A DNA stretch of 59,240 nucleotides, counting the filler, from Fonticula-like sp. SCN 57-25 (Eukaryota), in assembly GCA_001724245.1 (NCBI GenBank). It is 8 parts of 8 records of this genome, joined end to end, with 100 filler letters (N's around TTAATTAATTAA, not from the genome) between each part and the next. Parts side by side here need not be neighbours in the genome. Positions count along the whole stretch, not along the records: positions 52,005 to 59,240 come from MEDX01000382.1; 7 more parts are not named here. The stretch is one strand, 5' to 3'. Made by a program: the position numbers and the translations under genes. The notes beneath the pieces were generated by a model. The model made no database searches and was not told the origin of the DNA. It saw only the letters and a program-made list of their open reading frames with translations. Below, in pieces: positions 1 through 59,240 of the stretch. Numbering within the stretch: the first letter of the stretch is position 1; each line of letters starts with the position of its first letter.

Positions 1-419
1 GCGTGTCAGTAAAACACAAAAAACAAACGATATTACGCCGATTTGCATCAAATCGTACCTGCTTGGTAGGTGACGAGAGAAATAATAAAGTCCATTGGCG
101 TCATCGCCTTCTCGCCGTGCTTGTCCGTGGCGCTGGAAAAGTACTGAAACACCTTGAGCGGGTGGCTGAACGCACGGATGCGGTTCTCATAGTTGCCGAC
201 CCACTTTGCCTTGAGCGACTGCCATTCCCACCGCCCCTGCTCCGCGGCTCCTTCCGCATGCGCGACCGATGTTTGACCGGCAATCGTCGCCGCGGCGATC
301 GCCGCCGACGCCGCTAAAAGTGCGCCAGTTCGCTTACCAGAGTGCTCGCGAGGTGCCGCACGCACGACGGCACGCGCAGCGCCCGACGACGCGAGAACGG
401 ACGCGCCCAGTCGCCACAT
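1..419 (-). CDS. MICU1: Mitochondrial calcium uptake protein 1-like; first exon 419-59, 3' end runs off the window
   Basis: Presequence-like N-terminus, then YENRIRAFSHPLKVFQYFSS...MTPMDFI typical of MICU1; intron donor GTACGA at 58. Confidence 0.8.
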
Positions 420-716
420 CGTCCCTGCAGGAGACGGGGGACAAGCTGATGGAAACGTTCCGCAAAGCGCCGGCCAATCAGCAGCGCCCCCAGGGCAAGA
501 CTCTGCCCTTGATTATTTGTTTTGTGCAAACTGGACCGCAAACTGAAGCGAGCGGGGTGGGCCCCCCCGAGGGGCCTGATTTTTTCCCTTTTTCGCACCG
601 TTCATAAACCAGGTTCTCGCAGCGTCCGGTGTTGTTTGGCGCCGGATCCACACGAGGCAGGGACGCACGAGCCGCTTTTCCACGAGTAAAGGGCTTGCTA
701 CGCGTTCTTGGTCAAC

Positions 717-3603
717 ATGACTGACGCCAAGTTTTTTACAAACCAAAAGCGCGGTACGCAATGCTCGGCTGATTCGCTTCTGCAGGACAGGGCACTGACT
801 TCTGTCCGATGCAGGCGAGCTGGTGGAGCTCCGCGCAGACCTGAACGACACAGACAGGAACAAGAAGAAGGATGCCGTCAAGAAGATTATTGCGTACATG
901 ACGGTCGGTAAGGACGTGAGCGGCGTCTTTGCGGACGTGCTCAAGAACATGCAGACGGACGACATTGAGCTGAAGAAGCTCACCTACCTCTACCTCATGA
1001 ACTACGCCAAATCCGAGCCGGAGCTCGCCATTCTCGCGGTGAACACTTTTGTCAAGGACTCGGAGGACACGAACCCGCTCATCCGCGCGCTCTCGATCCG
1101 CACGATGGGCTGCATTCGCGTGGACAAGATCGTCGACTACCTGTCGATCCCGCTCAACAAGACGCTCCGTGATCCCGAGCCGTACGTGCGCAAGACGGCC
1201 GCCCTTACGGTCGCCAAGCTCTTTGACCTTAACCCCACGCTCTGCGACTCGAACGGCTTCCTTGACGCCCTTCGCGACATGGTCTCTGACCCGAACGCGA
1301 TGGTGGTCGCCAACGCCATGGCGGCCCTGAACGAGATCAACGAGGCCACGAACGGCACCGCCTTTACGCTCAACGCCGTCTCGCTCAACAAGCTCCTCAC
1401 GGCGCTCAACGAGGCCAACGAGTGGGGTCAGACGTTTATGCTCGAGGCGCTCGCCCAGCACCACGCGTCGAACGCGCGCGAGGCCGAGAGCATCTGCGAG
1501 CGCGTTTCGCCCCGCCTGACGCACGCGAACGGCGCCGTGGCGCTCACCGCCATCCGCGTCATCCTCCGCTTTGCCCCGCAGATCGAGTCGCCCGACGTTG
1601 CGCGCGCCTTCCACCAGAAGCTCGGCCCGCCGCTCATCTCGATGCTGTCGAGCGAGCCGGAGGTGCAGTACATTGCCCTGCGCAACATCAACCTTATCCT
1701 CCGCCGCTTCCCGACGCTGCTGCAGCAGGACATTCGCGTCTTCTTTTGCAAGTACAATGACCTGCCGTACATCAAGCTCGAGAAGCTCGAGATTATCGTG
1801 CGCCTCGTGCAGGAGCGCAACGTTGAGCAGGTGCTTGCCGAGCTCAAGGAGTACGCCAGCGAGGTCGACGTGGCCTTTGTTCGCCGCGCGATTGGCGCGA
1901 TTGGCGGCTGCGCGCTCAAGCTTGAGCGCTCCGCCGAGCGCTGCATCACGACGCTGCTCGACCTGATCAAGACGCGCGTCACGTACGTTGTGCAGGAGGC
2001 CATCGTGATCATCAAGGACATCTTCCGCAAGTACCCGAACCAGTACGAGTCGGTGATCCCCGCGCTCTGCGAGAACCTCGAGGTGCTCGACGAGCCGACC
2101 GCGCGCGGCGCCCTCATCTGGATCATTGGCGAGTACGGCGAGCGCATCCAGAACGCCGGCGAGCTGCTCGCCCAGTTTGTGGACAACTTTAGCGAGGAGA
2201 ACGTGCAGGTGCAGCTCCAGCTGCTCACCGCCACGGTCAAGCTGTTCCTCAAGGCGCCCGCCGTCGCCAAGGACCTCGTCCAGCAGGTCCTCCAGCTCGC
2301 CACGACGCGCAACGACAACCCCGATCTGCGCGACCGCGGCTTCATCTACTGGCGCCTCCTCTCGAGCGACCCGGCCGCCGCGCGCACCGTCGTCCTCGCC
2401 GAGAAGCTGCCCATCGACGCCGACGCTGACGACCACGTGCGCGACTCGCTGCTCGACGACCTCGTCGCGCACGTCGGCACGCTCGCGTCCGTCTACTTTA
2501 AGCCGTCGACCGCGTTCGCCGACACGACGCGCTCGACGTTTATCCCGGAGGAGGCCGAGGCGTACGAGACGGGCGCCGACGAGATGGGCGCCACGGGCGG
2601 CATCGCGTCGCCACCGCCGATGGACATGTACCACCAGCAGCAGCCCGTGCAGCAGCAGCAGCAGGCCACGCCTTCGTCTGGCGGTGCCTTTGATAATTTG
2701 CTCGACCTCGACGACGGCCTCCCAAAGATGTCGTACACGTCGTCGGCGACCGCTGCTTCGGCGTCGTCGTCGGGCATGGTCGACATTATGGACCTTTTGG
2801 GCGACATTGGCGGCTCGTCGGCCCCCGCCCCCGCCACGTCAGGCGTCGTCGGCGGCAATGCCGGTCTCTTTGGTCTGTCGGCGTCGGCGCCTTCGTCGTC
2901 GTCGTCGGCGGCCGCCGGCAAGCAGGTGATGCTGACCGCTGCGCAGGGCCGCGGCCTTGAGGTGTCGTACTCGCTGGCTCGCCGCCAGGGCACTCTTTTT
3001 ATGGACCTGCGGTTGCACAACGCGACGCAGACGCAGATGAGCGACTTTGCGATCAGCTTTAACAAGAACAGCTTTGCGCTGACGCCCGCCTCGGCGCTGT
3101 CGGTAAGCCCTGTTGCGCCCGGCCAGTCGGCGGAGACGTCGCTGCCGCTCGCCTTTACCGGCGCGCGCAACAAGACGGACCCGCTGAACCAGCTCCAGAT
3201 TGCCATCAAGAATAATGTCCAGACGCACTACTGCCAGATCGCCGTCCCGCTCGAGACGCTCTTTGGCGACGACGGCGCCATCGCGCAGGCGCAGTTTTCG
3301 CAGCTGTGGTCGCAGGTGTCGACCGACGAGAGCCGCACGTACCAAAACATTACGGTCGGGTCGCCACAAGCGCTCTCGGAGAAGCTCCAGCGCCACAATG
3401 TGTTTGTGTCGGGGACGCGCAAGGTGGGCAACTTTGACGTCATTTACGCGTCCGTCAAGGTCGCGGGTGTCGTTGTGATCCTCGCAGAGGTCGCCATCCA
3501 CCCGTCGCTCACGTCTGTAAAGGTAACAGCGAGGACGCCCACCACCGAGATCGTCCCGCTCTTCCTCGACAGCCTCGACGCCGTCTTCCGCGCGCCCTTC
3601 TAG
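717..3603 (+). CDS. AP-1/AP-2 adaptor complex beta subunit (exons 717-753, 815-3603)
   Basis: MTDAKFFTNQKRGE start after splicing a 61-nt intron; KKIIAYMTVGKDVS, NPDLRDRGFIYWRLL; hinge with clathrin-box-like LLDLD; appendage domain. Confidence 0.95.
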
Positions 3604-4058
3604 ACAACTCTTTCCTCGCTTTTTTTTCTCTTTCACGTTTGTCTTTCTTCCTTTTTGTGCGTGCCTTTGGGCTTTGCCGCTTTCCCGCTCCTTGTATTGG
3701 GAAATAAAATTACTATAGTCTGCATCGTTGCGCACATGATCTGCCCATGAGAGCGGTAAAAGTGAGATGATTTACCAATTGGGAAACCACCCCACGACCC
3801 CCGAGTCTGCCCCGAACTGAAGAGAAATGGACCAATCAGGAGCAAGCGCGTTTTGTGATTGCGCGTCACGGGAGCAACTGTCCTGCTGACCTGACCGGCC
3901 CCCTTTTGACTAGTGCTCCACTTGCACGGCATCGCGTGGCCTCTGAAGCGTGCGGGTGCTGCTGTTTCGCTTGCAAGGGCCCCTGTTAGTGTTTTGGTGG
4001 TGCAATTATCAGTTTTGTGAGTGGTAGTGGAGCGATGCGCCGGTAGCATTGCAACCTA

Positions 4059-7000
4059 ATGAGTGATCTCTTTTCGTCGTTTCTGCGGTGGACAGGCAGT
4101 GGGCAGACCGTCGCGCCAGCGCCGGCTGCTGCCGCTGCCGACTCGCGCCACCTGCAGGACGCGTTTTCGTGCGTATAATATTCTTTATATACGTTTCACT
4201 GACATTCTTTACAGGTGGGATCCCCCTCCGTTTGAAGTCGGTCAAGTCCGCGTCGTCGTGCTGCAGGACAGCTCGCGCAAAGGCAAGACCCCCATGTTTG
4301 ACACGCACATGCGCAGCCAGCCCGTGTCGCGCTCCCCCGCGTACGTTATTGTATTGTTGATTTAAATTGCGCTAATATCCTCTTAGCAAGCCGGATCATC
4401 CCGGCGCATCGCCTTCCTCGCCATCGCGCTCCAACCCCCGCCCGACAATCGCCGGCGATCTTGATCTGATTGGCGAGATGATGTTTGGCGCCGTCCCCCT
4501 GAGCATGAACCGCGACACCACAAAGGTCCATTTCATCCGCTCCCCCCAGCAGATCCTCTTCACCAAGCTCTTTTCCGTCACGCCATCCACCATCTACCCC
4601 TACACCTCGGACAACACGCCCGCGCACTCCAACCCCGGCAGCTTCCACGCGACCACCCCCCTTGGCCCGCTCAACGCGTCCCCCGACATGACGCCGCCCG
4701 GCTCCTTCCGCACGTCGCGCACCTTCACCGGCGCGACCGACGCCGAGGCGCCGCCGGACGACTCGCGGCGCCCCAGCCTCGCCGGCAGCTCGCCGCCGAC
4801 GGGCCTCGAGGACGCTTTCCGCTCGCCGTCGTCGTCCTTTTCGAGCAATTACAGCGCGCGGCGGTACAACCGACACCGCTCGACGTCCATTGACTATGTG
4901 CCGCGCGACGTGTTCGAGGGCGGCGCGGGCATGGGCGGCGTCGGCGGCGGTCCGCAGCGGCGCAGAAGGATGCTGTACACGGTCGGGTGCATCGTGCGAC
5001 TCGAGGACAACTTGAAGCTGCACGACCTTTTGTTTTCGCATTTTGGGCTCGTCGAGCACAGGCTGAGCCTTTTAAAGGAGGTTGTCGCGCGCGAATTGGC
5101 CGCGGCCGTCAGCGCGTCGACTTTTCTTATTGGAATTGAGCAGGCGGCGAGCGACGCAGCAGAGTCGCCAAACTTGCTCAGTACGTATTTTGATATGATT
5201 TTGATATGATTTTGATAAGAAAATGTGTTACTTACTTTGCTGTTAGTGCCGTATGCGCTGCAAATGAATGAGGTTGTGTTGAGGGCGGTGTACTCGTTCA
5301 GGATGGCGCTTATTACGCTGTATAGCACGCCGAGGATTCAGGAGCCGATATGGCTCAGTGCGGCGACATTTCCAAAGAGGAGACAAACACTGCTCATTCG
5401 ACTGTGCGTATAAATTGGGTATTTTGGTGCATTTTTAGGTGAAAATTGGTGCATTTTGATGCATTTTAGATGGTTTTTGGTACATTTTGGTGCATTTTAG
5501 GTGTTTTCGTCCATGTCTCTCCTATTGTAACTTTGCACTTTCCCATTGAATTGTCTCCTTTTCATGCCACATTTCTTCCTAACTTTCCTCTTCTTCAGCA
5601 TGCGCGACCTTTCCTTCCTCATTGACAATTTCGACACCAAACGCACCAATCATTTCATCAGCTCCACCATCTCCGCCGTCCTCATGCAGCACCTCGCCTG
5701 GGTCCCCACCGTCGCGCGCCTCACCCCCCCCACCGGCGAGCCCTCTCTCCGGCAACAAGGCGAAGCCTTCCCCTACAACCCCCTCTGGGCGCAGCTCGGC
5801 GACCTCTACGGCACCATTGGCACGCCGCCCGTCCTCGCGCGCACAGTCGTTGTCGGCGCGCAGCACGAAGTAGTCAAGCGACTTTTGCTTGTTTTGAGCT
5901 ACTTTATACGATGCTGTGAAGTGTTTGAGACGGTTGAGCACTTGAGTCATCCTGGGCTTGCGCGCCTTTCGAGCGCGAATGGCGGCAGATCGACGTCGTC
6001 CATCAGTGCGGACAGCGGGCATTACTCGACGGGCAGTGATGTGTCGCCGGTGCCGCCGGCCGCGCCGGATTTGCTGTCATTGATGGATAGCTTTCAGAGT
6101 GGGGCGAGGCAGGCGGCGAGGCCGCAAGCAGTGCAGCAGCAGCAGCAGGTGCCGGCGGATAATGATGATTACTTGTCGGATTGGTTGGCGGATGCGAGGT
6201 TTCATGATGGCGAGACGCCCGTTTTGCCAAATTACGCCGTCATTGACGAGCAGTTGATGACAAGTAATCAGGCAAATCAGGTCAATAATCAGGCAAATCA
6301 GGTGAATAATCAAGTAAGTCAGGCAAGTGCACCACATATTCAGGCGAGTGTTCAAGGGAATGTTCATAATCAAGAGAATCAGCAGCAGGCTTCAAATCAG
6401 CCTTCAAATCAGTCTGCGAATCAGACAAATCAGGCAAATCAGCTGCCAGCTGGCCTTGTTGCCGTCAAGATGCCAGTGTCGCAGCGCGTGCGTGTCGTCC
6501 CCGACACCAATGCTGCCCCCCTGGCACCTCCCCCGCCACCGCCGCCACCGCCGCCGCCGCCTTCATTGCGCCTATCCACCGCGACGATCGTCCCGCTTTC
6601 GCATCAGCCGACGCCCGCCTCGACCAATGGCGGCGCGCCGTACCGCGGCGAGGACCTCTTTGGCAAGTCGTATGGCCGCTCGCTCTACGGCGGCTACACC
6701 GCGCGCTACGCCGGCGACTTTGTGCTTCACGGCGTGCCGCGCGCCGACTTTATGGAAGAAGTCGTTCGCGACATCCGCGACACGGTGACGCTCGACGTGC
6801 TGGACGAGCCGGTCGACCGCGCCGTGTGCGTCGTGGCGGACATGAACACGTGGCGGTGCGAGCTCGTCGTCGGCACGCGCAACAACAACCACTCGATTGA
6901 CCTGAAGACGCTGTCGCCGAGAAAAGTTGACGAGCCGGAAAGGGACGACGGGCGGGTAAGGTTCAGTCAGCGTCAGCCGCCGGCGTCAGACTATGTCGTG

Positions 7001-7312
7001 GCGATGCTCGCGTCGGTAAAGGGGCTGCTCGAGATGGGCATGCCGGCAGAGGCGTGCGCGATGCACCTCGAGGAAAGGCTCAGGGAGCTGTACCATAGGA
7101 GCATTGTGCTCGCGCAGTTTGTGGAAGAGAGGCCGGATGAGGCGTTTACGTACAAGTCGGCGGCGCATGCGCTCGGGATGCCCATTTCGGATGTGCCGCT
7201 GCTCGTGGCGGTGGCGTCGTCGCATAATCAGGCGATCGCGGCGAGGTTTAGTGCGTCGGAGCAGCTGTACGATCTGCTGTTTGTCAGGAGGGAGAGATCG
7301 GCGGCGGCATGA
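4059..7312 (+). CDS. FNIP: Folliculin-interacting protein (FNIP/Lst4 family), 4 introns
   Basis: VRVVVLQD, IGEMMFGAVPLS..TKVH, TLYSTPRIQEPIW, HLAWVPTV, PYNPLWAQLGDLYG, LSYFIRC, GRSLYGGY; donors at 4169, 4341, 5181, 5404. Confidence 0.9.
6263..6442 (+). repeat. Low-complexity Q/N-rich coding repeat (AATCAGGCA-like units) inside FNIP
   Basis: Repeated aatcaggcaaatcag encoding NQANQVNNQANQ... Confidence 0.7.
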
Positions 7313-7346
7313 GATGAAGATTAAGTGTACATTTTTGCAATTTTAT

Positions 7347-7446
7347 NNNNNNNNNNNNNNNNNNNNNNNNNNNNNNNNNNNNNNNNNNNNTTAATTAATT
7401 AANNNNNNNNNNNNNNNNNNNNNNNNNNNNNNNNNNNNNNNNNNNN
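7347..7446. other. Artificial contig spacer N44-TTAATTAATTAA-N44 (also 14767-14866, 22489-22588, 29863-29962, 37221-37320, 44568-44667, 51905-52004)
   Basis: Seven identical 100-nt spacers with stops in all six frames; genes are truncated at their edges. Confidence 0.98.
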
Positions 7447-10400
7447 CACGCACAATGGAAAACTTTGCAAAGTTGATGCTATCATAGCGTAGGAAATATG
7501 CGCTCCACAACTGCAACACCTTTGTCGAGCACGTCGGAATGAGCACATTGTGCGCATCAGGCGCATATGAAGCATTCTGAAGCTGCGGGCGGAGACGGTC
7601 AAGGTGCGCAAACAGAGAGTACGTTGTCGCGCCAACCGACTGCGATATCCGCTCAATCTATAAATAGACATTAGACATGCTTCACCACGTGGTCATTTAT
7701 GTACCTCGCTGTTGTATGAAAATGTGCCGAAAAAGCGCGAGTCGATTGCGTCCATGAGGGCGAGCAAGTACCGCTCGTTGAATTCAAAGGCGGAAGGGAA
7801 TTGGCGCACGAGCTGCCAAACACAGTCGACGAATTGGAGGAAAATGGGCGAGCGCTGGTCGGGGCGGCGAGTGTCGCCTTGGCGGTCGGAGAACTTGTGG
7901 CCAAACGCAAGCCATTCCTTGGGAGAAGGTGAGAAAAAAGGGGAAAAGCATGGATAAATGGGTCAAAAGGGGTCAAAATGAGAATAAAAAGGATTCCAAA
8001 ATGACAACAAAAGTACCCAAAAAGTGCCTCAAAAGACTCAATTTACCCAAATTGTACCGAAAATGACCATTATTATCCCATAAAAATAACCATATCATAC
8101 CTTTTGGATGAGAACACAAAAACCGTCGATTGTCCTAAAATAAGGGTCGAGCAGCAGCTGAGCAAGTGCCGCGAGCTGTGCCGTTCTATCCCACCCGTCC
8201 GAGCAGTGAATCAGAACATTCAGGCCAAGTTCCTCAACATGAAAGGCAATTGTAAGGGCAGACTTTAATAAAAGACTGATGTGCGCAAGCCAACGAGTGT
8301 CACCAAGCAGTGTCAGCCAATTGTACTCGCGAACAGTCGACGACTCAATAAGCTGTTCAAGTAGATATGAATAAGAAAATGTCATAAATAGAAGAGAAAA
8401 CACACTAAAAAGATATGATACAGCTTCACAGGAGACATATTAAAAGAAACATCAAAATAAACAAGTGACAAAAAGTCACTTAAAGATGTAAAAAGGCACA
8501 AAAAAGGCACCAAATCCACAACAAAATCACTAAAATTCTCATTTTTACCCCCAATTTCCCCAAAAAACCACCATCAAAACCGTACGTCTCTGAGCTTGTC
8601 CACCGACGACCTCATTGCATGAATATTCTCAATCCCCAAAAACGTCAGCCTACAATCCGTATACCCATAAATCGGGTCCTCTGTGCCATGCCCCCTCACG
8701 CGGTTCCCCTCAGCAGCCAATCGCGACCGCGCGTCAAAGATGAGCAGCTCGGACGCGTTCGGCGCCGACGCGCGGACGGCGCTCAGCATGTCCTGGTCGA
8801 GCTTGCTGACGTTGCCGGCGATGCCGACGTTGGGCTGGGAAGAGCGGCAGATGGCGTTGCCTTTGCGCTTGTTGTACCAGGTGAGGACGGGGAGGCGGCC
8901 TTGGCTGCGGAAGCGCGAGACTTCAAGTACATCGGCGTCGGTCATCTGAAGGAAAGATTGGTAAGGAAAGGGTAAATATGGTCGTTATGAGTAGAGAAAC
9001 AAAAGAAATGGCATAGAAAATATCATGTTTGTACATATAAATGACAGAGCTTCCATAGAAAATGACAGTTTTGTGCATGTAAATGAAGTAAATTCGACCC
9101 AAAATACGTCACATTCAAAGAATATCCTCATAGCATTTTTTCAATAGTCGCACCTTTGATGGCACCGCGAGCAATGCCGGGTAGTTTGCACACACCTGAT
9201 AATGCTTATTCACCAACGTCACCCTCCACCTCTTGAGGGGCAGCTTCTGCCTCTGCAGCTCCCTCACCATATCAAACGCCCCCGGCATCACCAGCTCCGC
9301 CACCTTCTCTGCATCCGCCCACGTGGTCAGCGACGGCAGCTCGACCGCCGCCGCATTAATAATGGACGACAATGACGACTCGCCCGCGCCAATCAGACTG
9401 CCGCTCGGCACGCCCGCCTTTGCGCCGCCGCCGAGGCCCCACGCGCTCAGCGAAAACATGCTGCTGCTGACGGCGTCCTGCTGCGGCTTGAACGACGGGT
9501 CTTCCGCGACGGCCAATGGGAAGCGCAGCGGCTCGGCGGCGCTGCCCTGCTCGTTCAGGCGGTACAGGTTCCACGCCGAGCGCAGCCGAGTCGCGTTGGC
9601 GGCGGCGAACAAAAGGCGCGATTCGATGGCGGCGACGGCGTTGTCGGGCACGGAAGACTCGAAAACAAAGCGCCACGTGGCGAAATCGACGCAGCGGACG
9701 GTCAGGTTGCACAGGCGGCCGTGCGCGACGGCGCGCTCGGAGGAGCGCTCGGCGTCAATGACCTTGTCGAGAGGGGCAAAGACGGAGAGGTCGAGGCCGC
9801 GCGTTACTTTGGCGAACGCGCTCTGATTGGGTGAAGGAAGGGCGCCGTCCAATGAGGAGGCTTCTTGAGCCAGCGCGTCGGCGGCGTCGGGGCGAACAAG
9901 GCTGCCGTCAGAGGACGCGGTGGCGGGCGACGGCGGCGCGAGCGGGTCGGCGCCGTACACGCTCGAGTCAAGGAAGACGAGGCGGTGGCTCGTGATGAAC
10001 AGCGTCCCATTGGTCAGTTGGTCACCAAGGAAGATTGCCACGCGCGGAATGCGCACTTCTACCACCTCTGCAGTGCCTAATTTTTAGGAAAACAACCCAA
10101 ATTTAGATACGAAAATCATACTTTTAGGCCCAATTTCGTACCAGGCAGCTCGATGAGCGGCTTGCTTTCGTCGTTTGTTGCACATGTGAGCCCCTTTGAC
10201 TTTACCGCGCGCCTGAACGCCTCGAGGTCGCTCTGCCAGTCTGGCGGGTCGATCGTGCACCGCACCTCAATAAGGATCTGGCCGAGGTCGTCCGCGACGC
10301 CGCCGCCCTTATTTGCGCCGAGCGGGAACCAGCCGAGGAACGGCTTGCTCGAGATGCACGACAGCGGCAGCATGGCGACGCCGACAAAGTCGTTGGCGGT

Positions 10401-11678
10401 GAGGCGGTCCTCGTCCCACACTTCGACGCTCACGTAGAGGTTGCTCATTGAGACGGCGAGGCGCCACTGCTCGTTCCAGACGGGCTCGAGGGTGGAGCGG
10501 CGCACCTTGGACATGCGAATGGCAGAGCCGCACTTGACGTAGCAGTAGGGGTCGGAGCTGCCGGAAAGGTCCATGGGAGGGAGATTCCGCGCGGCAACAA
10601 CACGAAGATCAAGTACTGAAAAGAGACGTTAGCAAGGTTTATCAAGAAATGCGCCAAAAAGCGTCAAAAAGAGCCAAATTACGGACCGACTTGCTGGTTG
10701 AAAACGTGGGTAAACTCGTCGATGGACGCCGCCTCTTGCTTGTCCACAATGTCGACGTCCGGGCCGACCTCGGGGCCCATCGACGCGACCGGCCGCGCAA
10801 TCGGGCTCAGCGGACCCGTCGGGCCCGAAAGTGACAGGCGCGAAATGTGCGGCGGCTGCGCTGCGCTCGTCGTCGGCGGGGTCAGCACGGGCGGCGGCGT
10901 CGGTGTCCGGCCAGGCAGGGCGCGGCCGGCGCGCTCGGGCGACCCGACAGCGAGGCGATCACTCGAGGGTTCCAGCGCGAGGCCCTGGCTCGACAAACGC
11001 ATTGTCGAGCTCAGGCGCTGCAGGAAGCTCGGTGCGTGGCGGAGCGATGAGACGCGGGTGCCTTCCGCGGCGGTTGCGTTCATGTACGCGATGGCGATGG
11101 CCTCTGCGCCATCGTCATCGGCGTCATCGGCGACATCGCTCATGATGTTGTCGTCGTCGCCGGCGGTGAGGTTGGCGAGCTTCACGTCGCTGCCGTGGCG
11201 GGTGGTGCCGGAATAGCTCAGCACATCGTCCATCGTCGCGAACCAGAACAGGCGCTTGCGCGCATCAGGGGCAGCGAGAAGAACCGTCGCGCGACCGGCG
11301 CCCAGCGTGATCTCTATCAAAAAACGCTTTGACGTGCGCGGAAGAAGCGTCAGCCGCGTGCACTGCTGAAGGTCAATGGAGCCGAGAACGGGCGAATCCT
11401 GCTCGCGGCTAAAGCACAGGCGAGAGCCGCGAAGCGCGAACCAGCGACGCTTCCATGTGCCCCGCGCAGCTAGATGCAAATTAGAAACATAATATGTCAT
11501 GGGCGCTACGTACTAAACTTTAAGAGAAAGCCCTCGCGCATCCCGTCCGTCGTCGACAACTGCAGCAAAAACCACGTTAAAAGTTTGCAGATCGCGAACA
11601 TCCCCGTACCCTTGGCGACTTCCCGCCATCCTCGCCGGCATCCTGCACGCGACTCGTCGTGCTCCGCCGGCCGTCCAT
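7447..11678 (-). CDS. Myotubularin-family phosphoinositide 3-phosphatase with PH, C2 and GRAM domains; about 9 introns, 3' partial
   Basis: PH ([18 protein letters not shown]), C2 ([22 protein letters not shown]), GRAM ([12 protein letters not shown]), [10 protein letters not shown], intact catalytic [29 protein letters not shown]. Confidence 0.9.
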
Positions 11679-11832
11679 ATTGCCTCACTCTCGCCCTCTC
11701 TCAAGAGGAGCGCACGCTCAGCAGGACCACTTCCTTGGAGAGAAACGCGACGGCAGGGCAATGTCTGACGTGTGCCCTGTTTTACCACCGAAGTCACCGG
11801 TGATTGCAGCCGGAGACCAAACAAACCTAAAA

Positions 11833-12457
11833 ATGGCGGGAGCGGTCGTAGTGAGGGCCGCGCGTGAAAGCGATGTCGACAGCATCGTCGACGCCAATGG
11901 TGCGTTCGCTGTGCGTGGCGAGTGGCGCTGACGCAGGCTGTGTGAATGCTTGCTTCTGGTAGTGAGCATGGCGCTCGAGACAGAGAATTTGGCGCTCGAT
12001 CGCCCGACCGTCCAGGCGGGTGTTAAGGCCCTCGTCGGGTCGCCCGATCGCGTGCGATCTTTCTGCGCTTTGGTTCTTGCACGCTCACACATCAGTAGGG
12101 CTTTTATGTCGTGGGCGACGTTGACGGCGAGTTTGCGGGGTCGCTCATGATCACCTTCGAGTGGAGCGACTGGCGCAATGGGTACTACTGGTGGATCCAG
12201 AGCGTCTTCGTGCGCCCCCAGTACCGAGGCCGCGGTGTGCGTCTCTTTGCCGCCGCCGCGCGTGTATTCTAACGGCCCCGTAGGTGTTCCGCAGCCTGTA
12301 CGAGCACGTCATGACGGTCGCCAAGGACCGTGGCGATGTGATGCAGGTGCGCCTCTACGTCGAGAACACCAACAAGACCGCCCAGCAGACGTACCAGAAG
12401 CTCGGCATGCACGAGTCGCACTACCTCATGTACGAGACAGTTTTGCGGGAAAACTGA
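11833..12457 (+). CDS. GNAT-family N-acetyltransferase, 3 introns
   Basis: Spliced product contains MITFEWSDWRNGYYWWIQSVFVRPQYRGRGV (acetyl-CoA motif) and RLYVENTNKTAQQTYQKLGM. Confidence 0.9.
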
Positions 12458-12590
12458 GGAAAAGCGCTGTAAAAGAGAAGCAAAAAGACACTGCATTCAA
12501 TACATTGGCATATGACACTTTCCGTATATCATATCAGCTGAACTTTTTTTTATCAAACAATTGCCCGGTGCTGACCAACCGTGGTTGTGC

Positions 12591-14388
12591 ATGCTTGCAT
12601 CGGCCGTGCTCCGCACTCGCTTTGTCGCCCCGCCGCTTTCCCTCCTGCGCCCCACTCTCTCTTCTTTCACCCCGTCTATAGTCTCCACCCGCCGTCGCTA
12701 TACAATGGTCCGATCGCCCGCCAACGCCGACGATCAGCTGCAGTCCGCGGCAGTCGCCGGTGATGCCGCAGCCGTGCAGGCTGCGATCATCGCGGGTGCC
12801 AAGCTCGACAAGGCCAACGACCGCGGCTTTACGCCTCTTCACTTTGCTGCCCGCTACGGCCACGCCGCTGTTGCGCGCATCCTGGCGGAGCGATCGGGCA
12901 ATCTGCTCGCGCGCACGGCCGACGGCAAAACCGCTCTCGATCTCGTACGCCATGTCGATCGCGATCCGCTTGTGCTGACCTCGCTAGGCCGAGTTCTGGG
13001 GTCACGAAGAGACGGCCTCGTTCCTGAAGCAGCTTGTCGCCGCGCGCGCGCCCAAGGAGACGTCATCGGCACCGGCGATTGAGTCGTCGATCCGCTTCGC
13101 CGACGGCCCGCAGCATCACTTTACATCGGCGCCCGCCCTCAACAGGCGCGCCTCCTTTTTTTTGGATCGACAATACTGACCTGTAGTACTAGGCTGGGCA
13201 ATGTGCGCAAGGACAGCGGCTGGTTCGCGCGCGCACTGACCGAGATGCCGTCGCATTGGCTTCTCCTGACATCACGCAGCATCCTTCTCGACAAGAAGGG
13301 CGCCGTCGCGTTCCTCTCGCTCGAGCAGGCCAGCAAGTACCGCGAGGCCGGCGCTCTTTCCATCGTCCTCGTGCGTGGAAATATAATGTGCTTTACTTTG
13401 TGCTGACGACGCACAGGGGTCGTATGACACGCAGCCTGGCGAGCTGTACTGCGCGATGGATGCGACCGACATTGAACTCGATGGCAACTCGCATCACGAA
13501 GGTACGGTATAGTAACGACCGCTTTTTATACTCAATGAGAGTCCGTAGCGGTCATGGGGGCGCTGGAAGCGTCGATGGAGCCGCTTATTCCGACCACATT
13601 CAGGATGCAGAACAAGGCGCACAGCGCTCTCTTTGCGCAGGCGAGGTACGATATTTGATATCAAAGGCGGTGTTTCCTTACAATATTATAGGTCTATTCT
13701 TGACTGGAACCGCCGCCACGTCTTTTGCTCCATGTGCGGCGGCCGCACAAGTACGTTATTAACATCTTTTTATGACATTTCTTATGTCGTTTGTGATATT
13801 TCTTGTGACTTTTCTTGTGTCTTTTGTATCTCTTCCGACACATTTCTAACCCCTTTCTCAGCGAGTGCCGAGAGCGGATACAAGCGCCAGTGCCACACCC
13901 CCACCTGCAGCGCCTCCTCGCACGTCCAGAGCGTCTCGCACCCCCGCACCGACGCCGTCGTCATCGCGCTCGTCCTCAACCGCGACCGCTCCGCCTGCCT
14001 CCTCGGCCGCGGCCCGCGCCACCCGCCCGGCTTTTACTCGGCGCTCGCTGGCTTCATGGAGCCCGGCGAGTCCATCGAGGACGCTGTGAGGCGCGAAATC
14101 GCTGAAGAAACGGGTGTCCACGTGGGCCGCGTGGCGTACCATTCGTCGCAGCCGTGCCCGTTTCCCGCGCAAATTATGATTGGGTGCATTGCAGAGGCGC
14201 TGACGGAGGAGCTGACATTGGATAAGGAGGAGATTGAGGACGCGCGGTGGTTTACAAAGGAGGAGATTAGGGGGATTAGGGAGGGGAAGGTGGACAGGGA
14301 GGGGAAGAGGGTGACGCTGCCAATGGGGTTTGCGATCGCGTCAAGTTTGCTAAAGACATGGTTGGAGGATCCGGCGGCGCGTCTATAA
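12591..14388 (+). CDS. NUDT12: Ankyrin plus NudC-type NAD(H) pyrophosphatase / deNADding enzyme, 6 introns
   Basis: Ankyrin repeats (GFTPLHFAARYGH, GKTALDLAEFWGH), zinc finger FCSMCG..C....C, Nudix box GFMEPGESIEDAVRREIAEETGV, C-terminal ARL. Confidence 0.88.
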
Positions 14389-14868
14389 AAGGGGTGAGTA
14401 GATAATATTGGTAAATATGTATAATAATAATGGAATACAAGACTGTGTCGATGACTGTGTGACTATGAGTATGGGGTAAACTGAATATGAAAAGTGATTC
14501 ATCCATAGAGAAAGACACTTTCCATGGCACAGACAGCGCATATATATATCTGAACTCTACATGTACAATAACCTGCTGCAGAATACATCTGAGTCTGCCC
14601 TGGATATCTAAACTGTGCTTTACATGCCCATAATATTATGTTACGTATGTGTTTATGTAATAAAATGTACAATACTGATACAAAATTAGTCGTGATTGTC
14701 CTTTTTTGCGAATGGCGCATCGCTTACGAGGCGGTGCGTGCGCGGAGTGAGCGCGCCCTGCGACGCNNNNNNNNNNNNNNNNNNNNNNNNNNNNNNNNNN
14801 NNNNNNNNNNTTAATTAATTAANNNNNNNNNNNNNNNNNNNNNNNNNNNNNNNNNNNNNNNNNNNNAA

Positions 14869-15221
14869 TTCTAAGGCAGGACGGTCAACCACACACAAAA
14901 CACGCGGGAAAAAGGAAAGTAAAATATCACGCCCTGTAGGGCTTAATCGTCTATAAAAACTATATAAACATAAACCTCCTATTATTGTACCAGTATTCCT
15001 CGATCGTATTTTTCGCCACTTTATTAGAGGACATGCGACTGGACGTACGCATTATAGGAAACGGGAAAAAGTAAATACTCCCCTCTTTGAAAATTTTTTT
15101 CTCATTTTTTTTTTCTCATCAAATAGAAGAATTTTCAAAGAAAAAATCGTCAATAAAATCATCATTCTATTTCTTGTCTAGCGGATGGGTCATCCGATCC
15201 CACATAAGGTGTTTCTAAGGC
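14869..15221. other. AT-rich, hairpin-rich segment bounded by the 9-bp direct repeat TTCTAAGGC (candidate insertion or structured RNA)
   Basis: TTCTAAGGC at 14869-14877 and 15213-15221; several inverted repeats inside; no terminal inverted repeats and no convincing ORF. Confidence 0.4.
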
Positions 15222-15241
15222 GCAGGCCAATACAAAAGGTG

Positions 15242-16843
15242 CTACACGCCGCACAGTGCGCGTTGAAACTTTGACAAAAGGCGCCAAAACGAGTTTGATG
15301 GCGCGCTCGATCGCGGAGGCAAGGCCACAAACCTCACCATGGGATAACATTCCCAAATATGTCGTCGCTGGTGTTCAGTGGATATCCCAACCAAATTCAC
15401 GGTGACGAAATAGTCGCTTGTGGAGGTGGACACGGACCCGCCCGCGCCAAACTGCCCAACATGAGTAGAAGCAACCAACCCCGTTCGCAGAGCCGCCGAG
15501 AAACAATCGCTCTCGAGCAGTACTAGAATACGCTCGAGGTACAGAGACGGCTGCTCGTTCTGTGCTGCAGGGCCGTCGCATGACCTTAACAAATGTCCAA
15601 TGACCGGCTCGGTAAGCGCGCGAGCCGTACATCGGTCGCTTCCGGGAAACATTCGAGGGAAAAATACCATGGCAAGGACGCGCTGCTCCAGTGGACTGCT
15701 CACTCCGTACTGACCGCTCCACGTCTCCACAAGGCGCACGATCAGCCAGCGCTGCAGCTCTTGAGCAGTCTCAGTGCCGACGCTGCCCGTAACGACGCGG
15801 TACCAGCCCACGAGATCGTCACCCTCGAGATCAGTTACAATGCACTGAACCGCCAGCGGGACTTCTCCGACCTCGCGTTGGCGGTCCCGCGCAAACGTCC
15901 ACACATGAGGTGCCGGGTCACGGGCAGTGGGCAGAAACCGCGACGCGACGCTCAGAAAATTAAAGCGTGCACGTTCGGAGTAACGTGTCGCAGTGCGCGA
16001 AAGCCGATGCCATTGTCCGATCAAGCGCGAAGAGACCAAGTCCGCCGACGTCAGCACGGCGTAAAAAACATCGGATACACCATCAACAAAGTCATTCCCG
16101 CGGTCGACAAGACCGGCTAGAACGGTGATGAGCTCCATATCCTGAAAAGAGTTTGCGGCTTCGCTGTTGCCGAGGCAGGTGTTTGCAATTGCCGCAACGG
16201 CTGCGGAAAGTGCCTCACTTTGTACTCCACTGCCAGGCAGGGCCAGGTGAAGTGCGCATCGCCGCAGATGGCCGCCTTGGCTTGCCTCAAGTTGGAACTG
16301 TGGCGTGTCACGCGCGCAGCTGGCAATGGCGCGAAGAGACGGCGCAAGCAGGCGCGGCTCATCATTACGCGCAATAAAAATACGCCAAATAAAGTCAAAG
16401 AGCGCCGGAGGTACTGAGCAGGATGATGAGCGAAGTGACCAGCTTGTGACTTGCTGCCGGGTATTGTCTGAATATTTGTCCCGGAAGATTGCAGCAACAA
16501 GGTCCAATGCAACAGCAAGCAGGCAAGTGGAATCATGGTCACTCGAAATGGCAGCCAGCAGTTGGTAGATCCAGTCAACGACGCCGCCCTCAATACACGC
16601 ACGTCGAACAAGCTCGCAGGCGCCGCAGGCGTCTCTCAGCGCAGATACCACGACGACATCGCGTGGAAAATTATTACAAAGATCACGCACGACTGAGGCG
16701 TCATTCAACGGAACAACGTTTAACAAGGAAACATAGTCATTACTTCCGTTCTCCACAAAACAACGCAGACGGCGGTACCGCTCGTGTGGGTCCACCCACT
16801 CCACCGGCGTACCAGAAGATGACCCACTTGCTTGTAACTCCAT
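15242..16843 (-). CDS. Hypothetical ~530-aa helical protein, possibly ARM-like; apparently intronless
   Basis: Long ORF, first ATG at 16843; amphipathic Leu/Ala helices (ACIEGGVVDWIYQLL, AAVAAIANTCLGN). No family recognised. Confidence 0.6.
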   Translation of the reverse strand: MELQASGSSSGTPVEWVDPHERYRRLRCFVENGSNDYVSLLNVVPLNDASVVRDLCNNFPRDVVVVSALRDACGACELVRRACIEGGVVDWIYQLLAAISSDHDSTCLLAVALDLVAAIFRDKYSDNTRQQVTSWSLRSSSCSVPPALFDFIWRIFIARNDEPRLLAPSLRAIASCARDTPQFQLEASQGGHLRRCALHLALPGSGVQSEALSAAVAAIANTCLGNSEAANSFQDMELITVLAGLVDRGNDFVDGVSDVFYAVLTSADLVSSRLIGQWHRLSRTATRYSERARFNFLSVASRFLPTARDPAPHVWTFARDRQREVGEVPLAVQCIVTDLEGDDLVGWYRVVTGSVGTETAQELQRWLIVRLVETWSGQYGVSSPLEQRVLAMVFFPRMFPGSDRCTARALTEPVIGHLLRSCDGPAAQNEQPSLYLERILVLLESDCFSAALRTGLVASTHVGQFGAGGSVSTSTSDYFVTVNLVGISTEHQRRHIWECYPMVRFVALPPRSSAPSNSFWRLLSKFQRALCGV

Positions 16844-17076
16844 TCGCGTCGTCAAACAGCGGCTCTGAGCAAATCGAGAACGTCACACGAAACGTGTCGG
16901 GCACGGTCGGCTGTAACCAAGAGCTTTCCTTCCACTTTTTAGCTCTGGCGGGTACCAGCGGAACTTGGTCAGGCAAACCACACAAGGGATAAGGGTGCAT
17001 ACTGGGTGCATATCTGAACCGACCCAGAACCGACCGAAACCGACATTCTCCCGGAAGTGAAGTGGACGGAGCAGCG

Positions 17077-17944
17077 ATGCCGTTTGTCAGGGATTACAGC
17101 ACCGAGACGGTGGAGGGGGCCGAGAGGCAGCCGGACCCGGACCTTGTAGGTTTCCGGCAAGAGATTCAGCACCGGCGAGAGCGTGCCAATAACCTCGCAA
17201 TGGTCGAAGGTACGCTGTTGATTATCGATTTCAGATGACTGACGGCATCAAAATATCAGCGTCGGACATTGCGCGCGTGTTTAAAAAGCCGTACATTCTT
17301 CGGGTGCGGCTTGTTTTGCGGCTCAATTAACTTTCTTTTCTAATGATGTATTGCAGGTACTTCAATTGCTGACAGAGATTACGACGCTCGTATGTGTCGC
17401 GGTGACTGCCAATCTGCCCCCCGGCATCTACGGGTGGTGCGCCCCCTTGCTAATGGCATGGCCATGATGTTCACACATGCTCGCATTAGGTTTGACTATG
17501 TAATTTATATGACTGCGATGAGTCTTGTCGTCGACATTATCTTTCTCGTCATGTACTATGTCCACAGAGGTGCGCCATCTCTTTCTCGAAGTGATGCGCC
17601 TGACACTTCCCCATCCCCTAGGCGACTCGTTCGAGTGGTGGTGGTTTGAACCGCTTCGCACGCGCATGCCAAAGATCGAGCTTGTGCTCACGGCGATCAT
17701 GGCGCTGCTCAACACGGTGGCGAGCATCCTCTTCTTTGCCAATCTCGGCGTGCTCGAGAATCAGGTGCCGGTGGACAGGCTGGGTGTGCTGCGGGCCGCC
17801 AGCGCGTTCATGCTGTTCACGGCGCTGCTGTGGTGCGCGTCCATGGTGGGCGCTTTTAGAAGGGTCAGGATCATCAATCATCTGCCGCCGGTGCTCGTCC
17901 CGCGATCGGTCCCGTGGAGCCACGCGGACTACACGTCAATATAA
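17077..17944 (+). CDS. MARVEL-domain four-TM membrane protein, 4 introns
   Basis: Spliced product: ILRVLQLLTEITTLVCVA / FDYVIYMTAMSLVVDIIFLVMY / IELVLTAIMALLNTVASILF / AASAFMLFTALLWCAS, the MARVEL four-helix pattern. Confidence 0.65.
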
Positions 17945-18093
17945 TCATTAGTTTGTAAGCTGGGTGTCACCTGTATATGCGAATAGGCCGTATGGCCTTT
18001 TGACATGTTCCCGTATGCAGAGTTGAGCGCAGTATAAGTTGAATATAACCTTTATTATTGGAAAGCCCTGAAGGACAGACGAAAAGTCACAGA

Positions 18094-18105
18094 TTTGGCG
18101 CCAAA
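18094..18105. promoter_or_regulatory. Palindromic E2F-type site TTTGGCGCCAAA upstream of the GCP gene
   Basis: Perfect 12-bp palindrome about 90 nt before the inferred ATG. Confidence 0.4.
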
Positions 18106-18193
18106 TTCGCAAATCGTGTGTCAGCACATCGGTCGACGAAACGGTGCATCGATCGTTGCGCGCCTGCATCGCGATTGTGCAGGGCCGGCGACG

Positions 18194-21000
18194 ATGCAAG
18201 GGGCGTTGTTAGACGTCCCCGACGTCTTTAACTTTGACGCCAATGGTGCGGGGTGTGCTTTTTTGGTTGTTGGCTAACCTTTTTTAGACTATGCGCCGGT
18301 ATCGGATCTCGGACTGTCCGCGCTCGATTTCTACGATGAAGGTGCGCTGGATCCCCTTGCGTAACGCCACTGACCACTGCAGCAGATCCCTCTGACGACG
18401 GCGACGGCGCACCACCAGACATCTTTTCACTCAACACTGAATGTACGTTCATTATTTCCTTTTCCTTTGTCTGATTCAATTTAGTCCTCGATGCCGCATC
18501 GGCCGCCGCCCTCTCGTCCCTGATGGAGGCGCAGTGGGAGAGCGCGACATCAGATCGTCTCTTTGGCGCACTCGACCTCCCGCCGCGCCCCGCCCGCAGC
18601 CCGCGCCACGTGTCGCTCTCCATCCCCCGCCTGCCGCCCGTCCCATTTGACATCGCCCTCACTGTCGCGCCCCGCCGCGAGCAGGCCGGCCCTCTGCCTG
18701 AACCTGTTCCTGCTGCTGCTGCAGAGGTTTCACCTGTTTCAAAGGACAATTCGCAGCCACGTGAGCCCGCTGCGCACCTTCCATTAATTACAGACGCGCC
18801 GAGCGCCGTTTCCGACGCGGCGTACTTTTCTCTCCTTCACGACGGCCGCGACGCGCCGCTCGCCCTGACCGACGCCGAGGCGCTCGTCGAGCTCACAAGC
18901 GTCGCCATGGGCGTCGACGGCCCACTTGCCACCTTTGACGTCGGCGCCGCGCGCATGTCGGCGCGTCCGCTGTGCCGCATTGGGTCGCTCGGGTCGCGCG
19001 CCACGGCCGCCGCCGTCGAGCAGTTTGCGCCAATGGGCACGGCGGCGAGGCGGCTGGCGGCGCTCGCCGAGCGGCAAAGAAAGGAAAACGCACCGACAAT
19101 GCTTGCAAATGCGCACTTTTTGGAGACGGCCGTGCGCGACGCCATTGGGCAGTTACTTTCGCTGCATTCGCACGGCGGCCGACCGGCGACGCTGCACTTT
19201 TTCATGCTGAAATCAGAGCCCGTCCGCCGCCGTTTATGCTTTATTGCCCAAATGTGCGGCTGCGACGCCGACGAAGCTGCGCCGACCGCCGCGCCGCCGT
19301 TTGCCGCGCTTTACCGCATTGTGGCGTTGTCGGACGGCGGCGGCGACGCACTCGGAAGTGTCGCACAAGAGTGGCTTGACGCGCTGCTTGCGCCGACACT
19401 CGACTGTCTTGGCGTGTGGCTTTTTACGGGCAATGTTCCATTATCATCAAGACAAGAATTTTTCATTTCATTCAACGCCGATGCTGAGCGGTGCGCACAT
19501 TTGACACACATTTGATCGATTTTTGTGCTAAACGTATATTTAATTAGGTCAGAGGCATGGTGGACAGAGACGGCAAAGGTCGCGAGCGGTGTTGAGGCGA
19601 CGTTACCGGCGCTTCGTGAACATGCAGCGGACATTGTGCGGTGTGGCAAGACAGTGAGGATGCTCAAGGGCCTCGAGTGCAACGTGCCGAACGCAGCGGC
19701 GGCACTCTTCGAGTGCGAAAAGTTCGTTTTGTATTTCTAATGCTCACATTAATGATCTATTGTAGGTTTCTAAGGCCACAGGAGATGCAAATTGGCAATG
19801 AGTTTGCAATGACGCCGGTGCCTGATGCACTGCCCTTACCTTCTGTTAACACTGATAATGTCCCTCTGCCAATCACACTGCACGAAAAGCTCATCAAACC
19901 GGTATGTGAACATTTATTGTATCATTCTGCTCACTGTGCGTTGTAGATGCGGTCGTATATAGCCAATGTTGACCGTGCTGGCGTCGAAGCCCTTCTTTCG
20001 CGCGGCCATCTTCGTGCCTACCTCGACACCATTCAATCGTACGCCTTTCAACACCAATTACACATTGTTATGATGCTAATTCTTGTCTAGATTGTTCCTA
20101 TTGGGCTCTGATGACTTTGGCGCTCAACTGTGCGACGCCCTCTCGTCTTCCATCTCTTACAGCGACGCCTCCTGCGAGCGCATCCGCTGCCGCGTCCCAT
20201 CGACACTCACCCTTTCCCTCGCTCTCTCCACCCACGTCTCTTTTCTCCCCGACCCCTCTTTCATTGCCCCTCACCTGAGCCTCACCGTCGCCCAGCTCTC
20301 TTCCCCGCCGCCCGACCTCCTCGTGCTCGTCGACCTCACCTCGCTCGCCTTTCGCGCGCCGTTTCCCGCCACTTTGGCGCTCATGCCGCACGTCATGGAT
20401 GCGCTGCACCGCGTGTTTCGGCTGCTATTGCAGCTCAAGTTTGCGAGCCGGCTGCTTAGCGAGGCGCTCTTGTACGGCGCGGCGCGCGGCAGCAATGGTG
20501 GCGCAACGGTGGCGCAACAGCAGCAAGACGAAAGTGGCGCAACAGTGGCGCCACTCGCGTCGATTTCGGCAGTTCACCGCCTTCGCTTCCTTCTCCAGCA
20601 CCATGTCGACACGTTCATGTACCATTTTTACCACGTGGGCGTGCGCGTCACGTGGACAGAATACGAAGAAAACCTTTCGCGCTGCGCGTCACTCGACGAT
20701 GTTGCGCGCTGCACGCGCCACATGGCCGACACGATGGCCTACCGCTGCCTGCTGACGCCGCGCGCGGCCCGTCTGGCGGGAATTATTCGCGGAATGTGCA
20801 ATGTGGCGGTGCGGTTTGCAGTGGCTGCGCGGCAGCAGGAGGACGGGCGAGGTGGGCGGTACATGACGGTGGAGCGCGTGGCGGGGATGATGGAGCGCGC
20901 AGAGAGGGGGGCGGAGGCGTTGAGGGTGACGCTTGCAGGGTTGGCTGAAAGAGGATATCAGCCACATTTGCAGGGATTGGCGGCGCGACTTGGCCATTAA
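18194..21000 (+). CDS. Gamma-tubulin complex component (Spc97/Spc98 family), 7 introns
   Basis: WLFTG...EFFI, DIVRCGKTVRML, HLRAYLDTIQSLFLLGSDDF, FRAPFPATLAL..LHRVFRLLLQLK, SLDDV; the specific GCP paralog is uncertain. Confidence 0.75.
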
Positions 21001-21288
21001 AATTGTACTTTTATCGTGTATCAATAGAGTGAATAGAAGAAACAGTTGGACATCTACTTTGCTGACTTTCTCCAGTATTTTGATAGTTAGCAATGGACCT
21101 TTATGGGCATTCCATAAGTGTCACCCCGGAATCCAGGGTAAACTTTCAATCTTGACCTTTTCATCGGTAAAAGAGGCGATTATTATTTACAATGCAGTGA
21201 ACGAAATTAAACCAGTCTTGCACAAACATCTCGTGTCCGCGGGCGCCGCACCGTGCTCTGCTCGATTCAGCGTGCGCGACGCACTCGA

Positions 21289-22488
<1,200 letters not shown>

Positions 22489-22588
22489 NNNNNNNNNNNN
22501 NNNNNNNNNNNNNNNNNNNNNNNNNNNNNNNNTTAATTAATTAANNNNNNNNNNNNNNNNNNNNNNNNNNNNNNNNNNNNNNNNNNNN

Positions 22589-23034
22589 GCCTCAACTACA
22601 TCTTCCACGTCGGAAATAGTCGTGCAAGATGAAACTGTCAATCGCTGGACGGTAAAGGAAATCCCCCAAACTTCTGACGAAACCCGACCTGCGCTGCCGA
22701 AATGCAGAGATACTTCCGATTGCGTCGCGGCGCTAGTGTCCGTAAATTCGTCCACGGTAAATGAAGGAAGAATTGGGTTTGTTGGGAATTCCGACGCATC
22801 CTCACGATGAAAAGTGATTCGCATTTCGTCATCGAGAAGGCGCACAGAAGCACGCATCGTTGTTGCTCGAGTTTGGAACGCAAATGCAGTTGCTTGGCGC
22901 GGCAGCCCAGCGACAGTCTGCCTACCGCTATTGTAAAACGCGAAAGAGGAGCAAGCCGCCTCTTTGTCGCATTCAGACCAATAAAACGACTTGCCTACGC
23001 CACCGAACTGAAAAATGTACACGTCAAGGTCCAT
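22589..23034 (-). CDS. Possible hypothetical protein fragment running off the contig
   Basis: ATG-initiated ORF of ~148 codons; no family recognised and strand not certain. Confidence 0.3.
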
Positions 23035-23539
23035 CGTCGCACGACGCCCTCAACGGAAAGGAAAGTGACTGGTGATTTTAGTAATTTGTGGAGTTGATGA
23101 CAGATTTGTTTGCCGCTGTGTGATTGGCCGAAGCCGAAGCCTTGTAGTGATGATGATGATGCGAAGACACGTATTGCAGTAATACACAGCTGAACAGAGG
23201 TTGCAATCAAATGACGGCTCATTTGTGTTTATTACGCGCTGGTGTTCACTATATGGCCAGAAGGCAACTCCAACGAGAGTGTCTGTGTCCGGATCGTCGC
23301 CAATGAGATCGGGCGTGTGGGCATCAGCGATGCCTACGCCAGGTCAGTCGACATCCAGCTGGCCTGTTACTATTCTCAAATGAACAATAAGCGTAGCAAA
23401 TCCACTCCTATTAAAAACGAAAATTGATTACACAAAAGTCGAACGAATAGCCGCAGAGAGATCGCCGCCTGCCGGATGACAAATACTAGCCGAGCATCTT
23501 GAACGGCACCTGATCATAGCGAACCCAAGGAGACCTAAA

Positions 23540-24456
23540 TCAAAGACACGGTGAGCACCCTCGCACATACACGTAAACAGGTTCGCACTGTGACGGCGGC
23601 AAGCTGTCGGTGGAAATGCCCTCCATGTCATCGAGCATGTCGGCGGACTGGCTGCCGTAGACATCAGCGACATCCTGGCTGTCGGCCGCACCACTCCTTT
23701 CCCGGAACGTGTTTGCCTCGAAAAGGCTGTTTATCAAAATGGTTAACAAAACGAGCGCGTCGCGAGCGGAGCGTACTTTTCGGCATTGCACGTCAGAAAG
23801 ATGATCCGTTTGAGGCGCTTGTTGTAGAAAAAGTAGTGAAACGACCACCTAATCAAGAGTTAAAACTAGAAACACTATAGCATGGAAGAGGCATACAGGC
23901 TCATGCACGGGCCGTCGGCGTAAGGGTCCGAATCCGTCTCGGGGTGGAACATGTAAATGTCGCTAAACGAATGGCCAGTGAGCGCGCAAAAGCTTCTCAA
24001 AAGTGACGCGCACCTTTCGGCAAGAATAATTTCGCTATCAATTGCCGCCCACATTTGCGACGCAAGGTCCGCGGCATGCGGGCCGAGGTTGGCGAGCGAC
24101 GAGTTGATTGAATTGGCCACCATCGGCAGCGACTGCTGCTTTGAAAACTGCGATGCGCGCACGTCCCGGAAATCATAGTCAGAAAACGAGGCGTTCAACG
24201 TGGCAATTAGGTAAAAAAGCGTTTTGCGGCTAGCGTGCTGGTCGAGCGGCCCAAAGGGCGACACAATGCTCAGCTCGGCGTCGTCCATCTCGTCGCCCGT
24301 CCACTTTGCCTCGAGCGTCTTGTACAACCGCTTGTCCTCGCCGACCGTCTTGCACGAATAGGCCTCTATCCGTCCAGAGATACGCATCTCGTTAACCTCG
24401 ACCGCCGCCAGAGCAGCATTCACCTGGTCGAGGGAACTCACTTCAAGGTACTTCAT
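23540..24456 (-). CDS. MAF1: RNA polymerase III repressor Maf1, 3 introns; 3' end approximate
   Basis: MKYLE..GRIEAYSCK..DKRLYK, SRKTLFYLIATLNASFSDYDF, SLWSFHYFFYNKRLKRIIF, acidic tail. Confidence 0.93.
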
Positions 24457-25024
24457 GGCGCCGCCGCCGAGTCGTTGCGCTGCTGTTGTGTTGACGTGCG
24501 AACAGCGGGTAGTCGATAAACAGCTACCTCGAAATGTGCAAACTCATCCACGTGGTCGTGCAAGGAGATGCCGAGGCCATGGCGGGACGGCCCCAAGATT
24601 CAAAGAGAATGGTCCGGCATCATAAACGAATGTTTCTTTGCTGTAAAGAAAATAGGCCGGTCAAGCAATGTGCATTCAAAAGTTTGGTTTTTTGCAAGGG
24701 AGATCATCTTTCCCGTCTGCGATGCTGCTGCTCATGATCGCCACGTACAACGAATCGTTCCCATAGATCTAGGACTTGTCACTGTGGAGGAAATACCGAT
24801 ATTCCCACGTTACATTGCTTTAGTCACCAGATCATTCAACAGATCGTCTGCCCGACGTACCGGGACTGTAAAGTTCAGGGCTGAACCACCGCAAAAAGTT
24901 GCGCGCTCCCGCCTAGTCGGACGCGGAGTGACATTCCTGATTGGTCGATTGCCTGCATCCCTGCCAATCATTGGTCCGCGGGATTCCATTCCTTTTGTTT
25001 GTTTTTCGCTTTGGCTTCCTCGTG

Positions 25025-26191
25025 ATGGGTGGGAAGCAGTCCAAAGGGAAGAAGGGAGACTCGGGCGCCGTCGCTGGCGGCGCCTCGCAGTCGTCCACCA
25101 AGGCGTCTGTCAAGTCTATCCCCCCGAGCATTAAGACGAAGCAGAGCTCCACGGCGTCGGTCAACTCGGCAACGTCGCACGACGTCGACCATGCGCCGGC
25201 TGATGCGTACAAGCAGAATGGCGAGCGCCGCAAGTCGGCCGATCTCCTCGGCATTGAAGTGACGATCCGCGCGCCTTCGGCCGAGCAGCTCGAGTGGGAG
25301 AAGCAGCTGGCTATTCAGCAGCAGAGCGCCGCGTGGGCCACGACAGTCGAGCAGCAGCACGGAACGGCGAAGAAGAGGTCGCAGAGCAAGAGCAGCGCGA
25401 TGGGCAGCACCGAAAACATCGCTCCGGCGGCGGCCAAGGTCGACCCGATCGAAGAGGTTGCTGAGAAGGTTGAGTCGCCTGTTGCTGCTGTTCCCGAGGC
25501 TGCTGTTCCCGAGGCTGTTGTTCCCGAGGCTGCTGTTGCCGTTGCTGCTGTTGCCGAGGCGGCTCCGGCTGACGCTGCTGATGCCGAGGCCGCGGCGCCG
25601 GCTGCCGCGACGCTCGACAATGTCGTGTTTGTGCTCGGCGGGCCGGGGTCCGGCAAGGGCACTGCCTGCGAGACGCTCGCCACGGCCTTCAATTTGGCGC
25701 ATATTTCGCTGGGCGACTACATGCGCAAGGAGGTTGCGTCGGGATCGCCCGACGGCGCGCAGATCGAGCAGATCACCAAGGAAGGCGCGCTGGTGCCGCT
25801 TGAGCTTACGCTGCGCGTGCTCAAGGGCGCCCTCGAGCAGAACAAGGACAAGGCAGGCTTCCTCTTGGACGGTTTCCCGCGCACGCGCGAGCAGGCGGCC
25901 GAGTTTGAAAAGAGCATTGGGAAGGGAAAGGCCGCCCTCGCCTTTGTGTGCAACGACAGCGTCATGCTCGAGCGTCTTCGCGGCCGCGCCGCGACTTCGG
26001 GCCGTGCTGACGACAACGAAGAGACGATGGCCAAGCGGATCACGACGTACAACGAGAGCACTGTCCCGGTTCTCGACTACTTCCGCAAAGCCGGAACGCT
26101 CTGCGAGGTCGATGCCGCCCTCTCGGTCGACGAGGTGCGTACGCTGGCGCACGATGCGCTCGTCAAGGTTGGACTCCAGGCTGCTTCGTAA
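25025..26191 (+). CDS. Short-LID adenylate / UMP-CMP kinase with a ~195-aa N-terminal extension
   Basis: GGPGSGKGT P-loop, FLLDGFPR, RAATSGRADDNEET; starts MGGKQSKGKK; 15-nt VPEAA repeats near 25483-25560. Confidence 0.9.
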   Translation: MGGKQSKGKKGDSGAVAGGASQSSTKASVKSIPPSIKTKQSSTASVNSATSHDVDHAPADAYKQNGERRKSADLLGIEVTIRAPSAEQLEWEKQLAIQQQSAAWATTVEQQHGTAKKRSQSKSSAMGSTENIAPAAAKVDPIEEVAEKVESPVAAVPEAAVPEAVVPEAAVAVAAVAEAAPADAADAEAAAPAAATLDNVVFVLGGPGSGKGTACETLATAFNLAHISLGDYMRKEVASGSPDGAQIEQITKEGALVPLELTLRVLKGALEQNKDKAGFLLDGFPRTREQAAEFEKSIGKGKAALAFVCNDSVMLERLRGRAATSGRADDNEETMAKRITTYNESTVPVLDYFRKAGTLCEVDAALSVDEVRTLAHDALVKVGLQAAS

Positions 26192-26375
26192 GGAGCGCTG
26201 CTGTTGAAATGATTTTTGCTTTATTTTCCCTCGTTCTTTTTTGTAGCCCTAGTTTCACGTGGTCGACCACCCATTTTTGTATGAAATGAGCGACGTGCGG
26301 CTGTGCCGTTCGCGTCTTGGCCTCTTTCGCTATGCAAGTGTTTATGATAACTATTAATAATACAATGCATGTTCA

Positions 26376-27459
26376 TCACTGCAACTTGAACAGCAAAATG
26401 GCATCCTCGGTCGTGGCCACCGCGACGCTGCCGGCCGCGCCCGCCATCGCGTTCACCTTTGCCGGCAGTAGCGTGCTGCTCGCGCGCGTATCGTACGGCT
26501 TGGAAGGGTCCGACGACGTTGCCGTCGACGCCGTAAGGTGCCACACGATCAACCGCTTGTCATTACCTGCCGACACGATCTGCTCCTCGGGGCCGATCAA
26601 CGCGACATCGGCGATCGAGTACGTGTGCCTGCTCAAAAGAGCGTGTGTTCCCTTTTGCAGCTCGGTCACGATAACACTGCCGTCACCGAGACCCGATACG
26701 GCATGGCGACCAGACTGCGTCAGGGCTGCGCGTGCGTCGTCAGCAATGGCGGATCGAGCGCGGGATCGTACCCAGTGCGTTGACGCCCGGCGGGTTCAGC
26801 ATCGGGGCCGACGACGCCGACTCTGTCCGCGTGACGGCTCCGAGGTCAAACGATTGGAGCGGCGTTCCCTTTGAAAAGTCCCACCGGATCAGCTTGCAGT
26901 CGAGGCCGCCAGAGAGGACCTCCCACGTGCGACCGGGCCGAAACCGCACGCACGACGCGATCTGCGCAGCGATCAGCAACAAACCAAAAATATAATTCAA
27001 ACGCACATTGTCGTGCGTCGTGCGGAAACGCCTTTGGGGCCTGCCGGTGCTGCGCTCAATCACATGAACGCGGCCGTCGTCCGCGGCCGCGGCAACAAAG
27101 CGGCCCTGCCCATGCACAGCCACGCCATTCACCTCGGGTTCCCCGCAGTCAAACGTCCGCGACGGCGACTTGTATATCACTTGGTCTCCGTTCCGCATAT
27201 CAAACTCTACGACAGAGCCGCCCGTCGCCGCGATGACCGTGCGGGCATCCGCCTCGATGCCAAACGTGACCGATGTCACCGGCCCGCCGGCAAACGCAGC
27301 GCAGAATGACTTTTGCGTGCGGAGATCCCACAAGCGCACAGTTCCGTCCTCTCCGCCAGAAAGGAGCGTTGGGGTGTCTGCCTGCGGAGCCGCAGCGAGC
27401 GCCAGGACCGCCCCGCGGTGGCCGCGCAGCTCCTGGTACACCTCATGCACACCCAGCAT
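26376..27459 (-). CDS. WD40 repeat protein, WDR53-like, 2 introns
   Basis: LRGH..SGGEDGTVRLWD, FRPGRTWEVLSGGLDCKLIRWDF, MLNPP, SAGNDKRLIVW. Confidence 0.8.
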
Positions 27460-27565
27460 GGTTGTCGCAGGCGTGTTGTGTCGTCACTGATTTTCCGCCA
27501 ATCAGATCGAGTTTGTCGAGTGACGTCGCATTCCACTTTTCCAACGTCCGCCGGGAAAAGAGGGA

Positions 27566-28641
27566 ATGGGGGATACGGGCGAGGTTGATCGTTGGATCGC
27601 GCAGCTGTCGGACTGCCGGCAGCTCTCAGAGACTGAAGTTCGCCGCCTTACGGAAAAGGTACCGTTTTTCTGCTGTTCTGTCCATTTTAACTAATTATTT
27701 ACTCTGCAAAGGCGCGCGAGGTCCTTCAGCATGAGTCGAACGTGCAGGCGGTCAAGTGCCCCGTGACTGTTTGCGGCGACATCCACGGCCAATTCCATGA
27801 CCTCCAGGAGCTCGCTCGCATTGGCGGAAACCTTCCCGATACCAATTACCTTTTTATGGGCGATTATGTTGACCGCGGCTACTATTCCGTCGAGACGGTG
27901 ACCTTTTTGGTCGCCCTCAAGGTCCGCTACCCGTCGCGCATCACGATCCTCCGCGGGTACGGCCGCCTCGCGCCTCTCGCAGCAGCAAAACTAACCTTTT
28001 TAACAGTAACCACGAGAGCCGTCAGATCACGCAGGTGTATGGTTTCTACGACGAGTGCCTCCGGAAATACGGCAACGCTACCGTCTGGAAGTACTTTACG
28101 GACCTCTTTGACTTTTTGCCCTTGACGGCGCTCATTGAGGAGCAAATTTTCTGCCTTCACGGCGGACTTTCGCCCTCGATCGACACGCTCGACCAGATCC
28201 GCAAGCTCACGCGCGTGCAGGAGGTTCCTCACGAGGGCGCGATGTGCGACCTGCTGTGGTCCGATCCCGATGACCGCTGCGGCTGGGGCATCTCCCCCCG
28301 CGGTGCTGGCTACACTTTTGGCCAAGACATTTCTGACAACTTTAACCGCAACAACGGCCTCACGCTCGTTGCCCGTGCCCACCAGCTCGTCATGGACGGC
28401 TACAACTGGTGCCACGACAGAAACGTCGTCACGATCTTTAGCGCGCCAAACTACTGCTACCGCTGCGGCAACCAGGCTGCCATCATGGAGTTTGACGAGC
28501 ACCTCAAGTACACGTTGTGCGTATTGGCCCTTGCGATGCCGTGCTAGGTACTGACGCCTTTTTTGCAGCTTGCAATTTGACCCGGCCCCCCGTCGCGGCG
28601 AGCCCCACGTGACGCGCAAGACGCCCGACTATTTCCTGTAG
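27566..28641 (+). CDS. PPP2C: Protein phosphatase 2A catalytic subunit, 3 introns
   Basis: GDIHG, GDYVDRG, RGNHE (split by an intron), [12 protein letters not shown]-terminal TPDYFL. Confidence 0.97.
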
Positions 28642-28920
28642 AGAATTTTTCGGATTTAATCATTCGTAGGAGGAGTAGCATTTAACTCGCGAGATAAGGA
28701 CGGTAGTGGGACGGTAGCGAGCGGTGGTGCGCCGACGCGCGCGGAATTTGACCACGATCTCTGTTTTCTTTATTGTACTTTTTTTTTCCGTTTCCTTTCC
28801 ATGTTGCTCGCTCCATGCTCTTTCCACTTCTCGCCACATATCATTAATAACTAGCCGTATTGGCCCAAACTGCGTCCGTTGCGTTCATATATTTACAAAT
28901 TAGGTCCACGGCCCGCGTGG

Positions 28921-29862
28921 CTATACGGCCGGCGGCCTTGTTGGGATCGCCGACTCTGTGATGCCGAGCTCCTCGGTGAGCTGCCGCCACTGCTTCTCTG
29001 TAATGTCAAAGATAAAATGGACGATCTGGTTGTTGGTCGGCGGGGCGCCCTCGGGGTCAAAGCGCGTCTCGGCGTACGGCATCCCGTCCGCTTCGTCAAT
29101 GTACATGCGCGCGCGCCGCTGCTGCACGAGGAACGACAAGAAGAAAATGTTTTCCACCGTCTGGCTGAACGATGCGGGGTTGATCACAAACTTGAGCGCG
29201 TTGACGGGGCCGTCGCACTCGGCGAGGCGCTCGTACACGGAATGAACATACGCCGTCGTCTGGTTCTCGTAGCGCTTTGCTTCATTCTCCGTGAGCTGCC
29301 GCCAGTGTCAGCGCAGGCAATAAAATAAAATAAAATGTACCTTGATGGGCTGCTGGAGCTGCGCGGCGTTGCGCGCGATGCGCTGCACTGGCCCGCGCTT
29401 TGTGACGCGCCGCTGGATCTGAATGGGCCCGAGAAGGAACTCGACGGCGGGCGCGCGGCGGGAAAGGAACGACGCCATGCGGCCCACCTCGGCGAAATTG
29501 CAATTGTCGGCATGGTATGAATCAGTGCGCGACGCATGGCACAGACGGATCATGAGCGCAGAGGTGTCAAACGTCGCCTGGCCAGTATTCAGGCGCTGCA
29601 TCTGCTGAGAGCCCATGTCGGCACTCAGGGCCAGCAGCTTGGAGTCCAGGTACGCCTCCTGTGACCGCGCATGCTGGAGGTCTGCAAAAGGGCATCAGCA
29701 ATGAAAACGACATGGATCTTAGGCGCACCTCGCTTTGCCGCACGGCTCACGATCTTTAAAAGTCCGTCAGACTCGGGACGCAAGAGCTCGTCGCGGTTAC
29801 CTAAAACAGGGTTGGCATGCGGCGGCATCATTCGTGGCGCTCAAACGTACGCTCTACAAAGG
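28921..29862 (-). CDS. NSE4: SMC5/6 kleisin Nse4, 5' partial
   Basis: EAYLDSKLL, APAVEFLLGP, FVINPASFSQTVENIFFLSFLV, W..LTEELGITESAIP. Confidence 0.88.
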
Positions 29863-29962
29863 NNNNNNNNNNNNNNNNNNNNNNNNNNNNNNNNNNNNNN
29901 NNNNNNTTAATTAATTAANNNNNNNNNNNNNNNNNNNNNNNNNNNNNNNNNNNNNNNNNNNN

Positions 29963-30089
29963 GCGTAGCGTAATTTCGCTTTCTCCTCGTTTCTCCCCCC
30001 ATGTTAAGGGGGCGAACGAGCGACCCGCTCGTCATCAGGGCGGAGTGACCGCGGTGCCATTTGGTCAGGGGTGAGGTTGATGACGCCAT
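29963..30089 (-). CDS. Possible first exon of a gene truncated by the contig end
   Basis: ATG at 30089 divergent from the next gene; MASSTSPLTK. Confidence 0.2.
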
Positions 30090-30267
30090 CGTCGTGGAAG
30101 TTTTGCACGGCAAACTTGGCCTTTGCGCCACCGTTCGCGAGACACTGTACTGTGCGTCAATATGACTAAAGTGCAGCTATACTAGACTTCCCCTCTGTTA
30201 CGCTGTTATTGTCGCTATCCTTGTTTGCTTCCGATCTCTTTCGACTCCTGTGCCGTCGCCTGGGATC

Positions 30268-31921
30268 ATGAGCAGCGACAACAGCAGCTTTGTCGAGATT
30301 CCAATCGACGTGGGGGGCTCGACGGGGAGTACCCCGCCGATCTCGTTTCCCTCATCTGCTGTCCTTACTTCCGCGCCGTCATTGCGCGATGAACGAAACG
30401 ATAACCGGCGACCGCCGGAGCCGCCGCCGCCGCCGAAGGATGTCAAGCGCCCGCCACCCGATTTGCCCGATGAAGTACCGGGTTTGCGGCGCGTCGCGCC
30501 TCCTCCTTCGTATTTACAAACCACAGGTCTTTCAGCACCACCGCAGGCAGCGCTTCCCGAGACTGGCGCACGGCGACCAGGCGGGCAACAGACGCGGGGG
30601 TCGGCGCAGCCCATCCTTCACCCCAATGGCGGGGCCGTCATGCCGCGTATTCCTATCGAATTCGCTCGGATATTCGAAGTTCTCTTTATTTTCATGGCGG
30701 TCTTGGTGTGGACAGATGCGACCGATGTGGGAGCGCAAGACTCTGTCGGGTGGAAACTCTTTTTTGGCGCGCTCCTGACACTTGTTTTCGCCGTGATGGG
30801 AGTGACGCTGTGCATCCTGTGGGACTATTTGACGCACAAGCCGCGCCTTCCATCCAGCTTGTTCTTCAACACGTCTCTCGAGGACGGCTTTGCCATGGTG
30901 CGTTTTTTGTGACGATTCATCAATTTTAATCTAACGTTTGTCCCCGCAGTCCTTTGGTTTATCGATCGCATGGGCTTTGGCGTACGTCTTCTATGTCCTC
31001 TCGGTGATCATTTCGGGCGACAATGCCATGTGGACGGCCATAACGCTGTGCATTATTTCACTCGCCCTGACGCTTTTGGCGCTCTTTCTGCGACCCTCGC
31101 GGCTCCTTTTGCCGACCAATCTTGGCATGAAGCCGTCCCCGATGCGCATGATGTGCGGGTACCTCTCCGCCTGCCTGGTCGTGTGGTGCTGCGCCTTTGC
31201 CTACGACTTTACCATCATCGCGGCCACCAGGTCAAACCTGAGCGGGAACACCAATGTCCTCATTCGCCTCGTGGCCACGGTCGTGATTGTGTCCGCCGTG
31301 GCCACAGGGCTGCTGCTCAAGCAGCGCCGCCGCACGAGGCTCACCGACGACTCGACAGCATCCCGCGTTTGGCCGCCGCGGCCGCACCACGGCAGCCTCT
31401 GGGTCTTTTCCAGCGGGCTCATTTGCGGGTGGCTCGCTGCCGACCTCATCTGGGCCGTGGTGTACACGTACATTGTTGGCCTTCGCTCGCTTGATATTTT
31501 TGTCATGGTCGCGTTCTGCGGCTTTGCCTTTACGGTGACGTTCTCCCTGGCGCTGTACGCCCTGGAGACGCGGACGGACCAGCCGCTTCGGCGAGCGTCG
31601 GCGTACGCCATGCTGGTCAGCACCGCGATGCTCTTCCGCTTTCTCTTGCGGGTCATCTACTTTAATATTGTCAAGTTTTCGAGCTCGTTTGATGCTCGCA
31701 TATTGTACTACGTGGTCGTGGCAGCTGGCCTCACTTTGGTCGCGCTCGTCGTAATAGCCCTTGTGCACTGGCCCATAACGCCCCCGACGCCGCGCGTGCG
31801 CGCTGCGCCCGTCCCTATCGTTCCTCCGCCGGCCGCAAGCGATGCGCCTCCGCCCACGTTCATGGCGCCTGTGTCCGGTCCGCCGCCAGACAGCCCGCGT
31901 GTCAGCATACCCCCAGTATAG
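30268..31921 (+). CDS. Hypothetical multi-pass (~10 TM) membrane protein with Pro-rich termini, 1 intron
   Basis: Two ORFs joined by a GTGCGT..CTAAC..CAG intron; many hydrophobic segments; PPSY motif. Confidence 0.75.
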
Positions 31922-32024
31922 TCTTTGATTTGCCCCTGAACTATAGGCCGCGTCCCTCTCGCGGCCACCAACTTGTGTATAGCATTGTTAATTTACCAAA
32001 ATATTATGAATCAGAAAAGTATAA

Positions 32025-33335
32025 TTACATTGCCTTGATCTTGTGACCCTCATTGTGCTCCTCCTCGAGAGGGCGATCAAGCGGGGAAAGAACCTTGACG
32101 CCCTTTTCCCAGCCTTGGTCCTCGCCAGAGATCCATGCCACCATCTCGGGAATCACCAGGTCACGGAACTCGTTGAACGCATCGTGCCCGCCGCCCTCGA
32201 TGCGCAGCAGCTTGGCGCTTGGAACCAGTAGACGCAGGCGGCCCCAGCACGAATAGGGAACCAGCCTGTCCGCCGTACCCTGGACACATTTCCGCGTTAG
32301 TCTACGCGGGTTACCCACAACACTAGCGGCGCACCCAAATTACCAGAACGGGCCGTTTGAATGACGCCCCCACATTGCCAAACTCGCCTGTCATACCAGT
32401 GAGGGGGAAATGGCGCACGGTGGACAAGTATGAATACAGATACGCCAGACTATTCTTGAGCTGAAACTGCACGACGGCTGGGAACAGGGATGAGCTGGAA
32501 AAGTAAAACAAGGCTGCGCGACGTACCCGAGGTGCGGTGCAGGTGGTCCACAGAGGTCATCTGGGCGTTCTTGCGGGCATGCGATGCCAGAAGCGACGGC
32601 GCGATCGTCTGCAGGAGCAAGTCGCCGACCAACGGGATGTTTGCGAGGGATGCCAGCGCGGGGAGCTTTTGCATCAGACCCCCGGGGGCGACGAGAACCA
32701 GCTTGGTCACATTTTTGGGGAAGAGCGCGGTGTACGAGGTGGCGATGGCTCCTCCCTACCATCGCCGCATGTTAGGAGGCCGCAAGGGACAGCGGTGCGT
32801 ACCATGGAGAACCCAAGAAGTGTAAACTGAGACCACCCAAGCGAGTGGAGGAGCGAGGCCATTTGGCTGACATAAAACTCTTTCCCGTACGGAATGGCGC
32901 ACGGGTTGGGAATATCCGAGAAGCCGCGGCCGTAGTTATCGTAGGCCAGCACACGGTATCCAGCCTTGGCGAGAGCCTCGGCGAGAAACTTGAACACGAG
33001 CGACGGCGTCTGAATGCCGTGCACCAACACAACCTGACAAAACAACTGAGTACGCCAACTCACACAACAGCAATACACGTACGCGCGGCCCGTCCTCTGG
33101 ACCAAAAAGATAGTACTGAACCCAGCCATACGGAAGGGGTACGCGGCGGGAAACGCCTGCGTCGCCCGGGAAATAGTCTGGTGATTGAGGATGGTTTACC
33201 GTGGGAATGCGACGCGTTTCCCGAGGTCTATTATGGCTATTAGAGTCCATCAATGAAAATGTGTGTACCGTACCTCCTCATGACCAGCACCGCGCAAACA
33301 ATGAGCACGGCTGCGGCCGCGACCCACAACATCAT
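32025..33335 (-). CDS. Alpha/beta hydrolase with an N-terminal membrane anchor, 5 introns
   Basis: VVLVHG, YDNYGRGFSD, nucleophile elbow GFSMGG, WGTADRLVP, GGGH. Confidence 0.88.
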
Positions 33336-33411
33336 GGCTGCTGAAACAAGTTCGGCCAAACTGCGGCCAAAACGCTGACCGGGGTCAATCGAGTTTGCAG
33401 TTTGCAAAGCG

Positions 33412-34460
33412 ATGGCGCCAAAACAGCAGGCTAGCATCCTGGACGCGTTCAAGCCGACCAGCAAGGCGTCGTCGCCTCTGGCGGTGTCGGCAACGGGCGC
33501 GGAACCCCGGGCCGAGACATCCTCCAAAAAGCGCGCCGCGTCAAAGAAGGTAACAACGACGATCGACCTCGTCAGCGATGATGACTCGAGCGCGCACAGC
33601 GAATCGAGCCACAACGAGGAGGAGGATGACGAGGAGGAGGTGTGGACACCCAAGAAGGCAAAGAAAACAACCTCTCCTAGCAAGTCGGTCACCAAGGCTG
33701 CTTCTTCAAAGCCCCCGAAACCCGCTCCTGTGAAGGAAGTCAAGAAGCGGGCCGAGGCTGCGCCGGTACCTGATGCGGACGTGACCCCCCTTAGTCAAAC
33801 CGATCTCTTCTCGCAGGAGGATGCTTCTTCTCAACAGGACGCGAGCGCTTCGCAGCAGACTCCCAAGGCACCCAAAGTGCGCCTTGTTCAGCCGTTACAT
33901 CCATTTTCTAAACTCGGATTTTAGATAATTCCCTCCAAGCTCGCCCTCACCTTTGCCGGCTCGTCCCTGAATGCGTACGCAGCTTGTGCGCCTTTTTTGG
34001 CCGGCCGCTGATCGTACATTTTGATAGTAACTCTTACTGGCTGGAGGGTGGCCATCCCGAGCTTGATCTTACCGGCGACACTGGCGCCGTGGGCCGCTTT
34101 ATGTGCGACGCCCGTACGCAATCGGTCACGCTCGATCTCAAGGGCTACATGTTCAAGGGAGGCCTGCACCAGTGCAACTCGTTTCTGGTCGTCAATTTGG
34201 GCGCCGGCGGGCCCGACGCCAAGGTAGAGCATGTCGTGAATCGCTTCTTTGCTGTTGACTGCGTCGGGTCGGCCATGGACGCCGAAACCGTGTTTGAAGG
34301 GCAGGTGGACTTTGAAGAGGCGGGCGACGACAATCGCGTCGAATTCCAGTCGTCAGAAGACATGGTCAAAAAGACGCCAGCAAAGTCAAAGTCAAAGCCG
34401 ACGAAAAGCAGCAGGGCGGGCAAGACCAAAAAGGCGTCCGCCCCCAAGAAGCAGAAATAG
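33412..34460 (+). CDS. BIN4: BIN4-like protein (topoisomerase VI accessory subunit), 2 introns
   Basis: Disordered Lys/acidic N-terminus, then LDLTGDTGAVGR..VTLDLKG..VVNLG..DAKVEHVVNRF, resembling the plant BIN4 core (DLSGDxGAVGR..LDLKG..EAKIE) as recalled; Lys-rich tail. Confidence 0.72.
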
Positions 34461-34874
34461 GCAGACTGGCAGTATCGGCATATCTATGTACTTTTACTAT
34501 AATAGCATTCTTTTATGGCACATATTGTGAATTTGGGCGCGTGCAGCATCGTGCTAGTCATTATATTATTCCGCTCATGCGCAAGAAGCGACTCGAATGT
34601 TTGGGATTGATCGATCGCGGGTGCAAACTGCAAACTGACGAGATGACATAAACAAAATTCGATGAATTGCGTCCGCAGTAGAGAAATACACAAAGGACGA
34701 CTGGTGCTGCAAGCAAGGTAAGCACACGCGAAAGGGTAGTGGCAGGCCGAGAAGAGAGGAGGCTTGCTTGCTGAGAGGCATTGGACCAAGAAAGAGCGTA
34801 GAGGCGGTGATTCTATTTTTTGTTCATTTTTAATCGTTTCGTCAACGTCGCTTCGGCTCGATCGCTCCTGAGCC

Positions 34875-35396
34875 ATGGGCCGAGGCTGTGGTCTGGTGCA
34901 CAAGGAGTACCTCGAGAGCGGCACTATTCTCGGATGCTGTCACTGCCGCACGCATTTGACCACAAAGGACGACATCATCTCTAGCGTACGATTCGCTCTT
35001 GCCAATGCCGCCTTCGCTCACTGTTCCGCAGTCGTTTCACGGTCAAACCGGACGCGCGTACCTCTTTGGCAATGTGTACGACGCGCAGGCACGGCAGTGA
35101 CCCAACTAATATACGCTGTGTAGGGTAAATATTGTGGAAAGCGATGCCCAGGAGCGCGAGCTGACCACGGGCCTTCACGTCGTTCGGGACATTTACTGTA
35201 GGGGGTGCAGCCGTGCTCTGGGGTGGAAATACGTGCGCGCATCCGCCGCATGCGTACAATGGTGCTGACATTCGCGTAGGACAAGGCCTTTGAAGAGTCG
35301 CAAAAGTACAAGGAGGGCAAGTTCATCTTGGAGAAGGCCCTGATTGTTGAGCTAGACTCAAGCCGGCCCTCTTCGCAGTCTTCGTCCTCTGAGTGA
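34875..35396 (+). CDS. YPEL: Yippee-like zinc-binding protein, 3 introns
   Basis: CxxCRTHL, SFHGQTGRAYLF, TTGLHVVRDIYCxxC, LGWKY, SQKYKEGKFILE. Confidence 0.93.
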
Positions 35397-35507
35397 CGCG
35401 GCATCTTAGTTTATAGCTTCATGTTGTACAAATTTATTCATGGCGGTGAATGCGCCCGTATCCCATTCAAATACAATAGCAGCAAACTATCTAATCCGAC
35501 GTATCAG

Positions 35508-37071
35508 CTACGGCAGCAACTCTTGCAAAAAGCGGTTCTCGTAAAAGCAGAGCATGTGCACCGTCTCGTCCCGGCACAGGTAGCCCTTCTGCTCCGCCAT
35601 CCTCAGCAGGTCGCGCCCCATCAGCACGGATATATGCAGATGCTGGGAAGCATCCAGCTCGGTCAAGGGCGTGTTCGGCCTCGACTGCGCGAGCCTCAGC
35701 AACTTGAGCGACATTTCCTGCTCGCTGTACTCGTCCGTGTAGACGTACTGCTGCCCGCCGCTGAACGAACCAATCCCGCATGGCAGCTTCAACGAGCTGA
35801 ACAAACCACAAGCCCGCACCAAATCATCCGGCGAGACGAGCTCTTTGATCATGTGTGAGCACGGATTCCAAAAGTTTGAATGGGCGTACCGGTTCCTCGG
35901 GCACGATTAAAGTAACAAAAGACGTCGGCCATGGAAAACACGGCAACACCTTTCAACTTGCTGATTTTGATCACAAAGTCAGAGAGCTGGCGTGATAGCT
36001 GCTCGTGGTAAGCACTTCCGGACGACGCCCTAAAGGAATCGCGTGAGCGCTCAAAGAGGCGGACAGCAGTGGGCGCACTTGGTAACAGGGCTGCTGATAC
36101 CCATGCTGACGAGGTACGTCCGAAACTCGGCCGTATCCGAAGAGTCACCTTCACCCTTTGCCAGTGTACGCGAGAACCGCTCCGCCAGGGAGACCATTTC
36201 GGCAGCCTTGCTCATCAGCGCCTTCAAATCAGTGAACGCGACATCGAGCGTGCTCTGCGTCTGCCGCGAATTGGCTTGAATATTCTGCAAGATACCACCG
36301 ACACCCGCTTTTGATGGGTCAAATTCACGAGCCTTGCGCTGAGCCGCCTCGCGGTCCAAGCGGTTCTACCGGGGCGCATGTCAGCTGCGCAGAAACAAAA
36401 GGCCATGGCGCGCGTACCAGTGCCTCTGTAAGCCAAGGACGCGACTGGAGGGTGTCACCTAGCACCTTGAAGAAAGCCGCATTGCCGCCTGCTCGAAATG
36501 AGAGCCGTAGAAAGCCGCTGAGTTGGTGCGATTTAGATGCAGCGTCGCCGTCCATCAGCGAGTTAAGGGCGGGATCCGGCCTAGCGGCGGGCGTGAGCGA
36601 GGGAAACGGTAAACAAAGATGGTGTACCTTCCTCCGTGTACTTCCAGTGCCTTCAATATAACATAGTCCGGGACAGAATAGGGCATCAGCTGCCTCACGC
36701 GGTAATAGGCGTCGGTGCGATCAGCGGCTGGCACCGAAGGACAAACACCCAAGGAAATCTTGGCTGATGTGGTAAAGCCCTTTGCAACTTGATCAATGGA
36801 CACGATGCTCGCATTCTCAACAAATGAAAAGGTTGCGTCGCCTTGCCGATACCACAGCAGCCGGCTCGTTGTCAATACGCACATTAAATCGTCGTATGTC
36901 GGCTTCGTCTCGTCACTGCAGAGCAATTGTTGGCTTCAGCCCGCACGAGACAAAGATGCCGTACCCTTTGTAGACGGCCACTCTAGCTTGCCCAATAAGC
37001 TCAACCTCTCCATCCGGTAGTACAGGACGGCCAGCGCCGCTTAGTGCTGCTGTACCAATAATGCCCTCCAT
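35508..37071 (-). CDS. VPS36: ESCRT-II subunit Vps36, 5 introns
   Basis: GRPVL..E, LTTSRLLW, SAKI, RLSFRAGG (GLUE domain); AFTDLKALMSKAAEMV, MGISSPVT, FNRARGT.LVSPDD, GYLCRD. Confidence 0.92.
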
Positions 37072-37320
37072 CACTGATTACGTTGTGTGCTGGAGCGGCG
37101 TCTGCAGGGCGTCTGGCTCGTCAGATTGCAATCTGCGCGCAGTTTGCAGCTTTGCAAAGCCCCTTATCTGCTATGCTGTGTTGGACAATTCGCTTGGCAC
37201 AAGCCCAAGGCTCGCAGCCANNNNNNNNNNNNNNNNNNNNNNNNNNNNNNNNNNNNNNNNNNNNTTAATTAATTAANNNNNNNNNNNNNNNNNNNNNNNN
37301 NNNNNNNNNNNNNNNNNNNN

Positions 37321-40300
37321 CGTCGATATTCAGCAACAGACTGTGCCGGCGAGCAGCGGTGCCGTGCGCGCGCCGAAATTCATTCGCGCCCAAGGCGTCG
37401 CCCCTGCGCCCGGCGGCATGTCCCGCATCATGAACCGGCCCACATCGATGGTCGTCGCGCCCGCCCCCGCCCAGGAAGTCGTCGAGCCTGTTGCTGCCCC
37501 GCCTGCCGCGGCGCCACAGGAGGCCGAGCCCAAGGCCGCGGAAGAGCCCGCGTCGGCCGATAAGAAGGATCGGAGAAGCCGTATCCGCGGCCTTTTCTCC
37601 ACAAAGAGCCGCAGTCGCTCATCCAATGTGCTTGCCGCGCAGTCGGAAGACGCCGCGGCCGCCGGCGACGCGCCGCCAGAAGCACCGCAAGCCGACTCTG
37701 CCTCGGCCAACGCGTCGCGGTCGAGCTCGGAATCGAACCTGAGCCGCGAAAACTCCACGTCGGACGCGACTCGCAAAGCGGCGGTTTCAAACCCGCGCGT
37801 GCCGGTCATCCAGGCGACGTCCTTTCGCGGCCCCACCGCGCCAAAGCTCGCGGACGGCCACACGGCCAACACGCTGCCGTGGATGCAGGCCGTCGAGGAG
37901 AGCAAGCGCGTAGAGGTGTACCAAAGCCTATCGGCCGCTCAGCGGCGCTTCCAGGCCGCGGCTTTTCACCTTGTCAAGACAGAGCAGGACTATGTGACTA
38001 ATTTGATGCGCGCCATTTCGCTGCGCGACAAAATGCGCCACCAGCGCGTGCTCGATGAGAGCACCATCAGCCAAATGTTTGGCAACATTGATGACCTCGC
38101 AAAGCTCTCGCGGTCGCTTCTGACGGCGTTTGATAGGCTGCGCCTCAAGGGACGGTTTGCGCCGCTACACCTTATTGTTAGCGAGGCGTTTACAGAGCAC
38201 CAGTCACAGTTTGCCATCTTTGCAATTTACGCGTGCGAGATTAAAAAGGCGAGGGAATGTTACGAGGCGCAGATGAAGAAGAAGGCTTTCCGAACATTTT
38301 TGCAGGTGCGTTTTTGATATCTTTTTTATTTTTACTCATTTCCCTCAATTTTGCAGGAGCAAGCATCGCAAAAAGACTATGAAAATATGGACTTTTGGGG
38401 CTTGCTTGTTGCGCCCGTTCGCCGCATCCAAGACTACCACATTCAGCTATCGGACCTCTTCAAAGCTGCGAGCCTGGCCCCCTCTGACGGCCGGGACCAC
38501 CCCGACTATGACAACCTCGGCATTGTTTGGTCCATCATGGAGGGCGTCGCGGCCGACATCAACTCGCAGGCGGAATACGTGGCCGTTGTTAATGAGATGA
38601 ACGAGGGACTGAGCGATGTTCAGTTCCTCAAGGCCGACGTGAACCGGCTCGGTCGCTACGTGATCAAGCGCGGCCACGCGACGCTCATTGAAAAGCAAAA
38701 GCAGGCTGGCGCACGCGAGCTTCTCCTGTTTAATGATATGCTTGTCGTGCTCAAGCCTGCGAGCAAGTTTTCCAAGCAGGCGACCGAGCTGATGCGCTTT
38801 GAAAAGGCGTCGCTCGTCGTCAACGACTACCACTCGTACTTTGAGGGCGGGCCGGTCCACACCTCGCAGTCGCGCTACTGGATCGACGTGTTTAACCGGC
38901 AGGCGTCGCCGGACGCCGCGGCGCCCACCGTCTATACATTCGACCTGGAGAGCGAGTGGCAAGAGTGGCTCAACGGTTTTGGAGAGGCCGCCGTCGCCCG
39001 CAATGTGGCGCCTGCTGCACCGCAGTCGGAGACGGTAATTCCGCCGCCGCTTTCTAGTGCAAACTCGTCGCGCTCGTCCGTGTTTGTCGCTCCGCTGCCG
39101 ACGCCAATTGCGCCCCCGGCGGCGATCGAGTGCGAGCCGGCTTCCGCGTCGCCCGCCGCCGCCCCCGCCGCTGTGGCGTCGCCGACGGAGCCGCCGGCCG
39201 CAGACAAGCCCGAGCGGCCCTTGACAATGTCGTTTAGCGAGCGCGAGCGGCAGCTTTTCGCGCACATGTCGCTCGCGTTAAAGTCGCCACGAGAGGGCGG
39301 CCAGGAGCAGCCCGAGGTGGCGGCCGACGCGGCGCAGTGGTCCAACGAGGAGCAGACCAATACAGAAGACGCGGGCGAGGCGATTGCCGACACCTGGGAT
39401 GAGGACTGGGGCAACGAGCAGCACTATGACGATCAGCAGTACGACCAGGAGCAACACGAGCACGAGGATTATCATCAAGAGCACGAAGAGCAGCCGGAAG
39501 TGCAGCCGGAAGTGCAGCCGGAGCCGCAGCAAGAGGTTCGTCCGACTGCGCCACAGCAGCGGCCGCCGCCTCCGATTCCATCGTCGTCGTCGCGTCTGTC
39601 CGTATATTTGTCGAATCCGCAGCCGCCGCCTCCGATCCCGAGCTCCGCTTCCAAACCGGCCGGCCTTTCGATCCCCCCTCCGATCCCGCCAAGCCCCTCC
39701 AAGGCGTCACAGCCGCCGACGCCGCCGTCGTCCGCGCCGCTGTCGGCCAGCAGCTCGCAGCATTCGCTTAATGAGCTTGAGCGCACGCCGTCGGTGGCGC
39801 GCCGCCCGCCGCCGATCCCGGCAAAGTCGAGCAACATTGTCGTTCCGCCGCCGATCCCGGCAAAGTCGAGCAACATTGTCGTTCCGCCGTCGACCGCGCC
39901 GGCGCAGCCCGCCGCCCCGGACGCCGAGACAAAGAGCAACTTTAACGCGGCGCTGTCAAAGTATCTCGAGTCGCAGAGCGCCAAGGCGGCGGCCGCGGCG
40001 GCGCAGAGCGGTCCCCCGCCGATCCCGCCGGTCCCCATGTCGCGGTCAAAGAGCCAGGCGAGCATTGGAAGCGCGTCGGCAGCGTCGGACGACGAGGTCG
40101 CGGCGTCGCAAGTGCAGGCGCAGCAGAGCCTTGCTGCTGCCGCCGCCGCCGCCGTCACCACTCGCGCCCAATCTCAAGATGTCCCGCCGGCTGCTGCCGT
40201 TGTAGCTCCCGCTGCTTCATTTGCTGAATCTCCTGTCGCTGTTGCTCCTGCAGCCACTTTTGCACCTTCAGTGGCTCCTGCTGCCGTTTCCTCGCCCGTT

Positions 40301-40954
40301 CCCGTTGCGTCGCCCGTTCCAGTTGCGTCGCCGGCGCCTGTGGCGGCCAATGGCGCGATGAACATGAACAGCGACAAGAACGCGGCAATGTTCATGCCGC
40401 AGTTTATGATGCCGTTCTTTATGCCGCAGATGATGGCTCAGATGGCTCAGATGGCGCAGATGGCGCAGGGCTCCGCCTCGCCCGGGCAAGATCAGCAGCA
40501 GCAGCAGCAGATGGGCATGCCGTTCTACATGACGCCGCAGCAGCAGATGATGGCGTACCAGGCGATGATGGCCAGCATGGGTATGGCGCAGGGAATGCCT
40601 CAGGGTATGCAGGGTATGCAGGGTATGCCTCAAGGTATGCCCCAGGGAATGCCTCAAGGTATGCCTCAAGGTATGCCTAATATGGGTATGCCTCAAGGAA
40701 TGCAGGGTATGCCGCAGGGTATGCCTCAGGGAATGCCCAACATGGGAGTGCCCAATATGGGTATGCAGAATATGCAAGGCATGATGATGATGCCTGGTGT
40801 GATGCCCGGTATGATGCCCGGTATGATGCCCGGTATGATGCCTGGGATGATGCCGGGGATGATGCCGCCCCAGCAACAGGGCGAGAATGCGCCGGCGTCG
40901 GGTTCGAGTGAGGCGCCGTCGGAAGTGCAGCCGTCCCCGCCGCACGCTGGATAG
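37321..40954 (+). CDS. Dbl-family RhoGEF (DH-PH) with Pro-rich and Met/Gln-rich tail; 5' partial, 1 intron
   Basis: LVKTEQDYV, MFGNI, LLVAPVRRIQDY, HPDY, PH motif RELLLFNDMLVV. Confidence 0.85.
39806..39883 (+). repeat. Perfect 39-nt tandem duplication (PPPIPAKSSNIVV x2)
   Basis: Two identical 39-nt units. Confidence 0.9.
40579..40866 (+). repeat. Coding tandem repeats GMPQ and GMMP (12-nt units)
   Basis: ggtatgcctcaa and ggtatgatgccc arrays. Confidence 0.9.
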
Positions 40955-41235
40955 ACCCAGGACGACTGTGTCGCCTTTTTGTACCGTAGAACGCGCGAGA
41001 TTTTCTCCAGTTTTTGTAGTTTACTCTGATGCCGGCCTTTTGTGGTGATGTGTCTGCCGCATAGAGGAGAGTATGTAGTCTTTTGATCGAACCGCCCCCG
41101 TTTATTATCATGTCATTACAATGTCTCTATTGTCTAGATGCGCTATATGCGTCCAATTATTGAATAGTACCAGGGTATATTTACCCAAAGCAGCCCTTTT
41201 GTTTTATCCATTCCAATATTCGATCAAACCATATA

Positions 41236-41247
41236 AGTGACGTCACT
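41236..41247. promoter_or_regulatory. CRE/bZIP palindrome AGTGACGTCACT upstream of EFL1
   Basis: Perfect TGACGTCA about 50 nt before the ATG, followed by a second GACGTCA. Confidence 0.45.
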
Positions 41248-41295
41248 GCCGACGTCATCGGCTTGATTGATTCGTGACGCAATCACCGTGGAGGG

Positions 41296-44200
41296 ATGCC
41301 GCCGGTCACCAAGTCGCAGATTGCGGAGCTGCAGAAGCGGCCGGAAAGCATCCGGAACATATGCATTCTCGCTCACATTGACCACGGTATGACTCTTATT
41401 TGTGCCGTATTGTCTGCTGTCCTGTGCGGTGCTAACATGTCGCTGAATAGGCAAGACGACCTTGTCTGACAGCCTGCTTGCATCCAATGGCATCATTTCG
41501 ACGCGGTTGGCGGGCAAGGTGCGCTTCCTCGACAGTCGCCCGGACGAGCAGGAAAAGGGTATCACAATGGAAGCGAGCGCAATTTCTCTCTATTTCAATG
41601 TTGTTTCGCCCTCGTCTTCGCGCGACTACCTAGTCAACCTGATCGATTCGCCCGGACACGTGGACTTTAACAGCGAGGTGTCGACTGCCGTGCGACTCTG
41701 CGACGGCGCGCTCGTCCTCGTCGATGTCGTAGAAGGTGTCAGCACGCAGACACTGACCGTCCTCCGGCAGGCGTGGGTCGAGAATGTCCGCCCGTGCCTT
41801 GTCCTCAACAAGATTGACCGCCTCATCACGGATCTTCAGCTGACACCGATGGAGGCTCACCAGCATCTCCAGCATCTCGTCGAGCAGGTGAATGCCGTCA
41901 TGGGAATGCTTTTCCGCGGCGACCTCTTTGAGGGCGACTCTGAAGTGGCGGCTGCCGCGACGGGGGCGGCCGAGGGCGACAATGCGACGCCGCTCGAGGA
42001 GCGCGTCTTTGACTGGAACCTCGAGGACAAGGACGACTCGCAGATCTACTTTGCGCCTGAGCGCGGGAACGTTGTTTTTGCGAGCGCAATGGACGGGTGG
42101 GCGTTTAGCGTCGACCAGTTTGCCGCAATGTACGCCGATAGGCTCGGCATGAACGAGGCCATGCTGCGCAAGACACTGTGGGGAGAGTACTACCTCGACG
42201 CAAAGAACAAGCGCGTCGTCGGATACGAGGCGGGAAAGAAGAGACTCAAGCCGATGTTTGTGCAGTTTGTGCTTGAGAACCTGTGGGCCGTCTATGACGC
42301 AGTCCACATCAATCAGTACGCGCCGGGTGGAATGGGGTGATAAGCCGTGTGTGTGGAAGACTGTGGGATTTGGACAAGAGACACACGGGTGGTTTATGTA
42401 TATAAATGATGATACACGTTTGTACTATATTCGTAGACATGTTCGCTTTTGCTGACCTTATACTCGCAGCGACTTTGCCCGCATTGAAAAGATTGTCGCC
42501 ACGCTTCGCCTCAAGGTCCAGCCTCGCGAGCTAAAGTCCAAGGACACGCGCGGCCTCGTGCAGACCCTCATGAGCCAGTGGCTCCCCCTTGCCCGCGCCG
42601 TCCTCTGTGCGCTCCCCCCAATGCCCACTTTCCTTCCTAACCCCTCTTTAGTGATGGTCGTGAGGAGCCTGCCGAGCCCCGTCGAGGCGCAAAAGACGCG
42701 CGCGACGACCATCATTCACGGCAGCGCCGCCGAAGCGGTCGCCCGCCGCGCCGACCAATCCGAGGAGACCAAGGCGATTGAGACGGCCGTGTCCGAGTGC
42801 CGCGACGCCGCCGACACGCCAACGGTCGTCTTTATCGCAAAGATGACGGCGGTCCCGCGCGACGCACTTCCCGACAACCGCCGCGTGCAGCTGTCGGCCG
42901 AGGAGCTTCGCGAGCGCCGCCGCAAGCAGCTGCAGGAGCAGGCCGAGCGGCAGCAGGCGGGCGAGCAGGTCGCCCTCGACGCGCCGCCGCCCACCGACGC
43001 GCCCGCTGCCGACGTTGCTGCCGAGGTCACCACTGACGCTGTTTCTGCCGGCAAGGCGGCTGCAAATGGCGACATTTTCGTTGGCTTTGGTCGCGTTTTC
43101 AGCGGTACTGTCCGCGCCGGCCAGACAATTTACGTGCTCGGCCCCAAGTACGACCCGCGCGACCCCACCGCTCACGCGACGCCCGTTACGATTGAGCGCG
43201 TCTTTCTGATCATGGGCCGCGACCTGACGGACCTTGAAGAAGCGCACGCGGGCAGCATTGTCGCCATCAGCGGCATCAGCGACCACGTCCTGAAGTCGGG
43301 CACGCTGAGCTCGTCGCTCGCGTGCCCGAGCTTTTGCAAGCTGCACCTCAATGTGGCGCCGATTGTGCGCGTGGCGGTGGAGCCGGCGGTGCCGAGCCAG
43401 ATGTCGCGGCTCGTGGACGGGCTGCGGCTGCTCAGCCAGGCGGACCCGAGCGTCGAGGTGTACGTGCAGGACAGCGGCGAGCACATTCTCGCCACGACCG
43501 GCGAGCTGCACCTCGAGAGGTGCATGACCGACTTGAGGGAGCGGTTCGCGCAGATTGAGATTGAGCACTCGGAGCCGATCGTGCCGTTCAGGGAGGCCAT
43601 CGCGGGAAAGAGCCACAACAACGACTATTATGGGCTGGGCGAGAGCGGCGCGCCGGTCGACGAGAGGCCGTGCAACGTTGTCATTGTCACGCCCAGGGGG
43701 GCCAATGTGACCATCACGCTAAAGGTCGTGCCGCTGCCCGAGCCAATCACAACGTTCCTCTTGTCTCACGCGCAGGCAATCAAGGCAGTGACGGACGGCG
43801 TTGCAGGTGCGCGCGGAGATAAAGGGAAAAGTGGACAAAGTGGGGTGAACGATCGTATTGTTATATTCATCTTGTGCATTGTGATTTTTTTTTATGCGTG
43901 CTGCACAGCATGTATATTTTCTTGATTATATGTTGTGTAGTTTTTTATGTATGACTTGCATAGGCTGCTTTTTAATGATTGCTGACCTGTTTTTCTGCTT
44001 TTCTGCAGAGGCGTCGACCGTCTCTGACGTTGTCTCTGGCCTCGAGAGCGCCTTTAACGAGTGCAGCGGAGCGTGGCCGCGCCAGTTTTCGCGCCTGTGG
44101 AGTCTCGGCCCGAAGCGCGTCGGCCCCAACGTCCTCCTGAGCCACGTCGCCGGCCACGATGTCCAGTGCGCCTCCACCTCCCCTCGCCTTTCTTCCTCTT

Positions 44201-44567
44201 ACCCTTGTTCAGGTGGCTTCGCCAGCCGGGCGGCGGCAAGTCGAGCGCGCCGTCCGACGAAACCGCGTCCGGCGGCGCACTGGACGCGCGCATTGAGAGC
44301 GCCATTTTGAGCGCGTTTTTGATGGCGACGAATGCCGGGCCGATGTGCGAGGAGCCGATGCAGGGCGTGGCGGTGGTCATTGAGAGCGTGCAGGAGGCGG
44401 CGGGCGAGGCGGCGGCGGCGGGCGTGCCGTCGGGGATGGTGTCGGGGCAGGTGATGGCGGCGGTGCGAGAGGGGATCCGCGACGCGTTCATGGCGTGCTC
44501 GACGCGCGTCATGCTCGCGGTGTACTCGTGTGTCATCCAGGCGACGGGTGCGTCGGCGGAAAAGTGG
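41296..44567 (+). CDS. EFL1: Elongation factor-like GTPase 1 (Ria1); at least 5 introns, 3' partial
   Basis: [67 protein letters not shown]. Confidence 0.95.
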
Positions 44568-44667
44568 NNNNNNNNNNNNNNNNNNNNNNNNNNNNNNNNN
44601 NNNNNNNNNNNTTAATTAATTAANNNNNNNNNNNNNNNNNNNNNNNNNNNNNNNNNNNNNNNNNNNN

Positions 44668-47600
44668 ACGGCGCCCGTCATGGCAGAGAGCTTGGACTCG
44701 AGCTCCTTGACGTTCTTCTTCTCGGCCTCGAGGCGAGCGTTGAGGCGCTCGTTCTCGCGGGCGAGCGTGTCGGCGCGGTCCTTGAACGAGTGCGCCTGGC
44801 GCTCGGCCTTGCTGTTGGACACGCGGGCCTCGGCCTCGCGGAGCTCGCCGCTGGCGACAGCGTTGCGGAGCTCCTTGATGCGGCGCTCGAGGCGGGCGAC
44901 GGCCTCGTCGGCGGCGGCCTTCTCGCGAGAGATCTCGTCGGCCTTGGCGCGGATCTCGGCGGCGGCGCGCTCGGCGGCGCGCTTCTCCTTGACGGCCTCG
45001 GCGCGGGCGGCCGACTCGGTGCGGATGCGCGACTCGGTCTCCTCAATCTTGGCCTCGAGGCGCATGATGGTGCGCTGCGGGCCGGCGGCCTTGCCAGACT
45101 CGGCGTCGGCGAGCTTGTCCTTGAGGTCGCGGACCTCGCGCTCGAGGGCGCCCTTGGCGTTCTCAAGCTCGGCGCTGATCTCGGTCTCCTTGCGGATGTC
45201 CTCGTGGGCCTGCTCGAGAAGGCGGTCGAGCTCGGCGACGCGGCGCGTCGAGAGCTCCTTGGCCTCGGCCTGCTCCTCAATCTCCTCCTCGAGGCGAGCA
45301 AGGTCGGCAGTGAGCGACTCGACGCGCTCGGCGGCGGCAGAGCGAGCGGCCTCGGCGGTGGCGAGCTGGTCCTTGGTGTCCTGGAGCTCGCCCTCGGCGG
45401 TCGTGCGGGCGGCGCGCGACTCGGCGGCCTCGGAAATGGCGGCCTCGGCAGCCTCCTTGGCGGCAACGAGCTCGACGGCAGCGGCGCGCTGCTTGGTCTC
45501 GGCCTCGCCCTCGGCGGCGACGGCGGCCTCGGTGGCGCTCTGGGCCTCGGCAAGGCGCTCGGTGAGGCGGGCAACAGCGGCCTCGCGCTCGACGGCCTCG
45601 CGGGCGGCGCGCTCGCCGACGGCGGTGAGGTCGGCGACATCGCCCTCGAGGGCGTTGTTGGCCTCGCGGAGCTCCTCGAGGCGCGCATCGCGCTCGGCAA
45701 TGACGTTCTTGAGCTCGCCGAGCTCCTTGGCGTGGCGGGCACGCGAGTCGGCCAGGGCAGCCTCCTTGTCGGCAACATCGCCCTCAAGCTGCACGCGCAG
45801 GGCCTCCAGGGCATCGCGCTGAGTGCGGCGGAACGAGCGAAGCTCGGCAAGCTCGTCGGCCTGCGACTCGAGGCGCTCCTTGAGCGTCTCGGCCTCGGCA
45901 AGAGCCTCGCGGAGCTCGGCACCAACGCGGGCCTTCTCGCGCGTCTCCTGGGCAGCGGCAAAGTTGGCGGTCTCGACCTCGGCGCGGAGGGCAGCGACCT
46001 CCTTCTCGGCCTGGACGCGCTCGACCTCGAGGGCCTCGATGCGGGCACGGAGGGCCTCGGCAACACCGGCGGCCTTCTGGAGCGAGCGCTCCTGCTCGCC
46101 GCGGCTGAACTGCTCGGCGTCAAGACGGCCGCGCAGCTCGCGGGACTCGGCAACAGCCTTCTTGCGCTCGTTGAGGGCGGCAAGCTTGGCGGCGGTCTCG
46201 TCGGCCAGGCGCTTGTTGGCGTCGGCAAGGGCCTCGACGGCAAGGTCGCGGGCGCGGACAACGGCAGCGTGGTCGCGGGCGCGCTCCTCGAGCTGGGCGT
46301 TCAGCTCGGTGACGGTGCGCTCCGACGCGCGGCGGGCCTCCTCGAGGCGGGCAACCTTGACCGAAGCCTCGGCCTCGGCGCGCTTCTCGGCGAGCGCAAT
46401 GGCGGCACCGTGGCCGCGGGCGGCAACCTCGAGCTCCTCGCGGCGCTCCGACTCCTCGGCAACGCGGTCGGCAAGGCGGCGGGCCTCGGCCTCGACATCG
46501 CGCTTGGCAGCGGCCATCTGGGCACGGGCGTTCTCGGCAAACTCGGCGGCCTCGCGAAGGGCAGCAACCTCGGTCTCGGCGGCCTTGCGAGCGCGGTTGG
46601 CGCGCTCAGCCTCAGACTCGGCGGCGGCGTTGGCCTCGGTGAGCTCGGCGGCACGGCGCTCGGCGCGCTTGAGGAGCTCGGCAAGCTTGTTCTTCTGCGA
46701 GCGCTCGCGGTCAACGTCCTCGGTGAGCTCGCGGAGCTGAACCTCAGCCTTCTTGCGGAAGCGGAGCTGCTCGGCGCGGAGGCGGGCGTCGCCCTCAAGC
46801 TGAGCCTCAAACTCGGCAAGGCGGGCCTCGACCTCGCGGCGGCCAGCAACAGCGGCGGCGCGGGCGCGCGACTCCTCCTCGTGGCGATCGCGGGCAGCGG
46901 CAAGAGCACGCTCAAACTCGCGGCGGGCCTCGCTGAGCTCCTCCGAGCTCTGCTGCGAGTCGCGGGCAAGCTTGTCGCGGAGCTCGCTAAGCTGGCGCTC
47001 GGCGCGGAGCTTCGAGTCCTCGAGCTGGGCAACAATACCCTCCAGCTCGGTCTCGCGGGCGCGCTGCTTCTCGAGCTGAGCCTCAAGGCGCTTGGTCGCC
47101 TTGGCGGCATCGGCGAGCGAACGGCCACCGACACCAGCCTCCTCGACGAGAGCGGCAAGCTGAGCCTCGGCAGAGTTCTTGCCACGGCGGGCAGTCTCGG
47201 CCTCGCTGCGGGCGCGCTCGGTGGCGGCCTCGGCATCGGCAAGCTGGTCGCGGAGGCTGCGGCGCTCACGCTCGCTACCCTCGAGGTTGCGGACAGCGTC
47301 GGCAAGCTTGGCCTGCTGGGCAGCAAGCTCGGCCTCGGCACGGCGGCGGTGCTTCTCGGCCTCGGCGAGCGAGCGGCGCTCGGTCTCGAGGGCATCGACA
47401 GACTGGTCGAGCTGGTGCTTGAGGCCAGTGCGGGCGCGCTCGAGCTCCTCGACGGAGCGGTTGAGCGCGTCGACAGCCTGCTTGGTCTCCTCAAGCTGGC
47501 CACGGAGCTGACGGCGCTCAGCGGCGCTCGAGGCGGCAGCGGCCTCAGCGGCAACGCGAGCGGCGGCGCTCAGCTCATTGCCGTCAACACCCTCCTTGCC

Positions 47601-50600
47601 GCGGAGAGCGGCGAGCTGGGCGTCGAGCTGCTTGCGGGCATCCTCCTCCTCCTCGAGGCGGTCGCGGAGCTCGTCAAGCTCAGTCTCAATGGTCTTCTTG
47701 GAGCGCTCAAGGGTAGCCTTGGAGCGGTTCGCCTCCTCGTTCTTGGCGCGGGCCTCCTCGAGCTCAGCCTCAAGAGCGCGGCGCTGGGCAGCAAGCTGCT
47801 CGCGAGCGTTGTCGGCCTCGCTGGCGCGGGCAACAGTGGCCTCGAGCTGGGTCTGGAGGGAGCGGCGGAGCTCCTCGGCCTGGCGGCGAGCGAGAGCCTC
47901 GTTCTCAAGCTGGGCAAGAGCCTCCTTGAGGTCGTTGGCGGTCTTCTTGCTGGCACGCTCGGCGGCAAGGCGAGCCTTCTCGGCGGCATCGAGGCCAGCC
48001 GAAGTATCCTCGCTGTTGGCAACAGCAGACTCGGCATCCTTCTTGGCGCGCTGCAGCTGGGCCTGAAGGGCATCGAGCTGCTCCTGGAGGCGGGCAGCCT
48101 CGGCGCGGAGACGCTTCTTCTCAGTCTCGGCAGCGGCTTCGGCGGCCTCGCGGTCACGCTGGGCACGGGAACGGATCTCCTCAATCTCAGAGTCCTTGGC
48201 GCGGCGGGTCTGCTCAATGGCGGCCTGGCGGTCGGCATCATCATCAACGGCCTCCTTGAGGGTCTCAACCTCGCGCTCGAGCTTCTTGCGGGTGGCCTCG
48301 AGCGTAGCAAGGCGCTTGCGCTCGGAAATGAGCTCAGAGTCCTTGCTGTCAGCCTCGTCGCGGGCAGCCTTGAGCTGCTTCTCGATGGCGAGGCGGCGGG
48401 CCTCCTCCTCGGCAAGGAGGGACTGGGCACGGGTGAGCTCGACATCCTTGCGGGTAACAGTCTCGGCAAGGGTGGAGCGCTCGGCCTGCACACCGGTGAG
48501 CTGGTCGCGGGACTTCTTGAGCTCCTCCTCGACCTTGCGGCGGGCCTTGTCGAGATCGCGGCGCGAATCCGCGTCGGTATCCGCGCGTTCGTTAAGCTCC
48601 ACAATCTCGGCCTCGAGCTGGCTCTTGGACTTTTCAAGGGCAGCCTTGGCCTTCTTGGCAGCCTCAATCTCGGTGGAGAGCTCGCTGATGCGGGCGTCGG
48701 CAGCGCGCTTCTGGTTCAGCATCTCGTTGGCGGACGAGCCCTCAGCCTGGAGGGTGCGCTGGAGATCCTCAACGGTGCGCATCTGCTCCTTGATCTTGGC
48801 CTCGTTCTGGGCAATGACTTCCTTGTCATCCTCGACCTGCTCGCGGGCATCCTTGAGCATGGCGTCGAGCTTGCGCTTCTCGTTCTCGAGGCGCTCGCGG
48901 GCGTCAGACTCGTCGGCGAGGCGGTTCTCGAGCTCCTCGCGCTCAGACTCGAGGCGGCTGCGGGTCTCCTCGAGGGCGGTGAGCTTGCCGACAGTGTCGT
49001 CGTACATGAACTTGGCCTGCTCGAGCTCCTTCTGGAGATCCTCGAGGGTGCGCTGAAGGGTGTCCGCGCGCGTCTCGGCGGCGGTGCGGAGCTCAGTCTC
49101 CTCGGCAAGGCGGCGCTCGAGCTCCGAAATGCGGTCGCGCAGGGCGCGCTCCTCCTCCTGCTGACGGTGGACGTCGAGGAGGGGGCGGACCTGGCGGAGA
49201 AGCTTCCACCAGGGCCACTGGTAGAGCTCAATGAAGACGCGAACGTTGCGCTGGATAACGCGGATAGCATCCTCCTGGCCAAACATGCGGCGGTACGACT
49301 TGCGGGCAAGGTAGCCACGGGCCGAGGCCTGGAAGCCAGAGATAACGGCCGAAAGCTTGGCATCGCGGCGGTCCTCAAGCTCGGCAACGACGCCGGCCTT
49401 GAAGAAGACCTTGGTGTGACCAATGCGGTGCGACTCCTTCGGGACGTTGAGGGCGCCGATGAGCGTCTCGGCGGCGACACGGCTGTCCATGAAGCCCTTC
49501 GGGATCGCGTTGGCGGCGAGAATCTCGTAGCGCTGGCGGAACTCGGCAAAGACGAGGCGGTTGGGGAAACCCATGCGCACGATACGGATACCCTCAAGCA
49601 CACCGTTGCAGCGGAGCTGGTCGAGAACGAGGGCAGCATCAATGATGCCGGGGCGCTTGGTCTCGTTGGGAATGATGCAACGCACAAAGTGGGGGTGCGT
49701 GTTGGTGAGCGTAGTCATGAGCGCGTTGAGCGAGACGCGGTGACGCTGCGACACGGACACAAAGGTGCCGGCCTTCTGGCGCTTGCGGATGGTCGACGGG
49801 GCATCGCCGCTGCTGGGCGCCGAGCCGCTGCTGCCGGTGGGGCCCATGAGGCCGTCCTCCTCAGCCTGGGCGGCCGAATCGGCAAAGAGCTCGGCAAGGA
49901 GCGGAACCTGGGAGCGACCAAAGAGCGCGGCAACGTTCTCGTTGATCGGGTCCTTGTTCTTGTCGATCCAGTTGCCAGTGTCGTAGCCGACCTCGCCGGC
50001 ATAGTGGCGGAGCACAAACATCTCGGGGCGGAGCTTGATGCGGTCGTACTTGTCGTTCTTGCCGGCGTGCTGGGCGTGCAGCTTCTCGATGAACGACTTG
50101 TCAGTGGCCTTGGGGAAGAGGCACTCCTCGTCGAGGATGGAGAGGATACCCATCGGCTTCTCGATGAGGTCAATGGTGCCCTGGAGATCGAGACCAAAGT
50201 CGACAAAGTTCCACTCGATGCCTTCGCGGATGTACTCCTCCTGCTCGAGCACGAACATGTGGTGGTTGAAGAACTGCTGGAGCTTCTCGTTGGTCAAGTT
50301 GATGCAGAGCTGCTCAAAGCTGTTGAGCTCGAAAATTTCGAAACCAGCGATATCGAGGGTGCCGATGAAGGTGCTGGCGCGACCGTGGGTCTCGAGGGTG
50401 CGGTTGATGCGCTGGACGATCCAGCGGAAGAGGCGCTCGTAGACGGCCTTGGAGAGAGCCTCAACCGAGTACTCGGCCTTCTGCGCGTTGACCTGAGCAA
50501 CGACGACCTCGCGGCCGGCCTTGACGCGCGGCTTGGTGAGGCAGCGAACAAAGTCGGTGGCCTTGAGGCCGAGGACGTGCGAGACCTTGTCCGACACAAC

Positions 50601-51689
50601 AGAGTCGGAAATCTGGGCGGCCTCCTCGCGCTTGGACTCGGTGAAGGCAAGGTTACCCATGTGGAGGATACCCGAAATAATGCGCCAGGTGCTGTCGATC
50701 TCAGACTCGGTGAAGCCGATCGTCGCCATGGCGTCCTGGGTGTCCTTGAACTCGCGCGCATCATCGACCTGGTCGATGGTGTGCGTGCCCTCGAGGTACT
50801 TGTAGTTGCGAATGTTCTCAAGGAGGTACTTTTCGCGGTTGCTGTCGTCGCTGGTGGCGAGGAGCTGGTAGAAAATGTGGAAGCTGCGCTCGTTGGCGGC
50901 ATGGCGAACCACACGGTTCTTCTCCAAGAGGTAGTTGTCAATGTTGCAACCAACAATCTTGGCATCCGAGCCAAACTCGATGCGGATGAACTTGCCGAAA
51001 CGCGACGAGTTGTTGTTACGGATGGTCTTGGCGTTACCAAAGGCCTCGAGGAGAGGGTTGGTGAGGATAATCTGCTTCTCGAGCTGGCCGACCGACATGG
51101 ACTTGCCGTCCGAGCCGGAGGAGGTACCAGCGATCGAGGCGAGGTACTGGATCACCTTCTTGGTGTTCTCAGTCTTACCGGCGCCCGACTCACCGGTAAT
51201 AAGGAGCGACTGGTTCTCGCGCTCCTGGAGCATGTTGCGGTACGCCTCGTCGCACACGGCAAAGATGTGCGGCGGCAGCTCCTTTCTCTTCTTGCCCTTG
51301 TACATCTGGACGATCTCGTCGGTGTACAGGGGAATGCGGCGCCAGGGGTTGATCACAACCAAGAAAAGACCCGAGTAAGTGTAAATCAGGTTCGACTGGT
51401 AGCGGTCGCGCAGGTTGTGCAGAACGCTCGACTCGTTCAGGTGAATGAGCTCGGCCATGTCCTCGCACTTTTCATACTTGGGCGGGTTCATGGGCTCCAG
51501 CTCGTCCTGGTTGACGGTGCGCTCCTGGCCGTCGCCGGCCTTGACGGTCACCTTGCCGCCATCCTCCTTGGTGACGTAGACGGCAATGCAGCCCTCCTTC
51601 GGGTCAATGAGCCAGGTCCACTTCTTCTGAGCCCACGCGGCCTGCTTGAGCTCGAGTTGCTCCTGGGTCTTGGAACGCAAGACGTCCAT
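44668..51689 (-). CDS. Myosin II heavy chain, long-rod paralog; intronless, stop codon beyond the contig end
   Basis: N-terminal SH3-like domain, GESGAGKT, NNNSSRFG, DIAGFE, 2 IQ motifs, WPWWKL, coiled-coil rod of at least 1505 aa. Confidence 0.96.
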
Positions 51690-52014
51690 CTTTACTCAGG
51701 CCTCCTTCCTTCTTGTGCGAAAAGAATAGGCGACTTGAGAAAAAGTGGAGTTCCTCTTGCTGAACAAAGAGAAATAACAAACCAAGAAGTTGTCAAGAAG
51801 GATGCGGGTCGTCGTTCGCCCCGGCAGGTCCTCTTTTCCTCTTCTTTCCTTGTTCCCCAACAACAGTAAAAGGAAAAAGAGGAATTTTTTCTCCTTTTTG
51901 GTGCNNNNNNNNNNNNNNNNNNNNNNNNNNNNNNNNNNNNNNNNNNNNTTAATTAATTAANNNNNNNNNNNNNNNNNNNNNNNNNNNNNNNNNNNNNNNN
52001 NNNNTGCTTTTCAG

Positions 52015-55000
52015 ACAAGGAGAACCAGTCGCTCCTCATCACTGGCGAGTCCGGTGCCGGTAAGACTGAGAACACCAAGAAGGTGATCCAGTACCTCGCC
52101 GTCGTTGCCGGTACCTCGGGCACCACCCAGGGCCAGCTCGAGAAGCAGATTCTGCTCACCAACCCTCTCCTTGAGGCTTTCGGTAACGCCAAGACGATCC
52201 GTAACAACAACTCGTCGCGTTTCGGCAAGTTCATCCGCATCGAGTTCGCCTCGGACGGCAAGATTGTCGGTTGCCACATTGAGAACTACCTCCTCGAAAA
52301 GTCGCGCGTCATTCGCCGCGCCGACAACGAGCGCTCGTTCCACATCTTTTACCAGCTCCTCGACGGCGCCACTGCCCAGCAGAAGACCGACTTCCTCCTC
52401 GAGACCCCGCGCCAGTACCGCTACCTCAAGGGCGAGGCCAACATTGACGGCGTCGACAACAAGAAGGAGTTTGAGGAGACCCTCTCGGCCATGCAGGTCA
52501 TCGGCTTCACCGACGCCGAGCGCGACCAGCTCTGGTCGATCCTTTCGGGTATCCTGCACTTTGGCAACATGGAGTTTGTTGGCTCCAAGCGCGAGGACAG
52601 CGCCCAGATCAAGAATGTCGAGACCGCGGACAAGGTCTCGCACCTGTTTGGCATCAAGAGCGCCGACCTCCAGCGCTGCCTGCTCAAGCCGCGCGTCAAG
52701 GCCGGTCGCGAGTGGGTGACTGCCATGGTCACCGCCGACAAGGCCGAGTACAGCGTCGAGGCTCTCTGCAAGAGCATGTACGAGCGCATGTTCAAGTGGA
52801 TCGTTTCGCGCATCAACTCGACCCTCGAGACCCACGGCCGCGTGTCCACCTTCATTGGCTGCCTCGATATCGCAGGTTTTGAGATCTTTGATCACAACAG
52901 CTTTGAGCAGCTGTGCATCAACTTGACCAACGAGAAGCTCCAGCAGTTCTTCAACCACCACATGTTCGTGCTCGAGCAGGAGGAGTACATCCGCGAGGGC
53001 ATCGAGTGGAAGTTTGTCGACTTTGGCCTCGATCTCCAGCCCACGATCGACCTCATTGAGAAGCCCCTCGGTATTCTTTCCATCCTCGACGAGGAGTGCC
53101 TCTTCCCCAAGGCCTCGGACAAGTCCTTCATTGAGAAGCTCCACGCCCAGCAGGACGGCAAGCACGAGAAGTACCACAAGATCCGCCTGAACCCGGACAT
53201 GTTCCTTCTCGACCACTATGCCGGCTCTGTCCCGTACGAGACCGCCAACTGGCTCGACAAGAACAAGGACCCGATCAACGACAACGTTGCCTCGCTCCTC
53301 AGCAAGTCGACCAACCCGCTCATCGCCAACCTCTTTGAGGATGCCGTGTCCGAGGAGGACGGCTCCGTCAAGGCGCGCGCCGGCAAGGCCTCGACCTTCA
53401 TCACGGTCGCCCAGCGCCACCGCCAGCAGCTCAACGCGCTCATGACCACCCTTCGCGCCACCGTGCCGCACTTTGTGCGCTGCATCATCCCCAACGAGCA
53501 GAAGAAGGCCGGTATCATCGACGCCCCGCTCGTCCTCGACCAGCTCCGCTGCAACGGTGTGCTCGAAGGTATCCGTATCGTGCGCATGGGTTTCCCGAGC
53601 CGCCTTCCGTTCGCCGAGTTCAAGCAGCGCTACGAGATCCTCGCCGTCGGCGTCATCCCCAAGGGCTTCATGGACGGCAAGGTCGCCGCCGTCAAGCTGC
53701 TCGAGTCGCTCGCCATCGCCAAGGACAACTTCCGCATCGGTAACAGCAAGGTGTTCTTCAAGGCCGGCGCCATCGCCGAGCTCGAGGAGCGCCGTGACGA
53801 GCGCCTGAGCCAGCTCATCTCTGGCTTCCAGGCCGCCTCGCGCGGCTACCTCGCGCGCCGCCGCTTCCGCCGCCAGCACGGCAAGGAGGAGGCGATCAAC
53901 GTCATCCAGAAGAACGCGCGCGTCTTTATCGAGCTGTACCAGTGGAGCTGGTGGAAGCTGTACCGCCAGGTCAAGCCTCTGCTCGGCGTCCACCGCACCG
54001 AGCAGGAGCAGAAGAAGCTCACGGACCGCATCAAGGAGCTCGAGGCCGCCCTCAAGAGCGAGGAGGCTCTCCGCGCCGAGCTCGAGGCCAAGGTTGCCAC
54101 CCTTGCCAAGGAGCACGAGACGTCGCTGACCGACCTTGCCACGGAGCGCGAGGCGCTTGAGGAGACTGTGCAGTCGCTCAAGAACCTCGAGGAGAAGCGC
54201 GCCAAGCTGCAGGCGATGCTCAAGGACAATGAGAAGCTGCTCGAGGAGGCTGACGAGGAGAACGCCCGCATCGACTCGACCAACAAGCGCCTCCAGGAGG
54301 AGATCAAGGGCCTCAACGCCAAGCTCGCCGACGACACTGAGAAGCGCGCCGCCATGGAGGAGGTGCGCAAGCAGAACCAGGTCGAGCTCGAGCAGGCCCG
54401 CAACATGTTCAACGCCGAGAAGGAGAAGCTCTCTGGCGACCTCGAGAACGAGCGCCGCAAGCGCGAGCAGGCCGTCGCCGAGCTGCGCGGCCAGCTTGAG
54501 GCTGCGCAGAGCTCGCTCGAGCGCGCCCGCAAGGAGGCCAAGAACGCGTCGGCCAACAATGACGAGATGAGCGCCTCGCTCGCCGCCGCCGAGCAGGGCA
54601 AGCAGTCGGCCGAGACGGCCCGCCGCAACCTCGAGCGCGACCTGCAGGACGCCCAGAACGAGCTGCGCGTCGCCAACGCCAAGCGCCAGCTGCTTGAGGA
54701 CAGCAAGAAGGAGCTTGACGACAAGATTGCCGCCATGAACCAGCGCCTCGACGAGGCCGAGGCCAGCAAGGCCGCCGTCGGCCAGGCCAAGGCGAGCCTC
54801 GAGGAGGAGCTTGAGGAGATGCAGAAGCAGGTGTCGGACGCCAACAAGGCGCGCGCCGCCGCTGACCAGCAGCGCAAGTCCGTCGAGACGCAGCTCGGCG
54901 ATGCCGACACGCGCCTGCGCGCCGAGGAGGCGCGCCGCAAGGAGGCCGAGATCAAGGTGTCGACCCTCGAGGCTCAGCTCGAGGACGCCACCGACAAGCT

Positions 55001-55203
55001 CAACCGCGCCGTCGCCGCGTCGGACAACTCGCTGCTCGAGGCGCTCCGCGCCGAGCGCGCCAAGAACGCCGCCCTCGAGGAGAAGATCCGCTCCGAGACG
55101 GCCCGCCGCCTCGCTGCCGAGGAGCGCTACGCCCAGGAGCAGGCCCGCAACCAGGACGTTGACGAGCGCGTTCGCCAGATCCGCGAGATCCTCCTCCGCT
55201 AAG
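52015..55203 (+). CDS. Myosin II heavy chain, short-rod paralog; 5' partial
   Basis: Begins after acceptor ttttcag; same motor and IQ motifs, WSWWKL; 408-aa rod, then TAA and an AT-rich 3' region. Confidence 0.95.
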
Positions 55204-55458
55204 ACGGTGGTGAGTTGTTCGTTTCCTTTTCAGGCTGTTGTAGTAGGCGAGAGGGTTATTGAAAATTGGCAAAATATAGTAGCGTGTTTTTACTCAAGCA
55301 GGAGCCTGTACACCATCTGTCCATTCTAAGCGCAGCATAGTAGAGAGAGTTTGTCTTATAGTTTCGTATCACAGTCTAATGTCCAATGTTTTTCCAATGC
55401 ATTTTTGCTAAATTCACCATAAGCATCTATCGTGACACAACATCGCGGGCGTTGCGGC

Positions 55459-57015
55459 ATGGAGACATTTCCGACGTTGCTGGGGATATTCTTTGCTGAA
55501 TTCCACCCTGTTCAGGGGCCCAAAGTGACATTCCAGGCACCCGAAGGGCTCTTGAAGAACGACACATTTGAGAGCATCTCGGATTATGTCATTCCGAAGC
55601 CTCAACTGTGCGGCCGGTTGGTGACCCTGTACGCGCCATCCCACCGCCCACCGCCCTTCTAACCGCGCCTTGCTTTCCCCACAGGCACGTAGACGACCTC
55701 AAGGTCATTGGGTACCCTGTCATAATTGAGAACCAGCGGTACCCCCGCAATGCCATGATCTTTAATCTCGGCATGATCTTTGAGGCGAATGCCGATTCAC
55801 GGTGCTTTGAGCCTGTCGTTCGCAAGCTTGCCAAGACGCTGCGCACAGTCGAGGTGCGCTTTCGTTGTCGCACTCTTCTTTTTGTGTACTCATTTGGCTC
55901 TCTTTGCAGCTTGAGTCTGACTTTTTGTGGAATGTGACGACCAAGGCCCAGCTTGAAGGCGTTCTTGAGCAGCTCCTGTCGGATCTGAACGCCTTTCGCG
56001 AGTGCCAGATCCCCTTCAGTGCGCCCTTTTCCTCCGCCTTTGACCGCCTTTCTCACGCTGACGCGCCGCAGCCCGCGAGAACGCCGTCAATGTAAAGCTG
56101 TTTCCGATCTTTGAGGAGCCGCCGACCGTGTACGACGAGTCGGTGCCCGTGCCGCTGATCGACCTGCAGCAGTTTCTCTGCCGCGACTGGGACATGACCA
56201 TGGGCCGCGTGCGCCTCTTTTCCTCCTTTTCTTTTGCCATGTGCTTACAAAGCGGCTTTTGCAGGTGATCCCGCTGATCGACGGGTCCAACTACACCAAG
56301 CGGATCGCCGATCAGGCCGATGTCGATCTTGAGCTCGCCCGCAAGGCCATCCAGCATCTCGTGTGCGTCGCTTCTCATTTTCATCAACCGCACTCTAACC
56401 TTGTTATATTCACCAGTTATTATGGCTGTGTGCGGCTTGTGGACGTGTTCCAGTACACAAACACGTACGCATGCACATCGCGGATCAGCAAGCTCGCCAA
56501 TGATGCGCACCTTCAGGAGCAGTGCTACAAGTTTGTCGTCAACCGAGGTGCGCTTTTTCGCCTTTTTTGCTGCTGCTGAGCGTCGCTGCAGACGCGGTTG
56601 ACGTCCAGTTCACGTCCATCTTTACGCTGTACTGCGCACTGCGGCACGGCCGGACGGTCACCGAGGTGCTCGCGACACGAAAGGCGCTCGCCGCTCAGAT
56701 CGACGTGAGGTGCGCCGCCGACACTTTTCTTGTAAAGATTGCTCACTTTTTTGTGTTCCGACGGCACTTTTTGTGTATTTTAGAAAGTTTATTCTGTTTG
56801 GCGTCTTTCACGACTTTCTGCGCATCGTCAACCGGCATCTCGTCAAGGCGCCCGGATCGCCCGAGGTCGAGGCGATCGCGGCGCCGCTGCGGCGGTTCCT
56901 TGCGGGCGGCGCGGCGAGGACGATGAACCAGGTGTGCACGGCGCTCTCGTACGCGGCGTCCGAGATCGAGGACGTCATCGAGGCCGACCCAAACATCCGC
57001 GTCCTCTACAAGTAG
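55459..57015 (+). CDS. NPRL2: GATOR1 subunit NPRL2, 7 introns
   Basis: IFFAEFHPVQGPKV, YVIPKPQLC, YPRNAMIFN, WDMTM, FQYTNTY. Confidence 0.95.
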
Positions 57016-57234
57016 ATGATCGGGCATGGTGGTTGTTGTATTTTTAGATGTACCGATAGAGATGCGTGATGCATCATGTAAATTGTACTGCTGTGTTGTA
57101 TAATAAACGTGTGACTATACTGAATATGCCTGTGAATATTCGTGTGAAATGAACGTGTACTGCGTGTCGATGCTCATGCCTGCCACACTTCAAAACAAAG
57201 ATTCCATTGGTCTATAGTACAAGTGGCGAGGCGA

Positions 57235-57678
57235 TCAGTTCTTGCCGGTCGAGCCAAAGCCGCCGGCGCCGCGCTCGGTGTCGTCGAGGTCCTCGACCTC
57301 CTTGATCTCGGGGGTCAAGATGCGCTCGAGGATGAGCTGCGCGACGCGCTCCTTGGGCTTGACCACGTAGTCGACATCGGAAAAGTTGAAGAGGACAACG
57401 CCGACGTTGCCGCGGTAGTCGGCGTCAATGACGCCCGCGCCGCAGTCGAGGAAGTGCTTGACGGCGAGCCCGCTGCGGGGCGCCACGCGACCGTAGCAGC
57501 CCTCCGGGACGGCGATCGACAGGTCGGTCGGGACGATGGCCTTGCCCTTGGCGGGGACGACCGTCTCGACGGCGCTGTACAGATCATAGCCCGCGCTGAG
57601 GGGGGTGCCGCGCGTGGGGATGGTCGCGTTCTCGGAAAGACGCTTCACAAGAAGCAGGATCTCACCGGTAGAAGACAT
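57235..57678 (-). CDS. DUT: Trimeric dUTPase, intronless
   Basis: Motifs [32 protein letters not shown]. Confidence 0.97.
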
Positions 57679-57748
57679 GGCACGCCGCTTGGTCATTACA
57701 GAGTCGCACAAAGGAGCAAAGAAAAAGTGCGCGCGCGCTTTTTTGCAT

Positions 57749-57760
57749 TTTGGCGGGAAA
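57749..57760. promoter_or_regulatory. Consensus E2F site TTTGGCGGGAAA upstream of dUTPase
   Basis: Exact TTTCCCGCCAAA on the DUT sense strand, about 70 nt before the ATG. Confidence 0.6.
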
Positions 57761-57874
57761 TAAAGTCGGGGGTGAGTCGCATGCGACAAATCAATCCCGA
57801 AGTTGGATCGCGATCGAGCACGAAGGTTCGCCACGTTTTCCTCCACCTCGGCAGCAAGCAGTGACATTGAAAAA

Positions 57875-58408
57875 ATGGCCGCCGCGCTCAAGAAGTCCTT
57901 TGGTACGCGATCCGCACGAGGCCCGCGCGCGTAATGCGCGCTTTCAGCCATGTAGCATGCATTTTTCTTTGCGTTTTCCTTCTTTTCTTTTCTCTTTGCT
58001 TTGTTTTCCTTCATCTTCACTCGCTTGATGCTAACGAGGGAACACTTTTGCGCAGCGCCCATTATCAACGCGGCGCAGCTCGCCTTCCACCTCGGCAAGG
58101 AGGTCGCCGTCCGCGAAAAGTTCGCCCCGAACGTCGGCGCCTTTGGCCCCGCCGTCGGCGAGTTCGTCAAGGCCTCCAAGAACGCCATCAATGTCAAGCA
58201 TGTGCGTTCTTTCCTCGCTGGCTCTCTTTTAATGTGTTGCTCACATGGCCGCCTTGTGCTCTACTCTGTGCAGGTTTCCAACTTGACCATGCGCGACCTT
58301 GCCGTCCGCGCCGTTGTGTTCGCTGAGGTTCTCGGTTTCTTCACCCTCGGCGAGATCATTGGCCGCCGCAGCCTCGTCGGCTACAAGGTCGGCTCTGTGT
58401 CGCACTAA
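57875..58408 (+). CDS. ATP5MG: Mitochondrial ATP synthase subunit g, 2 introns
   Basis: C-terminal [21 protein letters not shown] signature. Confidence 0.9.
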
Positions 58409-58528
58409 GCCGTCGTGCGGTAGATGTTGCTGTTCCTCGCCTCTTTTTTTTCTTGTCTATTATATCAATGTTTCTAATATAAAACCTCGGCTGTACGCCC
58501 CGCTGCTCTATGCGTGCTCTGACGCGTG

Positions 58529-59240
58529 CTACGCCTGCTTGCGCCTCGGGGCGCCATCGTCGACGTCGCGCTGCAGCGCCTTTGCGACGAGCTCGCTCGC
58601 CGTTCTCCTCGTCGCGTTCCAGCGGCGCTCGTCGAGCGGCCCGCCGCTTCGCGCGAGCGTCGGCGAGTCGCCCTGCTGGTTGCCCTCAAACATGGCGATC
58701 TTTGCCTCGTACTCGTACTTGCGCAGGATCTCGCGCACGTTGAGGGATGCCGGCTCGATCACGCGCATGATGATGAGCATGAACGCCGCAAAGATATGCT
58801 CGGCGGCGATCACGCCGGCCCAGCGCCACGGCACCGACACGCCTGCGCATCACAGTCAGAGACGCACAGCAAACCATGAATAAATGCGCACCCAGGGCGT
58901 CGAGCCGATCTGCGGCCGGTCCAACAAAAAATGCCATTGCGACGTTGAACACGGCGGCGATCATGACGAGAATGCTCAAAAAATCGGTCCACGGGCCGAT
59001 TCCCGACACGCGCCACGGCGTCGCGCGGCGCTGGTTGAACGTCATGCTGGCCGCGTGCGCGCGCAGGTCGACGAGGCTGTTGACCATGGCCACGAGGGCC
59101 GCTAGCGGCCACAGCCCGCCAAAGATAATCACAAGGCCAAACTGCATGACGGCCACAGTGTAGATCTCGGTCTGGTCAAATTCGGGCAGGCGCGCCTCGG
59201 GGAGAACGCGCTGCAATAGCCTGAATGCATCGGTGAGCAG
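58529..59240 (-). CDS. Anoctamin/TMEM16 family protein, C-terminal part; 1 intron
   Basis: QFG..F...WPLA, QRR..P.RVSGIGPW, AAEH. Confidence 0.85.

Follow-up and report, generated by a model that had tools for sequence, protein, structure and literature searches.

Donor position +4 faces position 5 of U1 when an intron is first recognized and, later, the central A within the ACAGAGA box of U6. Donors with C at +4 have already been described in Mastigamoeba, together with a compensating U1, and in Ostreococcus/Micromonas, and Thecamonas has a +4 pyrimidine; for Ostreococcus/Micromonas and Thecamonas the available parts of the sources give an ordinary U1. These systems are compared here with the window, i.e. 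the whole stretch of 59,240 nt of DNA (filler included) that was analysed.

In Mastigamoeba balamuthi, GUGCGC donors occur together with a candidate U1 that has an ACGUAC arm, according to the available text of Roy & Bowser 2022 (bioRxiv 10.1101/2022.06.08.495308). As in the window, GTGCGC is the commonest donor of this intron-rich genome, with a purine at +3, C at +4, G at +5 and mostly C at +6 (same partial source). Along with Entamoeba, Mastigamoeba represents the systems with co-evolved U1 and donors, in which an altered 5' arm of U1 matches the atypical donor. However, M. balamuthi is an anaerobic amoebozoan, whereas the window encodes a mitochondrial ATP synthase subunit g and a fungal-like myosin II. 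The introns of Ostreococcus lucimarinus outside chromosome 2 have GTGCGTG donors and a GACTGACG branch, as far as the accessible part of the report goes (Irimia & Roy 2008, PMC2483917). Micromonas pusilla is described as similar, with a canonical U1, in the portion of the preprint at hand (Roy & Bowser, bioRxiv 10.1101/2022.06.08.495308). Both share with the window the +4C donors and a strong CTGAC-type branch near the acceptor, but these green algae have few introns, and the available sources tie their signal to intron-poor genomes, whereas introns number about one per kb in the window.

The apusomonad Thecamonas trahens, a free-living opisthokont relative, also prefers a +4 pyrimidine; it is compared here by this preference and not by its exact consensus, and it differs in that its U1 is canonical, with no compensation reported in the available part of the preprint (bioRxiv 10.1101/2022.06.08.495308). 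The switch from +4A to +4U in Saccharomycotina resembles the window in that variation is concentrated at +4 and +4A is lost, but the preferred base is U rather than C and the U1 and U6 sequences are invariant (Parker et al. 2023, PMC10581693, available portion). The GTRCGY lineage of the window falls in the known class that prefers a +4 pyrimidine and uses a dialect of an already described type.

Introns of the window

All introns were predicted from sequence. The search was confined to GT...AG termini, except that one listing of candidate junctions admitted GC donors. It yielded 53–58 introns, i.e. 53 from a gene model blind to +4 and five that came from a previous run or from inspection by eye, which is well below the roughly 84 donors of the original prediction. 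The window introns are ordinary U2-type GT-AG introns, short and with a CTRAC-like branch point near the acceptor. In the blind set the median length is 53 nt (40–70 nt in 38/53), YTRAY is found within the last 45 nt in 36/53 and CTRAC in 24/53, and the branch mostly lies 11–19 nt upstream of the acceptor. Ten junctions with GT...AG termini restore the continuity of a Pfam profile or of a conserved motif. U12-type (minor) introns have the donor consensus [AG]TATCCTT; this type was rejected, GTATCC being present in 0/53 donor hexamers.

In the following, the strand is given with the coordinates, and an intron comes from the gene finder unless another source is named. Intron 1 of the AP-1/2 beta-adaptin gene (754..814, +; GTACGC, 61 nt, CTGAC branch) was returned by several prediction runs, and the protein encoded after splicing can be aligned to six homologues from its first residue onwards, gapless over the junction. 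The FNIP-like gene contains introns at 4169..4214 (+; GTGCGT, 46 nt, CTGAC branch) and 5181..5246 (+; GTACGT, 66 nt), both from the blind model, and at 4341..4386 (+; GTACGT, 46 nt), found in three prediction runs. In the C2-myotubularin gene, an intron of 233 nt (8353..8585, −) was placed by the Pfam Myotub-related profile, whose match in one exon (65-188) is taken up again in the next (178-273); of the several candidates listed, it is the one with a GTACGG donor. The myotubularin intron at 7918..8100 (−; GTATGA with T at +4, 183 nt, AAG acceptor) comes from the blind model and carries the Pfam match from 178-273 to 273-349. Further introns lie in an ankyrin-repeat gene (12945..12987, +; GTACGC, 43 nt, CTGAC branch) and a NUDIX gene (13371..13416, +; GTGCGT, 46 nt, CTGAC branch).

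The blind model gave four introns in a MARVEL-domain gene (17210-17259 GTACGC, 17304-17356 GTGCGG, 17437-17489 GTGCGC and 17570-17621 GTGCGC, all +) and the 5' introns of a gamma-tubulin-complex gene (18246-18287 GTGCGG, 18342-18385 GTGCGC and 18443-18484 GTACGT, all +). Pfam GCP_N/GCP_C match the exons downstream of the latter, and the same gene has another intron at 20039..20090 (+; GTACGC, 52 nt). In the MAP-kinase-like gene, the intron at 21889..22081 (−; GTACGA, 193 nt, CTGAC branch) was read by eye. Its removal continues the Pkinase profile from 117-160 to 160-263 and fuses ...TEYVATR with WYRAPE, which we take to be the ERK-type activation-loop motif. A second intron of this gene (21448..21494, −; GTGCGC, 47 nt) has a CTGAC branch. 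The Maf1 intron (23849..23896, −; GTATGC with T at +4, 48 nt) joins Pfam Maf1 1-152 to 156-174, and a WD40 gene has an intron at 26726..26771 (−; GTACGA, 46 nt, CTGAC branch). A PP-type phosphatase (Metallophos) gene contains introns at 27957..28006 (+; GTACGG, 50 nt; Pfam 2-64 continued by 69-190) and 28517..28568 (+; GTGCGT, 52 nt, CTGAC branch). The Nse4 intron (29296..29340, −; GTACAT, with C at +4 and A at +5, 45 nt, CTGAC branch) is flanked by Pfam Nse4 domains on both exons.

Splicing of the alpha/beta-hydrolase intron (32756..32802, −; GTACGC, 47 nt, CTAAC branch), supported by the gene finder and by the motif at the junction, fuses ...LLGFSM with GGAIATSY and presumably rebuilds the G-x-S-x-G nucleophile elbow. 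For the EAP30 (Vps22/36 family) gene, 35843..35889 (−; GTACGC, 47 nt) is the sole GTRCG candidate bridging both exons, and it was placed by the Pfam EAP30 match, which runs from 75-127 to 126-219. The RhoGEF intron (38306..38356, +; GTGCGT, 51 nt) was predicted by the gene finder, and the match to the Pfam RhoGEF profile (3-117) stops at the exon end. In the EFL1-like GTPase gene, the exon after the intron at 41387..41450 (+; GTATGA with T at +4, 64 nt, CTAAC branch) opens at position 16 of the GTP_EFTU profile; a further intron lies at 44166..44212 (+; GTGCGC, 47 nt). Six introns with GTGCGC or GTGCGT donors interrupt the NPRL2 gene (55854-55909, 56019-56071, 56209-56264, 56363-56488, 56548-56591 and 56710-56783, all +), and over the third of these the Pfam NPR2 profile passes from 183-225 to 227-258. 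Pfam ATP-synt_G is found on the exon after the intron of the mitochondrial ATP synthase subunit g gene (58202..58273, +; GTGCGT, 72 nt), and Pfam Anoctamin on the exon upstream of the anoctamin intron (58843..58891, −; GTGCGC, 49 nt, CTGAC branch).

Donor consensus and the +4 position

The donor consensus of the window is G/GTRCGY (the slash marks the exon border), with C at +4 in about 85–90%, U in about 8% and A essentially absent. The gene finder blind to +4, run with laxer penalties, predicted 53 introns with +4 = C 45, T 5, A 2 and G 1, i.e. a pyrimidine in 50/53. A stricter run, whose signal model ignored +4, yielded 40 introns (C 35, T 3, A 1, G 1), and a Viterbi gene finder without any donor model gave 28 (C 17, G 4, A 4, T 3). 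At the ten junctions anchored by protein homology, Pfam or motif continuity, the counts are eight C, two T and no A. The commonest donor hexamer in the blind set is GTGCGC (14/53), and +6 is C in 27/53.

The near-exclusive use of +4C that had been noted is thus borne out by the blind models and by the anchored junctions alike, and the four donors cited for it match the sequence (754 GTACGC, 4169 GTGCGT, 4341 GTACGT and 5404 GTGCGT). The stronger wording, that +4 is never A, holds for the anchored junctions but not for the blind set, in which two of the 53 introns have +4A (29659-29750, GTGAGC; 20926-21045, GTGACG). Neither has support from homology, and the blind-model introns with +4A or +4G are without independent support in general.

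A metagenomic U1 gene carrying G at position 5

An Rfam search of the window returned zero matches, even at E<=1, and a motif search of it found neither the U1 arm nor the U6 core. Public metagenomes were scanned with a pattern for U1 with G at position 5 that demanded three exact anchors. Three of the seven matches (L001, L003 and L007) represent one locus, being 99.3–99.8% identical. Its U1 is full-length (Rfam RF00003, model positions 1-166) and its score of 70.0 bits barely exceeds the gathering score of 69.5. The 5' arm is AUACGUACCUG, and the gene carries GAUCAGGAAG, AUUGCAC and AAUUUAUG (loop I, loop II and Sm site). The TatD and AlkD-like genes adjoining the U1 on L001 have the donors GTACGC, GTACGT, GTATGT, GTACGC, GTACGA, GTGCGC and GTGCGT. 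Hence an intact U1 gene with G at position 5 lies beside genes with GTACG/GTGCG donors in another uncultured eukaryote, which is a new observation.

The locus resembles the window in its GTACGC, GTACGT, GTACGA, GTGCGC and GTGCGT donors, with some GTATGT, and in its CTRAC-like branches, but its introns are longer (59–156 nt) and its own U1 is seen. L001 belongs to an organism other than that of the window, as judged from tetranucleotide and codon usage: the tetranucleotide correlation is 0.53–0.59 with the window vs 0.80–0.96 among the window pieces, and the share of CGA among the Arg codons of L001 is 0.29, vs 0.12 or less in 25 window genes. Its U1 beside GTRCG donors is therefore an analogy and no evidence on the window lineage. 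With its three exact anchors, the scan detected U1 genes with G at position 5 only in organisms other than that of the window, and it returned no locus of this kind with a window-like composition. The evidence from this is weak, as the contig with U1 may be unassembled or may differ in a loop.

Possible explanations of the +4C donors

GC- and CpG-rich coding sequence, combined with an annotation favouring the word GTGCGC, could in principle imitate a donor consensus. GTGCGC is indeed the fifth commonest GT hexamer of the window, GTRCG is abundant throughout it (375/711 GTRNG words), the gene models are predictions, and simple open-frame tests did not separate the +4 classes. Taking these window-wide GTRNG words as the binomial expectation (52.7% C at +4), the models blind to +4 nevertheless have 85% C (p 8.5e-7). 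Base composition does not account for the bias, since the interiors of the blind-model introns contain merely 22.5% C. YTRAY...YAG follows 40–80 nt downstream of GTRNG words in 56/375 cases for C, 5/122 for A, 2/108 for G and 6/106 for T at +4. In the reversed-sequence null the excess vanishes (C 17/287, A 9/175), and only the +4C words exceed this null. Ahead of CTRAC..AG, GTRCG shows a sharp peak at 40–59 nt (27 cases vs 1–5 per other 10-nt bin), whereas GTRAG is found zero times at 20–69 nt. Together with the ten junctions fixed via protein homology, these results make an artefact extremely improbable. The +4C bias is a selected signal and no by-product of GC content or hand annotation, and we are highly confident that the near-universal GTRCG donor, replacing the textbook GTRAG in the window, is a real, selected consensus.

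Besides variant U1/U6 snRNAs, the original prediction had suggested, as its second option, loss of METTL16 or SNRNP27K. Loss or change of the U6 m6A writer METTL16, or of SNRNP27K, would abolish the +4A preference, and absence of these factors has been linked to such a loss (Parker et al. 2023, PMC10581693, available portion); +4A is essentially absent from the window introns. The suggestion is, however, unsupported by its cited basis, because the same partial source ties the loss to +4U, which can pair with unmethylated A. The window has T in 5/53 vs C in 45/53. Since C would remain unpaired with A, loss alone should create no C preference, and we regard this explanation as improbable. A much more serious possibility, to which we give somewhat less than an even chance, is that canonical U1 (ACUUAC) and U6 (ACAGAGA) tolerate the +4 mismatch, as in budding yeast, Giardia, Micromonas and Thecamonas. 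Protein factors at the U1 or U6/U5 hand-over would then set the preference for C, or else a homogenised signal would have drifted towards it in a genome whose introns are very short. A standard U1 is retained by most +4-pyrimidine species (Roy & Bowser, bioRxiv 10.1101/2022.06.08.495308, available text), and U1 ACUUACC and U6 ACAGA are invariant in about 240 species over +4 switches (Parker et al. 2023, PMC10581693, accessible part). The scan specific for G at position 5, without any locus of window-like composition, is in line with this, and the +6C preference is unexplained by U1 pairing in any case. On the other hand, canonical U1 would pair with GUGCGC only at −1, +1, +2, +3 (wobble) and +5, and this helix would presumably be weak for a signal that is nearly universal; moreover, two GTRCG-type lineages possess a U1 whose fifth base is G, Mastigamoeba in the printed account as far as available and L001 here.

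Overall, we prefer the reading that U2-type introns with selected GTRCGY donors are served by a U1 whose fifth base is G, with a probability of about 0.55. The spliceosome of the window lineage selects the shifted consensus G/GTRCGY, and in its U1 the U of position 5 would be replaced by G (5' arm ACGUAC), which could pair unbroken with GUACG and GUGCG donors. Indirect support comes by analogy from the U1 of Mastigamoeba (from the available text) and that of L001, both with similar donors. Against this U1, C at +6 (27/53) would not pair with an unchanged A3, and U1 is canonical in Micromonas and Thecamonas despite their +4 pyrimidines, as it is in S. cerevisiae and Giardia (Roy & Bowser, bioRxiv 10.1101/2022.06.08.495308, available part). 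That a compensating U1 as such reads these donors is quite possible, if a little short of even odds. More tentatively still, a holomycotan-like lineage may have independently re-tuned its U1 (G5) to a genome-wide GTRCGY donor code. If this were true, it would be the first such case within the animal-fungus supergroup and, alongside Mastigamoeba and the unplaced organism of L001, would make co-evolution of snRNA and splice site recurrent instead of a one-off. The host itself appears to be an uncultured organism related to early-diverging fungi, and the myosin II encoded in the window is closest to early-diverging fungal myosin II.

Donor sites of the window

The window is eukaryotic nuclear, gene-dense DNA with about 59% G+C over 59,240 bases, and the introns of its genes use the donor consensus GTRCGY, which is real and selected. 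This consensus was originally predicted from a gene assembly by hand. Since such an assembly risks circularity (GTRCG donors may be picked because they look right), we chose tests that are blind to the donor or to position +4.

In the first test a Viterbi gene finder was given codon usage only and accepted any GT...AG of 38–200 nt at a flat penalty. At iteration 0 this yielded 28 introns with C (17), G (4), A (4) or T (3) at +4. For the second test a signal model was learned from such introns with position +4 omitted, so that GTRAG and GTRCG score equally. It returned 40 introns (+4: C 35, T 3, A 1, G 1) and, with laxer penalties, the 53 introns of the blind set (C 45, T 5, A 2, G 1). As a null for false positives of this second test we used all GTRNG words of the window, 375 of 711 of which (52.7%) have C at +4. 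The 45 of 53 in the blind set far exceed this value (binomial p 8.5e-7). The interiors of these introns contain 20% A, 22.5% C, 21% G and 36% T; since T is the richest base, +4 would be mostly T without constraint. Fixed codon tables were used; self-training pulled the table toward the 7-kb myosin gene, and other genes dropped out.

The third test is independent of coding and counts GTRNG words that are followed 40–80 nt on by YTRAY, a short gap and YAG. This arrangement was found for 56 of 375 words with +4C, 5 of 122 with A, 2 of 108 with G and 6 of 106 with T. On the reversed sequence the corresponding counts are 17 of 287 (C), 9 of 175 (A), 13 of 209 (G) and 13 of 106 (T). The excess over the reversed null is confined to +4C and amounts to about 34 sites, while GTRAG has none. 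GTRCG also peaks sharply 40–59 nt upstream of CTRAC..AG, with 27 cases compared to 1–5 in each other 10-nt bin up to 200 nt, and GTRAG does not occur at all 20–69 nt upstream of this motif. Tests based on open frames were dropped, because the GC-rich window contains too many of them: real GT/AG pairs bridged open frames no more often than fake dinucleotide pairs, and candidates had open flanks equally often whatever their +4 base.

Ten junctions are fixed by homology and thus independent of any signal model. Position +4 is C in eight of them, T in two and A in none. Removal of the beta-adaptin intron 754–814 (GTACGC) gives a protein whose alignment with six homologues starts at residue 1 and is gap-free at the junction. 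In the myotubularin gene the Pfam profile continues from exon to exon across the intron 8353–8585 (GTACGG), and the intron 7918–8100 (GTATGA, +4T) is fixed by both the profile and the junction peptide. Splicing of the kinase-gene intron 21889–22081 (GTACGA) joins TEYVATR to WYRAPE, which we take to be an ERK-type activation loop. The respective profiles proceed from position 152 to 156 across the Maf1 intron 23849–23896 (GTATGC, +4T), from 64 to 69 across the phosphatase intron 27957–28006 (GTACGG) and from 225 to 227 across the NPRL2 intron 56209–56264 (GTGCGC). In the hydrolase gene, splicing of 32756–32802 (GTACGC) rebuilds GFSM-GG. Pfam exon evidence fixes the introns of EAP30 (35843–35889, GTACGC) and RhoGEF (38306–38356, GTGCGT).

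The blind set holds two introns with +4A and one with +4G, and homology supports none of these three. The +4A introns are predicted at 29659–29750 (GTGAGC) and, at a gene's end, at 20926–21045 (GTGACG). For the +4G intron 42283–42469 (GTGGGC), another gene-finder run picked a rival GTACGC donor 33 nt downstream. The +4T intron predicted at 40623–40697 is doubtful. It lies within a short in-frame coding repeat of GGTATGCCT in the RhoGEF gene (40600–40700), which imitates GTATGC donors.

Over the 53 blind introns, position −1 is G in 30, +3 is A in 25 and G in 27, +4 is C in 45 and +5 is G in 49. Further preferences are seen at +6 (C 27, T 13), at +9 (T 29) and at acceptor position −3 (C 30, T 20). 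The most frequent donor hexamers are GTGCGC (14), GTACGC (8), GTGCGT (6), GTACGT (4) and GTACGA (4). The median intron length is 53 nt, and 38 of the 53 introns measure 40–70 nt. Both the blind models and the ten homology junctions thus uphold the predicted GTRCGY consensus with few GTATGN and no credible +4A donors, and the short introns with a CTRAC-like branch point near the acceptor were likewise recovered. The number of about 84 donors, however, was not reproduced: a few introns add to the blind set, namely three hydrolase introns and a RhoGEF intron from other gene-finder runs and the individually read introns 8353–8585 and 21889–22081. A total of 84 is plausible; the gene finder is weak on short first exons.

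Known systems with a +4 pyrimidine

Donors with +4C are an already known type, of which the window organism is a further case. As originally stated, they occur in other eukaryotes, which the literature on Ostreococcus and Mastigamoeba bears out. Ostreococcus lucimarinus is described as using GTGCGTG donors and a GACTGACG branch outside chromosome 2 (Irimia & Roy 2008, PMC2483917). A +4 pyrimidine was shown in three species in a more recent study (Roy & Bowser 2022, bioRxiv 10.1101/2022.06.08.495308). Therein, Mastigamoeba balamuthi has GUGCGC donors and a U1 candidate with the arm ACGUAC, the new G of which pairs with +4C. Micromonas pusilla and Thecamonas trahens have a canonical U1 despite the +4 pyrimidine, and standard and modified U1 variants are mentioned for Physarum. 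Among the literature listings for GTGCGC, GUGCGC and GUACGU donors and for Fonticula introns, there was no account of this dialect in holomycotans. It is new here that the consensus is confirmed by blind tests and by homology-anchored junctions, that U and not C is what a loss of METTL16 predicts, and that public metagenomes contain a U1 with G at position 5 (G5 U1, 5' arm ACGUAC) beside GTRCG introns.

G5 U1 genes in public metagenomes

Within the window, no Rfam match was obtained at gathering scores or at E ≤ 1, no tRNA was found, and searches for U1-arm and U6-core motifs found neither. To follow up a direct prediction of the variant-U1 idea, public metagenomes were scanned with a pattern in which a U1 arm carrying G at position 5 precedes the motifs of loops I and II, and seven stretches matched. 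Three of them (L001, L003 and L007) represent one locus from three assemblies and are 99.3–99.8% identical. Rfam places the U1 gene at 1638–1803 in L001, at 1960–2125 (minus strand) in L003 and at 1584–1749 in L007. It is full length, scores 70.0 bits compared to a gathering score of 69.5, has loop I, loop II and the Sm site in place, and its 5' end reads AUACGUACCUG. Its neighbours are two tRNA genes and Pfam-supported TatD and AlkD-like genes. The donors of TatD are GTACGC, GTACGT, GTATGT and GTACGC, those of the AlkD-like gene GTACGA, GTGCGC (by eye only) and GTGCGT. A blind gene-finder run on L001 found four introns, two with GTACG and two with GTATG. To judge from these sequences, GTRCG donors and a U1 that matches them do occur together in a eukaryote represented in public data. 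The AlkD-like exon has matches of at most 62% identity, most of them to unnamed proteins, and the named ones are mainly bacterial, yet the gene contains spliceosomal introns.

L001 was rejected as a piece of the window's organism. Its tetranucleotide correlation with the window is 0.53–0.59 compared to 0.80–0.96 among 10-kb window pieces, the CGA share among its Arg codons is 0.29 versus at most 0.12 in 25 window genes, and the window codon table misses its Pfam-supported genes.

A further match, L005, is a 1.9-kb contig with 44.5% G+C and three tandem U1-like genes within 224–1683. Their arms are ACGUAC (57.2 bits), ACAUAC (66.3 bits) and ACUUAC (67.6 bits), all just below the Rfam threshold of 69.5, and the contig also carries two U5 genes (82.4 and 73.8 bits) and one tRNA. 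U1 variants for +4C, +4U and +4A donors seem to coexist in this one organism. L002, L004 and L006 gave no U1 match at E ≤ 0.01 and were taken as chance pattern matches.

Recognition of the donor

Recognition by U1 and by U6 meets at intron position +4, which is the most variable donor position between species. For the window organism we propose a compensating U1 with a probability of about 0.4. A G5 U1 would pair with GUGCGC without interruption from −1 to +5, whereas a canonical U1 would pair only at −1, +1, +2, +3 (wobble) and +5. An equally tentative reading is that the snRNAs are canonical and the +4C preference is set elsewhere, as two lineages with a +4 pyrimidine keep a canonical U1. 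Donors of this +4-pyrimidine kind are found in two lineages with a G5 U1 (Mastigamoeba, L001) and in two without (Micromonas, Thecamonas).

The original prediction had also considered a changed U6 or loss of METTL16 or SNRNP27K. A cause in the U6 box or in such a loss is improbable and was ranked weakest, because published work associates such a loss with +4U, a base that pairs with the unmethylated A, whereas in the window U is rare and C dominates. In Saccharomycotina, loss of METTL16 or SNRNP27K is linked to a switch from +4A to +4U, and the pairing sequences of U1 and U6 are described as invariant across +4 switches (Parker et al. 2023, PMC10581693). The +6C preference (27 of 53) is accounted for neither by a compensating U1 nor by canonical snRNAs or a U6/METTL16 change; in Mastigamoeba, a +6C preference is likewise left unexplained by these hypotheses.

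Lineages that fix an unusual +4 base are natural experiments on whether core spliceosomal RNAs can co-evolve with thousands of targets. With the window, the few lineages known to use +4C gain a member that is rich in introns, free-living and related to fungi, which is relevant to the view that massive intron loss is a prerequisite for such homogenised signals. In practice, genes of this organism will be mis-annotated by gene finders that were trained on GTRAGT. G5 U1 genes in public metagenomes provide a handle for locating more such lineages.

Gene content and affinity of the source

Genes of the window were identified by Pfam on exon-sized open frames. They encode beta-adaptin, FNIP-like, C2-myotubularin, PH-domain, GNAT, ankyrin, NUDIX and MARVEL-domain proteins, a gamma-tubulin-complex component, a MAP-kinase-like protein, Maf1, adenylate kinase, a WD40 protein, a PP-type phosphatase, Nse4, an alpha/beta hydrolase, an EAP30-family ESCRT-II protein, RhoGEF, an EFL1-like GTPase, two class II myosins, NPRL2, dUTPase, mitochondrial ATP synthase subunit g and anoctamin. 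For the motor domain of the large myosin II, identities are 56–57% with Sorochytrium, Rhizophlyctis, Polychytrium and Mortierellaceae and, among the matches listed, 53–54% with animal non-muscle myosins. Over its full length beta-adaptin reaches a best identity of about 52% among the matches listed, self excluded. Fonticula is absent among the 120 best matches of either protein. Because of these myosin II and beta-adaptin identities, the source is read as an uncultured organism that has no close sequenced relative and shows affinities to early-diverging fungi.

The two class II myosin heavy-chain genes are arranged head to head at 44616–51689 (minus strand) and about 52005–55202 (plus strand). 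No introns were found in either gene (2358 and at least 904 codons); elsewhere in the window, introns occur about once per kb. Seven pairs of 44-N runs, with 12 bases between the members of a pair, are spaced about 7.3–7.7 kb apart (7347–7446, 14767–14866, 22489–22588, 29863–29962, 37221–37320, 44568–44667 and 51905–52004) and look like masking or scaffolding, not biology. One of these pairs obscures the region where the second myosin gene starts, and the 3' end of the first is obscured by another.

The G+C content of third codon positions differs strongly by gene, from 0.58 to 0.92 (7391–8385 versus 717–3603 and 52491–55202). The myotubularin gene, which has the longest introns, lies at the low end of this range. 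The long intron of the FNIP-like gene (5404–5598, GTGCGT donor) is full of tandem GGTGCATTTT-like units.

What the first reader, a model, noticed from the sequence alone, without database searches (positions are those of the whole stretch)
53977..55203. Mini-myosin II: rod shortened by exactly one 196-residue repeat and lacking the distal assembly region
Seen (manual alignment): the 408-aa rod matches the long paralog over residues 1-98, then jumps exactly 196 residues (IDSTNKRL..DDTEKRAAMEE vs LEATRKKL..DDADRQAAIEQ). It later jumps ~820 residues to an ungapped near-terminal match (DKL..AK..IRSETARR vs DKL..AK..IRTESAAR) and stops ~80 residues before the long rod's visible end. Established: myosin II rods have 28- and 196-residue periodicity, and filament assembly needs a C-terminal assembly-competence domain. 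Inference: a phase-preserving deletion derivative that may be non-filamentous or may co-assemble with the long form, giving a two-component long/short myosin II system.
Basis: partly seen in the sequence, partly recalled or inferred. Interest (0 to 1): 0.74.

Follow-up and report, generated by a model that had tools for sequence, protein, structure and literature searches.

The report
Conserved mini myosin II in nucleariids
A group of amoeboid relatives of fungi carries a muscle-type motor protein whose tail is only about a third of the usual length and lacks the stretch normally needed to build filaments, which offers a natural test of how little tail such a motor needs.

Summary
Window 52015-55202 (+) encodes a class II myosin whose rod is only 407 residues. 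Five other proteins, among them Fonticula alba and a complete Lithocolla transcript, have 407-410-residue rods that align without gaps and stop at the same place; a sixth genomic copy gives 404. So this is an old, conserved nucleariid paralogue of about 1,220 aa, not an artefact. Against the long paralogue, rod residues ~100-330 lie exactly 196 residues downstream (best diagonal in 6 of 6 orthologues). The ~820 jump is weak pairwise but supported by triangulation through animal rods: the last ~75 residues are the terminal-skip segment, and the chain stops ~7 residues before the 29-residue assembly domain. The second deletion keeps the 28- but not the 196-residue phase. Corrections: the two genes sit on separate contigs, a third myosin II tail exists in this assembly, and no long orthologue was found in Fonticula or Lithocolla. 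Best mechanism (0.37, inferred): a two-headed motor that cannot nucleate filaments and joins those of a long myosin II. Self-assembly through its conserved tip and tip-anchored dimers are close rivals. I found no description of this form in ten literature searches.

The parts
52015..53825 (+). Motor domain of the short myosin II (exon starts after an intron acceptor at 52013-52014; the N-terminal ~160 aa are off the contig)
   Evidence: Pfam Myosin_head E 1e-239; P-loop, switch I, switch II and SH1-helix motifs intact; ortholog locus L035 has an intron at the same codon position; no contig with the missing 5' exon found
53826..53978 (+). Neck with two IQ-like motifs ending at the invariant proline
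   Evidence: Sequence and alignment A1
53979..54272 (+). Rod segment 1 (residues 1-98), collinear with proximal S2 of long and animal rods; first junction lies within 54246-54311 (residues ~90-111)
   Evidence: Offset 0 best in 6 of 6 orthologues vs P0001 and in 31 of 36 animal rods; change-point fit
54273..54968 (+). Rod segment 2 (residues 99-330), displaced by exactly 196 residues; contains the skip-1 register shift near residue 150-155
   Evidence: 71 of 237 identical on +196; best in 23 of 36 animal rods; heptad phase shift
54969..55199 (+). Rod segment 3 (residues 331-407): neutral to slightly basic tip derived from the terminal-skip region; conserved Asp-Asn-Ser at 55023-55031 marks the skip; second junction within 54939-54977
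   Evidence: Offsets 617-619 best in 19 of 36 animal rods, 619+397=1016; register shift at ~350 and net charge -2 to +2; most conserved 20-residue block of the rod, 57%
55200..55202 (+). Stop codon TAA, ~7 residues before the position of the 29-residue assembly-competence domain
   Evidence: Same end within 0-3 residues in five other proteins including a complete transcript; alignment of C-termini; no further rod sequence downstream
44677..51689 (-). Long myosin II paralogue (at least 2,337 aa, rod at least 1,501; C-terminus cut by the contig end). Absent from the short rod: 48300-48887 (196 aa), 45144-47603 (820 aa), 44679-44912 (78 aa, including the ACD-equivalent at 44811-44897)
51905..52004 (.). 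Artificial spacer (44 N, 12-base linker, 44 N) joining contigs C381 and C382
   Evidence: Seven identical spacers about every 7.3 kb; contig map

Best explanation
Shown: a genuine, conserved class II myosin of about 1,220 aa in nucleariid amoebae, with an intact motor and neck and a 407-residue (~60 nm) coiled-coil rod made from the long ancestral rod by one 196-residue deletion in S2, one large deletion of whole 28-mers that brings the terminal skip to 197 residues after skip 1, and loss of everything from the assembly-competence domain onward. Inferred: it forms a two-headed dimer that cannot nucleate filaments alone; its acidic rod body docks on the basic C-terminal region of a long myosin II of the same cell, so it acts as an add-on motor subunit that changes head number or length of contractile filaments.
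For: Both NM2B assembly domains (1729-1763 and 1875-1913 in PMC13438149; 1875-1903 in PMC2204051; rod starts at 844) fall in the deleted or lost parts. An MHC-IIB rod cut 116 residues from the end, close to where the short rod stops, did not self-assemble (PMC2204051). ACD-less NM2A still joins existing filaments, and as well as full length when it cannot fold back (PMC11257479). Lateral-packing signal persists: attraction at a 96-100-residue stagger beats heptad-preserving shuffles at p <= 0.01 in 4 of 6 short rods. Rod length is fixed at 407-410 without gaps at 31-62% identity. Long myosin II genes exist in the same assembly with near-identical codon bias.
Against: No binding or assembly data. 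The window's own rod does not reach significance in the stagger test (p 0.094), nor does P0006 (p 0.41); animal controls are much stronger (12 of 12, p < 0.004). The 28-residue charge period is weak in all short rods. A crude short-on-long charge scan gave no canonical stagger. In-phase deletions can arise by recombination between repeats with no selection for packing (inference). No long orthologue was recovered from Fonticula or Lithocolla, although one as close as the short forms would have passed the threshold if scored. The long and short genes are on unlinked contigs of a metagenome-type assembly.
Confidence: 0.37

Rival explanations
1. Self-assembling minimal myosin II: the retained terminal-skip segment has become a new assembly domain, so the protein builds its own small bipolar assemblies without a canonical ACD.
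For: The rod kept a distal segment rather than simply stopping; that segment holds the most conserved block; the acid-body/neutral-tip polarity is kept in 7 of 7 rods (last 56 residues 0 to +4, whole rod -16 to -29); 98-stagger signal in 4 of 6; no long partner found in the named species.
Against: Lacks both mapped ACDs; in MHC-IIB the whole basic region was needed for efficient assembly (PMC2204051); tip charge is only neutral to +4; no single antiparallel overlap is favoured across orthologues.
Confidence: 0.29
2. Non-filamentous two-headed motor, the size of heavy meromyosin, whose conserved tip is bound by an adaptor at a membrane or node, comparable to the unipolar role proposed for fission yeast Myo2; rod length is conserved as a spacer.
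For: No ACD; weak 28-residue charge period (short median power 3.5 vs animal 6.5 on the homologous segment); conserved tip with extra large hydrophobic residues outside a/d positions (0.09-0.13 vs 0.04 mid-rod); unipolar membrane-attached Myo2 model (PMC5994903).
Against: The long nucleariid rods are equally weak in 28-periodicity (P0001 4.1, P0163 1.8), so weakness does not single out the short form; stagger signal retained in 4 of 6; no adaptor identified.
Confidence: 0.29
3. Artefact: collapsed assembly, premature stop, or splicing into further rod exons.
For: Fragmented assembly; 5' end of the gene missing; no read-level check was obtained.
Against: Six other sequences from different sources end at the same place, one of them a complete transcript; an independent database record of this protein has the same C-terminus (P0003; it may come from the same sample); no rod-like sequence downstream.
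Confidence: 0.03

Closest known systems
Fonticula alba 'myosin heavy chain' XP_009497760.1 / A0A058Z113 (1,224 aa) and Lithocolla globosa EP00732_P001103 (1,219 aa)
   Same: Direct orthologues: head identity 79% and 72%, rods of 408 and 410 aa aligned without gaps.
   Different: Carry only a generic name; I found no paper that remarks on the short rod.
Animal non-muscle and striated myosin II
   Same: Motor, neck, proline, heptads, skip 1 and terminal skip in matching positions, acid body with neutral tip.
   Different: Rod ~1,090-1,160 aa with ACD and tailpiece; the short form lacks 196 + ~422 internal residues and the last ~65-100 residues.
Long holomycotan myosin II (early fungi 2,280-2,300 aa; P0001, P0163)
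   Same: Same class; P0001 and P0163 form one clade with the short forms (99.6/100).
   Different: Rods of 1,476-1,501 aa = animal rod plus two 197-residue units; the short rod is 27% of that.
Acanthamoeba myosin II (1,509 aa, PMC2114752 abstract) and S. pombe Myo2 (1,526 aa) with Myp2
   Same: Short-tailed myosin II; two myosins II in one cell with different roles (PMC5994903 passages).
   Different: Their heavy chains are ~300 aa longer than this one; different lineages and independent shortening. Minifilament formation by Acanthamoeba myosin and the length of Myp2 are recalled, not checked.
Myosin 18A and engineered ACD-less NM2A
   Same: Join NM2 filaments as minority subunits (PMC11112018, PMC11257479 passages).
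   Different: Myo18A is a separate class with negligible ATPase; the ACD-less NM2A is artificial. Here the catalytic motifs are intact and the truncation is natural and conserved.

Membership tests
Class II myosin | Motor domain groups with myosin II | tested here: met
   Head trees place it among myosins II; best solved relatives are myosin-9, -10, -11. The trees held only myosin II rows, so class rests on the search rankings.
Class II myosin | N-terminal SH3-like domain | tested here: inconclusive
   Off the contig in this copy; present in P0008 (E 2e-12) and below cut-off in P0005.
Class II myosin | Two IQ motifs, invariant proline, coiled-coil tail homologous to Myosin_tail_1 | tested here: met
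   Myosin_tail_1 E 6e-9, just under the curated cut-off; collinearity with animal rods.
Class II myosin | Actin-activated ATPase and motility | not testable with these tools
   Catalytic motifs intact; no assay.
Filament-forming (assembly-competent) myosin II | 29-residue ACD near the C-terminus | tested here: not met
   Chain ends at animal rod position ~1025; ACD is 1032-1060.
Filament-forming (assembly-competent) myosin II | Net-positive C-terminal region | tested here: inconclusive
   About 75 residues of it are kept, net -2 to +2; same segment in four animal rods -1 to +3.
Filament-forming (assembly-competent) myosin II | 28/196-residue charge periodicity favouring a 98-residue stagger | tested here: inconclusive
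   Stagger significant in 4 of 6, not in the window's own rod; 28-period power weak.
Filament-forming (assembly-competent) myosin II | Forms bipolar filaments at low salt | not testable with these tools
   Needs sedimentation and EM.
Nucleariid short myosin II (this report) | Rod of 404-410 aa, +196 offset, Asp-Asn-Ser skip block, no ACD | tested here: met
   the block is partly changed in P0007 and the distal half of L035 has diverged.

The most novel reading that the evidence does not exclude
Nucleariids evolved a minimal myosin II that assembles without any canonical assembly domain, using a grafted terminal-skip segment as a new tip, and in some species (possibly Fonticula alba) it does the contractile work with no close long partner; that would overturn the rule that an ACD is needed to start myosin II filaments and give a culturable model for the shortest working tail.
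Probability: 0.17. Interest if true: 0.85.

Novelty: new variant of a known kind. Interest (0 to 1): 0.64.

Why it matters
Myosin II tail length and the C-terminal assembly domain are treated as requirements for contractile filaments. A 407-residue, ACD-less rod conserved across a whole lineage at 31-62% identity is a natural deletion experiment: it makes testable what minimum tail supports contraction and whether filament joining can be separated from nucleation in a native system, as was proposed from engineered NM2A (PMC11257479). Fonticula alba carries the orthologue. It also bears on the cytoskeleton of the sister group of fungi, where long rods grew by two super-repeats while this paralogue shrank by whole repeats.

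Tried and rejected
Tandem or head-to-head gene pair: rejected, the genes are on separate contigs joined by a spacer. Simple truncation after the 196 deletion, or a +397 last segment: +196 continued scores poorly over 331-407 in animal rods (mean z 1.4), while +397 ties with +1016 against P0001 alone (z 4.1 vs 4.0) and is disfavoured only by the animal-rod mapping. Against fungal long rods the super-repeat register could not be resolved: of 11 other rods of 1,400-1,520 aa only P0163 had ~192 as best offset. Recent origin of the long form from the short, or head gene conversion: the best trees nest P0001 among short forms, but short monophyly is not rejected (AU p 0.086) and no near-identical DNA tract was seen. 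Search for long orthologues in named nucleariids: none (8,000-candidate caps). 5' exon of the short gene: not found in the assembly. Sequencing runs: no RNA holder listed; no read-level check of the stop was obtained, so transcript ends in this organism remain open. Complex prediction of four copies of the C-terminal 110 residues: no verdict. Single-sequence AlphaFold of the rod: two long helices, uninformative. ESM Atlas: only generic myosin-tail clusters. Antiparallel charge scan: no shared optimum. Pfam scan of neighbouring genes failed on a coordinate error and was not repeated. Earlier scan notes: none on this gene. Literature: ten searches found no description of a short nucleariid myosin II; subscription journals, the CyMoBase entries and most supplements of the myosin surveys were not visible.

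Full report
Setting. The window is not one chromosome stretch. Seven identical spacers (44 N, a 12-base linker, 44 N) recur about every 7.3 kb, and the genome search maps the pieces to separate contigs of a 9.5-Mb, 749-contig assembly. The long myosin (44677-51689, minus strand, at least 2,337 aa, cut by the contig end) is on C381; the short one (to the stop at 55200-55202, plus strand) is on C382. Their adjacency is therefore meaningless. Both have a myosin head and Myosin_tail_1 matches. The short gene's contig begins in an intron: an acceptor lies at 52013-52014, and an orthologous locus has an intron at the same codon position. The missing 5' exon was not found. Codon bias of the two genes is nearly the same, which fits one organism but does not prove it.

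The observation. The short rod is 407 residues from the invariant proline. It matches the long rod at offset 0 over residues 1-98 (33 of 98 identical) and at offset +196 over 99-335 (71 of 237; background over all diagonals 25.8 +/- 6.0, next best 49). +196 was best in 13 of 21 windows starting at 91-291. A change-point fit puts the junction at residues ~90-111. The second jump is weaker: 15 of 72 identical on +1016, not among the eight best diagonals, and a three-segment fit preferred +397.

It is a conserved family. A search with the neck and rod returned, besides this protein's own record, five proteins far above the rest (E 1e-95 to 1e-83, next 1e-21): Fonticula alba (1,224 aa), Lithocolla globosa (1,219 aa, transcript marked complete) and three unnamed ones. 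Their rods are 407-410 residues, align without a gap, are 31-62% identical to each other and stop within three residues of each other. An AT-rich genomic copy (L035, with a near-duplicate L036) gives 404 residues after removal of an intron. Fonticula is listed as a nucleariid in PMC6299283 (passages) and the supplement of PMC5583752; that Lithocolla is one is recalled. The window's organism is placed with them from the myosin tree alone: seven short forms, the long P0001 and another long protein (P0163, 2,327 aa, unnamed) form a clade at 99.6/100. P0001 falls among the short forms in the best trees, but a single short clade is not rejected (AU p 0.086).

Anatomy of the rod. Each of the six short rods, taken alone against P0001, gives offset 0 and then +196 as best (6 of 6 each; z 7.5-8.4 for +196); +1016 is best for residues 316-385 in 4 of 6 and in the top three in 6 of 6 (z 3.1-4.6). 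Against 36 non-redundant animal rods (of 153), +196 is best in 23 of 36, and the last 77 residues map best to +617-619 in 19 of 36 (profile to profile: 619, z 4.2, next 3.2). The long rod's C-terminal part maps to animal rods at +397 (z 6.9), and 619 + 397 = 1016. So the second jump is supported by triangulation, and an alignment of C-termini shows it without gaps. Against fungal long rods the register among super-repeats was not resolved. Heptad phase in the short rods shifts by one near residue 150 and again near 350. NM2B has skips at 1193, 1586 and 1811 (PMC13438149, passages) and its rod starts at 844 (PMC2204051, passages), which gives rod 350 and 968; minus 196 and 617 these are 154 and 351. 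The second deletion is 421-422 residues in animal terms, 15 units of 28 plus skips: whole 28-mers but not whole 196-mers, and it leaves the two skips 197 apart. The block around the second skip is the best conserved of the rod (57%). The long rods of nucleariids and early fungi are the animal rod plus two 197-residue units, so the long form is the likely ancestor.

The assembly region. The 29-residue ACD of MHC-IIB is 1875-1903 inside a basic region 1748-1931 (PMC2204051); a second ACD is 1729-1763 (PMC13438149). The short chain keeps the equivalent of rod ~949-1025 and stops seven residues before the ACD; the second ACD lies in the deleted block. In PMC2204051 a rod cut 116 residues from the end, close to this end point, was virtually unable to assemble. 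The short rods keep the charge polarity (whole rod -16 to -29, last 77 residues -2 to +2, 7 of 7). Attraction at a 96-100-residue parallel stagger beats heptad-preserving shuffles at p <= 0.01 in 4 of 6; the window's own rod gives p 0.094 and P0006 0.41; the 12 animal rods tested (of 36) all gave p < 0.004, P0001 was under 0.05 in 3 of 5 windows and P0163 in 1 of 5. The 28-residue charge period is weak in short rods (median power 3.5 against 6.5 in animals on the homologous segment) but also in the long nucleariid rods. The six rods are related, so these are not independent trials.

How it most likely works. Shown: intact catalytic motifs, a continuous coiled coil of about 60 nm (0.1485 nm per residue, recalled), no ACD. 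Inferred: it cannot start filaments and joins those of a long myosin II through its acidic body (0.37). ACD-less NM2A does so in cells, and as well as full length when folding back is blocked (PMC11257479, abstract and passages); myosin 18A is a natural minority subunit (PMC11112018, passages). Rivals are nearly as strong: self-assembly through the conserved tip (0.29), and a tip-anchored dimer like the unipolar Myo2 modelled in PMC5994903 (passages) (0.29). Against the partner model, no long orthologue came from Fonticula or Lithocolla; one as close to P0001 as the short forms are (E 1e-115 to 1e-120) would have passed the 1e-110 cut if it was among the 8,000 scored, whereas a fungal-type long form would not. 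This assembly also holds the last 192 residues of a third, fungal-type myosin II tail with a canonical end (C675; 32% to a chytrid myosin, E 1e-19), whose head was not found, so the set may have three members. In-phase deletions can also arise simply by recombination between repeats (inference).

What is known. The orthologues are in databases as 'myosin heavy chain'. Ten searches found no paper on their short rod. PMC5583752 includes Fonticula in its species table but its main text, in the passages seen, does not discuss it; PMC3942036 and PMC7895527 do not mention Fonticula (word counts); 10.1101/2025.05.16.654244 names it only in a reference (passages, section 5; two supplements of PMC12139777 had no hit); PMC6299283 discusses nucleariid class I and XV myosins (passages, supplement hits); PMC5045269 (passages) describes the skips. 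Subscription papers, CyMoBase and most survey supplements were not visible and may bear on novelty. Acanthamoeba myosin II, a known short-tailed form, is 1,509 aa (PMC2114752, abstract) and S. pombe Myo2 1,526 aa. Thirteen of the 226 rods in hand were shorter than 407; I did not check them and take most for fragments, so 'shortest myosin II' is likely but not shown.

Verdict. A real, lineage-wide mini myosin II; a new variant of a known kind; function open between three testable models. Interest 0.64.

Noticed in passing
G000:C675:3-581 (+), locus L113: C-terminal 192 aa of a third myosin II-like tail, closer to chytrid myosin II than to the long paralogue in the window; the head is not in the assembly. 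It could be a third myosin II, a headless rod protein or a contaminant.
   Followed up: partly
G000:C78, locus L005:193-3570 (-): A myosin with a Myosin-VI cargo-binding domain (E 1e-31) and a weak MYO6 lever match. PMC5583752 dates class 6 to the holozoan ancestor and PMC3942036 reports none in fungi or amoebozoans, so a nucleariid copy would be notable if the contig belongs to this organism.
   Followed up: partly
G000:C21, locus L004:736-4734 (-): Myosin head followed by a long coiled coil and a C-terminal PH domain; class not determined.
   Followed up: no
window 44677-49181 (-); P0163, P0046, P0168, L038: Long rods of nucleariids and early fungi equal the animal rod plus exactly two 197-residue units (offsets step by 197 twice).
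   Followed up: partly
window 44677-51689 (-): The head of the long myosin falls among the short forms in both head and rod trees, next to the GC-rich Fonticula and window copies; composition bias or old gene conversion are both possible.
   Followed up: partly
L035:2900-4430: This AT-rich orthologue keeps the total rod length (404 aa) although its distal half has diverged and the conserved skip block is not recognisable.
   Followed up: no
window 55460-57015 (+), 57235-57680 (-), 57878-58409 (+): Neighbours on the same contig look like an NPRL2-type gene, a dUTPase and ATP synthase subunit g (recalled from the sequence, not confirmed by a call).
   Followed up: no
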